Shown: positions 1 through 64,000 of the stretch, one piece after another
Layout of the letters: each line of letters begins with the position of its first letter
How positions within the stretch are numbered: the first letter of the stretch is position 1
Source of the DNA: Hydrolagus colliei
Lineage: Eukaryota
Direction: 5' to 3'
DNA length: 64,000 bases
Assembly (NCBI GenBank): GCA_035084275.1
Contig: CM068743.1
Span: forward strand, 116,498,001-116,562,000
The notes under the pieces: generated by a model
What the model was told of the DNA's origin: nothing
What the model saw: only the letters and a program-made list of their open reading frames with translations
Database searches by the model: none
Made by a program: the position numbers and the translations under genes

Positions 1-413
1 GTGTTTTAAAATTACGTTTTTCTCAAGACCATTTTCTTATTCGCCATCTCTGTCCTTGGATCATTCCCAACAATAAAAATGCTTTTTACATGCCTCTGTC
101 CTCTCTAGGCCTGGTTTCCCCCAAGGTCCTCCTCACCAACCTCCCCAACCATACTCTACACAAACTCTAGATCACTATTAACACAGTCTTTGCCAAAACA
201 AACTCGGTGAGACCATCAATGCCAGACACCCCGACACCCTGTTCCCCAAAAAAGCCTCAAATATTGTGGGCCTTGAACCCACAACCTTCTGACACAGAAC
301 CTGCGGTTGCTGCCAAATGAGCCAATCTGATAGACAATGAAGAAATGGCCAGAGGTAACGCTCAGCTTGAAGAGGTGATGGGAGGAGGAGAAACACAACC
401 GCAAACACTGCTT

Positions 414-448
414 ATTGGCACAAACAGGACAGGTTTAGATCATTCTCA
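414..448 (+). promoter_or_regulatory. V1 promoter module (inverted CCAAT, then CATTCTCA)
   Basis: ATTGG at 414-418, about 100 nt upstream of the ATG; the same position recurs in the other V genes. Confidence 0.5.
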
Positions 449-517
449 CTCAAGACGAACGCAGTGATCTGGTCAGATCCCCCTCAAGCTGTGCTGAGGG
501 CTCACATCACATCAGAT

Positions 518-952
518 ATGTGGGGGGCAGGTTGTGTCTGTGTGCTCAGTGCCCTGGTGTCATGTAAGTTTATCTGGATGCAATTTAATGATTATCACAT
601 CATCAGAGACAGTAAACGAGGCTAATTATTTTATTTTGTGTTTCCAGTTGGCTGTGAGGGCTTTACCTTGTCACAGCCCATGTCCATGATCAAGGAGGAA
701 GGAAAAACAGCGAAGATTCCCTGTGAAATGGAAAATAAATCAATGGGCAATGACTATGTTCACTGGTACCGTGAGAATCCCGGGAAGGGGCTTCAATGGA
801 TGTTGTATTATCACTCAAAGGACAAGAAAGGTCACTCGCATGATTTCCCAAGCCGTTTTTCTGCTGAGAAACGTGGGGACCTGTGCACTCTCACAATCAC
901 AAGCCTCAACTCGGCTGACACTGGTACTTATTATTGTGGAGTCTGGGATTCC
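518..952 (+). CDS. TRGV: TCR gamma V segment V1 (leader 518-563, intron 564-647, V exon 648-952)
   Basis: Leader MWGAGCVCVLSALVS with GTAAGT donor and TTTCCAG acceptor. V exon has Cys23 (KIPC), HWYR, YYCGVWDS and is followed by a 23-RSS. Confidence 0.95.
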
Positions 953-991
953 CACAGCAGCTGCAGACACACTACAGATCGTACAATAACT
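953..991 (+). other. 23-RSS of V1
   Basis: CACAGCA + 23 nt + ACAATAACT. Confidence 0.9.
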
Positions 992-1809
992 TGCCTCTCA
1001 CTCGAAAGCCAACACGGCTGCAGTTGGGTGTCAGTGTAATGAGGGGGAAACTGTGAACTGTAGCAGAGAGACCCCAGCCTGGTCAATGCTGAAGGTTGTG
1101 GTCCAGATACTGGGGAAGAACTGTACATCATGTGTTTCTGTCACTGTAATAAGCGGGAGGGGAAGAATTGAAGGGGAACCTTATTTTAGTCACTCAGACA
1201 TTTTGCTCCAATGGGAGATTGTACATCAATCATATGCTGGGCTTGTAAACAAATAAAACCACACATTTGATGTGATGCGTGAACTTTGTAAAAATAATTG
1301 AATTGTAATAACTTAGAAATGGAAAGCGTAACAATTGAAGTGTAACGGTGAACATTTCAATCTGCATTGGGTGCCATATACTAATTGGAAAAGTAAACCC
1401 TAGAAAGTTCAGGTTTGCCTCTGTTCACCCCTTCCGAATTGCAATGAAAATGATAAAATACTAATTCTGCTTGATGATATATGATGGACTATGAAACATC
1501 TGTTTCACTTAAATTTGTCTAAATCTTCTATTTACGGGAACATGCCGCGTTTCTCCTGCCCCATAAATAAATAGACAGACAGATGAAGCAAGCAAGCAAA
1601 GAAGCAAGCAAGCAAATACAGTAGGACAAAAGCGTAAATGGGCGCAGCTGTTGTGCGGGCTGATGAGGTAGGCGGGGGGCGGGAGAAACACAACCTCACA
1701 ACAACGGTAGTTGGCAGAAAGGGGTTTCAATCATTCCCACAGAATAAAGAGCGAAGTGAACTCATCCGATCAGCTTCTCTCTGTTCCTTGTCCACACATC
1801 ACATTAGAT

Positions 1810-2280
1810 ATGTGGGGGGCAGGTTGTGTCTGTGTGCTGAGTGCCTTCATGTCACGTAAGTTTATCTGGACGCTTTGAAATGATAACAATAATTCTTGCA
1901 TTCGCTGTTCCTTGATAATGATTATCACATTATCAGAGAGTAAAACTTAATAAGGAATTGTTTTTGTCTTTCCAGTGGGCTGTGATGGTCTGTCCTTGAC
2001 TCAGCCCATATCCATGCTCAAGAAACCCAGCAGGACACTAGAGATGACCTGCTCAGTGGTGGGCGGATCAATGCAGAATTTGTATGTTCACTGGTACCGT
2101 GGGAATCCCGGGAAGGAGTTTCAATGGATTCTCTATTACCGCTCAGATACACTGAAGGAAACATCGCCTGCCTTTTCAGAGCGTTTCTCTGCTGTTAAAA
2201 GTGATCAGTCGTGTATTCTTACAATCATAAAACCCAACAAGGATGACAGTGCCACCTATTATTGTGGTGTCTGGGATTCA
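1810..2280 (+). CDS. TRGV: TCR gamma V segment V2 (leader 1810-1855, V exon 1976-2280)
   Basis: Leader MWGAGCVCVLSAFMS, GTAAG/TTTCCAG intron, open V exon LTQP...EMTC...HWYR...YYCGVWDS. Confidence 0.95.
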
Positions 2281-2319
2281 CACAGCACTCGCAGACACAC
2301 AACACATCGTACAATAACT
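2281..2319 (+). other. 23-RSS of V2
   Basis: CACAGCA + 23 nt + ACAATAACT. Confidence 0.9.
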
Positions 2320-3310
2320 TGCCTTTCAATAGAAGATCAATTCGGTTGCAGCTGAGTCTCAGTGTGTTCATTGAAGGGGAGATTGTTAACTGCAGCAGAC
2401 AGAAAACAATCATATCACATCGTCCACATATCACATCACAGAGCGTTTCTCGAAGCGTTTTTATCGCGAAGTTCATTGACTGTATTATGTTAATGAATAA
2501 GACACAGTATTTTAATTGCCATTGACATCCAATCATTCTATTGACTCTCATATATTTTGTCTAAAATTAAATCCACTAAAGTTCGCACTTACAGACCACA
2601 CTCTCCTGCTCATTACCTCCAAATGCACATTTTAATTATGTGACATACTGGATTACTTTACTGTGAAAGTAAATTGAAGATTGTGAAACGGATGTTTTCG
2701 CTAACAATTTTCTGGGTTGCCAACATTCTATACACAGCCATAGCCTCGTCATAAATCCATTGTATCATAAACCCAATATTTTGTAGTGAAGATTGAAATG
2801 TGGTTTAAAATCACATTTTTCTCATGACCATTTGCTTATTCGCCATCTCTGTCCTTATATCATTCCCAACAATAAAATTCCTTTTTACATGCCTCTGTCC
2901 TCTCCAGGCCTGGTTTCCCTAAGGTCCTCCTCACCAACCTCCCCATCCATACTCTACACAAACTCTAGATCACTAATAACACAGTCTTTGCCAAAATAAA
3001 CTCGGTGAGACCATCAATGCCAGACTCCCCGACACCCTGTTCCCCAATAAAGCCTCAAATATTGTGGGCCTTGAACCCACAACCTTCTGACACAGAACCT
3101 GCCGTTGCTGCCAAATGAGCCAATCTGATAGACAACGAAGAAATGGCCAGAGGTAACGCTCAGCTTGAAGAGGTGATGGGAGGAGGAGAAACACAACCGC
3201 AAACACTGCTTATTGGCACAAACAGGTTTAGATCATTCTCACTCAAGACGAACGCAGTGATCTGGTCAGATCCCCCTCAAGCTGTGCTGAGGGCTCACAT
3301 CACATCAGAT

Positions 3311-3742
3311 ATGTGGGGGGCAGGTTGTGTCTGTGTGCTCAGTGCCCTGGTGTCATGTAAGTTTATCTGGATGCAATTTAATGATTATCACATCATCAGA
3401 GACAGTAAACGAGGCTAATGATTTTATTTTGTGTTTCCAGTTGGCTGTGAGGGCTTTACCTTGTCACAGCCCATGTCCATGATCAAGAATAAAGGGAAAA
3501 CAGCGAAGATGCCCTGTGAAATGAAAGATAAATCAATGGGCAATGACTATGTTCACTGGTACCGTGAGAATCCCGGGAAGGGACTTCAATGGATTCTCTA
3601 CCACACAGCAGCTAAGACAGAAAACTCGCCTGATTTTCTACGACGTTTTTCTGCTGATAAAATTCGTGACTCGTGCACTCTCACAATCACAAAACCAGAA
3701 CCGAGCGACACTGGCACTTATTATTGTGGAGTCTGGGATTCC
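3311..3742 (+). CDS. TRGV: TCR gamma V segment V3 (leader 3311-3356, V exon 3441-3742)
   Basis: Leader identical to V1. Open V exon KMPC...HWYR...YYCGVWDS, 3 nt shorter than V1. Confidence 0.95.
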
Positions 3743-3781
3743 CACAGCAGCTGCAGGCACACAACAGATCGTACAATAACT
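3743..3781 (+). other. 23-RSS of V3
   Basis: CACAGCA + 23 nt + ACAATAACT. Confidence 0.9.
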
Positions 3782-4149
3782 TGCCTCTCACTCGCAAGCC
3801 AACGCGGTTACAGTCGGTGTATTGAGGGGGAAAATGTTAACTGCAGAGGAGAGAACCCAGCCTGGTCAATGCTGAAGGTTGTGGTCCAGATACTGGGGAA
3901 GAACTGTACAGAGGAATTTGCGTTCATTTTATTTACAGTGTGGAAGTGGTTACATAGGAATCTTATTTAAGTCTTTCTGACATTTTGCACCAGTGGCAGA
4001 TTGCGAATCAGTAATCACAAGGTGGGCATGTAAAGGAACAAATTGAATCACAAATGCATGAAAAACGTAATCGTTTCGCCAACACGATAATTCCAGGTTT
4101 GAAACGACACACTTACATTTCAGTTTGCTGCGTGTATTATTTCAAGATT

Positions 4150-4662
4150 AAGTCGCTTCTTGCTCGTCTCCCGTCCAACACAATCCATAAAATACAGCTC
4201 ATTCAGAACTCTGCTGCTAGCATTCTTACCCGCACCAAATTTTGCTCGCTGACCATCCCAGTCCTTGCCAGACTTCACTGGCTCCCTGTCCCGGAGAGGA
4301 TCGATTTCAAGATCCTCACTCTTGTTTTCTAATCTCTCCACTCCTCTGCACCCTCCTACCTCTCTGACCTCTCTCCCCAAAACAGAACCCATTGCCTTCG
4401 TCCTCTGGTTCTGGTCTCCTTAGCTCCACCATCAGCAACGGTGCCTTCAGCCACTCCGCCCCAAAGCTCTGGAACTCCTTTTCTCACTCCTTTTGCCTCG
4501 CTCCCTCTCTTCCTATCTTCAGGTCTCGGCTAAAGACATTTCTTTTCGACCGCACCTTCGGTCACCTTTTTCCCACTGCCTATGGCTCAGGCCCGGGATC
4601 CATTATTCTGAAGCGCTCTGAGATGCCAGTCGGCATGGAGGCCACTATATAAATTGAAGTTG
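4150..4662 (+). mobile_element. L2 3' fragment
   Basis: IQLIQNSAA...LHWLPVPERIDFKIL. Confidence 0.8.
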
Positions 4663-5257
4663 CTCAACCTTTATGTGCTGTGGGCCTTAAATTTACAACC
4701 CTCTGACCCTCAGGCAAGCATGCTACAAATTGAGTCAAGCTAAGATCAAGCAAGATTGCAGATGGTATAAGTAGACATAAGGTTGACTTCAAATTCCAAG
4801 TACAGTGATTGGAATTAGTAGGAGAGATGAGTAGACAATGAACTGGGGTCAGAAGTAGTATCTTGGTATGCACAGCTGCAGTTTGCTCCGGCCACCCACA
4901 TTGAAAATGGACTTGGCAAAACAGCAGGAATGTTGCCTGAGTAAATAGAATATATCTTGTAACATCAGACATTTTGAATTGATAGTTTGTGGAAAAACAG
5001 TGCAGCAATTTTGCTCCAGGATTGACAAAAAGACCCCCTTTAAAAGTGAGGTTAGTGAGAGGTGCCCAGGCATGTACTGTCATAAGTCTGAAACTTTATT
5101 TCAACAAACAGAAACAATCCTGGTAGAGACAGAATAGAATCTTTGTTCAGGTTGTCCAGTTGACCAGAAGGTGAATCTGAATTAAAATGTGGAGAAAGTC
5201 TACAACTGACCATTTCCTGGTCATCCTAATTAGAAGATTATGGGTTAAATAACCATC

Positions 5258-5288
<31 letters not shown>

Positions 5289-5885
5289 CTTGGATTTATA
5301 TAGTGCCCTCTACCCCAGGCTGCATCTCAGATTGCTTCCCAATAATGGACCCTGGTGCCAAGCCAGGGGGAGGGGGAAAAAGGTGACCAAAAGTGCAGTT
5401 GAAAAGGTCTTTAGCTGAGACCTGAAAGTAGGAAGAGAGGGGCGAGGTGAAGGGAGTGAGGAAGGGACTTCCAGAGCCTCAAGGCGTAGTGGTTGAAGGC
5501 ATGGCCGCCGATGGTGAAGCCAAGGATTTGGGGGACAAGGAGGAGGCCATACCCAGTAGAGCGAAGGCAACAGGTGCTGGTGAGGAGAAAGGAGGAGAAA
5601 GGAGAAAGGGGGTGCAGAGAAGTGGAGAGATTTGAAAACAAGAGTGAGGATTTTGAAATCGATCCTCTCCGGGACAGGGAGCCAGTGCAGTCTGGCAAGG
5701 ACTGGGGTAATCGGGGAGAAGAGTTTGGTGGGGTAAGAATGCAGGCAGCAGAATACTGGATGACCTGGATTTTATGAATGGTAGCGGAGAGGAGACTGGC
5801 GAGAAGGGCATTTGAATAGTCCAACCAAGAGGTGGTAAAGGCATGGACCAGGGTTTTGTTGACTTTTGGGGTGTTTACACCAATA
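5258..5885 (-). mobile_element. L2 3' fragment with (CAA)n tail
   Basis: LVHAFTTSWLDYSNALL and IQVIQYSAA motifs. Confidence 0.8.
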
Positions 5886-7319
5886 AATGTTTTTCCAACC
5901 ATTTATTTGGGGTGAGGTGAGGTATAGGCGGAGAGGTTTTGGTGTGAAGTTTTGGTGGAGTTTGAGTCTTTGGGCCTTTGAACTCATAGTTTAGGATATT
6001 ATTCCAATTCAGTGCTGGGGTGGGGGATTGGGTGGTGGGGGAAATACTGTATTAACAAAGATGCTTTCCATTAGATGAAACATTTAACTGAAGTGCCACT
6101 TGTCTATTCAGGTAGATGCCACTATTGAAAAGGAAATTTCTCCCAGTGCCCTGGTCAACAGTCCCTCGAAAAAATTGGTTATTCACTGCACTTGCGTTTG
6201 TAGGGCAATACATCATGCAAATTGACGGTGTTTGGCTGTGTTTGCCCTCAATCACTCCACCCCACAGTGAAAATATTGTGACGCTGATTCTGACATCTCA
6301 ATAATAATAACAAGAAGAAGAAAAATTCTTGCATTTGACATTGCACCTATTACATCTTCTAGGGGTCTCAAAGCACTTCACAGAATGTAATGTAAAGTGA
6401 ATTGACTCTGTGTTTTGCGGGCAAAATACAATGTAATATATCAAATGTAATGGTTATTACTAAAACATGAATGCACAGTGATTACAGCAACAACAAATTA
6501 CATTTGTTATGTTCCTTTCATGCGAGGAGCACGTTCCAAGGAGCTTAAATAATAATAAAGGGAAAAGGATGAGAAGATCCGGGTAGAGCTAAAACATACA
6601 GTGTTTGCAGCTTAGCAACAGCTATGGATCTCAACAGAGGTGGCTCTCGAATTGGCCTGTGCTAACATTTTAATATCAGTGATGATTATTTGTTGATTGA
6701 CAGTTTATCTGAAAATAGTAGTGTGAATTCATTCTTGTGCTGTGGTAGCTACTTACTGGGATGGTAAGTTTAATCCAATCTTATATTTGAAATTGCAGGA
6801 ATTTATTTAAGGGTAGAAAAGTACTATATTTCCCTTTGTGAAACCTGAATTTCAAGATGTCAAATATTTACCTGTAAATTGGATTTCTATATGCTGGACA
6901 TGGACACTAATCGATATGAACATCAATATGAATTTGTGGTTTGTGTGAATGTCATTCTTTAAATTTCATGAGCATATTGTAATTACTGTGCAAATAGAAA
7001 AATATAATTTTCTAAATAATTCAACTATTTTAGTACAGTATGTTTTGATAAATATTACACAATTCAATACAAACATAATGAGAATGTATTGAACACCCTT
7101 AGGTTGATAGACGTTGGGGTTGAAAAAGTGTTTGTCGGGAAAATAACAGGGTAAATGGTACCTCACACTGGATAAAGTGACTGCTCCAAGTAACGTAAAG
7201 AGCATCTAGAGAATTGTTTATCTCCCGAATAGTGTCCTACTGTCGAACCTCACCGTGGTTCACAAGCCACCTCCACTTGCACAGAGCCAGGAGCACTTCG
7301 CTCAAATTCGGCCTAACGG

Positions 7320-8207
7320 TCTGCCAGCATATCTGACATTGATAATGTTCCTGAAAGAGGGACAACTTTTTCCAGCTCAACGTCAGCAAGACTGAGGCCC
7401 TTCTAATTGGCTCACGTCAGTGCCTCCGCACCTCAGGCGTGGCAGCATCAGAATTCAAGGCTGCACTGTATCTCTCAAAGCCAATCAGGAACCTTGTTAT
7501 CTTGCTTGACCCTGAACTGTCCTTCCTTCCTCACATCCAGACAATGACCAGCACTGTCTTCCACCGCTTTCATAACATTGCCAGACTCCACCACTGCCTC
7601 ACCTCTCAGGCTATCGAAATCCTTGTCCATGCATTCGTCACATCAAGGCTCGACTATGGAGACTTCCTCCTCGTTGGCCTTCCTGGCTCTTCCCTTCACA
7701 AGCTGCAGATCACACAGACCTCTACAGCTTGTGTCCTCTCCCGCACTAAGCTCCGTGACCACATCACTCCCACCCTTGCCCGGCTCCATTGCCTCTCCAA
7801 ACCCCAGGAATTTATTTAAGATCCTTATCCTTATCCTCACTTACAGGCTATTCACAGCCTTGCCCCCTCATATCTCTCTTGACGCACTAACTCCCTATCA
7901 ACCTGCCTGCCACTCCATTCAGTTGACTCTGGTCTGCTTCATGTCCCCCGTCCAACCCACCCTACCATTGGTGGCCGGGCTTTCAGTCTCTCTGTCCTGT
8001 AATCTGAAATGCCATCATGCAGTCCCTTCACTTTGCTTCCTCCCTTGCCACTTTTATCGTGCCTTCTGCCACCATCCCAGCTCTCTCCCTCCACTCCCCC
8101 CCACCCTGCCCTTCTCCCTGCTCGGGTCCTGACCCCTGATTATTCAGTGCCTTGGAACGTCCTCCCAATGTGAAAGGTGCTGTATAAATATAATTTTGTT
8201 GTTGTTA
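7320..8207 (+). mobile_element. L2 3' fragment
   Basis: IRNLVILLDPELSFLPHI and SRLDYG motifs; (TTG)n tail. Confidence 0.82.
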
Positions 8208-10571
8208 TCTGGCACATCCGCAAATGAGAACTTACTTCTGTTGAGATTGCAAGTCGGAGATGAGTGGTCGTGAATTGGTGCGATATTGGTGTGAGATTAT
8301 TTTTTTGCCAGCTTGAGGTATGATTCCCATGTGTTTACACCAATAAATGTTTTTACAACCGTTTATTTTCACCTACAAATTATAGTAAGTACACTTTGCA
8401 GTAAATCTTGTTAAATGCTTTGAGATGGTCCAGTCATATTATAAGGTGCCATATAAAATGCTAACCTCCAATCAACAGAAATGTAATTCAGTCAATATTT
8501 GGTTGAAGTGGTACACAGAAGCTTTATCTGTGCTGGGTTTGGATATGGGAAATTCAGTTTAAGATGATCTATCTCAACATTATTATTCAACCCTTGTTTA
8601 AAATAGCATGCCTGTGGGGAATGTATCAGACCCAAATAGTTGATATATTCATGTTTTGGAGAAAGTCCAGCATCCAATCTGTATGTAAGCATTACACATA
8701 TGCCTTTCTTCTGGTCTTGTGCCTCAGTCTCAACTAAAATTCATGAATTTATTATTATTTCTTTCTGCCAAAAGATGTGGTTCAGGTGGTGGTCTCGTGT
8801 CTCCATCTCCGCTAGGTTAAGTTCTGGTTAAAGACCATAGCAGGACCTTAGATGTGCTGGGTCCTTTAAGGTGAAGACCAGAGTGACTTCATAAGTGACA
8901 GGCAGAGTGCAGCGCTTATACTTTTGGGTACAACTGATTATGTAAATAAAATAACATGATTGGAATGTTTGTATTTTGCACATACTGTAGATGCAAGTGT
9001 GTGTGTGTCTTTCCCTCAGTTATGTTGATATAATTACATTTTGAATGGAATGTCGGTTTATTGGTTGCAGATTTAAATATTTTCAAAGGTGTGCATTTTC
9101 ATTACTTGGTGTGGAGGGAGTGAGACCACTGACCCCCGTTCATCCACGTTTATTAACCTCCCCCTCCCCACCACGAACCCCATTATACATGGCTATTTGT
9201 CTGATTGTTATTTATGGTGCCTTACCTTAATTTTGTTGTTACTGGTGCAGATCAGCTGTTTTGTTTGCCTAGCTAAACCAAAGTCACTACATTCCAAAGT
9301 ATCTCACTGTGTGTAACACTTTGAGAGATTCAAGATGTTAAAGTGCTACATTATGACACTTTATATTAATAATAATAATTTGTACATTTGATAGCATGTT
9401 ACGAGGATGTCCCAGAGCACTTCACAGAACATGACTGCAACGATTAAATGCCCACAGTACTTTTTATACTTTTTACACAATGTTTTGAGTGGAGGGGGGT
9501 AGGGGAGTGAAAGGGGTGGGGGGAAGTATAGTCACCAGATATTTTATACAGGCAGCTACTTTATACCGTTTGTGAACAGAAATCACAACCAGTAACTCAG
9601 TTTGTGAAGCAAAAAGTTTCATTAAGATTCCACTTTTACATGATTTGATATTAAATACAAATATTATTCAATACAAATAAAAACAAGTACTGTATTATGT
9701 GTTTGGAAATACTCTTTACAAATTCTTTGCTATCTTCTCTTCTCAAGAATCTGTCTATAGCAAAGTAGGAACAGGGATATTTTATAAGATCTTGGCATCC
9801 CTTTACATCATAATCTTCATGGCTTCTGCATATGGTGTTCTAAATAATTGAGGAAAGTTGGATGTTAACTTAGAACTGGAATACGTAGAGCAGAAAACCA
9901 CACAATGAAGCCAGACCCCAGGAAGAATTGGAACAAATGTGAACAGCATGCTGATGGAAATCATGCATACCTCAGCATGCATACCTCAGCTTTGGGATAA
10001 ATTAATAACTTGCCAAAATATTATTTAAAAAGAGCTGCTCATAAGACTGAGCATCAGCCCATAGGAAAATATGCATTTAAAACCACAGTACAACTGAGAA
10101 GACATGCCATTCATTTCCACAAGAACCACAGCTAAACTGGAATTGTTCCCTCTTCGCTCCACTGACCCAAGTTCATATCTAATGAAATTCAGTTCAGTTT
10201 AACTGTGATGATACTGCTCTGAATGTACAGTATATCTTATGGAATGTCCCCAAATGAGCTGTTGTGAGTTGTTTGCGGACATGGATTTTATTCTTTTTAT
10301 TGATGAGAAATATCACTCTTTATTTTCCATACTACTCCCCGCCACCCAACCCCACCCCTCACTCATCCCCTCAAGATGGATGATCTGGCGAATCAAAATT
10401 CAGTCTTAGTTACTGGGGGGCCATAAGAAAACTTGGGTTAACGTGACGGGAGAAAGGTGTCTTCATGAATGTTCACTGTTGTAGGTGATCTAAAAGAAAC
10501 AAATATTTTCAGTACAGAAGGAAAACATTTGGCTCTTTATATCTGTACTACTGATATTCAGCAATTTGTTA

Positions 10572-10959
10572 ACAATAATAATACAATAATAATCCTTGCA
10601 TTTGATATAGTGTCTTATCACATCTTTGAGACATTTCAAAGCACTTCACAGAATATTCTGTAAATTTAATTGACTGTATATTTTGTGAGCGAAATGCAGA
10701 GGCCAATTGCACATAGCAGTGTCCCACAAACAATCATGGATTGAAGAGACCAACTTATTGTTATTTTTATTATGTTTTTAAGGAATTATTATCCCCAGAA
10801 AAATGATCTGCCAATCGACTAACAACCGGGTTCCTACTTACTGCTAGCTAAACTGGCGTGTGGAATAAGAAAACTTCCCAACATTTTGCCCTACCAGGAA
10901 TCAAAAACAGGTCTCTCGCTTGCAAGGCAAGTGCTCCGACCACTGAGCTACAGACTCCA
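10572..10959 (-). mobile_element. tRNA-headed SINE with Deu-like core and L2-type tail
   Basis: A box TAGCTCAGTGG, CTTGCAA loop, GTTTGTGGGACACTGCTATGTGCAATTGG core, (ATT)n tail. Confidence 0.82.
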
Positions 10960-11729
10960 ATGATGATGATTGTTAACAATGGGTGCATGTCTGTTAGACC
11001 GAGTGCGGGAACTTCACTCTGACATGATCTACTTCCAGTTCCCGTGGGTGGGCATGATGAACTCATGGACAAACACAGAAGTGGAATTAAACGGGAAGTT
11101 GGCAAACATTGCTTTACGAAGAGTTTGACTGAAATGTGTAACTCTGCAGCAAATAGCAGGGCAGACCTGATGGCTTGACTGGGCTGTTTCTGTGCTGTAA
11201 CATTCTATGGTTACCAGAAAGTATCATTTGAATCCTCTTTTTCTTATTCCTTTACAATAGACCCCCTATGTCAATATCCCGGGAAACCACAATGGCAGTG
11301 TTTTCCCATCATCTCAATTTACATCCTTCTCTGTAGTCTCAGATTCAGCCCAGTGGCCAACCTCTCCCTTCCTTCTATAAGGTTTCTAAATCTTCCTTTT
11401 CCCCTTAATCTCCCATTAATTTCCATGTTGATCCACAACAGTAGTGTGCTTACTGAGCTCCACAATGATAGAGCAAGAAAGCTACACCAAACATAAGCTT
11501 CAGCTTTCTGTAGCTCAATGCACAAAACAACAATGATGTTCTGAGATTTCCACTCAATGCTTCAGTTTCTGCCAGTTTGTTATATCATTATTTGCTTTAT
11601 GCGGAAACAAAATGCAACTTATTTAATTTGGGTGTTCTTTGGCTCCTTGCAATAAATATTGAGAGTATGTAGTACATTGAAAAGTGGAAGGTTTCAAGTT
11701 CAGATTTAATTTAGAAGCTGATTTTCCAT

Positions 11730-14075
11730 ATTGATCAAAAAGGAAACATCAATGCATTTACATGGGAAGCTTGAGAGCAGGATCTGAGCTGAGTCGACCG
11801 GAGTGAGCTGAGACCGGAGTGAGAAGGAATTGGGTGGTCACCCCACAGCCACTGAGGGTTCAGAGGGAGAGTGACTGGGTGACAACCTGGCATGGTGGGA
11901 AGAAGGGACGGGCAGTGCAGAAATCCCCCGAAAGTGTGGCACTCGCAAACCAGTACTATGTACTGATGAGGGTGTTGGTACCTCAAGGGAGAATAGTAAG
12001 AAGCAAGTGGGATGCACAGGGAGACACAGGGAAGAGTATCAATGCGGCTGTCATTGGGGATACATCAGTCAAAGGTATAGACAGGTGTTTCCGCAACCAA
12101 AGACTCAGGTGGTATGTTGCCTCCTTGGTGCCAGGGTTGAAGACATCACAGAACAGGTGAATAAAATTCTACAGGGGGAAGTGGAACATACAAAAGTGGG
12201 GGTCCATGTTGGGATCCATGATGTTGGGATACTACAAGGGGTTTATCAGAAGTGGAACATTAGGACCAGTTGTAGGACAGGGGGACTTGTACAAGATGGA
12301 TGGATTACACCCAAAACATAGTTGGGACCAATGTCCTTGGAGGGAGTGAATCTAATGCTATAGGGGAGGGTTACTAATTTTAAGGTGGGAAGGGACTGCA
12401 AAAAGCAGAAGGGATAAGACGTGGGAAAGTTGCAGAACTGGCATGTGTGTAAATGCACTGAGTGTGACAAACAAGATTGGTGAGCTGCAGGCTCAAATTG
12501 CCACCTGTAACCGGAGAAGTGACTCGAACAAGAGCAGGAATGAGAGCTGAATATTCCTGGCTATAGTGTATTCGGGAGGGATAGGGAAGGGAAAATAAAT
12601 AGTGGGCGTAGCAATATTAATTAAAGACATAGTTATAGCCCTGGAAAGAGTCAAGGAACAATTAAAGGTGAAGATACTCAACTGGAAGTAGGTTAATTTT
12701 AGTGAGTTAAAAAGGGACCTAGCCAAGGTGAACTAGAAAGAAAGGTAAAACAGCTAACGGGCAATGGGAAGTCTTCAAGGAGTAGATAGTTTAGGGACAG
12801 AACAAATATATTCCCACAAAGGGAAAAAGTAGGGCATCCGAACCTCCCTGGATGACTAAGGAAATTGAGATTAAAATAAAACTGAAATAGGAGGCTTACA
12901 ACACATGTTAGGCCTAAAATTCAGAAGATAACTAAATAGAATATAGGAAATACAGCGGAGAACTGAAAAAGGAAATAGGAGGGGCAAACAGATTATATGA
13001 GAAAAGATTAACGGGTAACATTAAGGGGAACCCTAAGGTATTTTACAAGCATATCAAAAATAAAAGGTTAGTCAAAGGTAGGCTGGGCCAATTAGGGACC
13101 AAGGTGGAAATCTTATTGTGGGGGCAGAGGGCATGGCTGATGTATTGAATGAGTATTTGCATCTGTCTTCACAAAAGAAGAGGATGCAAATAATGCCACA
13201 GTATCGGAGGAAAGGGTAGAGGAATTGGATAAGTATAAACAAAGAGGAAGTACTAAAAAGATTGATAATGCTCAAGCTAGATAAGTGACCCAGTCTGGAC
13301 AAGATGCATCCTAGGTTTCTAAGGGAAGTATGGATGTAAATAGCAGAGGCTCCGGCCACAATCTTCAAACTTCTGGGTAGTGCCAGGGGACTAGAAGTTT
13401 GCTAATGTTACTCCACTGTACAAAAAGGGGGGGAAAGGACAAGCCTGGGAACTACAGGTCAGTTAGCCTAACATCAGTAGCGGAGAAACTTCTAGAGACA
13501 ATAATCCGGGACAAAATAACTCTTCCCTCTGAAAAATATGGGTTAATAAAGGACAACCAGCACAGATTTATTAAAGGCAAATCTCATCTAACAAACCTAA
13601 TAAGAGTTTTTTGATGAGGTAAAAGAGAAGATGGATGAAGGTAGTGCAATTGTTTTAATTTAAATGGACTTTCAAAAGGCATTTGACAAAGTGCCACATA
13701 AGAGACGTGTAAGGCAAGTAGAAGCCCATGATATTAAAGGGACAGTGGCGCATGGATCCAGAATTGGCTGGGAGACAGAAAGCAGAGAATTGTGGTGAAC
13801 AGTTGTTTTTCTGACTGGAGGGAAATGTACAGTGGCATACCCCAGGGATTGGTATTGGGACCACTGCTCTTTTTAATATATATAAATGACCTGAATTTGG
13901 GTATAAGGAGTAAGACTTCCAGGTTTACAGATGATACAAGGTGAGGAGGATAGCAGATGGCACATAGAATGGTAAAATAGGTAGACACATACATGGCAGA
14001 TGAAGTTTAATGTGGAGAAATGAGAGGTGATGCATTTGGGAGGAAGAATGAGGAGAGGCAATATAGGCTAGATAG
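11730..14075 (+). mobile_element. Degraded CR1 LINE (ORF1 SGNH-esterase remnant, APE, RT)
   Basis: VIGDTSVKGIDR...CCLLGARVEDI...VHVGIHD is the CR1 ORF1 esterase pattern; KPGNYRSVSLTSV...QHRFIKGKSHLTNL is RT. Confidence 0.85.
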
Positions 14076-14324
14076 TACAACAACAACAAAATTACAGTTT
14101 TAGAGCACCTTTCACGTCGGGAGGACATTCCAAGTCGCTGAGCAGTCAGGTCGAGACCCGAGCCCAGGAGAGGGGCAGGGTAGATGGGAGGGGATGGAGA
14201 AAGTTAGGAGGGGAGGGAGAGAGTTGGGAGTTTTCTTCTTTGTCTTCTTTGTCTCCTTTGTCTTCCTTGTCCTTCCTCCCACTCGTTAACTTGTCCTTAA
14301 AAACTTCTCCCTCCTAATATGCCC

Positions 14325-14445
14325 CAGTTCTGACGAAGGGTCGTGGACCCACAACGTTGACTCACTTTCCTTTCTCCATGGTTGAATTTTCCCAGCAACT
14401 TCTGTTTTGGTTTCAGATTTCCAGCATTTGTAGTATTTTGTGTTT
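14325..14445 (+). mobile_element. Penelope-like element terminal remnant with a decayed hammerhead core
   Basis: CTGACGA-A-GGGTC-GTG-GACCC-ACAA-CGTT followed by ...TTTCAGATTTCCAGCAT. Confidence 0.55.
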
Positions 14446-15301
14446 TGTTCAGGCTTGAGATCTGTTTGGTAAGTGTAGAGAATGTATCCATCTGTGCTTA
14501 TAACTGACAGTAATTCAATTTTAAGTGAGAAATTAAGAGGTTATTACATTGTGCACACTACCAACCATCTTAAACTTACTATTTATTTTCAAAGTCTTGG
14601 AATGCATTGTTGTCAACCAAATTCACTTACTCCTTTCTCTCCACTCCCTACTCAAGTCCCTCCAGTCTTGTTTTCCTACTGACCCACAGCCCAGATGGTA
14701 TGGTTATATGGCAGCACTAAATGCATTTCTCGTTCTGCCTTCTCACAATGACTTATGGTGTACCCCAAAGCTCTATTAAAAGTTTACCTGCTTTTTCCCA
14801 TTTACATGCTCCCTTTCGGTAATGTCAACTGGAGACATGAAGTAAACTTCCACAGGAATTTGGATGACACTCAAAAGTACATTTCCTCCTCCAGTCACGA
14901 CCCCAGGTGCACTGTTGTTCTGTCCACTTGCTTGTCAGACATCTATGAATAAGAACAACTTGGATTTATATAGCCCCCTTCATGCGAGGCAGTGTCTCTG
15001 AATGCTTAATAGTTGCAGAGAGAAAGGTGTTTAATCGTGACCTAAAAGAGGGAAAGGAGTGGCATGAATCCAATCTCAACATTGAGATACTCACTATCTT
15101 CAAATGAGAGAAGAGGAGAAGCCTAAGTAATAAAGATTACCAAGCATTCCTTATGAGGCTGAAGTCAGGAAGCACTTTTTCACAATGAGGATTATGATCT
15201 ACTAAAGATCTACTAAACCAATGGAATAGGCTTCAGAAATTCAATTTTAAGTGACAAATTAAACTCTGGCCTCAAAATTGATTTTCAGAATTTCAGACTA
15301 T

Positions 15302-16340
15302 ACAACAAGAACAAAATTACATTTATAGAGCGCCTTTCACTTTGGGAGGACATCCCAAGGCGCTGAACAGTTAGCCCAGGACCCGAGCGGGGATGGGGTT
15401 TGGGGTAGGGTGAAAGAAAGTAGGAGAGTGGGGAGAGTTAGGAGGGGAGCCAAAGGCATGGTTGAAGAGGAAGGTCTTGAGACCGACCTTGAAGGAAGAA
15501 AGGGAGGAAGCGAGGCGAAGGGATTGAGGGATGGAGTTCCAGGGTGTGGGGGCAGAGAGGCTGAAAGCCCAGCCACCAATGGTAGGCTGTTTGGGTGAGG
15601 GACTTGAAGCAGCCAGAGCCCGCTGAACGGAGGGGATGGGCAGGCTGATGGGGAGACAGCAGGTTGGAGAGATAGGCAGGGGCAAGGTTGTGAATGGCTT
15701 TGAAAGTGAGGATGAGGATCTTGAATTCGATCCTTTTGGGGATGGGGAGCCCGTGGAGATGGGCGAGGGTGGGAGTGATGTGGTCACAGAGCCTAGTGCG
15801 GAAGAGTACACGAGCTGCAGAGTTCTGAATAATCTGCAGTTTGTGAAGGGAGGAGCTGGGAAGGCCGACAAGGAGAGAGTGCACGTAGTTGAGCCTAGAG
15901 TGATGAATGCATGGATGAGTCTTTCGGCAGCATGGGTGGTGAGGTAGTGGCGGAGTCTGGCAATGTTGCGGAGGTGGTGGAAGGCTGTACTTGTCATAGA
16001 GCGGATGTTGGGGAGGAAGGACAGTTTGGGGGTCGAACAAGATGCCCAGATTCCTGACTGGCTTTGAGAGGTGGAGAGTGCAGCCTTGAATGCTGATGTT
16101 GCCAGTGCCTGAGGTGCCGAGGCACTGACGAGAGCCAATCAGCAGAGCCTCCGTCTTGTTGACGTTTAGTTGGAGGAAGTTGTCCCTTGTCCAGGACTCA
16201 ATGTTGGACAGACATGCAGTCAGAACGTGAGTCGAGGAGTCGAGGGTGGAATTGGAAAGGTAGAATTGGGTGTCATAAGCATACATGTGGAAATTCACCC
16301 CATGTCTGCCATGATGTCACCGAGGGGGAGCATGTAGAGG
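15302..16340 (-). mobile_element. L2 3' fragment (RT C-terminal part)
   Basis: HMYAYDTQFYL and DNFLQLNVNKTE motifs; L2 tail at about 15302. Confidence 0.88.
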
Positions 16341-17461
16341 GTGAACAGTGTACTTTCCCCCTCTGCTTCTATTATCTGGGTCCCAGACATCTCTCCTTGT
16401 TTTGCATTATTGACACTTGTCCCCAGTTTTGTTGCATTGATGTTTGAAATGTAGACCTTTTATCAGACCTGAAATAGTGGCTTGGAGAACTTCTGTATAA
16501 AATAGAAGAGGACAAGAAAATAAGCAACCTCTCCCACTCCATAAAATATACAGGAAAGAGATTTAAAAAAATTAGTTGCCTGGCCCTTAATAGATTGTGG
16601 AATGCTGTTGTTGGGAGGTCAAATAAGAAAATAAGAGCTGCGACAGCAACAAGAAGTCTGAAATTCCAAGCAGGCACAGAAAAAGAATGGAATAGAAAAC
16701 ATATTGAGGGAGTGGAAGGATAGTGTAAGAAATTAGAAGAACAGATAAAGTTTAATGGTCTGTACATGAAATCTGGAAGAGTTTAAAACAATTCATATTA
16801 ATGCTGTCAAATATCCTACATTAAGAAAATGAGAGTTGTGTGTCTCTCAATTATTAGTGAGGGAAACCTTCTTCTTATGTATTTTTGTTTCAGTTTATCT
16901 ACCCACTAGGTGCCAGAGGGTTGATTGCAAATGTATCTTTTAGGACTTCAACAGTTATTGGGGAGTCACCTCCAAAACAGTGCTCCATCTTGTGGCAATG
17001 CTTGAGAACAGGTAAAGCTGATTTATAATAATAATAATGTTCCTTGCATTTGATATAGCAATTTTCACAACTTATCGACATCTCAAAGCGCTTCACAGAA
17101 TATACTGTAAAGTGTATTGACTGATTTGACACAAGAGCAGTAGTTTGAGAGAGCTGATCACAGATGGGTTCAGTTGAAGAAAGCCCCATCGTCCAATTTG
17201 ATATTATCCTTCCAGAATACTCACCATAACATCCTTTGCATCTTCAAGCTGCTGCTTAAGTGAGTCCAGTGTCCTGACCTCAACCACTTTTCCCATCAAT
17301 CTGTTCCAGTTGTTAATTAACTATGTTTGTGGCCTAATAGTAAAATAAAATCCCCGCCCATCCATCTGCATGTCTGCAATTTTTTGCATCTGTGTTTTTT
17401 TAAATTGTGAAATGCCACATGGCAGTCTCAGTTACTTAACACAGCCTTTACCTTACAGCAT

Positions 17462-18693
17462 TGAACAATATGCCTTTCTCCTCCAACGTCTTTCCTCCCA
17501 CCTCAACCTTCAAGGCACAGTCCTTGACTGGTTCCATTCCTACCTGACCCACCGTTTACACTTTGTTTCTTCAAACGGTTTTTCCTCAAACCCCAGCACA
17601 GTTTCTCACGGCTTCCCTCAGGGCTCTGTCCTAGGCCCCCTCCTTTTCACCCTTTACACGCTCCCTCTGGGCGATGTCATCCGCAAACATGGGGTAAATT
17701 TCCACATGTATGCGGACGACACCCAGCTGTACTTTTCTGCCTCATCCCTCAATCCCCCAGACCATCGATGTTCTGACAGCATGTCTGTCCGACATTGAGT
17801 CCTGGACGAGGGACAACTTCCTGCAATTGAACGTGAGTAAGACCGAGGCCCTCCTGATCGACTCAAGCCAGCGCCTCTGCACATCGGGCGCTGCCAGCCT
17901 CAACATGCAAGGCTGTACTCTCCACCTCACAAAACCAATCAGGAACCTCGGCATCATGTTCGATCAAAAACTCTCCTTCCTCCCCCACATCCGTGCCTTG
18001 ACCGGCACCGCTTATTTCCACCTGCGCAATATTGTCAGGCTCTGCAACTATCTTACCCCCCGCACTGCCGAAACACTCGTGCACGCATACATCACCTCGA
18101 GGCTGGACTACGGAAACTCTCTCCTCGTCGGCCTCCCCAGTTCCTCCATTCACAGGCTGCAGGTCATCCAAAACTCTGCAGCCCGTGTATTATCCCGCCT
18201 CCGCGACCGTATAACCCCCACCCTCGTCCGTCTCCATTGGCTCCCCATTCTCCAGAGGATCGAGTTCAAGATCCTCGTCCTCACCTTCAAGGCCTTACAC
18301 GGCCTTGCCCCGCCCTATTTAACCAATCTACTTTCCCCCTACAAGCCCACCCGGACCCTCCGTTCAACAGGACGTGGCCTGCTCCAAGCCCCCCACCCGA
18401 ACCGCCCCACCATCGGAGGCCGGGCCTTCAGTTTCTCTGCTACCACCCTATGGAATACCATCTCCCAATCCCTCCGTCTCATTTCTTCCCTTTCCTCTTT
18501 CAAGGCCAGTTTGAAGACTTTCCTCTTCAACCGTGCCTTTTGTTCCACCCCGAATTTTTTGACCTCCCCTTCGTGTTTCACCCCTTCCCAAACACTCCCC
18601 TCTCAGCTCGGGTCACATGCCTCCTGTGCAGCGCCTTGAGACGTCCTCCCGATGTGAAAGGTGCTCTATAAATGTAATTTGTTGTTGTTGTTG
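17462..18693 (+). mobile_element. 5'-truncated young L2 copy, same family as 36648-39955
   Basis: PQGSVLGP and YADDTQLY motifs, translation about 90% identical by eye, (TTG)n tail. Confidence 0.92.
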
Positions 18694-19244
18694 TAGTAAT
18701 TGGCCTTACTAATAATAATTTTAGCATTTTGAAATAATGTCACAGCATATATCTTATGAAGTGTAGTGACTGTGCATTTTAGGTGAACCTAGCAGCCAAT
18801 ACGCCCAAAGCAACATCACACAAACCAACCATGAACTAATAGCAATAATAATAATACTTACATTTGATGGAGCACCTTATCATATATTCGAGACATCTCA
18901 AAGCATTTCACAGAATTTATTGTAAATTTACTGCAACATCCACTTGAACATACAGACAGGAACTTTTAAAGACCCATCTGAAAGACGACACTGAAAACAA
19001 TACAGAACATCACCAGCACGATGACTCAAAGTGTAGGGATTGAGCCCTTACCTTTGGCCTCAGAGACAAGAATGCTACTGTTAGTCTGTGTGGTTTATTT
19101 CAAAAGCGTTTACCTGCCCCACCACTACTAGAAGTATCATGTGGAGATAAGAAGACCTATCAATAAACATTTCCAAATTTAAGCTGTTTTTTTCCTTTGC
19201 TTTGAGTTGAGGGGTAATAATGAGCCAGTTCTGCTATAACAATA

Positions 19245-19700
19245 ACAACAACAACAACTTTGATCTATATAGCGCCCTCCATACTGGACGGCTTCTCAAA
19301 GCGCTTCACAATAACAGATCCCGGGCCCGAGCCAGGGGGAGGGTGACAAAGGTGACCGAAGGTGCGGTCAAAAAGAAAGGTCTTCAGCTGAGACCTGAAA
19401 CTAGGAAGAGAGGGGGCGAGGCAAATAGAGTGAGGAAGGGAGTTTCAGAGCTTCAGGACATAGTGGCTGAAGGCATGGCCACCAATAGTGGAGCGGAGGA
19501 TTCGGGGGACAAGGAGGAGACCAGAACTGGAGGAACGAAGGCAATGGGTGTTGTGTTGGGGAGAGAGGAGGTCAGACAGGTAGTGGAGTGCAGAAGAGTG
19601 GAGAGATTTGAAAACAAGAGTGAGGATCTTGAAATCGATCCTCTCCGGGACAGGGAGCCAGTGAAGTATGGCAAGGTCTGGGGTAATCGGGGAGCAAAGT
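19245..19700 (-). mobile_element. L2 3' fragment
   Basis: LHWLPVPERIDFKIL; (AAC)n tail. Confidence 0.8.
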
Positions 19701-19758
19701 GACCAGTCATAGAAGGCTTTACACAGAGTTAGCTTGTGGTGAACAATAGACGCTGGAT

Positions 19759-20114
19759 CAGTGGTTTCCAACCTTTTTTTGCTTGAACCTAAATTGGCCA
19801 CCAACAGGACCTCCCGACCCTTAGGAGGCGACTGCGGGACTCAATCGAAGCTCAGCCAAGACGATATCTCCGTCTCTTTTGTGGACTCAGCGCAACTCGC
19901 TAATAAGGTCTTTCATACAAATTGATCGGCAGTGTCGGCTCGGGCTCTTTGCATTAAAATGCATTAAAAAAGCATTTTCAGCATTAAAAAAACTCAAACA
20001 AAATTTTTCAGCATTAAAAAAAGCACAACAACATTTTTCTGATGACCCTTCGCGACCCTACTGAGTACCTCCGCGACGCTGATTTGGGTCGGGACCCGAG
20101 GTTGGGAACCACTG
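19759..20114. mobile_element. hAT (Charlie-like) MITE, 356 bp
   Basis: TIRs CAGTGGTT(T/C)CCAACCT (15/16 match); 8-bp TSD-like flanks CGCTGGAT/CGTTAGAT. Confidence 0.82.
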
Positions 20115-20267
20115 CGTTAGATGAACACTTCAATTTGTTTCTTCAAACCGTTCTAACAGTTCACGCCTGTTATTCTCCACCTGATCCTGGTTTGGAGATC
20201 TATACAGAAGTACTCGATAGCTTAGCAACCGAGAGCTCTACTTCTTACAACCACAAGAGCTGTTGCA

Positions 20268-20298
20268 ATTGGTTGAAGTGTTTTCAGTTGATTTGCAT
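20268..20298 (+). promoter_or_regulatory. V4 promoter: ATTGG plus perfect octamer ATTTGCAT
   Basis: ATTGG 20268-20272; ATTTGCAT 20291-20298. Confidence 0.5.
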
Positions 20299-20409
20299 TG
20301 CTGTTGAGCTGTCACTGCCAGATATAAATGGTAGCTAACCACACATTATCGCAACTTCAGAAATTTCTCTCCAATTCATTGTAACGCATCACATATATAT
20401 ATATATAAA

Positions 20410-20885
20410 ATGTGGCAGTATCTTATGTATATTCTAGTAACCCTTTTGCCAGGTAAATGTTTTCACACGCATTTAGCAATTTCCTCACACATTTGTATAA
20501 CGTCTTAAAAACACCTGGATAATTATCGTTCAAACATTGTAAAATCAAACAAATGAACCCTTTCAATTCTTTTGCAGGTGGATGTGAAGGCTTTTCGTTG
20601 ATACAGGGGGAGCTAACAATTTCCAAGCCATCAGGAAAGACCACCATATTCACATGTAAAATACAAGGTGGTTCAATGAGCAGCAGCATTATTCATTGGT
20701 ACCGTCAGCTGCCTGGAAAGGAGCTGCAATGGATGCTTTATTACAACTCACTGAGTCAAAAAGAATACGCCAAGGAGTTTCAGCAGAAATTCACTGCAAG
20801 GAAGAAAGATGACGCTTGCTTACTTTCAATAACAAACATACAGAAGGCTGATGCTGCCACATTTTACTGTGCTTCGTGGGATTAC
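20410..20885 (+). CDS. TRGV: TCR gamma V segment V4 (leader 20410-20452, V exon 20578-20885)
   Basis: Leader MWQYLMYILVTLLP, GTAAAT/TTTGCAG intron, IFTC...HWYRQ...FYCASWDY. Confidence 0.95.
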
Positions 20886-20924
20886 CACAGCCACTCAGAG
20901 CCATTGAAACCTCACACAAAAACC
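20886..20924 (+). other. 23-RSS of V4
   Basis: CACAGCC + 23 nt + ACAAAAACC. Confidence 0.92.
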
Positions 20925-22109
20925 TGTTCTGACACTTTTGCAGCACCTCTGATGATTCGGGGATAAAATACATTGCATGAGTTTGCGCTGTTGTTTTGGG
21001 GGTGTTAAATTGGTCAGTGTCATTCTTCCCTTCCACCCTACCAGGTTACAAGCAAGAAAAATAGCAATAATTTCTACTTGCTTATTGGTTAGAGCACTCG
21101 ACTCGCAAGCGAGAGGTCATGGGTTAGATTACTGTTCGGGGTGAAACATTAAATAAGTTTCCTTACAGTGCTTTGAGACACGCTATATCAAATGCAAGGA
21201 TGATTATTAGTAGTAGTTTTGAATCACTTTCCAGTAACATCTCCTGAAAGGTGTGCATGTGTAAATGCAAGTTCAATAAATGAAGTCCTGCAGCAAAGTG
21301 TTGGAACACTTGCCTGTAAGCAAGAGGACCTGTGTTCGATTCCCAGCCAGGGCGAAACATTCTGCAAGTTTCCTTGCTCCACACACTCCTGTTTACCTAG
21401 CAGTAAGTAGGAACCCAGTTGTTAGTCAATTGACGGATCACTTTTCAAGTGATGGCTTTAAATCCTGACTGTTCAGCACTTTAAGATGTCCTCCTGACGT
21501 GAAAGGCACTATATGAATGTAATTTGTTGTTGTTGGCTTGTGCTCTGTCTGAAGCCAATTAGTAAGCAATATTCATTGAAGTGCTCCTTAAAAATTATAA
21601 AATGTTATAGCAGAAACATACAGAAACATATCTTTCAGCTAGCATTTTTCTTCATTACAGCTTCCTTGTTCAAACCCACTCTGCTTCTCATTCCCCATAT
21701 CTTATACCATTTTTATTTTGCACTAATATAAATAATCATAAGAATCTGCCAAATGTAATAATAAATAACTAAAATATTATAGATTCTGTTTATATGAAAA
21801 AAGTCTATAACTGAGTACCTACTATGGGTACTTCCCAGTGGTTTGCATTTATTTTCACGAAATGGAACTTGATCTAGCATGTAAATATTGTTGTTGATGT
21901 GTTGCTTGGTGTCATCACCCAAAGCCTATATGTTATCTCAGAGTAATTAGTTTCATTTTTATTATGCCTTAGTGTCTTTTATCCTGGAAATACACAATCA
22001 CTACAGTCACTATATCTCAGTTTTCTACAATGCTTTGAAGCGCTTCAAGACGTCCTCCTGATGTAAAACGTGCACCAGTGTATGGCAGTAAGGATTGTCT
22101 TTATTTCAC

Positions 22110-22395
22110 TTAGTTCAGTGGTTAGAACACTCACCTTGCAAGTGAGAGACCCTGGTTCGATCCCAGGCAAAGCGAAACCTTGGGCAAGTTTCCTTACTCC
22201 ACACACTTGATAATAATCCCTTGGAAAAAGAAAACACTAATAAATTGGTTATTTCAATCCACTGTTTGTGGAATGCTGCTGTGTGCAATTGGCTGCTGCA
22301 TTTCGCCCACAAAAACAGTCAATTTACTTAACGGCATATTCTTTGAAGCACTTTGAGACATCCAGCAGATGTGAAAAGCGCTATTTCAAATCGCA
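22110..22395 (+). mobile_element. tRNA-headed SINE; a second partial copy follows to about 22720
   Basis: A and B boxes, core and tail as above. Confidence 0.8.
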
Positions 22396-24029
22396 GGTGA
22401 GCAAAAATGGGTTTGTTTTCAGGGCAGAGCGAAATGATAGGCAAGTTTCCTTACTCCACATGTCTGTTTAACTAGCAGTAAGTGGGAACCCAATAAGTGG
22501 TCTAATAATGGATTGCTTTTCCAGGGTAATAATCCCGTTTTTTTTAAAAAAAATTGGTCACACAAACTGTTTAGGACACTGCTGTGCACAATTGGCTGCC
22601 ACATTTCGTCCACAAAATATACAGTCAATTTGCTTTATAGTATATTTTGTGAAGGGCTTTGAGATGTCTCAAAGACATGATAAGGTGCTATATCAAATGC
22701 AAGGATTGTTATTACTATTATATTATAATGTTTGCTTCAGGAATTGCATTTGCAAACCATCATATTCGTTGTGATACATGTTGTGAATCTGAAAGGCTAA
22801 TAAATCTGAGGTCAAAGGAACTGCCGTCTTTTATTATTTGGATTCAACAACCAATGTACACCATTCCTATCATTCCAATCTCTTGGGAGAGTTACAATTT
22901 GCTTTGTCCTGTACTACCATCTAGTGGTTCATAATCACAGCATTAAGATAGAAATCCCACCGGGGTTTAGAATTACAGCATTTTCTATTAGTAATTCAAG
23001 GTCTAGAAAGAGTGTGTCAAATTAAATTTTTTTGAAGCAAGTCTTTTTTTCACATGTATTGCTCAGAATTATGGAAAACCAGCTTTGAGGTTACAATCAA
23101 ATTAAAAAATGTATCAAATTCAGGGCATTGTTAAATCTCTGAAGAAATCTAGAAACAAATGGAATTTCTCCTATATGTTGCTTTATTTCTGAGTCTGAGA
23201 CATTGACCTTAACTTGAGGAAATTGTCTCCACTGCATAAATCATCAAATAAATTTTAATAACTAAACCTCTAAATTATTCTTTATTTTTCGAGGTTTTTA
23301 TCAGTGTTGGATTTGTGGTGGATTATTCTCTTTGAAGGTGTACTGTTGCTCAAAATGCCACAACCACCACAATCTTCTGAGCTCAGGCTATGTTGAATAG
23401 TTGAAAGTTTCAACTTACTTACAGATCAACAGGTATAATTTTCTACCTAGGTTCTACATTTACTATATTTATATAACTTTGGGAGAGTCTAAAATTTGGT
23501 AAATTGAGTCTTAAATTTTGAAGTTACTCTGATGTCCCAAGGTGTCCTCCCGACATGAAAGGCACTATACAATTATAATTTGTTGTTATTGTTGAGGTTA
23601 GGGTTAGGCCTGTATTTAAGAATTTGCATTGTGTGGGATGCTGTGAAATGCTACATTGAGTAAATCTAGATCTAGATGTAATTTCTCCTCACAGCTCGGA
23701 GAGTGAGTGGTGTGCATTCAGGTGCAAATTCCTCAAATGGCATATTCCGTTGCATTCTGTAATACAGCTACAAGTTGCCTAAAAAAACCTGCAAATCTTT
23801 AAAATGAATCTGAATAAACTGGACATGAGTTCTGATACAGAATCATACCTGAAATATTAACCTGTTTTTCCATTTAAGGTCCTAACTGAACTGTGCTTTT
23901 CTTGCATTTTGCTTCAAGTTTGCTCCACACAGAATCCTTAGTCACTTTACTCCACTACTGCCACTACTGCCTCTCCACCATTCTCAATGACCTTGGCCAC
24001 CTCACCTGCCCTACCACCTCCTACTGATG

Positions 24030-24960
24030 CAACTCACTCTGGTACATCAGTCACCTCTGCTCAAGGGTCAGATATGTGCCACTGAATGTACCCGCTTCAA
24101 ATCTGATTTAACATTCCATCAGCAGAGCTGGCTGGACCACATAAAAACTTCACGGTCCACCCTCACCTCTGCTAAATTGTCCTTCTATTCCAAGATAATC
24201 TTGGAGGCCGAGGACCTGAGACTCCTCTTTTTCACTACCAGCTGGCTACTTCATCCACCCTCTCAACCTTACCCACTCTCCAACTCCAACTGTGAGGAGA
24301 TGCTGGATTTCCTCAAGAACAAAAATTGGCAGGATCCATTCAGCCACCTATAACCTCCCAAATGCCAACCTATCCCTGTCCTTCCCTCACACCCCAGCCC
24401 CTATCCACCCATCCCTCCACACCTTTGAACCTGTCTCCCCCTCCTCGTTCACCACCACTATTACCTTCATGAACTCCACCACCAGCTCCTTTAACCCATC
24501 CCTACCTGTCTCTTTACCTCCTAGCTCCACCTCCTCGCCCTTTATTCTCAGACCTCACCAACCTCTCCCGATCAACAGGCACTGTTCCACCATCTCATCC
24601 AACATTGCCTGGCTCCATTGGCTCCCCATCCCTCAGAGGATCAAGTTTAAGATCCTTGTCCTTACCTTCAAGGCCCTTCATGGCTTTGCTCCCTCCTACG
24701 TCTCTGACCTGCTAACCCCTTATCAACCTGTACATTCCCTCAGCTCGTAGGCTCGGGCCTGCTCCATGTCCCCCAGCCGGCTTACCTTCAGCCTTTCTTC
24801 CCCCACCCTCCAGAACTCCCATCTCACATTCCCTTCACCTCACTCTCTCCTTTGCCTTCTTCAAGGCATGCCTCGAGCCCCTCTTCCCTTTGGCCCTCTC
24901 TCTGCTACCCACACTCCTTGATCCCAACTCCCCATCCCTGCTTGGGTCCTAATCCCTGTT
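24030..24960 (+). mobile_element. Degraded, internally deleted L2
   Basis: SAKLSFYSKIILEA...CEEMLDFL and LHWLPIPQRIKFKIL. Confidence 0.75.
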
Positions 24961-26159
24961 TTAGAACAAAAATAATGCTTTGATTTCTCATATGGCCAGA
25001 GTTTTATATGGCATAAAAGATAATAGGTTTACAACAAAACCATTATTCAAGCTGCAAAACGCTCTGGTCAGACTGCACTGAGTATATTGTATATTATTCT
25101 AGTTACCAGGACAAAAATGGGCTGTGTGGGCACTAAAGGAGGATGATCCCCATGTTATCGTAATGATCTATGAGCAACGGTTAGACAAGCTAGGACTCTT
25201 GAAAGGATTTGGCTTAGATGGTTTCTTTGAATGTTTTGAGAATGTAAATTCCATTCTCTCAAGTGATTTGGTGATCTTGTCAATTTGTGCATTTCTCATA
25301 ATAATCCTTACAATGGACACAGTGTGTTATCATGTTGATAGAATATCTCAAATTGCTTCACAGGATTTTTCAGTAAGATGTGGTGATTGTGCATTTATAA
25401 GCAAATGCAACAACCAATATGCTCATAGCAATTTCCCACAAACAGCCATGAAGTACAGTAGTATATATATATATATATGACATTTTCTTGGGTCACAACA
25501 CTTGAAAAAACATCTTTATCTTTTCAAAATAGTGTCATGTTATCTTCAACATCTACCTGATAAACAATTCAATATCTCATCCAAAGGATAGCACCTGCAA
25601 TAAAGCAGATCACCCACAATTGATTGTTGGCCTGGAATACAAGCTGAAAGTCTAATATGGGAATTAAACAAATACTCACCAACTGGGGCACATTGGCACT
25701 TGCAACTTGTCAGTGTACTGAAAAACAACTAGTAAAGATTGCCCCCTGGCCTTTCTCCCCACCCCACCTCTTCTTCCCTCACTCGGTTTTTCCACTTTCT
25801 CTCCCCCCTTTTCCCCTTCCCTCTCTCTCTCCCTTACCTCCCCTTTCTCCCCCCTCTTCCTCCCTGACCTTACCCCACCCAACCTTTCCCTTCCTCTCCC
25901 CCCTTGCCTTCTTTTCCCCCTTTCTCCGCTTGCCCCATTTCCACAACTGTTTGTGGGACATTGCTGTGCACAATTTGGCTGCCACGTTTTGCCCACAAAT
26001 ATACAGTTGGCTTTCCTGCTCTCCTTCCCCCTACCCCGACCTCTCCCCTTGCCATCTTTCCTCCCCTTTTCCCCTAGTCCCACTTCCACGACTGTTTGTG
26101 GGACACTGCTGTGCGCAATCTGGCCTCTCCACGTGAAAGGCGCTATATAAATGTAAGTT

Positions 26160-26175
26160 TTGATTGATTGGTTGG

Positions 26176-26207
<32 letters not shown>
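26160..26207. repeat. (TTGA)n microsatellite, the tail of a retroelement
   Basis: Direct reading; follows an L2-type tail. Confidence 0.85.
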
Positions 26208-26403
26208 CACAGGTAGACACTGCTTAACGTTGTATTTTGGTTCTTCCAAAGTGTGACTTTAAGCAAAACGATGTTAAGCAAATAAATTTTACCCATAAGA
26301 ATGAATGTAAAACTGTAACATGTGCTGAACCAAATACAATTAACCACAAAACAACTCTAAACCAGTTGCAGACAAACACATTTTGGCCCACCCATAGATG
26401 TGG

Positions 26404-26447
26404 ATTGGCTGATGCAGAATCACATCATTTCCTGCATGATGACATCA
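26404..26447 (+). promoter_or_regulatory. V5 promoter module: ATTGG, CATTTCCTG (Ets-like) and TGACATCA (CRE-like)
   Basis: 26404-26408, 26426-26434 and 26440-26447; homologous module at V10 (51042-51072). Confidence 0.6.
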
Positions 26448-26502
26448 GTTAAGAAGCATGTCCAATAAAAGCTGAAATCAGTTCAGTGTTCCACACAGAA
26501 AC

Positions 26503-26951
26503 ATGAATTTCTATTTTGCAGTAATTTGGATCACCTCTTTCCTATGTTAGTTTTGAAAGCTCTGTTTGATCATTTTCTTGTCTATCATTATCCTAGGTAT
26601 TTTGAAATGACAACTACTGTATTTGTATTCCCTTTCCAGATGAATGCAGTGCTGAAAAGTTGACTCAGCCTAAATTATCAATGACCAGAAACCAGGAAAA
26701 AACTGTATTGTTTGATTGTAAGGTAGAAGGGGTGCAATTTAGTACTGCTTATATTCATTGGTACCGACAGACTAAACATGAAGCACTGAAATGGATACTC
26801 TACATTCAGTCCAAATCGAATTCTATAAACGACGATGGTTTTGGTAGTCTATTTTCAGCAGAAAAAGTGGAAAAAGAGAATACATGCAAACTTGTTATAA
26901 GAGAAGTTAAGCAGAAGGACGCTGGCATCTATTATTGTGCTTACTGGGATT
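26503..26951 (+). CDS. TRGV: TCR gamma V segment V5 (leader 26503-26545, V exon 26640-26951)
   Basis: Leader MNFYFAVIWITSFL, GTTAGT/TTTCCAG intron, LFDC...HWYRQ...YYCAYWD. Confidence 0.95.
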
Positions 26952-26990
26952 CACAGTGCTAGAGCACCATGAAAAACCTTTACAAAAACA
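26952..26990 (+). other. 23-RSS of V5
   Basis: CACAGTG + 23 nt + ACAAAAACA. Confidence 0.95.
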
Positions 26991-29289
26991 TCCAATCGAG
27001 TGGAGGTTAGCATGCTAAGCCGCAATTACAATAAGCTGCCACTTCAACTTTACTCACAATCACAGAACAGCTTTAATTTGGTGGTAAGGTTACTACATTT
27101 TTTAAACATGGTAACATTTTCGAGATCTCACTGTATTTATTCTATTCATGCATCCAGCCCCAGCCAAAATGAAGCTTGAAATCTAAGCTGACACAGATTT
27201 ATGGAAAATCATCAATTCTTTTTTAGTTTGGTTCCCCCATACTGCAAGAAATTAGTTTCTAAAATGTGTTTGAACACTTAATAATTCTGTGAACTTGAGT
27301 TTTAACACGAAATGTTCTGACACACTAAGACTAAATGAATTTTACGGCTAATTTAATTTCATTGAAAAATATCCATCAGGTATTTTTCTACCTGTTAAAT
27401 TGAAGATGTATGAAGGCTTTTCCTTGCTTATAAATTGTATGTGGCTAGTTATGAACAGCAGTATCTCATTTGGCTTTTGAAAGGCTCTCTGTGCTTGTGT
27501 ACTGTCTCTAGGAAGAAGTGTTGTAAGTACTGGAGAAAAAGATCAGACGTTGAATGTCTAATTGCCATTTGCCTGTAAATATATGCAGTTAATACAATTT
27601 ACAGCCTGTGAAACACTTAGAGACCTGTTGATAGGCCGCTACAACAAATTCAAGGATTATTATTATCATCAATGCAAAGATGCATCACAAAATCACAATA
27701 GATATTTGGATGCAAAAGGCCATTTGGTCCACTTGTTATGATCTAATTTCTTTCTCTCTGGAGGGACAAATGTATTATTTTCTTTATTTAAATAGTGCTC
27801 TTTGAATTAAATATTTAATACATTTTACTCATCTGAAGATCTTTATTCTCATTTGTTGAAGCACCATGATTCATGTCTGTTATTATCTCTGTCTTATCTT
27901 GGTTTGGAGATTTACATAGAAACAGTCAATAAATTAACAGTTGGGAGGTAGACTTCAAAAGGCAAAGTTAACTGACTTACAACCACAAAAGCAGGTGTAA
28001 TTAGCTAAAGATTTTCCGTTCATTTGTATGATGTAATGTCTGAACACCATATGAATTGTTCTAAATTCTTCTTATTTTTTTGAATGGATTATTACCTCTA
28101 GAAAGTGATCCGAGAATTGACTAACAACTGGTTTCATACTTACTACTAGGTAAACCGAGGCGTGTGGAGGAAAGAAACTTGCCTGAGGTTTTGTCTTGTC
28201 CAGGAATCTGTCCCGGGTCTTCCCGCTTGCAAGGCAAGTGCTCCAACCAATATACTACAAGACTCTACTGAGAGTTGAGAAACATCTATTCACAAAGTCA
28301 CAAGATGCGTTTGGATGCAGAAGGTCCCTCAGATCATTAGATACAATCTGATTGCAAAATTAAAGAGAAATTCAAGTCCATTGGCATAATCAATGTCCAC
28401 AACGGCAGTTGCAATTGAGCTACTTTCACTCAGACTCAAGAAAGGAAATTACTATTGATTTCCAATTTGTTTGTAAAATACATGTAGACTGACAGCATCA
28501 AGAAATATTGCACAAACTATTGTGCGCAGAAATACCATGCAAATATATGTTGCTGATATCAATAGTAATACTCTATAAATATAATTTATGGGTTGTGCTT
28601 AACCACGCACAAACTCACAACGTATAGAAAGGGAAAGACTTTTGTTTATGTGGTCAATAGCCAATGAAAAGAATTGGGAGTATCAAGCAAGCAATGTTCT
28701 CCATTTCTAACCAGTCACTATATGTGAAGTAAACAAAAATGATATTGTTTTTTGTCATCTTAAAAACATATTGTGATTTAAATGAACAAAAACAACTTCA
28801 TGTTCTAATATTTTTTAAAATGTGTTGCTGGTAGTTCACAGTGGAATGAGTGATATTTCTATTAATTGCAATATAATATGTTTAATATTTTACGCTAAAC
28901 AATCTGTGACAATACTTCCAATATAAAATGAGCTTTTAAACCTCTACAAATGAAGTATTTAAGACACTTAGTCCATTGTGTAGGTTCAGTGTCCAATTGC
29001 AATACTTTTTGAAGTAATCGTGTTAGGAGCACGCATTGCCATGTATATAATTTATGTCTGTATATCATGCAGTTTAGACCCAAACACAAACAATGAGAAA
29101 ATAAATGAAGGAAAGTAGCAATTGAAGCAGAGTAACAAATTAATAAGGATTAACTCGAGCAAAGTTTGATAGCAACAAAATATAAACATTTTATTATATA
29201 TTATACATCTCCTGATTGATTTGCACCAGCGCTTCCACATCTCAGGCATTGGCAGCATCAGCATCTACGGATGCACACTCCACCTCACC

Positions 29290-29970
29290 AAGCCAGACAG
29301 GAACCTACTGAGACATCTTGTTTGACCCCTCAACTGCCCTTTCTCCCCCACATCCTTGACATGACCTGCTCTGCCTGCCCCAAACAACCTTTGTAACATC
29401 ACCTGACTCCGCCGCTGCCTCACCCCTCAGAGCATTGAAACCCTCACACATACCTTCATTACAAACAAGCTGCTTGTCAGCCTTACCAATTCTTCCATCT
29501 ACAAGCTGCAGATCATTCAACACTCTGCAGCTCATGTCCTCTCCCTCACCAGGCTCCTTGACCCCATCACAGCCACCCTCACTTGGCCCACTGGATCCCT
29601 ATCCCTCAGAGGATCGAGATCAAAATTCTCTTCTTCATGTTCAAGGCCCTTCATGGCCTAGCCCTCTACCACCTCTCTACCTGCTAGCTCCCCACCCTCT
29701 GGAACTGCATCTGACATTCCCTTCAACCCAATTCCCCCCCTAGCATCCTTCAAGGAATGCCTCAGGACCTACCTCTTTGACAGCACCTTTGCCACCCCCC
29801 TACCCTATCTGCCTCATCCCTCCCTGATCGCAACAACCCGCCACCCCCCCCCCCCCCCCCCCCCCACCCCCGCCCCACTCTCTCTAACCCCAACTCAGGT
29901 TCTAATCCCTGATTGTTCAGCACCTTAGGGCGTGAAAGGCCCTTTACAAATATTAATTTTGTATTGTATT
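29290..29970 (+). mobile_element. Degraded L2 3' fragment with poly-C tract
   Basis: Similarity to the other L2 3' ends; tail at about 29920-29970. Confidence 0.65.
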
Positions 29971-30112
29971 AATAAACCACATTCATCAATAAACTAGATC
30001 TTACCATTTCTTCACTTGACTTTTCAATTAATCTTATTTTCCTGCTTGATGAATACTATATGCTATTATGTGATTGAGGTAATAATTGCATATTGTTGTG
30101 TGTGTGTGTGTG

Positions 30113-30350
30113 TGTCTGGCTCAGCTGGTTCCACTCTCACCTCAGAATCAGAAAGTTCAAGCCTCATATTGAAACTTTGAACTCATATATTCTAGGCTGC
30201 TGCTCTACTGGAGTGTTGCTGGTGTGTTGCAAATTTGGAGATGCCGTTCTTCAGATGAAATACTAAACTGAGATCCTGTCTACCTGTTCAAGAGGACATC
30301 AAAGATCCTAACGCACTATTTGACAAGAGAAGGGAGTTGGAAACGCTTTG
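30113..30350 (+). mobile_element. Older DeuSINE-type element (long Deu domain); related pieces at about 6055-6250 (+), 18940-19080 (-), 40230-40680 (+)
   Basis: CTCTCACCTCAGAATCAGAAAG head and TTCAGATGAAATACTAAACTGAG...AAAGATCC...CACTATT resemble the shark DeuSINE as I recall it (not searched). Confidence 0.6.
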
Positions 30351-30738
30351 AGTTGTCATCCTGGCAATGAAAGGCATTGGTATAAAATGTGAGGATTATT
30401 ATTAGATGCTGGAACTCTCTTCCTCTATTCCTCCGCCTTGTCCCCCTCCTTCCCCATCCTCAGGTGGCAACCGAAGATCTTCCTCTTCGACCGTGCAATC
30501 GACTTCTCCTTGCTTCTGGCTCAGCATCCTCTACGTTACAGGCAAGCACCCTGGGACACCTACCCTGCTTGTGGGACTCTATATAAATGCAAGTTGTTGT
30601 TGTTCAACATGAGGTCTCACAACTGCAGAAGATTAGATCATCTGTATCATTGGTTGAGGCTGCTCCCGTCATTTCCTGAATGAACTCGCTTCATTGGTAA
30701 GAGGCACAACTGCTTCAGGCAGCTCTTGTCACAGAAAC

Positions 30739-31233
30739 ATGGAGCTGTACGGTGTTGTAGTTCTGGTGAGCTCCCTGCTGGGTGAGTCTTTTAAGCTCGA
30801 ATGCATTGCTCTCTTGTGTGTCGTTTGCTTCGTATAATAAAATATCATTCTAATAATGGTATAGTGTGTCGGGCTAAGGATTGTCATTATTATAATACCA
30901 CCATCTGTATTTTGTTGCAGCCGAATCTCTCGCTCAAAACCTGATTCAGCTTGAAGTCTCAGTCAGCAGAAAGCCAAGCAAAACTGCCCGCATTCATTGT
31001 AAATTGGAAGGTGCATCTTTCGACAATATTATCATTCACTGGTATCGACAAATCCCAACTCAGCCCATTGAGCGGATTCTGTATGTCCAGACTGCGGGCT
31101 CTGTGCAGAGGGATGCGGGTTTCACTACTAGATTCGCAGCCGAAAACCTAAAAGATGAGAGCATCAGCCGACTTGAAATATCACAAATCCAAAGCACCGA
31201 TGCCGGCTCCTATTACTGTGCCTATTGGGCATC
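30739..31233 (+). CDS. TRGV: TCR gamma V segment V6 (leader 30739-30781, V exon 30921-31233)
   Basis: Leader MELYGVVVLVSSLL, GTGAGT/TTGCAG intron, AESLAQNLIQ...RIHC...HWYRQ...YYCAYWA. Confidence 0.95.
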
Positions 31234-31272
31234 CACAGTGACACTGAGCAATAGAAAAGCTATACAAATACT
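31234..31272 (+). other. 23-RSS of V6
   Basis: CACAGTG + 23 nt + ACAAATACT. Confidence 0.92.
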
Positions 31273-32689
31273 GTACCATCGGCACTGCACCCACTAAACA
31301 CGCACAGGTACCTCGCTCCCCTGACTTACACTAGCACCACACGGTTCAATTGGATCACTGGGTTTAATGTAAGTGTCATTTGGATTATTTCCCCCCAATT
31401 ATATTAGTCTATAACAATATTAGTGCGTTTACAACAACTCGCCGAGAAACCTCTGCCGTGTGTCTGCGTCTTATTAAAGTCAAGTCTCCAAAGAGCCTTC
31501 ACAGGGCGACCGGGACTGTGCGTTTTGTGGGCGAAATGTTGCGCATGTGCGATTAAATTTGCGACTTTTATGGATTTGTGGATTTGTAATATAAACAGAG
31601 AGGTGAGTTTTCTTCTTAACGCAATGTACATTTCACCCAATGGGAGGGAGGCTTTAAATAAAGAACTACGGTATTTCCAATTGACGTCACAACGTGAGCC
31701 CAAAGACAAATGTTTGTTTTACAATAAAAAAAGATTTGTGTGGATCTGACGGGCGACCAGCTAATAACACGACATTGCCTTTTAGATCTATGGAACGAAT
31801 CGTTTATCGGTCAAATCGTCACATGGGTAACGATATCACACGAGGAATTAGATCAATGATGTGACATTATTATTAATTATTATCATCATCAGTAAATGAC
31901 CACAAAGAAAAACAATGGGATGCTTCATTTATAACTTATATGGAGACGGTACTATTCATAGCAAATATTCCCTGCATGTTAATAGACCAATTATTTGGGA
32001 GGCGAGCTAACATTACAATGAAGAGTGAAGAGTTCACTGAAGCCATATTGATATTATATTATACCACCGTTGATATAGCTCACTGCCAGGGTAACTGTTT
32101 CCATATACAATACCCTGCATTAATTCTGTGTAACTTTTATCCCTGAACAAACTTGGCAGACTACAAGGGCAAGAGAAATATACCTCATTTTCTAATAACC
32201 TGTTACATGATGTAGTGGGATCCAGGAGGGTGCCCAGGATCACAATGAGAGAATTGTAAGTCACAAAGAGTAAGAACATAAGAAAGAATATAAGAATTGA
32301 TGGACAAAAAAGTCGAAGGTCTATTCGGTTCACCTTCCACCATCCTGTCTGTCACAAGCATATTTCATGTCCCAAACTATATAGTGTATCCCAAGGTATT
32401 ATTCCCTAAAATGAAATCTATCTAATTTGCTTTTGAAAGAATCAACACTTTCTGTTTTCACAGACTCTCCAGGGAGCCTGTTCCATACATTTACTAATAG
32501 CTCACCGAAATAGTGTTTCCACTGATTTGTTTTGGTATTTACTCCCCTTCAATCGCGAGCCATGTGCTCTGTTTTTATTGTTCTGGACAAGATTAAACAG
32601 CTTATTATGGTCGACATCATCCATTTACTTTAAAACCTTGAAAAGCACAATCATATCACCTCTAAACCTCTTTTTACAGCATGAATGTG

Positions 32690-34055
32690 CCCAACTAGAT
32701 AGTGTTAACCTTCAGAGGGACTTGGCTGTCCTTGTACACCAGTCACAAAAGGTTAGTTTGCAGGTACAGCAGGCAATGGGTTAAAATCAAAAGGGTTAAA
32801 ATATAAGAGGAGGGAAGTCTTGCTGCAACTGTACAGGGTGAGATCTGATGAGACCGCACCTAGAATATTGTGTGCAGTTTTGATTTCCTTGTTTAAGAAA
32901 GGATCAAATCAAATCAATCAAAACTTACATTTATATAGTGCCTTTAACACGAGAGGACGTCCCAAGGCACTGTACAGTCAGATAGGAACAAGAGCAGTGG
33001 GGGGAGGGGTCGGGGCAGGATGAAGGAGAGTAAGAGAATTGACTGAATATTTGTGGGTGAAACATGGCAGCCAAATTGCACACAGCAGTGTCCCACAAAC
33101 AGTCATGGAAATGGGGCCAGGGGAGAAAGGGGGAAAAGAGGGTAAGGAGGGAGAGGGAGGGAAAGGTGGGGTAATGTCAGGGAGGAAGAAGGGGAGAAAG
33201 GGGGGTAAGGGGAGAGAGGGAGGGAAAGGTGGGTGGGGGGCAAAATCAGGGAGAAATGGGGAGAAACGGGGAAAGAGGGGAGGGGGAAAGGGGGAGAGAA
33301 AGTCGGGAAAGGCAGGGAGGGAAGAAGAAAAGGGGGGAAAGGTTAGGGGGCAGGGGGGGATCAAACAACAACAATAAACAACAAAACCAATAGCAATAAC
33401 AATCAAGAATCGTCCAGTAACCACTCCTTGTCCTCGCTGCCCGCCTGGACGATCTTTAAAATGGCGGAAAATAGGGCCCAGTGTTTCAGGTGACAGGCCC
33501 CCAAACTGACCGGCTCCTCAGCTGGTGACTTGGTGACGGCCCTGGTATCTTGGACACGGCATGTCTGGCCAGCTCGCCTGGGGGCAGCAGCCCAATCGCC
33601 GTCTGGATCTCGAGTTATGAGGATAGGTTGAGCAATCTAGACCTATTTTCTCTAGATTCAGAATATAGAAGAATGAGAAGTGATTTTATAGAAACCTATA
33701 AGATTATTAAGGGGCATGATAGAATAGATAGTGGGAAACTGTTCCCCCTAGTTGGAGAAACTATAACCTGGGGTCACAGTCTTAAAATTAGGGGTCAGCC
33801 CTTTCGCAATGAGTTGAGAAAAAACTTCCTCACACAGAGGGTAGTCAATTTATGGAATTCTCTACCCTAAAGGGCTGTAGATGCTCAGTCCTTGAACATA
33901 TTCAATACTGAGATTAAGTATCAGATTTCTTGTGGATAAAGGGATTAAGGGATATGGATGAGTTAGAATAGATCGGCCATGATCTTATTGAATGGCGGGG
34001 CAGGCTCAAGGGGCCGAATGGCCTACTCCTAATTCTTCTGTTCTTCTGTTCTTAT
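32690..34055 (+). mobile_element. CR1 3' end, split by an insertion at about 32900-33612
   Basis: RRMRSDFIETYKII...FLTQRVVNLWNSLP; 3' end GGCCGAATGGCCTACTCCT followed by (TTCTG)n. Confidence 0.82.
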
Positions 34056-34519
34056 GAAACATACTTAAACAAATATCATTAACATATATATATATACACA
34101 AAAAGAACAGCAAATGTTTAACATCTTTAGCCTGCTTTTACAGTAGGTTTAGTTGATTAGATTTAAAATATGCATAGTTACATAGAGTGATATAGCAGGG
34201 GAACAGCCCTACTTGTCCATATTTATACTTCACATCAGCCATTGGCCATCGAGACAATACACTAGAATATAAACTAGCCTCTATACAATCAACTTTTAAA
34301 TATTGCTTTCTACTACGTAAGCAATTTTAGAAAAAAACACTATTTTTAAACACCAATGAGATAGCAACTGAATATACAAGATACCAATAGGAGCTGTGAC
34401 CATCTGAAAACGGATTGGTTAGAATAATGAGCCACTTATTTTTCATTTCATAGAGATTTGACCAAATATATCTATTGCATCGTGCAATTCAGCAGCACAA
34501 TATGGACCACCGCCTTATA

Positions 34520-34950
34520 ATGTCACCATATTATTGGTTTATTATGGCATTATTTGCTCCTTGTAAGTGTTTCTGTTTATACAGTTAAACAGTCATCTGT
34601 TTAAAATGCTAATTGCAATCTAAAATTATATTCATTTCTTTGTGTTTTTTTCCAGATTGGAGTTGTGCTCAGACTTTGCTTCAGTCTCCGATTTCGGTTA
34701 CCAAATCTGTTGCTAAAACTGTCAGATTTCATTGCAAAATGGAGAATGGTCTTGTAAGCAATTATAACATCCACTGGTACCAACAGAAAGCAAATCAACC
34801 ACTCACCAGAAAAGTCTATTACAGCACTAGCAATCCTATATCTGATTCTAGGTTTAAGACAGAAATAAATAGAAACAATACTTGCCTTCTTATAATTGAC
34901 AATATTGTGCAGAGTGACACTGCTAACTATTACTGTGCCATTTATACAAC
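34520..34950 (+). CDS. TRGV: TCR gamma V segment V7 (leader 34520-34562, alternative in-frame ATG at 34502; V exon 34656-34950)
   Basis: Leader MSPYYWFIMALFAP, GTAAGT/TTCCAG intron, RFHC...HWYQQ...YYCAIYT. Confidence 0.9.
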
Positions 34951-34989
34951 CACAGACCTATATGGCATTGTAAACCCCCTACAAAAACT
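34951..34989 (+). other. 23-RSS of V7
   Basis: CACAGAC + 23 nt + ACAAAAACT. Confidence 0.88.
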
Positions 34990-35100
34990 CTTAATTTTTT
35001 CCGCTGTACTTAACACAAATACAATGCGAGCATGCCACAGGAATTAAACAAAAAGCAAGAGCTGAAAGCAGCTGTTTCCTCTGAACCTGACCAAATAAAA

Positions 35101-35402
35101 TGGAGTCCTTTAGCTACGTGGTTAGAGCACTCTGGATCTGGAAACCTAGGTTTGATTCCCGGCAGGGCAAAACCTTGGGCCGGTTTCCTTACTCCACACG
35201 CTTAATAATAATCCCTCCCAAAAAAATAATTTGGTCACTCAATCCACAACTGTTTGTGGGACACTGCAGTGGGCACTTGGCTTCCGCATTTTGCCCTCAA
35301 ATATACAGGCAATTCAGTTTACAGTGTATCCTGTGAAGTGTTTTGAGACATCCAGAAGACATGAAAAGCTTTATATCAAATGCAAGGATTATTATTGTTA
35401 TT
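35101..35402 (+). mobile_element. tRNA-headed SINE, full length
   Basis: TGGAGTCC start, box B-like GGTTTGATTCCC, core and tail. Confidence 0.8.
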
Positions 35403-35649
35403 AAAATAGATCTCAGCAGTGTCTGGTTATCCCAAATATCTTCTAAACACATATAGAAGTAATCTGTTAAAAATAGGCTCATCAAAACTGATACAGTCAT
35501 TACACTTTCCAATAATCATCTGTGAATCATTTTCCGACTCATTTTCCGACTCTTTTATTCCCTCCCTTCCTTTCCACTGATCTCATTCATTAATCCTGTT
35601 TAGGCTTATGCATGAAACATAAAGTATAATAATAATACTTTCATTTGAT

Positions 35650-36643
35650 ATGGTGCTGTTGGGCCCATCTCCAACCTCCCTTTCCTGTCCAAGGTCCTCG
35701 AAAGAGTGGTCGCCTCACAGCTCCGCTCTTTCCTCTAAACTCACTCACTCTATGAACCCCCCCGATTGGATTTCCGTGCTGTCTACAGCACAGAAACTGT
35801 TCTGTTCAAGGTCACAAATGATATCCTGACCATTTGCGATGAGGGCTCCCTTTGCCTCCTCATCCTCCTCGATCTATCCATCACCTTTGATACCATGGAG
35901 CACGCAATCCTCCTCCACCGCCTCTCCTCCCACCTCAATCTTCAAGGTTCTGTCCTTGATTGGTTCCGGTCCTACCTTTCACACTGCCTTCTCTTTGTCT
36001 CCTCCAATGGCTTTCCTTCCAGCCCTCGCACAGTCTCATGCAGCTTTCCTCAGGACTCTGTCCTTGGCCCCCTCTTCTTCACCCTCTACATGCTCCCCCT
36101 TGGTGACATCTGCAGACATGGGTTAATTTCCACATGTTTGCGGATGACACCCAACTCTACCTTTCCACTTCCACCCTCGACTCCAGGACTACTGACGTTC
36201 TGACTGCATGTCTGTCCGACATTGATTCCTGGATGAGGACAATTTCCTTCAACTAAATGTCAACAAGATTGAAGCCCTCCTGGTTGGCTTGCGTGAGCTC
36301 CTCAGCACCTCAGGTGCTGGCAACGTCAGCATCCAAGGCTGTACTCTCCCCCTCAATCAAAACCAGCCAGGAATCTGGGCATCTTGTTCGACCCTGAACT
36401 GTCCTTCCGACCTCACATCCGGGCCATGACCGGTACTGCTTTCCACCACCTCTGCAACATTGCCAGACTCCACCATTGCCTCACCCCCTCCATGCTGCTG
36501 AAACACTTATTCACGCATTCATCACATCAAGGCTTGACTAAGGGAACTCTCTCCTTGTTGGCCTTCCCAGCTCCTTCCTTCACAAGCTGCAGATTATTCA
36601 GAGCTCTGCAGCTCATGTAACCTCGCACACTGGGCTCCGCGAC
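35650..36643 (+). mobile_element. Older L2 RT fragment, left part; continues at 39958-40205
   Basis: STETVLFKVTNDIL...QDSVLGPL motifs; stops at ...LRD where the minus-strand L2 tail starts. Confidence 0.8.
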
Positions 36644-36647
36644 AACA

Positions 36648-39600
36648 TCAACAACAACAACAACAACATATTACATTTATAGAGCGCCTTTCACGTCAGG
36701 ACGACGTCTCAAGGCGCTGCACAAGAGGTATGTGACCCGAGCTGAGAGGGGAGTGTTTGGGAAGGGGTGAAACATGAAGGGGAGGTCGAAGAATTCGGGG
36801 TGGAACTAAAGGCATGGTCGAAGAGGAAAGTCTTCAAACTGGCCTTGAAAGAGGAAAAGGAAGAAACGAAATGGAGGGATTGAGGGATGGCATTCCATAG
36901 GGTGGGAGCGGAGAAACTGAAGGCCCGGCCTCCGATGGTAGGGCGGTTCGGGTGGGGGGCTTGGAGCAGGCCAAGTCCTGTTGAACGGAGGGTCCGGGTG
37001 GGCTTGTAGGGGGAAAGTAGATCGGTTAAATAGGGCGGGGCAAGGCCGTGTAAGGCCTTGTAGGTGAGGACGAGGATCTTCAACTCGATCCTCTGGAGAA
37101 TGGGGAGCCAATGGAGACGAGCAAGGGTGGGGGTTATGTGGTCGCGGAGGCGGGTGTGGGATAGTACATGGGCTGCAGAGTTTTGGATGACCTGCAGCCT
37201 GTGAATGGAGGAACTGGGGAGGCCGACGAGGAGAGAGTTTCCGTAGTCCAGCCTCGAGGTGATGTATGCGTGCACGAGTGTTTCGGCAGTGCGGGGGGTA
37301 AGATAGTTGCGGAGCCTGGCAATGTTGCGCAGATGGAAATAGGCTGTGCCGGTCAAGGCGCGGATGTGGGGGAGGAAGGAAAGTTTTTGATCGAACATGA
37401 TGCCGAGGTTCCTGATTGGCTTTGTGAGGTGGAGAGTGCAGCCTTGGATGCTGAGGCTGGCAGCGCCCGATGTGCGGAGGCGCTGTCTTGAGCCAATCAG
37501 GAGGGCCTCGGTCTTACTCACGTTCAATTGCAAAAAGTTGTCCCTCGTCCAGGACTCGATGTCGGACAGACATGCTGTCAGAACATCGATGGTCTGGGGG
37601 TTGAGAGATGAGGCAGAAAGGTACAACTGGGTGTCGTCCGCAAACATGTGGAAATTTACCCCATGTTTGCGGATGACGTTGCCCAGAGGGAGCGTGTAAA
37701 GGGTGAAAAGGAGGGGGCCTAAAACAGAGCCCTGAGGGACGCCGTGAGAAACTGTGCGGGGGTTTGAAGAAAAACCGTTGGAAGAAACAAAATGTAAACG
37801 GTGGGTCAGATAGGAATGGAACCAGTCAAGGACTGTGCCTTGAAGGTTGAGGTGGGAGGAAAAACGTTGAAGGAGGATGGTGTGATCGACTGTGTCGAAC
37901 GCAGCAGGCAGGTCAAGGAGGACGAGGAGGCAGAGGGAGCCCTGGTCACAGGCGGTTAGGATGTCATTTGTAACCTTAACCAGGGCAGTTTCTGTGCTAT
38001 GAATTGGGCAGAAACCTGATTGGAGGGGTTCAAAAAGTGAGTGAGTTGAAAGGAAAGAGCAGAGCTGGGAGGCAACCACTCTTTCAAGGACCTTGGATAA
38101 AAACAGGTGGTTGGAGATGGGTCGATAACTTGATGGTTGCGACGCATCAAGGGTGGGTTTCTTCAGGATAGGGGTGATGGTGGCTGTTTTAAGGGAGGTA
38201 GGGACGGTGCCTGAGGAGAGGGAAAGGTTAATGGTGTCAGAAATGAGCGGGGCTAGCAAATGGAGCTGGGTGCGGAGGAGGGGGGTGGGGATGGGGTCCA
38301 ATGAGCATGTGGTGGGTTTCATGGAGGTAATTATTTTTGTGACTGAAAACAGGGTGGTGGGGTTGAAAGTGTGAAATGGGGGGTGAGTAGGGGTTGAGGT
38401 AACTGATGAGGGCGTGGAGGTGGAGGAGTGGTGCGGGGAGGAAACCGCAGAGCGGATTCTCTCAATTTTGGACTCGAGGAAGTCCAGCATCTCCTCACAA
38501 CGATCGTTTGAAGAGAGGATCTGCGAAGTGAGGCGGGGGGGGCGGAGGAGCTGGTTGGTGGTGGCGAAGAGGAGGCGGTGGTTATCCTTCGCTTCCAGGA
38601 TTATCCTGGAGTAGAAGGCTGATTTGGCAGTGGCTAGGGCGGAGCGGTAAAATGTGATGCGGTCCAGCCAGATTTGCCGGTGGACCGTGAGGCCAGATTT
38701 GAGCCAGGTGCATTCAGCTGCTCTCACTTGGTTTTTTGAGGGAACGGAGGTGAGTTGTGTACCACGGTGATGATTGGGATTGGGAGACGGTTTTGGAGGT
38801 GAGGGGGGCCAGGGTGTCGAGGGGAGTGGAGAGGGTGTTGTGGAGGGCGGTGGAGGCGGAGGATGGGTCGGTGCAAAAAAGATGCCATTGTGGGAGGAGG
38901 TCGTATGTTTCTAGGGCAGAGGTGAAAGTTTGAGGGGGAATCTTCTTCCAGGGCCGGTAGAAGATGGTGTTGGGTTTGTAGGTGGAGGGGGAGGGATAGA
39001 AGTGTTGCAGGAAATGAAAAAATGGTCGGAAATGGCCTTGTCTGTGATGGTGACGCCAGAGACGTTGAGGCCTCGGGTGATCACCAGATCGAGCGGATGG
39101 CCGTGGGTGTGAGTGGCAGTGTTAATATGAAGGGAGAAGTTGAAAGACGAAAGTAAAGAGGAGAATTCAGAGGAAATGGGGCAGGAGGGGGTGAAATGGA
39201 GGTTGAAATTGCCAAGAATAATAAGGCGATCAGAGGAGGCACAGAGGGAGGTTAAAAGTGAAGAAAAATCTGAACTGAAAGTGGGGGAGGGTTTGGGGGG
39301 GGCGATAAACTAATAGGATTTTGAAAGAATTGTGGGAGGAGTGAGAAAGGGTGAGCTGTTCAAAAGAGGGGAAGGAGCCGGAGGAATAGGGGGATAGGGC
39401 AAGGGATGACTTTGAAATGAGGGCCACACCACCGCCACGACGGTTGGGTCGAGGAGCATGGTGGAATGTGTAGTTGGGTGGTGTGGCTTCAACAAGGGGG
39501 AAAGTGTCGCCTGGGGTGATCCAAGTCTCCGTCAGGGCCATGATGTCAACGTTCTCATCAAGGATGAGATCGTTGATGGCCAGGGTCTTGTTGCAGACAC

Positions 39601-39955
39601 AGCGGACATTTTGGAGGCCGATGCGGAAAGAGCAGTTGGCCGAGGGGTGTGAGGGGGGACTGGGATGGTCGGCGGGGAGGGTGGGGATCTGAATAAGGGA
39701 GGAAAGGTTGACCCCCCGGGTTTGTGTCCGGTGGGGCTGGCGATGATGGTGGGGGACAGGGCACTTGGTGTGGCTGCTATTGGACAGCCAACGCCGAGTG
39801 CCGCGGTGAGCCCGACGGAGGATTCCAATACTGGAACAGAGGGAAGCGGTGGGAGGGTTGAGCAGGGACAGTAGGCGAGGGGGGCGAAAAGAAAGAAGGG
39901 TAGAGAAGGAATAACGAAGGGGGGTTGGGGGAATAACTTGAGGAGGGGGAGGGAA
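36648..39955 (-). mobile_element. Near full-length L2-clade LINE ORF2 (APE endonuclease + RT) with (CAA)n tail
   Basis: ORF 39230-40105 has APE motifs (LQNVR, ALTETW, RRGGGVA, YRPP). ORF 36709-38727 has RT motifs ([20 protein letters not shown]). About 3 single-base frameshifts link the two. Confidence 0.93.
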
Positions 39956-39957
39956 GC

Positions 39958-40205
39958 TCGTGTCACTCCCACCCTTGCCCGTCTCTACTGGCTCCCCATC
40001 CCCCAGAGGATCGAATTCAAGATCCTCGTCCTCACTTTCAAGGCCATTCACTATCTTACCCCCAGCTATCTCTCTGACCTGCTGTCTCCCCATCAACCTA
40101 CCCATCCACTCCGTTCAGTGGGCTGTAGCCTGCTCCATGTTCAGCGCCTTGGGACGTCCTCCTAATGTGAAAGGTGTTCCATAAATGTAATTTTGTTGTT
40201 GTTGT
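39958..40205 (+). mobile_element. Older L2 fragment, right part, with tail
   Basis: VTPTLARLYWLPIPQRIEFKIL continues the 35650-36643 element. Confidence 0.8.
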
Positions 40206-40719
40206 TTTTATTGTTGCATCACTTTGTCAGAGCCTTCCTTCGGATGCAACATTAAATCAATGTCCCGTCTGGATATTTAGAAAAACGTCAAGGATCCCAT
40301 GGCACTATTCAAAAAGAGTAGGGAGTTTTTTCTGGTGTCCTGGTCAACAAATGATTCAAGTAAAATTGGTTACTTACTCCATAGTTATCTGTGGGTCATT
40401 GCTTTGCACAAACTGGCTGCAGCGATTCACTCACAAAATATACATTATCGTATTCAAAAAAGAAAGAAAAGTTTCCTGGAGTTCTAGCTAACAATCCCCC
40501 AGATATAATTGATTAGTAATTTCAAAGCTGTTTGTGGGACGTTGTTGTGTTCGAAATTGACTACTTATACCAGCAAAACTGGGTCACCTATAAAATATAT
40601 ATTATTTTGTTTTACCATAAAATCCTGTGAAGCACTTGGAGACATTTTGACAATGTCATAAAGCATTATATTAAATGCTTTATCTGAAGCAATTATAAAA
40701 TCACTCGCTTGTTTGGCTG

Positions 40720-41285
40720 AACAACAACAAAATTACATTTGTATAGCGCCTTTCACATCAGGAGGATATCCCTAGGCAATCAGTGTTTTGGATCCGAGCT
40801 GGGGGATGGGATCAGAGAGGGTAAAGCACAGGAGGCGGATGGAGGGTAAACAGAGGCATGATCGAAGAGGAGGGTCTTGAGGCAGATTTTTGAAGAAGGC
40901 AAGGGAGGGTGTGATGCAGACAGATGGGGGATGTAGATCCAGAGGGTAGAGGCAGAGTGGCAGATGGCCGCCCCTCCATGGTGGGGTGGGTGAGGTGGGG
41001 TACCTGAAGCTGGCTGGAGCAAGATGAATGGAGGGAGTGGGCAGGTTCATAGGGGGTTAGAAGATTACAGAGGTTCGGTCCATGGAAGGCTCTGAAGGTG
41101 AGGGCCAGTATAAACTGGTATCCTCTGTGTGGGAAGCCAGTGGAGTCGGGCAATGGTGGAGCTGATATGCTCATGGAGCCTAGTGTGGGAGATGACATGG
41201 GCTGCAGAGTTCTGGATGATCTGCAACCTGTGGAGGAAGGAGTTGGGGAGGCCGATAAGCAAGGAGTTTGCATAGTCAAGCTGAA
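40720..41285 (-). mobile_element. L2 3' fragment
   Basis: LDYANSLLIGLP...LQIIQNSAA. Confidence 0.78.
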
Positions 41286-42624
41286 TCAATGACTGTTTGA
41301 GGGAACTGTTTCTACGCTGATTGCAATTTTATTTCAGATATGTCAAAGGAGGCAGGAGCGCAAACTGCAATTTAAAAGACTGCATCTGTAGAACATTAAA
41401 ACAAATCAAAAAGTAACCACAAATTAAAAGAAGAAAGATGGGAATGATAAAAGCAAACATTAACTGAGCAGACCAGGTGAAAACTATAGAGGCTACAAAA
41501 CAAACTTCAACATCAGAGAATGAAAGACTGGTGAGAAGTTATTCACAAAATATTTTGAGTGATCAGTGAGTGATTCATTCCGGTTATCAGCTATTTATTG
41601 CACAGAGCGGTTAAACCATTGATTTGGATTCAAGAACGTAATTGGAAAGAAGTTTCAAGGCAAAAGTCAACTGTTCAAGTCATCAGTCTGTAGTTCAGCA
41701 TTTTGAAACACACAGCAAGTACGAGTGTGGAAATACATCTCTCCAAATCAATCTGCTTAAATTTAGATATCAACCTTTACAGAGATGTGAGCACTACTAG
41801 TCACTGGGATTAGTGTGTTCAGTTACAGGCTGAACACGTTCTACAGGGAAGCAAAGTAATAAGAATAAGAATAATAATCCTTGTGTTTGCAAAGTAATAA
41901 GAATAAGAATCCTTGTGTTTGATAAGGAGCCTTATCATGTCTCATGACTCAAAGCACTTCACAGAATATATTGTAAACTAATTGACTATATTTTATGGTC
42001 GAAATGCGCCGACGATTGCACAGCAGGTTTTTTTTTAACAACAATGAACTATTAAACATAAAATATCTTGTTTGTCAAATGTGACATTACAAAAGCATTT
42101 TCTGTGTGACAATTCCAATAAGATTATGGAGATCAAAAACTCGAGAGCTCAAGCATATTCTCCACTGCTCAGCTCAGAGTAAACCTCCATCTGTGAACCA
42201 CTTGAACTCTCAAGCCTCTTAATCGAAGCTGTGCGAATGCCATTCCACTTCATTGCATTGAATCAGCTAACATTTTTTTAAAAACAAAAAATCATGAACT
42301 CTGACTTTCTCAAACACACAACTGTTTTGGGTCAAATGTTAAATTTTGAGTGAGTCATCTCAAACCCAAACTAACAGAGTGAGACATGTATTTACAACAG
42401 CATCGGATATGCAGCTGGCGTGCTTTTTTTAACGCCTTCCTCTAACTTTAGAAGCAGAAATAAAGAGAGAAACGGAAATACGCCCATGGTTTGCAAAGGC
42501 AGGAAATCCGGGCTCTGGTATATGATTGGATTCACAGATGGAAAAAAAACATTTGATCTGTTTAAACATCGAGATTACATGACATCTATCACTAGAGCTG
42601 CACCTAACAGTTTAATGCTGCATC

Positions 42625-43062
42625 ATGAAGCTGCATCACTGTTTTTTCGCACTGGTGCTTTTGCCCTGTACGTACTCACCTTTAACAAGTATATTTTGTG
42701 CATTTTCCATTTCTTTTATAGTCCATATTACATTGTTATTTATTTCTACTGTTTTTTCAGGTGGATGTCTTGCCATGAAATTAACACAGAATCCTATTTC
42801 ATACACCAAGCCTCCCGATAAAACAGTTAGAATTCACTGTAACAGGTTAGATGGCTTAATGACTGATCAGATTGTCCACTGGTACCAACATAAAAAGAAT
42901 CAGCCACTCACCAGGTTACTCTATTATCAAAATGGTAGAGTGCCAGATGCGGGAGTCGACAATCGGTTCAAAGTTGAAATGGCCCAAAACAGTTGCACTC
43001 TGATAATCGATGGGATTCAACTGGAGGACATTGCTACTTATTACTGTGCCGTTTGGGAAGAG
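42625..43062 (+). CDS. TRGV: TCR gamma V segment V8 (leader 42625-42667, V exon 42761-43062)
   Basis: Leader MKLHHCFFALVLLP, GTACGT/TTTCAG intron, RIHC...HWYQH...YYCAVWEE. Confidence 0.95.
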
Positions 43063-43101
43063 CACAGTACTAAATAGAGATACAACCCCTTTACAAAAAC
43101 C
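43063..43101 (+). other. 23-RSS of V8
   Basis: CACAGTA + 23 nt + ACAAAAACC. Confidence 0.93.
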
Positions 43102-43722
43102 TTCAGAACTTTTTGCTGCTTTGTGTTTTGATTTGATTTGCTCACGCACACACACACACACACACACATACGCGCAGGAACCACAGAAACCCACCTGTGC
43201 ATAGCGGTATAGCAACAGCAGAACAGCAGATGCTGTTTGTATGTAATGATTAGCTTCGACATAGAAAATTGGTATAATGTTGGCGGAACAAATGCCGCCT
43301 TACTTAATTCAGTCAATGTACGTTTGTCAGCTAGGTCTAGCAATAGCACTCTCAACTCTGAGCCAGAAGGTTGTGGGTTCAAGCCCCATGTTGGGTCTTG
43401 AACATTTGTTTGGCATACTAAATGGTGGGGATGCAAATGATTATTGCTAACTCATGATGAGGAAACAGCTGCTGAATGTGCGAAGATCAAAGTATATGGC
43501 AATCTCATGTTTAGACCCCCTCTTTGGCTTTTCCTGTTTTCTTGTTGTTGTTGTTTTCTAACTTCCTGATGGTGGTGTGGGAGCAACCATTATGGAAAAT
43601 AGGCCAACTTAGCTTGTTACTACCGTCTCCTGTCCTTGGTTTGATTAACAGCGCCTTGGGACGTGCTCTCGATGTGAAAGGCTCTATATAAATGTAAGTT
43701 TTGATTGAAGTTTTGATTGATG

Positions 43723-44612
43723 TGGAGTCCTGTAGCTCAGTGGTTAGAGCACTCGCCCTGCAAGCAAGAGACCTAGATTGAACAACAACAACTTCGATTC
43801 ATATAGTGCCATGCACACCGGATGCGTGTCACAGTGCTTAATTCAATTCCAAGTAGGGTGAAACCTTAGGCAAGTTTCATTACTCCACACCTCCCCAGTT
43901 CCTCCATTCATAGGCTGCAGGCCATCCAAAACTCTGCAGCCCGTGTACTATCCTGCACCCGCCTCCGTGACCACATAACCCCCACCCTCGCCCGTCTCCA
44001 CTGGCTCCCCATCCTCCAGAGGATCAAATTTAAGATCCTCGTCCTCACCTACAAGGCCTTCACGGCCTTGCCCCATCCTACCTAACCGATCTACTCTCCC
44101 CCTACACGCCCACCCGGACCCTCCGTTCAACAGGACTTGGCCTGCTCCAAGCCCCCTGCCCGAACCGCCCCACCATCGGAGGCCGGGCCTTCAGTTTCTC
44201 CGCTCCCACCTTATGGAATGCCATCCCTCAATCCCTCCGTTTCGCCTCTTCCCTTTCCTCTTTCAAGGCCGATTTGAAGACTTTCCTCTTCGATCGTGCC
44301 TTTTGTTCCACCCCGAACTCTTTTACCTCCCCTTCGTGTTTCACCCCTTCCCAAACACTCCCCTCCCAGCTCGGGTCACACACCTTTTGTTTAGCGCCTT
44401 GGGACGTCCTCCCGACGTGAAAGGCGCTATATAAATGTAAATTGTTGTTGTTGTTGTTGTTGGTCATTTCAATCTACGACTGTTTGTCGGACATTGCTGT
44501 GCGCAATTGGCTGCCGTGTTTCACCCACAAAAATAGTCAATTCGCTTTACAGTACACTCTGTGAAGTGCTTTGAGAAATCTAGAAGACATGAAAAGCGCT
44601 ATATCAAATGCA
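43723..44612 (+). mobile_element. tRNA-headed SINE split by two insertions
   Basis: Head 43723-43780, middle 43840-43890, core and tail 44461-44612. Confidence 0.72.
43891..44460 (+). mobile_element. 3' fragment of the same young L2 family, inserted in a SINE
   Basis: Matches the 3' end of 17462-18693; stem-loop tail and (TTG)n. Confidence 0.88.
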
Positions 44613-45469
44613 ATATATAAAACTGCTCACAGCAGTGTCCCACAAACAGTCGGGGATTGAGGGACCAAATTAGAATTTTGGGGGGGAGGGATTATAATTA
44701 GGCGTGTGGAGTAAGGGAACTTGTCCAAGCTTTTGCCTTGATCTGACTGGATTCGAACATAAGTCTCAGGCAAGGTGAGTGCTCAACCTCTGAGCTGCAG
44801 GACTCCACATATAGTGCCTTTCACATTGGAAGGACATCCCAAAGCACATTGACAGGCACTTGAGCTGGAAGTGGGATCCAAGGGAGGATGGAGATTGAAG
44901 GTGGGAGGGAGGCAAAGCAGGGGATCTCAGAGATGGAGGTATGGAGTTCCGGAGAGCGGGTTCAGAATGGTTAAAAGCTCACTCAACAATGGATAGATTG
45001 GACAGTAGTCTGTACATTTTTTTAAAGTTTTGAAATATTGGAGAGAAAATATGAAATGTCCTAACGATTTTGATGTGGTCATTTGACACTAGCATGAAAT
45101 GCCATTTATTTTGTGTGCCTATATTAGGAAGCCAATCAAATGTCAAATATCTCTCTGTATAACTCTATAGCATTGAATTAGTCAATTTCTAGATTCTCAC
45201 TCGCACCTACAAATCACATCATGCTCAGGCATCTCCCTACCCATTATTTTTCACCACCACTGTGCATCCACCCTTCTGCTCATCCTCAGACCCCTTTATA
45301 TTCGGCGGCCATGCTTTCAGCCACTACACCCCGAAAACAAGCAGCCCATAATAAATGATAAATTTTATTTGTGGGGTTTATTGACCAGTCTGGATGAATC
45401 TTGCAGAGCAATGTATGAGTCATCTCCCTCCTGAGAATATCAATCCATATCACCTTATGCACTTCCCAA

Positions 45470-45950
45470 CAACAACAAAATTACATTTTTATAGCACCTT
45501 TCACGTTGGGAGGACATCCCAAGGCTTCAGACAGTTACTGCTTCAGACCCAACTTGAGAGACAGGGGTGGAGGGAGGGAAGTGGGAGCTTAGTAGTTGGC
45601 AATGGATTCATTGAAGAGAGTCTTGAGTCAAGACTTGAAGGAGGCCAGGGAGGGGGCGAAGTGGAGGGACTGTGGGATGGAGTTCCAGAGGTTGGGGGCA
45701 GAATGACTGAAGGCTCGCCCACCAATGGTGGGGCGGGTGGGTTGGAGGATGTAGAGCAGGCCAGAGCCTGCTGAGCCTGCTGAGCGGAGTGGGTGGGCAG
45801 GTTGGTAAGGGGATAGGGGGTCACGGATGGTGAGGATGAGGATTTTAGTTGGTTTGGGGATGATGTAGTGGTAGAGTCAAGCAATGTTGCAGAGGTGGGG
45901 AAAGGCAGAGCAAATCATTGCTTGGATGTGGGGGAAAAGACAGTTGAGGG
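45470..45950 (-). mobile_element. L2 3' fragment
   Basis: L2 tail CAACAAAATTACA...AAGGCT and matching internal similarity. Confidence 0.7.
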
Positions 45951-46088
45951 AGGCACATGGGCAGTGTATTAAATTTCCTGGGCTGAAGCAAGCTTTTGGT
46001 TTCCATTATCCTCTCTAGAATATATTTCCCTTTTCCTCCACCTTGAGCAATATTGCTACCAATGTAATTGAATGAGGTATTTAAAATA

Positions 46089-47758
46089 TAGGTATCCCCC
46101 GATTTACAACAGAGTTGCGTTCCTGAAAAACGTCACGCAAATTGAAAGTTTGTAAATCAGTACGCAGTTTCCCATGCAGCCCTGAGATATAACCTGAGAT
46201 GCGTTATTTTGACAAAATGTTTGGACCTTAAACCCACTAAAATAAAACACAAAACACAAAACACACAAAATACCACTCAAAATAACACACATAGGCAAGA
46301 AGGGGTACTTGGGGTAATTGTACAGTACTGTACTTTAATACTGGCAAACTTTAATACAGTACAGTATTGGCAAACTTTAATACAGTGTGAGGGATGGGAA
46401 GTAGAAGCCTTCCCCTGTGAGTCTTTAATATAATCGCTTTCTTTCTCATGGGGCGGTGATTCCACTGTAGTACCACTTGGTCGGAAGAAAGAATCTAATG
46501 TCGATTGCCGGACTTGTTTCTTCTCTTTGTAGAGCTCCTTATAGCAGGTTAAGGCATCATTAACTATTCTCTTCACTCTCAGGCTGCGGTCACGGTTGGG
46601 GTCAATTTTAGTGAAGATTTCAAGCACGAAATCATGCTCAACACCACTGAAGGCTTCAGACAATTGCTCAGTAGTCAGCTGATGCTGGGTGGCTGGAGTT
46701 TCTACACACTCCTCATCCTCTCCTGCAGCTTCTTTGATCTTTGGCTGATTTAAAGCCTGACACACACTTCTCTTCCTTGGAAATAAAAGTTCTCGTGGGC
46801 ATACGCTTCCAGAAGAGGCCAGTCTCATCAACATTAAAGACCTGCTGAGGTGTGTACCCGCCTTCATCATTGATCTTCTTCAACTCAGCAGGATATTCTT
46901 GTGCAGCAACAGTGTCAGCACTTGCAGCTTCCCCACTCATCTTGATGTTGTGCAGCCCATGTCATCTTTTAAACCTTTCAGACCACCCTCTGCTAGCACT
47001 GAAAGATTGTGCCGTTGAGCCTTCTCCTTCCTGATCATTTAACTCCCTAAACAATGATTTTGCCTTCTTTTGGATAACCAGGGTGTTGAGCGCTATATTA
47101 CACTGGTTCTGATCCTCAATCCAGACACTCAGCATTCATTCCATGTTTTCCATCACATCACTCCTATGCTTTGATAATCTGGTTGCATCTGTAGGTGTAA
47201 AACACTTCAAACTTGCCAGTATTTTGTCCTTATTTTTCTGTATAATAGCCACCGTCGATCTAGCTCGCCCTAAAGCCCTCTCGATGTCCGTAACTTTTTT
47301 GCCAGACTCAATACGCTTTATCACCACCAATTTGGTATCTAAAGTGATGACCTTGCAGGGTCTTTTACCGCTAGCGGTAATACTGCTGCTCATTTCACTT
47401 ACTGGTCTCTTTCTGACATTGTTGAAATGCGGTAGAGGCTGTAAATCGCTCGAAATTGCTGGGGAATTTTCGGAAATACAGTAATACTGACCACACGTGC
47501 TGTCGCTTCAAAAGAAGGTGGCTTTTAAACAATGACGTACTGACATGCTATTGGTCAGTTCAACAGCTTGGATACAGTATACGTACTGCGTATTTACCGC
47601 GAAATACCATATACTGGGCATGCGCAAAAAAGAAGCGTAAAAGTTTTTGGGGTTTAAAACTAAACTACTTATTGTACATCGATAAAAAGGTGTTAACAAA
47701 TTATGTTCATTAAATCAAAATCATGTACATAGAGATGTTGTAAATTGGGGGATACCCG
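46089..47758 (-). mobile_element. Internally deleted Tigger/pogo (Tc1-mariner) DNA transposon
   Basis: TIRs GGTATCCCCC(G/A)ATTTACAACA at 46091-46111 and 47736-47756; TA target duplications; CENP-B-type HTH ORF 47136-47393; VFNVDETGLFWK; C-terminal QSTLDSFF. Confidence 0.9.
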
Positions 47759-47867
47759 TAATGAAAGAATTGACGGGTTCAATAGGACAGATTAAAATCC
47801 CTTTGGTAAATGTTAGCATAGGTTGATATAGTCTAGTTTAACATTCCATAGCAACAGAATAACATAC

Positions 47868-48130
47868 TAATAATAATCCTTGCATTGGATATAGCACTTT
47901 TCACATTTTCAAGACATCTCAAGGTGCTTCATAGAATATACTGTAAAGTGAATTGACTGTATATGTGTGGGCGAAATGCGGTAGCCAATTGCGCACAGCA
48001 GTGTCCCACAAACAGTCATGGATTGAAATAATCAATCTATTATTGTTTTATTTTTTGAGGGATTATTATTAAGAGTGTGGAGTAAGGAAACTTGCCCAAG
48101 GTTTTATCCTGTCTGGAATCGAACACAGGT
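47868..48130 (-). mobile_element. tRNA-headed SINE with its head split by L2
   Basis: Core and tail; head remnant at 48500-48537. Confidence 0.75.
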
Positions 48131-48134
48131 CATG

Positions 48135-48500
48135 TAACAACAACAACAACAACAAAATTACACTTGTATAGTGCCTTTCATGTCAGGAGGATGTCCCAAG
48201 ATGCTGGACAGTCATTTATTCAGACCCGAGCAGGGGACGGTGGAGGGAAGGAACAGGGGGATTAGGAGTTGCTGATGGGACCATCGAAGAGGAGAGTCTT
48301 GAGGCGGGATTTGAAGGAAGCCAGGGAGGAGGCAAGGTGGGGGGAGTGTGGGGTGGAGTTCCAGAGGTTGGGGGCAGTGTGGCTGAAGGCTCGCCTGCCA
48401 ATGGATGTGGGGAAGGAAAGACAGTTGAGGATCAAGCAAGACACCTAGGTTCCTGTCTGGCTTGGTGAGGTCGAGTGAGCAACCACGGAGGTTGATGCCA
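48135..48500 (-). mobile_element. L2 3' fragment nested in a SINE head
   Basis: (CAA)n tail; SINE 47868-48130 resumes at about 48500-48537. Confidence 0.7.
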
Positions 48501-49382
48501 GCGGCAAGTGCTCTAATGACTGAGCTACGGACTCCAGAACTTTAAAATCAGAAGTAACACAATTAAAACAGAAACCTTTTTTTCTTTCAAGAGATTTGTG
48601 AAGATGTGGAATCTATACCAGACACAGGGCGATGAGTTTCCACATGTGTCAGACAATCCAGCTGAGCAGAAAATAAATTTAACAGCTAAGAGTCAGATAA
48701 ATGTTGCAATATATATTCTTTATACCAGCAAGGAGATTATAGCGGCTGTATTAACTCAATAGCTTTTCATTATTATTAAACCACAGGGTTCTTGGTACTG
48801 GCATGTTTGCCCTTTTGGGGTCAGTCTGACATATATGGAAACCCGTCACCATGTTTAAGAGTAACCGGACCAAAGTGAGAGTTCCATGCCTCTCACCTGG
48901 GCATGAAAATTTCAGAGACAAGATTGTTGAAATGGATTGCGCGCTCTCTCCCTGGAGGGGCAGATCCTGCTGAGTTAAATCCAGAGAGTATTAGGAGCAG
49001 ATTGCCGAGAGCCGAGACTTGGGAGTATAACCAGTCATACCCCAGGACTAACTCTGGGGTCCCCAGGTTTACGTTCGTCATTCGGACAACAGGCCGGTTG
49101 TTCGAGTAGCGAGGACTTGACCCACTCAAATACATCAAATCAATATGAAGCCTTGATTTAGAGATAAGTGGACCTTATTATACACCTTGCAAAGAAAACT
49201 GCGAGCAATCAATTGAAGAGGGCAACCTCCCCCACCATTATACAGAGGCGGGGCATGTGACAGTCTTAATAATGATTGGGTACAAATCTGCGAGTCATTT
49301 CCTTTCCAGTCGATGAAGATCTGGCCCATATCTGATCCGATGCATCAACCAGTTAATCCAAGGCAGGACCTGCAGCCACACA

Positions 49383-49802
49383 ATGTCTCCACTTTACTGT
49401 CTGTTTGGGACGGCAGTTTTGCTCTGTAAGTGTGTCAAAGGTTTTTTTTATTCGCCGAATGTTTGGTCGTCTCTTCACGGTGGGAATCACTCCCGTTTGC
49501 TCTGTTTCTAGGTGGGAGTTTTGCTCAGGAAGTCGAACAGTATCCGTTATCGTTGACCAAACCTAAGATGAGAACGGTCAGAATGAAATGCGACATCAAG
49601 GGCTCACAGACTGTTCACTGGTACCAGTCTAAACCCGGCTCCCCGCTAACAAGGATTCTATATCAAGTTGACTCCAAATCACACCCAGACCCTGGCACCC
49701 CAAACAGGTTCTCAACGGAGACCAAGCCCAACCAGTTCATCCTCGTTGTTAACAACGTCGTTGAGGAGGATTCTGCCACTTATTACTGCGCTTACTGGGT
49801 GC
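49383..49802 (+). CDS. TRGV: TCR gamma V segment V9 (leader 49383-49425, V exon 49512-49802)
   Basis: Leader MSPLYCLFGTAVLL, GTAAGT/TTTCTAG intron, RMKC...HWYQS...YYCAYWV. Confidence 0.95.
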
Positions 49803-49841
49803 CACAGTGCCCAGCGGCCACACACACGCTTAACAAAAACC
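49803..49841 (+). other. 23-RSS of V9 (perfect consensus)
   Basis: CACAGTG + 23 nt + ACAAAAACC. Confidence 0.96.
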
Positions 49842-51140
49842 CCCGACACACAGGCACAGCTCTCCTCGTTCACTCGATCAGACCCAATGCTCGCTCTCCA
49901 CGCCCCCAATTCTACATTTTCATAATTGGAACATACGCTGTTATTGTGGTTAAATAGCTTGTAGTTTAAATTCTATCAACATAACACAGAGCGTATCAGG
50001 GTATTGAGGGATATTATACAATGCAGGCAAATAACAACATTACATTTGTATAGTGTCTGTCACATCCCAAGTAAGGTTTTTTTTAAGTGTTATTTACATC
50101 ATATCTGTGATTTTATTTTCCATTCCAGTAGCTGTTCTGTTAAAGTTCAGCTTTATTGCACCAATAGCAACGAAATGTCGTTACCTAACATGTCCTTTAA
50201 AAACAAATACAGGATTTGTGCCTGGACTTGTGTTTTTAATAGTTTAAAATGTGTACTAATAAAGTTATCCCAATTGTGCTAATGATAACCTCAGGTTGGT
50301 CACTGTAAACCATGGGAAAGTCCATACTCAGACAATTGTGCATTTTAAACACATAAACCTTTGCATAAACCTCTTAGTAAATGCACCTGGATATTTGTGA
50401 TTGTTTTCCAACACATTATACATTGCCTTTTAAATTTAGCAATGATCACTTTAAAATAGGACTGGCACTGTAATGTACACTCTGCACTCTCATTGCTTAT
50501 TTTGCAAATACATACAATATAAATGTTTTAAGTTGCCAACAATGCAATACAATTTACATTATTGGGCAAGTTCCACACGCCTAATAATAATCCCTCTAAA
50601 ATACAATAAGAAAATTGGTCATTTCAATCCACGACTGTTTGTGGGACACTGCTGTGCACAATTGGCTGCCAAGTTTTGCCCAATTTTTTTTCCAATCAAT
50701 TCACTTTACAGTGTATTCTGTGAAGTGCTTTGAGATGTTTAGAAAACATGAAAAGCGCTATATCAAATTCAAGGATTATTATATTATTATTATAAACTGT
50801 TGTGCCTTTCTCCAAGCACTTGACACTGCTGACTGGGCATCTGAGATGGGCTTTACAGCCAAAAGAGTTGGATAGGGAAAAGATGATTGAAAGCACAGTC
50901 AAAAAGATATGACATCAACCAACAGCTACCCCCAGCTCTTTAACACTCCTCAAGCTCCACTAAATTTCCACATCTGATTACATTGAACTCTCATGTCCAG
51001 CTAAAGTGAACTGCACTCATTAAGCCATATGTAGATTTAACATTGGCTGAAACAGATCCACATCATTTCCTGTTTGATTATATTTCATTAGCTCAGGAAC
51101 AGTTCAAAGCTGAATCAATTCAGTGTTCCACACTAGAAAC

Positions 51141-51582
51141 ATGAAGATCTATTTTGCTGTCATTTTGATCGGCTCTTTTTTATGTTAGTGTTTTAGGATC
51201 ACTTTTCTCCTGTTAATCATTTTATATTATTATTATATTGAATGTTAAAATAATATTACATTTATCTTTCTTTCAGCTGGATTGATTGCCTTGACTCAGC
51301 CTCAATTATCATTGATCAGTAAAGCCAAGAAAGCTGTGCAGATTTCCTGTATTATTGCTGGCGAAACTTTCAAGAATGATTTTGTTCACTGGTATCGTCA
51401 ATCTCCAGGTAAAGAGCTCCAGTGGATACTGTATTTTCAATCTCAACAAAAGAGGGAGATCGATTCTGCCTTTCAAGCCAGATTCCTTGCCGAAAAAGTT
51501 GAAGAAACCAAAACCTGCAAACTTATAATAACAGAAACTACCAATGCTGATACTGGGGTCTATTACTGTGCCGTATGGTCTT
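51141..51582 (+). CDS. TRGV: TCR gamma V segment V10 (leader 51141-51183, V exon 51277-51582)
   Basis: Leader MKIYFAVILIGSFL, GTTAGT/TTTCAG intron, QISC...HWYRQ...YYCAVWS. Confidence 0.95.
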
Positions 51583-51621
51583 CACAATGACAAAAATCTA
51601 CAGGAAACCCATACAAAAACC
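51583..51621 (+). other. 23-RSS of V10
   Basis: CACAATG + 23 nt + ACAAAAACC. Confidence 0.93.
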
Positions 51622-53460
51622 ATCAGCTTTGCCTTTGCACTCCTCAAGCTGTTGACGCAGAAAACCACATTGGCAACGATTTGAGATTTATATCTGTTCA
51701 ACAATGTGCCCCAAACATAAAAAGGAACCTCTTTATTTTCACAATTTAGCTACTTTTGAAGGTTATATGCAACAGAATGAATACATGTTTCATAAACCAT
51801 GGGTTGTAGAAATCCATCATATTTTGGGGATGAGGTGGCTTCGGTAGTATTTTTAACTTGGTGTAATAAATTAAATTGTAAAGTGAATTATTTTATACTT
51901 AAAATATTGAATGTCAGAGCAAGAGAAGGCCACAAATAAACTGCCATCTAGTTCTTGATAAAATGTTGCCACATCTTATTACAGTATTAATGTATTTTGT
52001 GAGGCTTATTGATGTATATTAATGGATAGGATTGTACATTTTATTGTAATTTAGACTTCATGAGTTTGTTGCGCTTGTTAAAAGGACGAATGTCAGTCGG
52101 TGCAGGGGAATGAAACCGTTGGCTGTTCTATACCTGACCTGGGAGTACATGATGACAATGTCTGCATGCTGTGCCTTGAAAAGCACAAACATTTGCTATA
52201 AAATGGGTAAACAAATACATACCGGGGTTAAGCTTAATTTGTTTTGTGAGAGGAGATCAGAGTACTGTACCATTTTAGATCTAATTGTTGGGTTACAATT
52301 AGATCTAATTGTTGGAAAGTGCAGGATAGAAGGGATTGAGAAGCTACATCACCTAACTCGGAGGCCACCCTCATATACAGACCACTTTGGCCCAATCCTC
52401 TGTGGTTTGATAGTATGTGATTTGGAAGAGAAAGACAAGGAATATTTATATTCAACACAAATACATGAAACAAGTGTAGTAATTAGTAACTATCTCATTA
52501 ATGATAATGAGGAAGACAATGCACTTGTTCTATAAGTCAGTATCAAAACATAGAGACCAAGAATACTGACATCGATGTGTAAGCAATTACGTTCTCTTTT
52601 TGCAGTAATACCACTCCTAATTCTATTTTGCTTGCATCTACTGATACATTTACTGTATTATTTATGGCATAAAATTGTAATACTGGGGCTTTTGGAACAG
52701 CTTTTTATTTTGCTAAACGGTTTCTGCTACTATTTCTTCCAGATAAATTTCCTATCTGCCTTTACTAATTCCTTTATTGGCCCCATGATTTCCATCATAT
52801 TTGAGATAATCCAGTTTACCATTCCCATTAGTCTTTTAACCCCTCCTTATCCTGTGGTGCTGGCATCATTGTTATTGCTTCAGCTTTCTTTGGATCCACC
52901 TTTTATGTTTTCCATGTTATTATATGTCCCAGGGCTTGACCTCTGCTATGCTTATTTTTCACTTTTTTCTATTTAATTTTACATTCTTGTCTCAGCATTT
53001 GCATAGTAATTTTACATTGTGCTCTTCCTTAGTACTTCCAAATATTATTATATCATCTATGTAATTTGTCATCTCTGATATCTCTTCTAATGTCTGTACT
53101 AATTTCCTCTCAAATATCTCCTGCTCTGACTTTATTCCAAATGGCATTCTTCTACAACAGTATCATCCGAAAAGTGTCAGGAATGTTGTTAAGGTATGCA
53201 TTGTTTTTTGTCAGCTTAATTTGCCAGTACCCTGAAGAACAATAAATGTAGATACATATCGCAAACAGTTTGTATAGCATACCTAAGGCACAATCTTGTC
53301 ATTTCCTCCTCCTTGAACACAGTTTCTCCACAGTCAAAATTATGAATTCCAAAATAAACATGCTAATTTTGTAGCTTTTTATTCAATTTATTTACCTGAC
53401 ATTTGAGAATATTATCAAAATTCAGTGATCTTAGAACAAGATCATCTAACTGAAAAGATT

Positions 53461-53770
53461 GAGTCCTGTAGCTCAGTGGTTAGAGCACTCACTTTACAAG
53501 CGAGAGACCTGGGTTCGTTTCCAGGCAGGTCAGGGCGAAACCTTGGGCAAGTTTCCTTACTCCACATGCCTGATAATAAACCTTCAAGAAAAAAACACAA
53601 TTAGAAATTGGTCATTTCAATCCACAACTATTTGTGGGACCCTGCTGTGCGCAATTGGCTGCCGTATTTCACCCAAAATATACAGTCAATTCACTTTACA
53701 GTACATTCTGTGAAGCGCTTTGAGACATCTAGAAGATGTGAAAAGCGCTATACCAAGTGCAAGGAATATT
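53461..53770 (+). mobile_element. tRNA-headed SINE, full length
   Basis: GAGTCCTGTAGCTCAGTGGTTAGAGC...GGTTCGTTTCC, core, stem-loop tail. Confidence 0.85.
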
Positions 53771-54129
53771 GGTATAGAAAAAAATTTTGCCCCATGAAAC
53801 ATGGCATACCTTTCCTCCAAGGTAAGTATTCCGTAATGCTATCTAAGTATGGCTTTATTTAGCATCTGTGGGTTGAGGCATATTCTTATTGACTTGTCTG
53901 GCTTTTCTATAATCACTATCGCACTCACCAAATCACCAGGTGTTTCTACTTTCTTTATGATTTTCTCCATTTCTATGTTCTTTTGTATGTCTTTCAATCT
54001 GTCTCATGGCTTCGGGCACTCATTTCAGTGGCTCTAATGCCAGTTGTATGTGGTCTTTGATCCTTAACTCATACTCTCTTTCATTAATCCTCTTTTACCA
54101 AACCTTGTTTGTATTTTCCTATTATTTCA

Positions 54130-54600
54130 ACAACAACTTGCATTAACTAGCACCCTCCAGTCCACACAGAGCACATAACAGTCCTGGAGCCTGGTGGGGG
54201 CTGGGTAGGGAGGGGGGGGGAGATTGGTTGGGGCTAGGGTGACTAGGTTTACTGGCGGGATGTGAAAAAGGGGAGAGGTGGCAAGGCAGAGGGTTTGAGG
54301 ATGAGTGTTCTAGAGTTTTGGGACGTAGTGGCCAAAAGTGTGATCTCCAATGGTTGAGTGGAGGGTGCAAGGGTACAAGCAGGAAGCTGGTGCCAGTCAA
54401 GTGAAGGCACCGGGTAGTGGATTGGGGAGTGATGAGATCAGAGGGGTAGGAAGGTGCCAGGGATTGAAGGGATTTGAACACAAGTGTGAGGATCTTGAAG
54501 TCAATCTGTTCACTGATGGGGAGCCAGTGGAAACTGGCTAGACTGGTGAGATAGGGGTACAGCATTTGGTCTGGGTAAATATGTGGGCAGCAGAGTTCTG
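54130..54600 (-). mobile_element. L2 3' fragment
   Basis: FHWLPISEQIDFKILTLVFK. Confidence 0.75.
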
Positions 54601-55319
54601 AATGAGATCAGAAAAACATTTATTGTGTTTCTAATCTCTTATTTTCTTCTTTCTTTACTTTTTTTTATTCTTTCAACAGTCCCATTTTAATTAGCTACTG
54701 TAATCTGAACAATGTGTCTGCATGTACTTTCACTATGTAAAATGGTATTTTATATAATTCATTTTTATACCTTGTTTCTACTTCTATTCTTTCTATCATT
54801 TCACTTTAACCTTTATCGTATGCCTTTAATCTTCCTTCTCCTGTCTCCACCATTTTCCTTTGTGGCTCTCCCAGCCTCATATATTCCTCTAATGATGATA
54901 TCACACTAGCTTGTGCTCCTATGTGCAATTTGCATTCTATGTTTTTTTTTCCTTTCATGGACCCATTCTTTATCTTCTCTTTCTTCTCTATCCATTTTTC
55001 CTGTAATTTCCATTGTATCAATATTGTATTCTCCTTCCCACTCACTACTATCGGATTCCAACACCGAGCTATCCAACATTGCACCATGCCTTGATTGTAC
55101 TTGTGCGATCTTCATGCTCTGATAATCACTCGTCCTCCTATATTCTCTTCTTCCTTGAAGGAGCACTATAGCTCAATGGATAGAGCACTTGCCTTGCAAG
55201 CAAGAGACCTGAGTTTGATTTCAGGCAAGGGGCAAAATCTTGGGCAAGTTTCCTTATTTCATATGCCTCATGGTAATTCCTAAAAAAAAAAAAGAAATTG
55301 GTCATTTCAATCCACGACT

Positions 55320-55702
55320 GCAGATTCGAGTGGCAAGTTGCCGAAAATCCAACAAAAAAATTAAACTTATTTTAAAACTAAAAAACTTAACACACTTAAA
55401 ATTAAAATGAACTTCTTTTAAAACATACTACATTAAGAATATAGTAATAATAACAGATTATTGTATGGATACTTACCAATAAAGCATTCCAGTACACTTG
55501 GTAAAATGATCGGTAAAAAAGCATTCCAGCGTTCATTAAGTTTAATAAGTGTGCAGGTGCACACATTGCACGCATGTGCAAAGTGAACATACTTTGTCCC
55601 GGATGGAGATCCAGTTGCTAGAATGGTGAAATATATTGGGAGATACCAGTTCGTTGAGAATGCCAGTCAGTTCGGTACCGGATAAACAAGGTTTTTACTG
55701 TA
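55320..55702. mobile_element. Probable Tigger-like transposon end
   Basis: CCGGATAAACAAGGTTTTTACTG|TA terminus resembles a pogo-family TIR; partner end not seen. Confidence 0.45.
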
Positions 55703-57009
55703 TAACAGAATCAATGACAAAATTACATTTGTATAGCGCCTTTATATGTTTTTCTTCTAGGTATGTATACTAGCCGTATGCAGTACTCTTCCTTCATCTT
55801 GTTCCCCATTTTGCTTAAACTCTTTCATATGTACTTCAGATATTTCTTCTGTGTTTATTATTTGTACCACTTTCTGGAACTCAAATCTTCCTGTTTCAGA
55901 AATTTGCCCCTTATTCTGTTACAGTATCTTCAATCTCTATCACAATTTGCTCTTTTATCATCTTGTCCCTCAGAGCTCCATAGTTGCATGTTTTGCTGCG
56001 TGACCTTAATGGCACAAAATATTGGGCATACAGTTCAGCAGGCCGTAGTTTTGTTGTGCCAAACTTAAACTGTCAGTGGTCCATTTATGCCTCAGGTTGA
56101 TAGTTAACTTCAATGGCCTTGGCCTTGTATTCTATTGTTCCAGTCTGCATCTTGTTTCCTTAATTCTGCGTCTAATTCATTCCAAAGTCAGTCCACTTCT
56201 GACACCATGTAATAAAACTCTATCCAAATTAAAGGTGTGTTCGTAACTTTGCACTTTGTCCCACTCCTAGAGTCCTTTCATCCTTTCTGCACTTCTTATT
56301 GATCTTTCATTAATTGTGCATTTACTCTTAAAGGAGTATCTAGCGAATATGACTGAGGAGAGTGAATGTCAAAAGAACACTAAAACCAGACATTAAACCT
56401 TGATGTCCTGCCTGTTAAAGTTGCCTGCCAGGTGGTTGTTAAATACCCCCATAGCACCTTGCACAAAGAGAAGGGGGGTTTATCGGGTGTTCCAGCCAAC
56501 AATCCCCAAGTAAAATTGATCACTCACTTCATGGCTATTTGTGGGACATTGCTGTGCTCAAATTTGGCTGCCTGGTTTCCTTACAGCCAAATCACTATAC
56601 AGTATATCCTGCTAAGTCCTTTGAGATGTCTCATTGATGTGATAAGCTGCTACATGAAATCCAATGATTATTTTTATTAATAATAATAATTTACAATATA
56701 TATTTGGATTCAAACCCCAATTTTTTAATATATAGTTTACACAGTAACATTCTCCAAGTATAAATGAAGTGTCAAACTTTGAGATGGGTGGAGGGAGAGC
56801 ATGGACCAGCCCCTTCCAAAAATCAACCACTCCTCTCCCATCAGAAATATCTTCCCAATTTTGGACGTTTGTGTGGTTACAATTGCTGTAAAGCTTGCGA
56901 TAGGAACAAAAAGATTTGGAGTAGATCATTGTGATATTGTGATGGGGTAAGTCTATTGACAAGTTTAAAGGTAGAAGCTAGAGTTATTGTAAAGTGATGT
57001 GATACTGTG

Positions 57010-57067
57010 GTAACCTCTGGTGCATATACAAAAATATTCGGCCAAGGAACTAAACTTATTGTTACAG
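57010..57067 (+). CDS. TRGJ: TCR gamma J segment J1 (VTSGAYTKIFGQGTKLIVT)
   Basis: 12-RSS AGTTATTGT(56982-56990)-12 nt-TACTGTG(57003-57009); FGxGT motif; GTAAGC donor. Confidence 0.93.
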
Positions 57068-57346
57068 GTAAGCTATTCTGTTTAAGAGACTATGTTCATG
57101 TGTTTACATATAAGTGTAGTGTGTTTAACAACATATAGCTAGAGACATCCCAGTTCATGAATGTAAGGTATAACATTGTCTTTCGCATTGGTATGGGCTG
57201 GATTCCCAATCAATTAAATATTTGGATGAGTATTTGAGAAAAAAAATTAAAAAATTAAAAATATTAAGGGATATTGGGAAAGACAACAACAAAATTACTC
57301 TTGTATAGCGTCTTTCAAGTTAGGAGGACTTCCCAAGGCGCTGAGT

Positions 57347-57639
57347 ACTAATCCTTGCATTTGATATAGCGCTTTTCGTGTCTTCTAGATGTCTCAAAGT
57401 GCTCCACAGAATATACTGTAAAGTGAATTGACTGTATATATGTGAGCAAAACGCGGCAGCCAATTGGGCACAGCAGTGTCCCACTAACAGTCTTGGATTG
57501 AAATGAACAATTTTTTTGAGGAATTTTTATTAGACGTGTGGAGTAAGGAAACTTGCCCAAGGTTTTGCTCTGTCTGGAATAGAACCCAGGTCTCTCGCTT
57601 GAAAGGCGAGTGCTCTAACCACTGAGCTTCAGGACTCCA
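57347..57639 (-). mobile_element. tRNA-headed SINE, full length, between J1 and J2
   Basis: Reverse complement of the 53461-53770 family. Confidence 0.85.
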
Positions 57640-57932
57640 GAGCTGGAAAGTGGGATTAAAAATAAGGTTGATAATACAGGTAGATATGAACACCGGTTTC
57701 TATTGCGTTACCTTTGATATTTGAGTGGTTAAAAAAAAATGCAAATTCTGGTATTAAACTCAGTGCTACAGGGGAGTTTGCAAACATCTTCCCATGTAAA
57801 TGATAATGTTTCAGTTCAGGCGATTGCCAACTGCCAATTGTTGGAGTTTGCCCCTCCAAGCCCCCGGTAAACTGATGTGTTAGTTGTATCGCTAGATTGC
57901 GGTTAGTTCTTGTGAGGCGATAGAACACTGTG

Positions 57933-57989
57933 ATACTTCGGGTGCATGGATCAAGCACTTTGGCAATGGAACTAAACTCATTGTAACAG
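57933..57989 (+). CDS. TRGJ: TCR gamma J segment J2 (TSGAWIKHFGNGTKLIVT)
   Basis: 12-RSS AGTTCTTGT(57905-57913)-12-CACTGTG(57926-57932); GTAAGG donor. Confidence 0.95.
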
Positions 57990-58371
57990 GTAAGGCTGTG
58001 GCTATGGAACAGCTTTCCCGTTAATCGCGGATTTCCGTGAGCTTGTATTTCAATGGTTATTCAGCATTTGGAGGCATCACATTGATACTTTCCATGCGTT
58101 TCACTTTCATGTGAATATCTCAAACGGCTTCACAGAATTAATTGCCTGGGTCCCGAGCTGCGGTTGGGGGGTGGTGGGGGGAGTGAGATGATTAAGGTGG
58201 GAATAGCTACAGAACGGGAATGTCACAGAGTTGTCCTGCTTTGTTAATGTAAAGCCCCGAGTCTCCAGGTTAAATGCACGGGACACTGGAAGTAAACCCG
58301 GTGTTGGTGGTAAGAGCCGGGTTAGGATTGGCGCTCACCCCGCATTTATTGTAGAGCATTGTATCGCTGTG

Positions 58372-58418
58372 GTCTTCTGGTCAGGTGTTCGGCGGAGGAA
58401 CCAAACTGTTAGTTACAG
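58372..58418 (+). CDS. TRGJ: TCR gamma J segment J3 (SSGQVFGGGTKLLVT)
   Basis: 12-RSS ATTTATTGT(58344-58352)-12-CGCTGTG(58365-58371); GTAAGC donor. Confidence 0.92.
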
Positions 58419-58617
58419 GTAAGCTTCTATCCAGTTCACTTCACTCTGATACTGGCCCACCATTCGGTTGGTTCAGTATTGCGATATTGGTGGATATCTA
58501 TGGTAACAGTGACACTGAGGGTTGGAGAGCAGAGGCATCGGGGCAGTGACAAGAACATGTTAGCGATGCCTATGAAAGACAGGTGGTGAGGTTTTAGCCC
58601 GATACTGTAACACTGTG

Positions 58618-58681
58618 CTAAACCAATATGGATGGCTTGATAAGCAAATATTCGGCACTGGAACTAAACTCGTCGTAACAG
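58618..58681 (+). CDS. TRGJ: TCR gamma J segment J4 (LNQYGWLDKQIFGTGTKLVVT)
   Basis: 12-RSS GGTTTTAGC(58590-58598)-12-CACTGTG(58611-58617); GTAAGA donor. Confidence 0.93.
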
Positions 58682-58871
58682 GTAAGAGTATTAATGAATG
58701 TTAATGATATCATTGTTAATGTTGGGGGGGGAAGTTATGAGAAGCAATGAGAGGTGAAGAGGCCACAGCAGCCGTTAGTGCTTTGCACGTCTTGTGGCGT
58801 TAGAGACCGTTGAAAGATCCGGAGAGAATCGTGTGTTTCCTTTAGTTATTGTGCTGCCTTCTAACACCGTG

Positions 58872-58927
58872 TTCAGCTGGTGGCTCAAGGCTGGTATTCG
58901 GCACTGGAACTAAACTCCTGGTTACCG
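58872..58927 (+). CDS. TRGJ: TCR gamma J segment J5 (SAGGSRLVFGTGTKLLVT)
   Basis: 12-RSS AGTTATTGT(58844-58852)-12-CACCGTG(58865-58871); GTAAGT donor. Confidence 0.95.
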
Positions 58928-58984
58928 GTAAGTGCAAGGTGCGAGGATCTGTACTGTTTGTATCCGAGGGAATCGATGGAGGAG

Positions 58985-59080
58985 TTACTAGCGATGGTCA
59001 GGTGTTTGGTGCAGGAAAAATATTAAGAGACTATAGAGTCACAGACTGTAGAGTTAAGAGACTCTATAGAGTTACAGGCC
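58985..59080 (+). pseudogene. J-like relic (GQVFGAG...RVTG) expanded by internal duplication
   Basis: GGTCAGGTGTTTGGTGCAGGA resembles J3 GGTCAGGTGTTCGGCGGAGGA. No valid heptamer and no donor. Confidence 0.5.
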
Positions 59081-59134
59081 GATCTCTCCAGCTCCAGTAA
59101 CTCTATAGTTATTGTACTGCACTTTAACACTGTG

Positions 59135-59179
59135 CAGGTTACAAGGTATTCGGCTCTGGAACTAAGCTCGTTGTTACAG
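59135..59179 (+). CDS. TRGJ: TCR gamma J segment J6 (GYKVFGSGTKLVVT)
   Basis: 12-RSS AGTTATTGT(59107-59115)-12-CACTGTG(59128-59134); GTAAAT donor. Confidence 0.95.
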
Positions 59180-59329
59180 GTAAATACTGTCTGTATGTTG
59201 CGTAAAAGGTGCTCCGGTTCAGAGTCACAGTCCTTAATATCATAATCTTCATTAACCCTGCGAGGCGCCGTGCGTGAGATATTGACTATTATTCTAATGA
59301 CCGGAGTAAAGTTGGGAGTCGGAAAAACA

Positions 59330-59450
59330 ACAACAATAATAATAATAATCCTTGCATTTGATATAGCGCCTTTCACGTCTTCTAGACGCCTCAAAGCGCT
59401 TCACGGAATATACTGTAAAGTGAATTGACTGTGTATTTGTGGGCGAAATT
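59330..59450 (-). mobile_element. SINE 3' fragment between J6 and the pseudo-J
   Basis: AATCCTTGCATTTGATATAGCGCC...AAGCGCTTCACGGAA tail. Confidence 0.75.
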
Positions 59451-59622
59451 CCTGTTACGAAAAAGATTGTGTTAGTTGCCTTTGTGCAAATATCCTCGGT
59501 AATTCTTTGGAGAGAGTGAGGCTGTGTTGGTCCTTGTGCGGTATTTGGTGTGGAAAATGTTTTAACAAAATAGATGAAAAGCCATAGGAGGAGACTGCAG
59601 GTCTGTAGCTGCTGTGCTGTAG

Positions 59623-59691
59623 CACTGTGATGTACCCAGCTCCGACCCGAAGATACTTAGCGCTAAATAGGAGCTAAACTCCCTGTTACTG
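59623..59691 (+). pseudogene. Pseudo-J relic between J6 and J7
   Basis: Perfect CACTGTG at 59623-59629 but degenerate nonamer. The AAGATA...GGAGCTAAACTCCCTGTTACTG stretch aligns to J 3' ends, with a TAG stop, no FGxG and a lost donor. Confidence 0.6.
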
Positions 59692-59869
59692 TTGGGGTTT
59701 CTGTCCAGTAACGCAGTGATCTGAGAAATCGCCAGTGTTTGTTATCATTGGGATCAGGTCTATAGTGTGTGAGGATTGTGTGCTCGCTCAGGGCACGGGT
59801 GGCTCCCAGCTCCGCCACTCGCCAGCCTGGCTTGTTTGCTGAGTTATTGTACTGACCGGTATCGCTGTG

Positions 59870-59916
59870 GTCAACAACTAAAGTCTTCGGCACCGGGACA
59901 AGGCTGGTTGTAACAG
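59870..59916 (+). CDS. TRGJ: TCR gamma J segment J7 (STTKVFGTGTRLVVT)
   Basis: 12-RSS AGTTATTGT(59842-59850)-12-CGCTGTG(59863-59869); GTACAT donor. Confidence 0.92.
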
Positions 59917-60195
59917 GTACATCTCCTGCCGAGCTGCTTGACATTAGTGTGGGTGCGGGGGGTGCGGGGGGGGGGGGGGGGGGGGGGGAGAGTTTTGCGG
60001 TAAATTACGAGCGTTGTACGGGACTGTGTACATTACGGTATATTCCACAATCAAACGCGAGGCTTATGAGTAAGGGTTACTGCCCCTCATTTTGCAACGG
60101 CAAATGGAAGTTGAACTTGGAAAGCGAAGTGTTGAGTGAAGCCGCGGGGAGGTCGGGCTGTGGCGCGGGTTCTTGTGAGGCGCCTTAACACCGTG

Positions 60196-60246
60196 CAGCT
60201 TCCTATATAAAGATCTTCGGCGCCGGGACCCGGCTGATAGTTACTG
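60196..60246 (+). CDS. TRGJ: TCR gamma J segment J8 (ASYIKIFGAGTRLIVT)
   Basis: 12-RSS GGTTCTTGT(60168-60176)-12-CACCGTG(60189-60195); GTGAGT donor. Confidence 0.95.
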
Positions 60247-61098
60247 GTGAGTTTGCAGCAGTAAATTGTGTGTATGTTTGAAGGCTGCCGCGCCAGTTGC
60301 TGTGCGGTGGTGTGCCCGTTTGTACAAGACAATATCGATAGTCAGTTGTAATTAGGATAGAAGAGTATTTGGCTCTGAAACCAACCCCGGCTTGGAGGGG
60401 CCGGGTCAGTTGTTGTCGGCAGAGACTGCGCTCATCCCGACAATTAACGGGATTATAAAAAATCATTATTTTTATCTCGCTCGGTCACTGTCGGTGCTGA
60501 ATGAGGGGGAAATAGGGCGAGTGAGGCAAAGCTCTCGTGGCTGACTGTGTCATTTAAATTAACTACTAAAGTGACCCACCTCAGCAATGCCAAACTTGAG
60601 AGAACGGCTTATGTGGGAATGAAGGCAGGTATTAACAGGTCGGCGATGTGAAAGCACGTGTGTTCAGGGAGAGAAAACGTCTCATACAATGGGTGAATCC
60701 AAAAGATTATTAAACTTGCACTGTGCGAACTTCAATGTGGATCTGATCAGTTCAATGAACCAGTTGACCCGTTCGTTAACTTTGGAGCTTTCTTTGACTT
60801 CCAGTAAAGAGGGGTAGTTGTCAACAAATCCTCGTGATTTCATTAGTATGATTTTAAAACTTGGTTAAAATAAAAAAAAAGGTGTGTGTGTGTGGTGGGG
60901 GAGAGATAAACACACACACATACACACACACACACACACACACAACCCAGGGCGTTAGAGAAATATCTACCGAGTGAAAAATACCAGGAGTCGTGAACCA
61001 AACTTTAACACTTGTCAAGAATGATTTACTGTAATCACAAACACAGTTGTTACGATCTGGAGATTTGAATGCAATCTATTTTTTATTTTATTTTTTAG

Positions 61099-61434
61099 CC
61101 GAATTACCGAAGAAACCCACGCTACGCATTTTCAGCAAGTCTGTAATCGGCAAGATTCAGGTCGTTTGCTTGATAACTGATTTTTTCCCTGATGTTATCA
61201 GAGTTTACTGGAAAATTGGCGACGAAACTTACAATGAAACTGACACAAACAAGATATTTGAAGCGGATCACATTCAGACGGAGAAGTCGCGGGTCCCTTA
61301 TGTGATCAGCCGTCTTTCGGTTACCAAAGCCGACTGGAAATCAAAAACAATCATTTGCGGGGTAAAGCACGAATCAGTCACCGCCGGTCATTATGAAATC
61401 ACCGCCAATAAAAAAACTGCTACAAGTCCTGACG
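61099..61434 (+). CDS. TRGC: TCR gamma constant region exon 1 (C1-set Ig domain)
   Basis: Polypyrimidine acceptor TTTTTTAG, phase 1 matching the J donors. Reads AELPKKPT...VVCLITDFFPDVIRVYW...TIICGVKHES...SPD with both Cys, the Trp and an NET sequon. The GTACTG donor is weak, so the 3' end is less certain. Confidence 0.93.
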
Positions 61435-62360
61435 GTACTGTTATATTCAGGTTGTGTTTCTACCTTGTATTGTCTTTTGTCGGGGAAAATACCTACACTG
61501 GAGTTTGCCGTCCACATGATTGATATGTTTCATTTACCCTACAGGGTTTCACTAACAAAAGCTTATTATGTGACTACTGTAGCACTTAATACCAATCGGA
61601 AATATATTGTAAACAAAAGCCCAAATACTGCCAATGCTGGGAATCTGATATAAAAACAGAAATCGTTATATGTTACGTTATATATTCTGAAAATAGAGCA
61701 TTACCACCCGATTCCTATTCACTTTCCTAAAATCCTCTGTTCGCTTTCCCCTGGTGTACACATTAATTCGTATGACACTATTCTGAGTTCTGAAATAAAT
61801 GCCATTCATTCTTCAACGTTAATATACAATCATTAAATACTGAAGCATTTAATTAGTTTCCTCATTTTGAAAGTATTTTAGTGGATTCAAAAAAAGGTAT
61901 CTGTTTGGTGTAGTAATAAATATAGTGTATTATACTACAGTAAATATTTTAAAATGCAATGTTTTATGCCTTGGGTATTTTAATCTGATTTTAATAAAAC
62001 GAATTAGTTCCATTACAAGCAAAATGACCAGGAACTTTGGCAGCGGCTAACAAGCAAAACACACAGCGCTTCATTAGGTTTATTGCCAATATTTGTATAA
62101 TTGAAAACTAACTGAAAAGTTAACTCCCAGTCAGGGAAATGAAACATTTTTTAAACTGCATTTATTTGATTTAAAAATCCAAGTGAACAAAAACGCAGAA
62201 CATACAAAACGCAACATCACCACTGAAATTGAAAGCCCAGCTGTGTTTGTGACAATACGATTTTGAATGTCGTTTTGATATTTCTTCTTTGACTCGATAA
62301 AAATAGAAATTGATGTGCCTGTTATTGCTGAGATTGATGCCATTTTTCATTTGAAAACAG

Positions 62361-62417
62361 GAAAAAGAAACACAACTGATCCAATCACTGGACATTGTAC
62401 TGAGCCCGAGGACCAAG
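62361..62417 (+). CDS. TRGC: TCR gamma constant region exon 2 (connecting peptide with interchain Cys)
   Basis: AAACAG acceptor and GTAATG donor, 57 nt, phase 1/1, reading GKRNTTDPITGHCTEPEDQ with one Cys and an NTT sequon. Confidence 0.8.
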
Positions 62418-62789
62418 GTAATGCTTTTCCCCATAACTCCCCTCTAAATATACAGTCATTATACTTGACAACAATGATCTATGAAACACTTTGGCAGATT
62501 TTGATGTTACATTAAATGAGTGATTTACTTAAAATTCGTGCCCTATGTGTGGCTCCCTATCACGCAGTAATCTCTCTCCCCCCATCACCCCAGCCTAGCC
62601 AGGCTTCATTGGCTCCCTATCACACATTCAACTCTTCCCCCCTCCCGTCACCCCTACCATTGCCAGCCTCTCTATCACACACTAAACTCTATTTGAAGCT
62701 CCCTAACCATAAGTTTATTTATTTTTGGAGGGTGATTACCCCAGAAAGTGATTAATAAGTGGGTTCCTGCTTAATGCTGATCAACAAAG

Positions 62790-62946
62790 GAGTGTGTGTG
62801 TGTGTGACTGTATGTATCTGTGTGTTAGTGTGTACTTGTGTGTGACTATGTGTGTCTGTGGCTGTGTTTGTCTGTGTGTTTGTGCCTCTGTGTGTAAGTG
62901 TGTGTGTCTGTGTGCATGGGGTATGTGGTGTTTGTGTGTGTGTGTG
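62790..62946. repeat. Imperfect (TG)n microsatellite
   Basis: Direct reading. Confidence 0.9.
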
Positions 62947-63218
62947 TTTAGAGCACCTGGCTCACAAGCGAGAGACCTGGGTTCAATTCCAAGCAGGGGA
63001 ATTGGCAACCTTTGGCAAGTTTCCTTATTCCACATGGCTGATAATAATCCTTCAAGAAGAATAAACAATAATTTGGTCGAGCAATCCATGACTGTATCAA
63101 ACGGCGCTGCTTTGCGCCCACAAATATACAGTCAATTCACTTTATAGTATATTCTGTGGAGCGCTTTGAGATGTCTAGAAGACATGAAAAGCGCTACATC
63201 AAATGCAAGAATTATTAT
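62947..63218 (+). mobile_element. tRNA-headed SINE in C intron 2, preceded by a (TG)n tract
   Basis: GGTTCAATTCC box B, core and tail. Confidence 0.8.
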
Positions 63219-63269
63219 CGAGGGCCAAGAAAAAGATGAAGGTTTTATAACCATTTGGTTTCTACTAGT

Positions 63270-63665
63270 TCCCCAACACAGAACAGATCGACTTCAAAAA
63301 TCCTTGTAGTCGTGTTCAAACTACTTCACTCTCTGAGATCTTCCTATCTCTGCAACCTCCTCACTCCACAATCCACCACCCAGCGCCTCCGCTTGACTGG
63401 CATCGTCCTCCGGCTCATCTTTTGCACTTCCAGCCACTATGCTCTGAAACTCTTGAACACTCTTCCTCAATCCATCCACCTTGCACCCTCTCTCTCCTTT
63501 TTTAACGGTCCCATCAGTCATCCCAAATCCCCTCCTTTCCCTCCACCCTCCCTGATACCAACCCCAGCTCGGGTCTGAAACATTGACTGTCCAACACCTT
63601 GGAATGTCCTCTCTACAGGAAAGGAGCTATACATATGTAATTTTGTTGTTGTTGTTGTTGTTGTA
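63270..63665 (+). mobile_element. L2 3' fragment in C intron 2
   Basis: KILVVVFKLLHSL; (TTG)n tail. Confidence 0.72.
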
Positions 63666-63781
63666 GATTGTCACTATCTCCAACTTGTAACTTTGTTGAA
63701 ACATTTCTCCACAAATTATTTTTGAATTCTTTAATCTTTGTTAAAGTGCAATTGGTAGAGACTTCTTTTTTGTTTCATCAG

Positions 63782-63915
63782 AGTCATCTGTAAACTCATT
63801 CCGACTGACCATCTTCACTTATACCTTACTGGTGGTGAAAAGTGTCGTGTACAGTGGCATCGTTGGCCTCATCCTTTACAGAATGGAGTACCACCAACAG
63901 AAAAATCCACTTTAA
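63782..63915 (+). CDS. TRGC: TCR gamma constant region exon 3 (TM and cytoplasmic tail)
   Basis: TTTTTTGTTTCATCAG acceptor, reading ESSVNSFRLTIFTYTLLVVKSVVYSGIVGLILYRMEYHQQKNPL*. The TM Lys lies in the Y-x-L-L-x-x-K-S-V-V-Y motif typical of TCR gamma/beta. Too short to appear in the supplied ORF track. Confidence 0.92.
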
Positions 63916-64000
63916 ATGTCTTACATACTCAGAAAATATCTCACTCATTGCTGTCCATTAATAGTTTGCTAATTGCAATGTGTCCTTTAACATGATTTGA

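Follow-up and report, generated by a model that had tools for sequence, protein, structure and literature searches.

The window analysed here, a stretch of 64,000 nucleotides containing no N bases, carries V, J and C elements that lie on the forward strand in a single orientation. They very probably form a germline locus for the gamma chain of the T cell receptor (TRG) in a chimaera-like cartilaginous fish with at least ten V genes, eight J segments and one C gene of three exons. The order is that of a translocon, V(n)-J(8)-C(1), in which a cluster of eight J segments spanning 3.3 kb lies 3' of the V genes and is followed by the single C gene. Each element listed in a preliminary description of this DNA was found where it had been placed. 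The V genes are as follows.

TRGV 1, 518..991, forward strand: L-part1 518-563, V-exon 648-952, 23-RSS 953-991 (CACAGCA/23/ACAATAACT)
TRGV 2, 1810..2319, forward strand: L-part1 1810-1855, V-exon 1976-2280, 23-RSS 2281-2319 (CACAGCA/23/ACAATAACT)
TRGV 3, 3311..3781, forward strand: L-part1 3311-3356, V-exon 3441-3742, 23-RSS 3743-3781
TRGV 4, 20410..20924, forward strand: L-part1 20410-20452, V-exon 20578-20885, 23-RSS 20886-20924
TRGV 5, 26503..26990, forward strand: L-part1 26503-26545, V-exon 26640-26951, 23-RSS 26952-26990
TRGV 6, 30739..31272, forward strand: L-part1 30739-30781, V-exon 30921-31233, 23-RSS 31234-31272
TRGV 7, 34502..34989, forward strand: L-part1 34502-34562, V-exon 34656-34950, 23-RSS 34951-34989
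TRGV 8, 42625..43101, forward strand: L-part1 42625-42667, V-exon 42761-43062, 23-RSS 43063-43101
TRGV 9, 49383..49841, forward strand: L-part1 49383-49425, V-exon 49512-49802, 23-RSS 49803-49841 (perfect consensus)
TRGV 10, 51141..51621, forward strand: L-part1 51141-51183, V-exon 51277-51582, 23-RSS 51583-51621

All ten V genes start with an ATG in a leader exon, 43-61 nt long, which reaches its GT donor in phase 1; introns of 84-139 nt ending in AG lead to V exons of 291-313 nt. Residues C23, W41, L89, D98 and C104 are invariant, and a CAC-heptamer, a 23-nt spacer and an A-rich nonamer directly follow each exon. The leader, splice sites, Cys23/Trp41/Cys104 and 23-RSS previously attributed to every V are indeed present in ten of ten, all with open frames. 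For V2 the 23-RSS itself stands, with one small correction: the heptamer should be read as CACAGCA (2281) instead of CACACAG (2279), with which it overlaps. V10 is recognized as a Pfam V-set domain (E 8e-12). The ten or more V genes are apparently functional, and at a threshold of 75% nucleotide identity they fall into nine subgroups. An extra conserved cysteine in FR3 is present in eight of the ten V domains and might hint at a lineage-specific structural feature.

Each of the eight J segments consists of a nonamer, 12 nt and a heptamer, followed by an open frame with the motif FGxGT(K/R)LxVT and a phase-1 GT donor, so that the 12-RSS, FGxGT and donor claimed for every J are present in all eight.

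TRGJ 1, 56982..57067, forward strand: 12-RSS 56982-57009, coding 57010-57067 (VTSGAYTKIFGQGTKLIVT), donor GTAAGC
TRGJ 2, 57905..57989, forward strand: 12-RSS 57905-57932, coding 57933-57989 (TSGAWIKHFGNGTKLIVT)
TRGJ 3, 58344..58418, forward strand: 12-RSS 58344-58371 (weakest, 12/16), coding 58372-58418 (SSGQVFGGGTKLLVT)
TRGJ 4, 58590..58681, forward strand: 12-RSS 58590-58617, coding 58618-58681 (LNQYGWLDKQIFGTGTKLVVT)
TRGJ 5, 58844..58927, forward strand: 12-RSS 58844-58871, coding 58872-58927 (SAGGSRLVFGTGTKLLVT)
TRGJ 6, 59107..59179, forward strand: 12-RSS 59107-59134, coding 59135-59179 (GYKVFGSGTKLVVT)
TRGJ 7, 59842..59916, forward strand: 12-RSS 59842-59869, coding 59870-59916 (STTKVFGTGTRLVVT)
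TRGJ 8, 60168..60246, forward strand: 12-RSS 60168-60195, coding 60196-60246 (ASYIKIFGAGTRLIVT)

The C exons follow the AG...GT rule throughout, in phase 1, and encode a product of 175 amino acids with a hinge Cys and the transmembrane (TM) segment YTLLVVKSVVYSGIVG. The three phase-1 exons with hinge Cys and TM Lys described earlier were thereby confirmed.

TRGC exon 1, 61099..61434, forward strand: Ig C1-set domain (Pfam PF07654, E 6.6e-10), phase 1 at both ends
TRGC exon 2, 62361..62417, forward strand: connecting/hinge exon with a single Cys (…ITGHCTEPEDQ)
TRGC exon 3, 63782..63915, forward strand: membrane-proximal part, TM (FTYTLLVVKSVVYSGIVGLILY, Lys), short cytoplasmic tail, stop codon TAA at 63913-63915; its 3'UTR extends beyond the window

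This plan of an Ig exon, an exon with the hinge Cys and an exon with the TM Lys is also that of TRGC1. The TM segment holds a single Lys, and the nearest Arg lies 12 residues upstream at the membrane boundary. The R-x4-K pair typical of TRA and TRD, which is found in the verified human TRAC and TRDC, is absent from the TM of the window.

RSS matches are far more numerous than chance predicts. The 23-RSS consensus, allowing up to three mismatches, was matched 8 times versus 1.08 expected (seven of the eight at V ends), and the 12-RSS consensus 10 times versus 1.14 expected (seven of the ten at J starts). No D-like segment between two RSS was detected on either strand of the window, the only matches being artefacts of the RSS of V5 itself; the D segments whose discovery had been named as evidence against a TRG locus are thus not seen here. 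A tblastn search with all V and C proteins against the window returned only the ten V exons and three C exons, with no further V or C remnants, and no V pseudogene is visible in the window. Together, the anatomy, the tblastn search and the double-RSS search uphold the earlier reading of a locus with V, then J, then C, without D and without visible V pseudogenes.

The assertion that this locus is complete is not supported. Positions 1-1257 of the window repeat 2800-4042 with 89% identity from base 1 onward, so the duplication comprising V1 and V3 extends past the left edge. Ten V genes are therefore a lower bound, and further V genes may lie upstream. At the other end, the window stops 85 nt past the C stop codon, and these 85 nt contain no poly(A) signal. 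With its left edge within the V array and its right edge so close to the C gene, the window contains no flanking genes such as AMPH/STARD3NL, the neighbours of TRG in other vertebrates. A rival reading is that the segments look intact but are not used as described: the locus might be a silent copy of a second TRG locus in the same genome, or in part an assembly artefact of the V1-V3 duplication. V1 and V3 share 86% nucleotide identity within the 1.25-kb duplication, V1-V3 have the weakest RSS among the V genes (4/16 mismatches), and the C region shares no more than 44% identity with the single known chain of Callorhinchus milii, which could in principle reflect paralogy instead of divergence between species. 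We regard this as highly unlikely, since ten V genes, eight J segments and three C exons would hardly all retain open frames, splice sites and RSS without selection, and a collapsed or duplicated assembly error would not leave copies that differ as much as 89% identity implies.

An arrangement of V 23-RSS and J 12-RSS is common to TRA, TRB and Ig lambda. Together with the absence of D it fits TRG, but is not unique to it, and the statement of the preliminary description that these features define TRG goes too far, as it is the C gene, with its relatives, that carries the gamma assignment. A conceptual V10-J8-C chain used as query has its best full-length matches in chondrichthyan V-J-C-TM chains. 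Among PDB entries, TCR gamma chains head the matches that cover two domains in a single stretch (7l15_B with 100.9 bits, 7k0x_D, 6mwr_C), and full-length human gamma chains align across residues 2-279. The connecting peptide and TM segment match only human TRGC1 TM fragments among 177,635 PDB sequences, with an E-value of about 1.4 that is due to the shortness of the segment. Taken by itself, the C1 domain reaches scores with Ig C domains that equal or exceed its score with human TRGC1. A bamboo shark (orectolobiform) match, P0004, begins with MSLYYWL and has TATYYCA, the peptides of nurse-shark TcR gamma-V1 primers (PMC5931798).

An ML tree was constructed from 40 C regions, with references that included PDB-verified human TRGC1 and with chondrichthyan TRA, TRB and TRD outside the sample. 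The C region of the window pairs with that of C. milii (99/94), and both lie in a chondrichthyan clade (98/96), which is sister to a bony-vertebrate clade holding human TRGC1 (96/89), while human TRBC1, TRAC, TRDC, IGLC and IGKC fall outside. The proposed check of C by phylogeny thus gave the expected grouping with TRGC, but not a decisive one: support is only 85/40 at the node that unites the chondrichthyan clade with bona fide TRGC, and AU tests reject none of the alternatives, neither a clade with TRB (p 0.31) nor with TRA/TRD (p 0.15) nor with Ig light chains (p 0.41). A smaller C-region tree gave no resolution.

A TRB or a TRA/TRD-type locus would agree with these AU tests and with the RSS arrangement, and a TM Lys with a Tyr four residues on is a TRB feature as well; the K-S-x-x-Y motif also occurs in two unlabelled proteins near TRBC1 in the ML tree. 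Such a locus is nevertheless very improbable. The lack of any D-like element between two RSS in the window speaks against TRB and TRD, eight J segments are far below the counts of TRA loci, and the missing Arg-x4-Lys pair argues against TRA and TRD. In addition, the C gene has the three-exon plan of TRGC and groups with TRGC in the tree, the best 60 PDB matches include gamma chains and no alpha, beta or delta chains, and shark relatives bear the published gamma-V1 leader.

An Ig light-chain (lambda/sigma-like) locus is suggested by the automatic NCBI names of the shark homologues, 'immunoglobulin lambda-1 light chain-like' or 'kappa light chain-like', by the lambda-like V23/J12 orientation, and by C1 domain scores that are about equal against Ig CL/CH and human TRGC1. 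Ig light chains have one C exon and no TM, whereas the C gene of the window includes a hinge exon as well as a TM/cytoplasmic exon in which a charged Lys occurs. All 'lambda-like' shark proteins share the same TM, so that these names are mis-annotations. Cartilaginous-fish IgL genes are organized in small V-J-C clusters, unlike the 10V-8J-1C translocon of the window, and IGLC and IGKC lie outside in the ML tree. We therefore consider an Ig light-chain locus extremely improbable. The gamma identity, in turn, is well supported, though not statistically proven, by the ML tree, the two-domain PDB matches, the TM match, the exon plan and the shark relatives with the gamma-V1 leader.

The nearest relative is a TCR gamma chain of C. 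milii (P0001; UniRef A0A4W3JBI4, A0A4W3JU11), which is the top match with 72% amino acid identity for V10 and 44% for the C region. Its leader is almost the same as that of V10, its J (DTSGAWIKYFGTGTKLIVT) is nearly that of the J2 of the window, and TM and tail are conserved (FTYTLLxxKSVVYxGIVG…YRMEY). A LINE RT ORF in the window shares 79 and 74% identity with C. milii and at most 55% with teleosts. Judged by these identities, the host is a holocephalan, probably not C. milii, which narrows the cartilaginous-fish origin proposed earlier. The distance to the C. milii chain probably reflects another chimaera species and, less likely, a paralogous locus. No protein in the searched protein collection matches the ORFs or segments of the window exactly.

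Beyond the gene anatomy, intact reading frames, RSS arrangement, lack of D segments and similarity by descent to TRG chains observed here, we infer rearrangement, expression and pairing, as well as any somatic hypermutation of the locus. In developing gamma-delta T cells, RAG1/2 would pair one V 23-RSS with one J 12-RSS and delete the DNA between them, and the V-J junction would acquire P/N diversity. Transcripts that start at the V promoter and are spliced in phase 1 from L to V-J, C1, C2 and C3 would yield a type-I membrane chain of about 300 amino acids, whose hinge Cys would bond TCR delta and whose TM Lys would dock acidic residues of CD3. This scheme of V-J joining and splicing draws on established V(D)J biology.

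In mammalian TRG loci, J-C cassettes are often duplicated. The architecture observed here is a textbook TRG translocon, an ordinary kind of immune locus that changes no concept. Zebrafish, duck, alligator and opossum TRG loci with one J-C cluster share its V(n)-J(n)-C architecture and have similar J numbers. Bony-vertebrate TRGC shows the same three-exon plan and, as in human TRGC1, a TM Lys-Ser-x-x-Tyr, although human TRGC1 is highly diverged (about 30% identity). The sandbar shark (Carcharhinus plumbeus), also a cartilaginous fish, likewise has a single translocon without D, in which V genes precede a J cluster and one C; the figures of 5 V, 3 J and 1 C given in the preliminary description proved correct (Chen et al. 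2009, summarised in PMC7349638). The holocephalan locus, with ten or more V, eight J and one C, could form no fewer than 80 V-J pairs from its germline segments, compared to 15 for this elasmobranch locus, and its C region is only 36-40% identical to elasmobranch C regions. The label 'unusually J-rich' is justified versus the sandbar shark only, and not versus zebrafish (7 V, 7 J, 1 C; PMC10322711), opossum (7 J) or alligator (9 J). Duck TRG has 13V/5J/1C, and nurse shark cDNAs imply at least nine V genes (PMC5931798).

The annotated locus would supply the germline baseline against which repertoire data or somatic hypermutation from the source species have to be scored. Automatic pipelines mislabel such genes, as the Ig lambda/kappa light chain-like names of the shark homologues illustrate, and automatic annotation readily overlooks short J and TM exons. 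Among living animals with RAG-based antigen receptors, cartilaginous fishes are the most basal. According to a 2020 review, the sandbar shark locus is the only cartilaginous-fish TRG locus with a published map; the chimaera locus would add a second, deeply diverged point (holocephalan versus elasmobranch) for the evolution of V and J number, RSS variants and the TRGC exon plan. We put forward only tentatively, and with some doubt, that this is the first fully resolved holocephalan TRG translocon, richer than any described cartilaginous-fish TRG. If so, at least ten functional V genes in nine subgroups and eight functional J segments would suggest that chimaeras rely on a germline-diverse gamma-delta repertoire.

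The window shows the same architecture as a textbook TRG translocon. An all-frame scan of the window, which is free of any N, for W-[YF]-[RQK]…[YF][YF]C in open frames found exactly ten V-like exons with leader, splice sites and 23-RSS (V1-V10), as claimed in the preliminary description, all on the plus strand and none on the minus strand. Upstream of every V lies an ATG leader exon of 43-61 nt whose GT donor is in phase 1, followed by an intron of 84-139 nt ending in AG and a V-exon of 291-313 nt. Directly 3' of every V-exon there is a heptamer starting with CAC, separated by 23 nt from an A-rich nonamer; in V2, CACAGCA at 2281 is the preferred reading of the heptamer. The V domain is assigned to Pfam V-set, and residues C23, W41, L89, D98 and C104 are invariant in the protein alignment of all ten. 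An extra FR3 cysteine two residues before L89 (…C-x-L-x-I…, e.g., at ~868-870 in V1) is present in eight of the ten V domains, being absent in V6 and V9, and is also found in the Callorhinchus milii V and in one white-shark chain; seven of these eight V genes have a further cysteine in part 2 of the leader, close to the predicted N-terminus.

V-exon nucleotide identity amounts to 86% for V1 and V3, 70-71% for V2 compared to V1/V3, and 50-62% for the remaining pairs. Since V1/V3 is the only pair above the usual 75% subgroup cut-off, the ten V genes represent nine subgroups. V1-V3 are packed unusually tightly, inside 3.3 kb; distances between the remaining V genes range from 1.3 to 16.6 kb, with LINE and SINE copies in between. 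When the products of the ten V genes and of the C gene were used as tblastn queries, no further V or C, pseudogene remnants included, was found above noise in the window, in line with the earlier remark that no V pseudogene is visible. A module composed of ATTGG (an inverted CCAAT box), 12-22 nt and TCATT(T/C)(C/T) is located ~70-105 bp 5' of the leader ATG in V1, V3, V5, V6, V9 and V10, with looser versions 5' of V2, V4, V7 and V8. It occurs seven times against 1.25 expected, six times upstream of a V, and is likely the V promoter core.

ATTGG…TCATT modules upstream of V genes
414-446, module
3212-3239, module
26404-26431, module
30649-30675, module
49275-49301, module
51042-51069, module

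The eight claimed J segments (J1-J8) are all present in a 3.3-kb cluster (56982-60246) that holds two SINE insertions (57346-57622 and 59342-59448). Every J has a nonamer, 12 nt and a heptamer; its reading frame is open and encodes FGxGT(K/R)LxVT, and one additional G precedes the GT donor, which places the junction in phase 1. Between J5 and J6, a J-like relic (~58985-59030; …DGQVFGAGKIL…, with FGAGKIL at 59005) resembles the J3 core at the DNA level and could represent a ninth J in decay or a chance match; without RSS, TKL or donor it was not counted. With up to three mismatches, the 23-RSS consensus is observed eight times versus 1.08 expected, seven of these at V ends; the 23-RSS of V1-V3 have four mismatches and are hence missed by this filter. 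The 12-RSS consensus is observed ten times versus 1.14 expected, with seven of the ten at J starts. The 23-RSS of V1-V3 and the 12-RSS of J1, J5, J6 and J7 use one and the same nonamer outside the consensus: ACAATAACT, which appears as AGTTATTGT in the J segments.

V-side nonamers ACAATAACT
983-991, nonamer of V1
2311-2319, nonamer of V2
3773-3781, nonamer of V3

D segments, the discovery of which had been named as a refutation, are lacking: a search of the window for short elements with two flanking RSS only matched artefacts of V5's own RSS. The single C gene has the claimed anatomy of three phase-1 exons with a hinge cysteine and a transmembrane (TM) lysine.

Exons of the C gene
61099-61434, C exon 1, Ig C1-set domain (Pfam C1-set)
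62361-62417, C exon 2, connecting piece of 19 codons with the only hinge cysteine
63782-63915, C exon 3, membrane-proximal part, TM segment FTYTLLVVKSVVYSGIVGLILY and 11-residue tail

All acceptors have AG, both donors GT and every junction is in phase 1, giving a product of 175 aa. The TM segment has a single lysine and lacks the R-x4-K of alpha and delta. Single-sequence AlphaFold2 prediction of C exon 1 gave an unusable model (mean pLDDT 47.9). According to established V(D)J biology, RAG-mediated 12/23 joining would connect any V to any J with deletion of the intervening DNA, joining being deletional since all segments share one orientation. Phase-1 splicing would subsequently produce a membrane chain of ~300 aa, with the hinge cysteine presumably serving for the delta chain and the TM lysine for CD3.

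The preliminary statement that V 23-RSS and J 12-RSS without D define TRG is too strong, as the same arrangement is common to TRA and Ig lambda. The C phylogeny, proposed as a check, was weighed together with other evidence. Human TRGC1, TRBC1, TRAC and TRDC references, each 100% identical to PDB chains, served as outgroups in an 18-sequence tree, of which the deep nodes formed an unresolved polytomy and the AU tests were non-significant for every grouping, TRG monophyly included. It was replaced by a 40-sequence maximum-likelihood (ML) tree that adds unlabelled single-chain relatives from a search of 1.84 billion representative proteins. Here, the C gene pairs with that of C. milii (99/94) within a chondrichthyan clade (98/96), which is sister to a bony-vertebrate clade with human TRGC1 (96/89), while human TRBC1, TRAC/TRDC and Ig light chains are placed outside. 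The joining node, however, reaches only 85/40, and AU tests do not reject alternative groupings (p 0.15-0.41).

The best relatives of a conceptual V10-J8-C chain are full-length V-J-C-TM chains of cartilaginous fishes, with C. milii first (52-54% overall), elasmobranchs next (35-38%) and mammalian gamma chains thereafter. Compared to the C. milii gamma chain P0001, V10 is 72% identical with a nearly identical leader, J2 is nearly equal to its J, and C is 44% identical to the C. milii C. The elasmobranch homologues P0004-P0009 carry the automatic NCBI names 'immunoglobulin lambda-1 light chain-like' or 'kappa light chain-like', yet all these shark proteins have the TM segment FTYTLLLxKSVVYCGII and the tail YxxEYRDxKKPL. 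Since both are of gamma type, these names are wrong, in what looks like a systematic mis-annotation of shark TCR gamma chains. The primers for nurse-shark TcR gamma-V1 encode the peptides MSLYYWL and TATYYCA (PMC5931798); bamboo-shark P0004 starts with MSLYYWL and contains TATYYCA, linking this group of shark proteins to a gamma chain named from experiment.

In the PDB, the best single-stretch V+C matches are the TCR gamma chains 7l15_B, 7k0x_D and 6mwr_C; the alignment to full-length human gamma chains, taken from cryo-EM complexes, covers residues 2-279, and the top 60 include no alpha, beta or delta chain. Across the whole PDB, the connecting peptide plus TM segment matched nothing but TM fragments of human TRGC1, at E ~1.4 for this short segment. 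Other searches did not discriminate. PDB searches with the C1 domain alone or with a four-sequence chondrichthyan C profile were dominated by multi-domain Ig heavy chains and did not separate receptor classes. A homology search with C only (175 aa) gave 15 candidates, none significant, and is uninformative given its word-index and length limits. When representative-library matches were labelled by TM motif, K-S-x-x-Y proved not to be strictly gamma-specific, and the top-scoring long multi-domain matches in this library are membrane IgH-like gene models. The phylogenetic criterion alone favours gamma without statistical significance; the sum of tree placement, TRGC-type three-exon plan, single TM lysine without R-x4-K, lack of D, PDB ranking and literature link argues for a TCR gamma locus.

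Mobile elements in the window
36650-40200, minus strand, nearly full-length non-LTR LINE between V7 and V8
36709-38727, minus strand, LINE ORF of 672 aa, reverse transcriptase (Pfam RVT_1)
39230-40105, minus strand, LINE ORF of 291 aa, endonuclease domain (Pfam Exo_endo_phos)
46277-47393, minus strand, pogo/Tigger-type DNA transposon remnant
62940-63240, SINE
53462-53770, SINE
35141-35395, SINE
22118-22391, SINE
57346-57622, minus strand, SINE
47870-48131, minus strand, SINE

C. milii proteins match the 672-aa ORF at 79 and 74% identity, the other matches being all from teleosts (≤55%). At least 12 further fragments of this LINE family (66-94% identity) are present, the youngest at 17478-18697 and 43890-44462. 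Copies in the window reach 92-94% nucleotide identity, indicating a family that is young in the H. colliei genome; no C. milii protein approaches this level. An exact-sequence look-up of ten ORFs of the window matched no entry of the protein collection. Together with the identities of V10, J2 and C, these results point to a holocephalan source, probably other than C. milii. The SINE (~300 bp) comprises a tRNA-like head, with a tRNA-Val-like sequence at 53462-53533 (ARAGORN), and a conserved core, and has ~15 additional shorter fragments. In the transposon, an 85-aa ORF (47136-47393) encodes a CENP-B N-terminal DNA-binding domain (Pfam, E 2.4e-7), and an adjoining 197-aa ORF (46277-46870) has no Pfam match.

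The locus cannot be called complete, as was done initially. Positions 1-1257 are an 89% copy of 2800-4042, a tandem duplication carrying V1 and V3. As the match begins at base 1, the duplication runs out of the window; ten V genes is thus a lower bound and the array probably continues upstream. The right end lies 85 nt past the C stop codon with no poly(A) signal, and no flanking gene is in view. The sandbar-shark counts given initially (5V/3J/1C) were confirmed (PMC7349638), and compared to its three J the locus is indeed J-rich, but not compared to alligator with nine and marsupials with seven (PMC7349638) or zebrafish with seven V and seven J (PMC10322711). Nurse-shark cDNAs imply at least nine V genes (PMC5931798). 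Among the papers searched, none described the TRG locus of a holocephalan. The locus is useful as a germline reference and as a comparative data point, of modest general interest.
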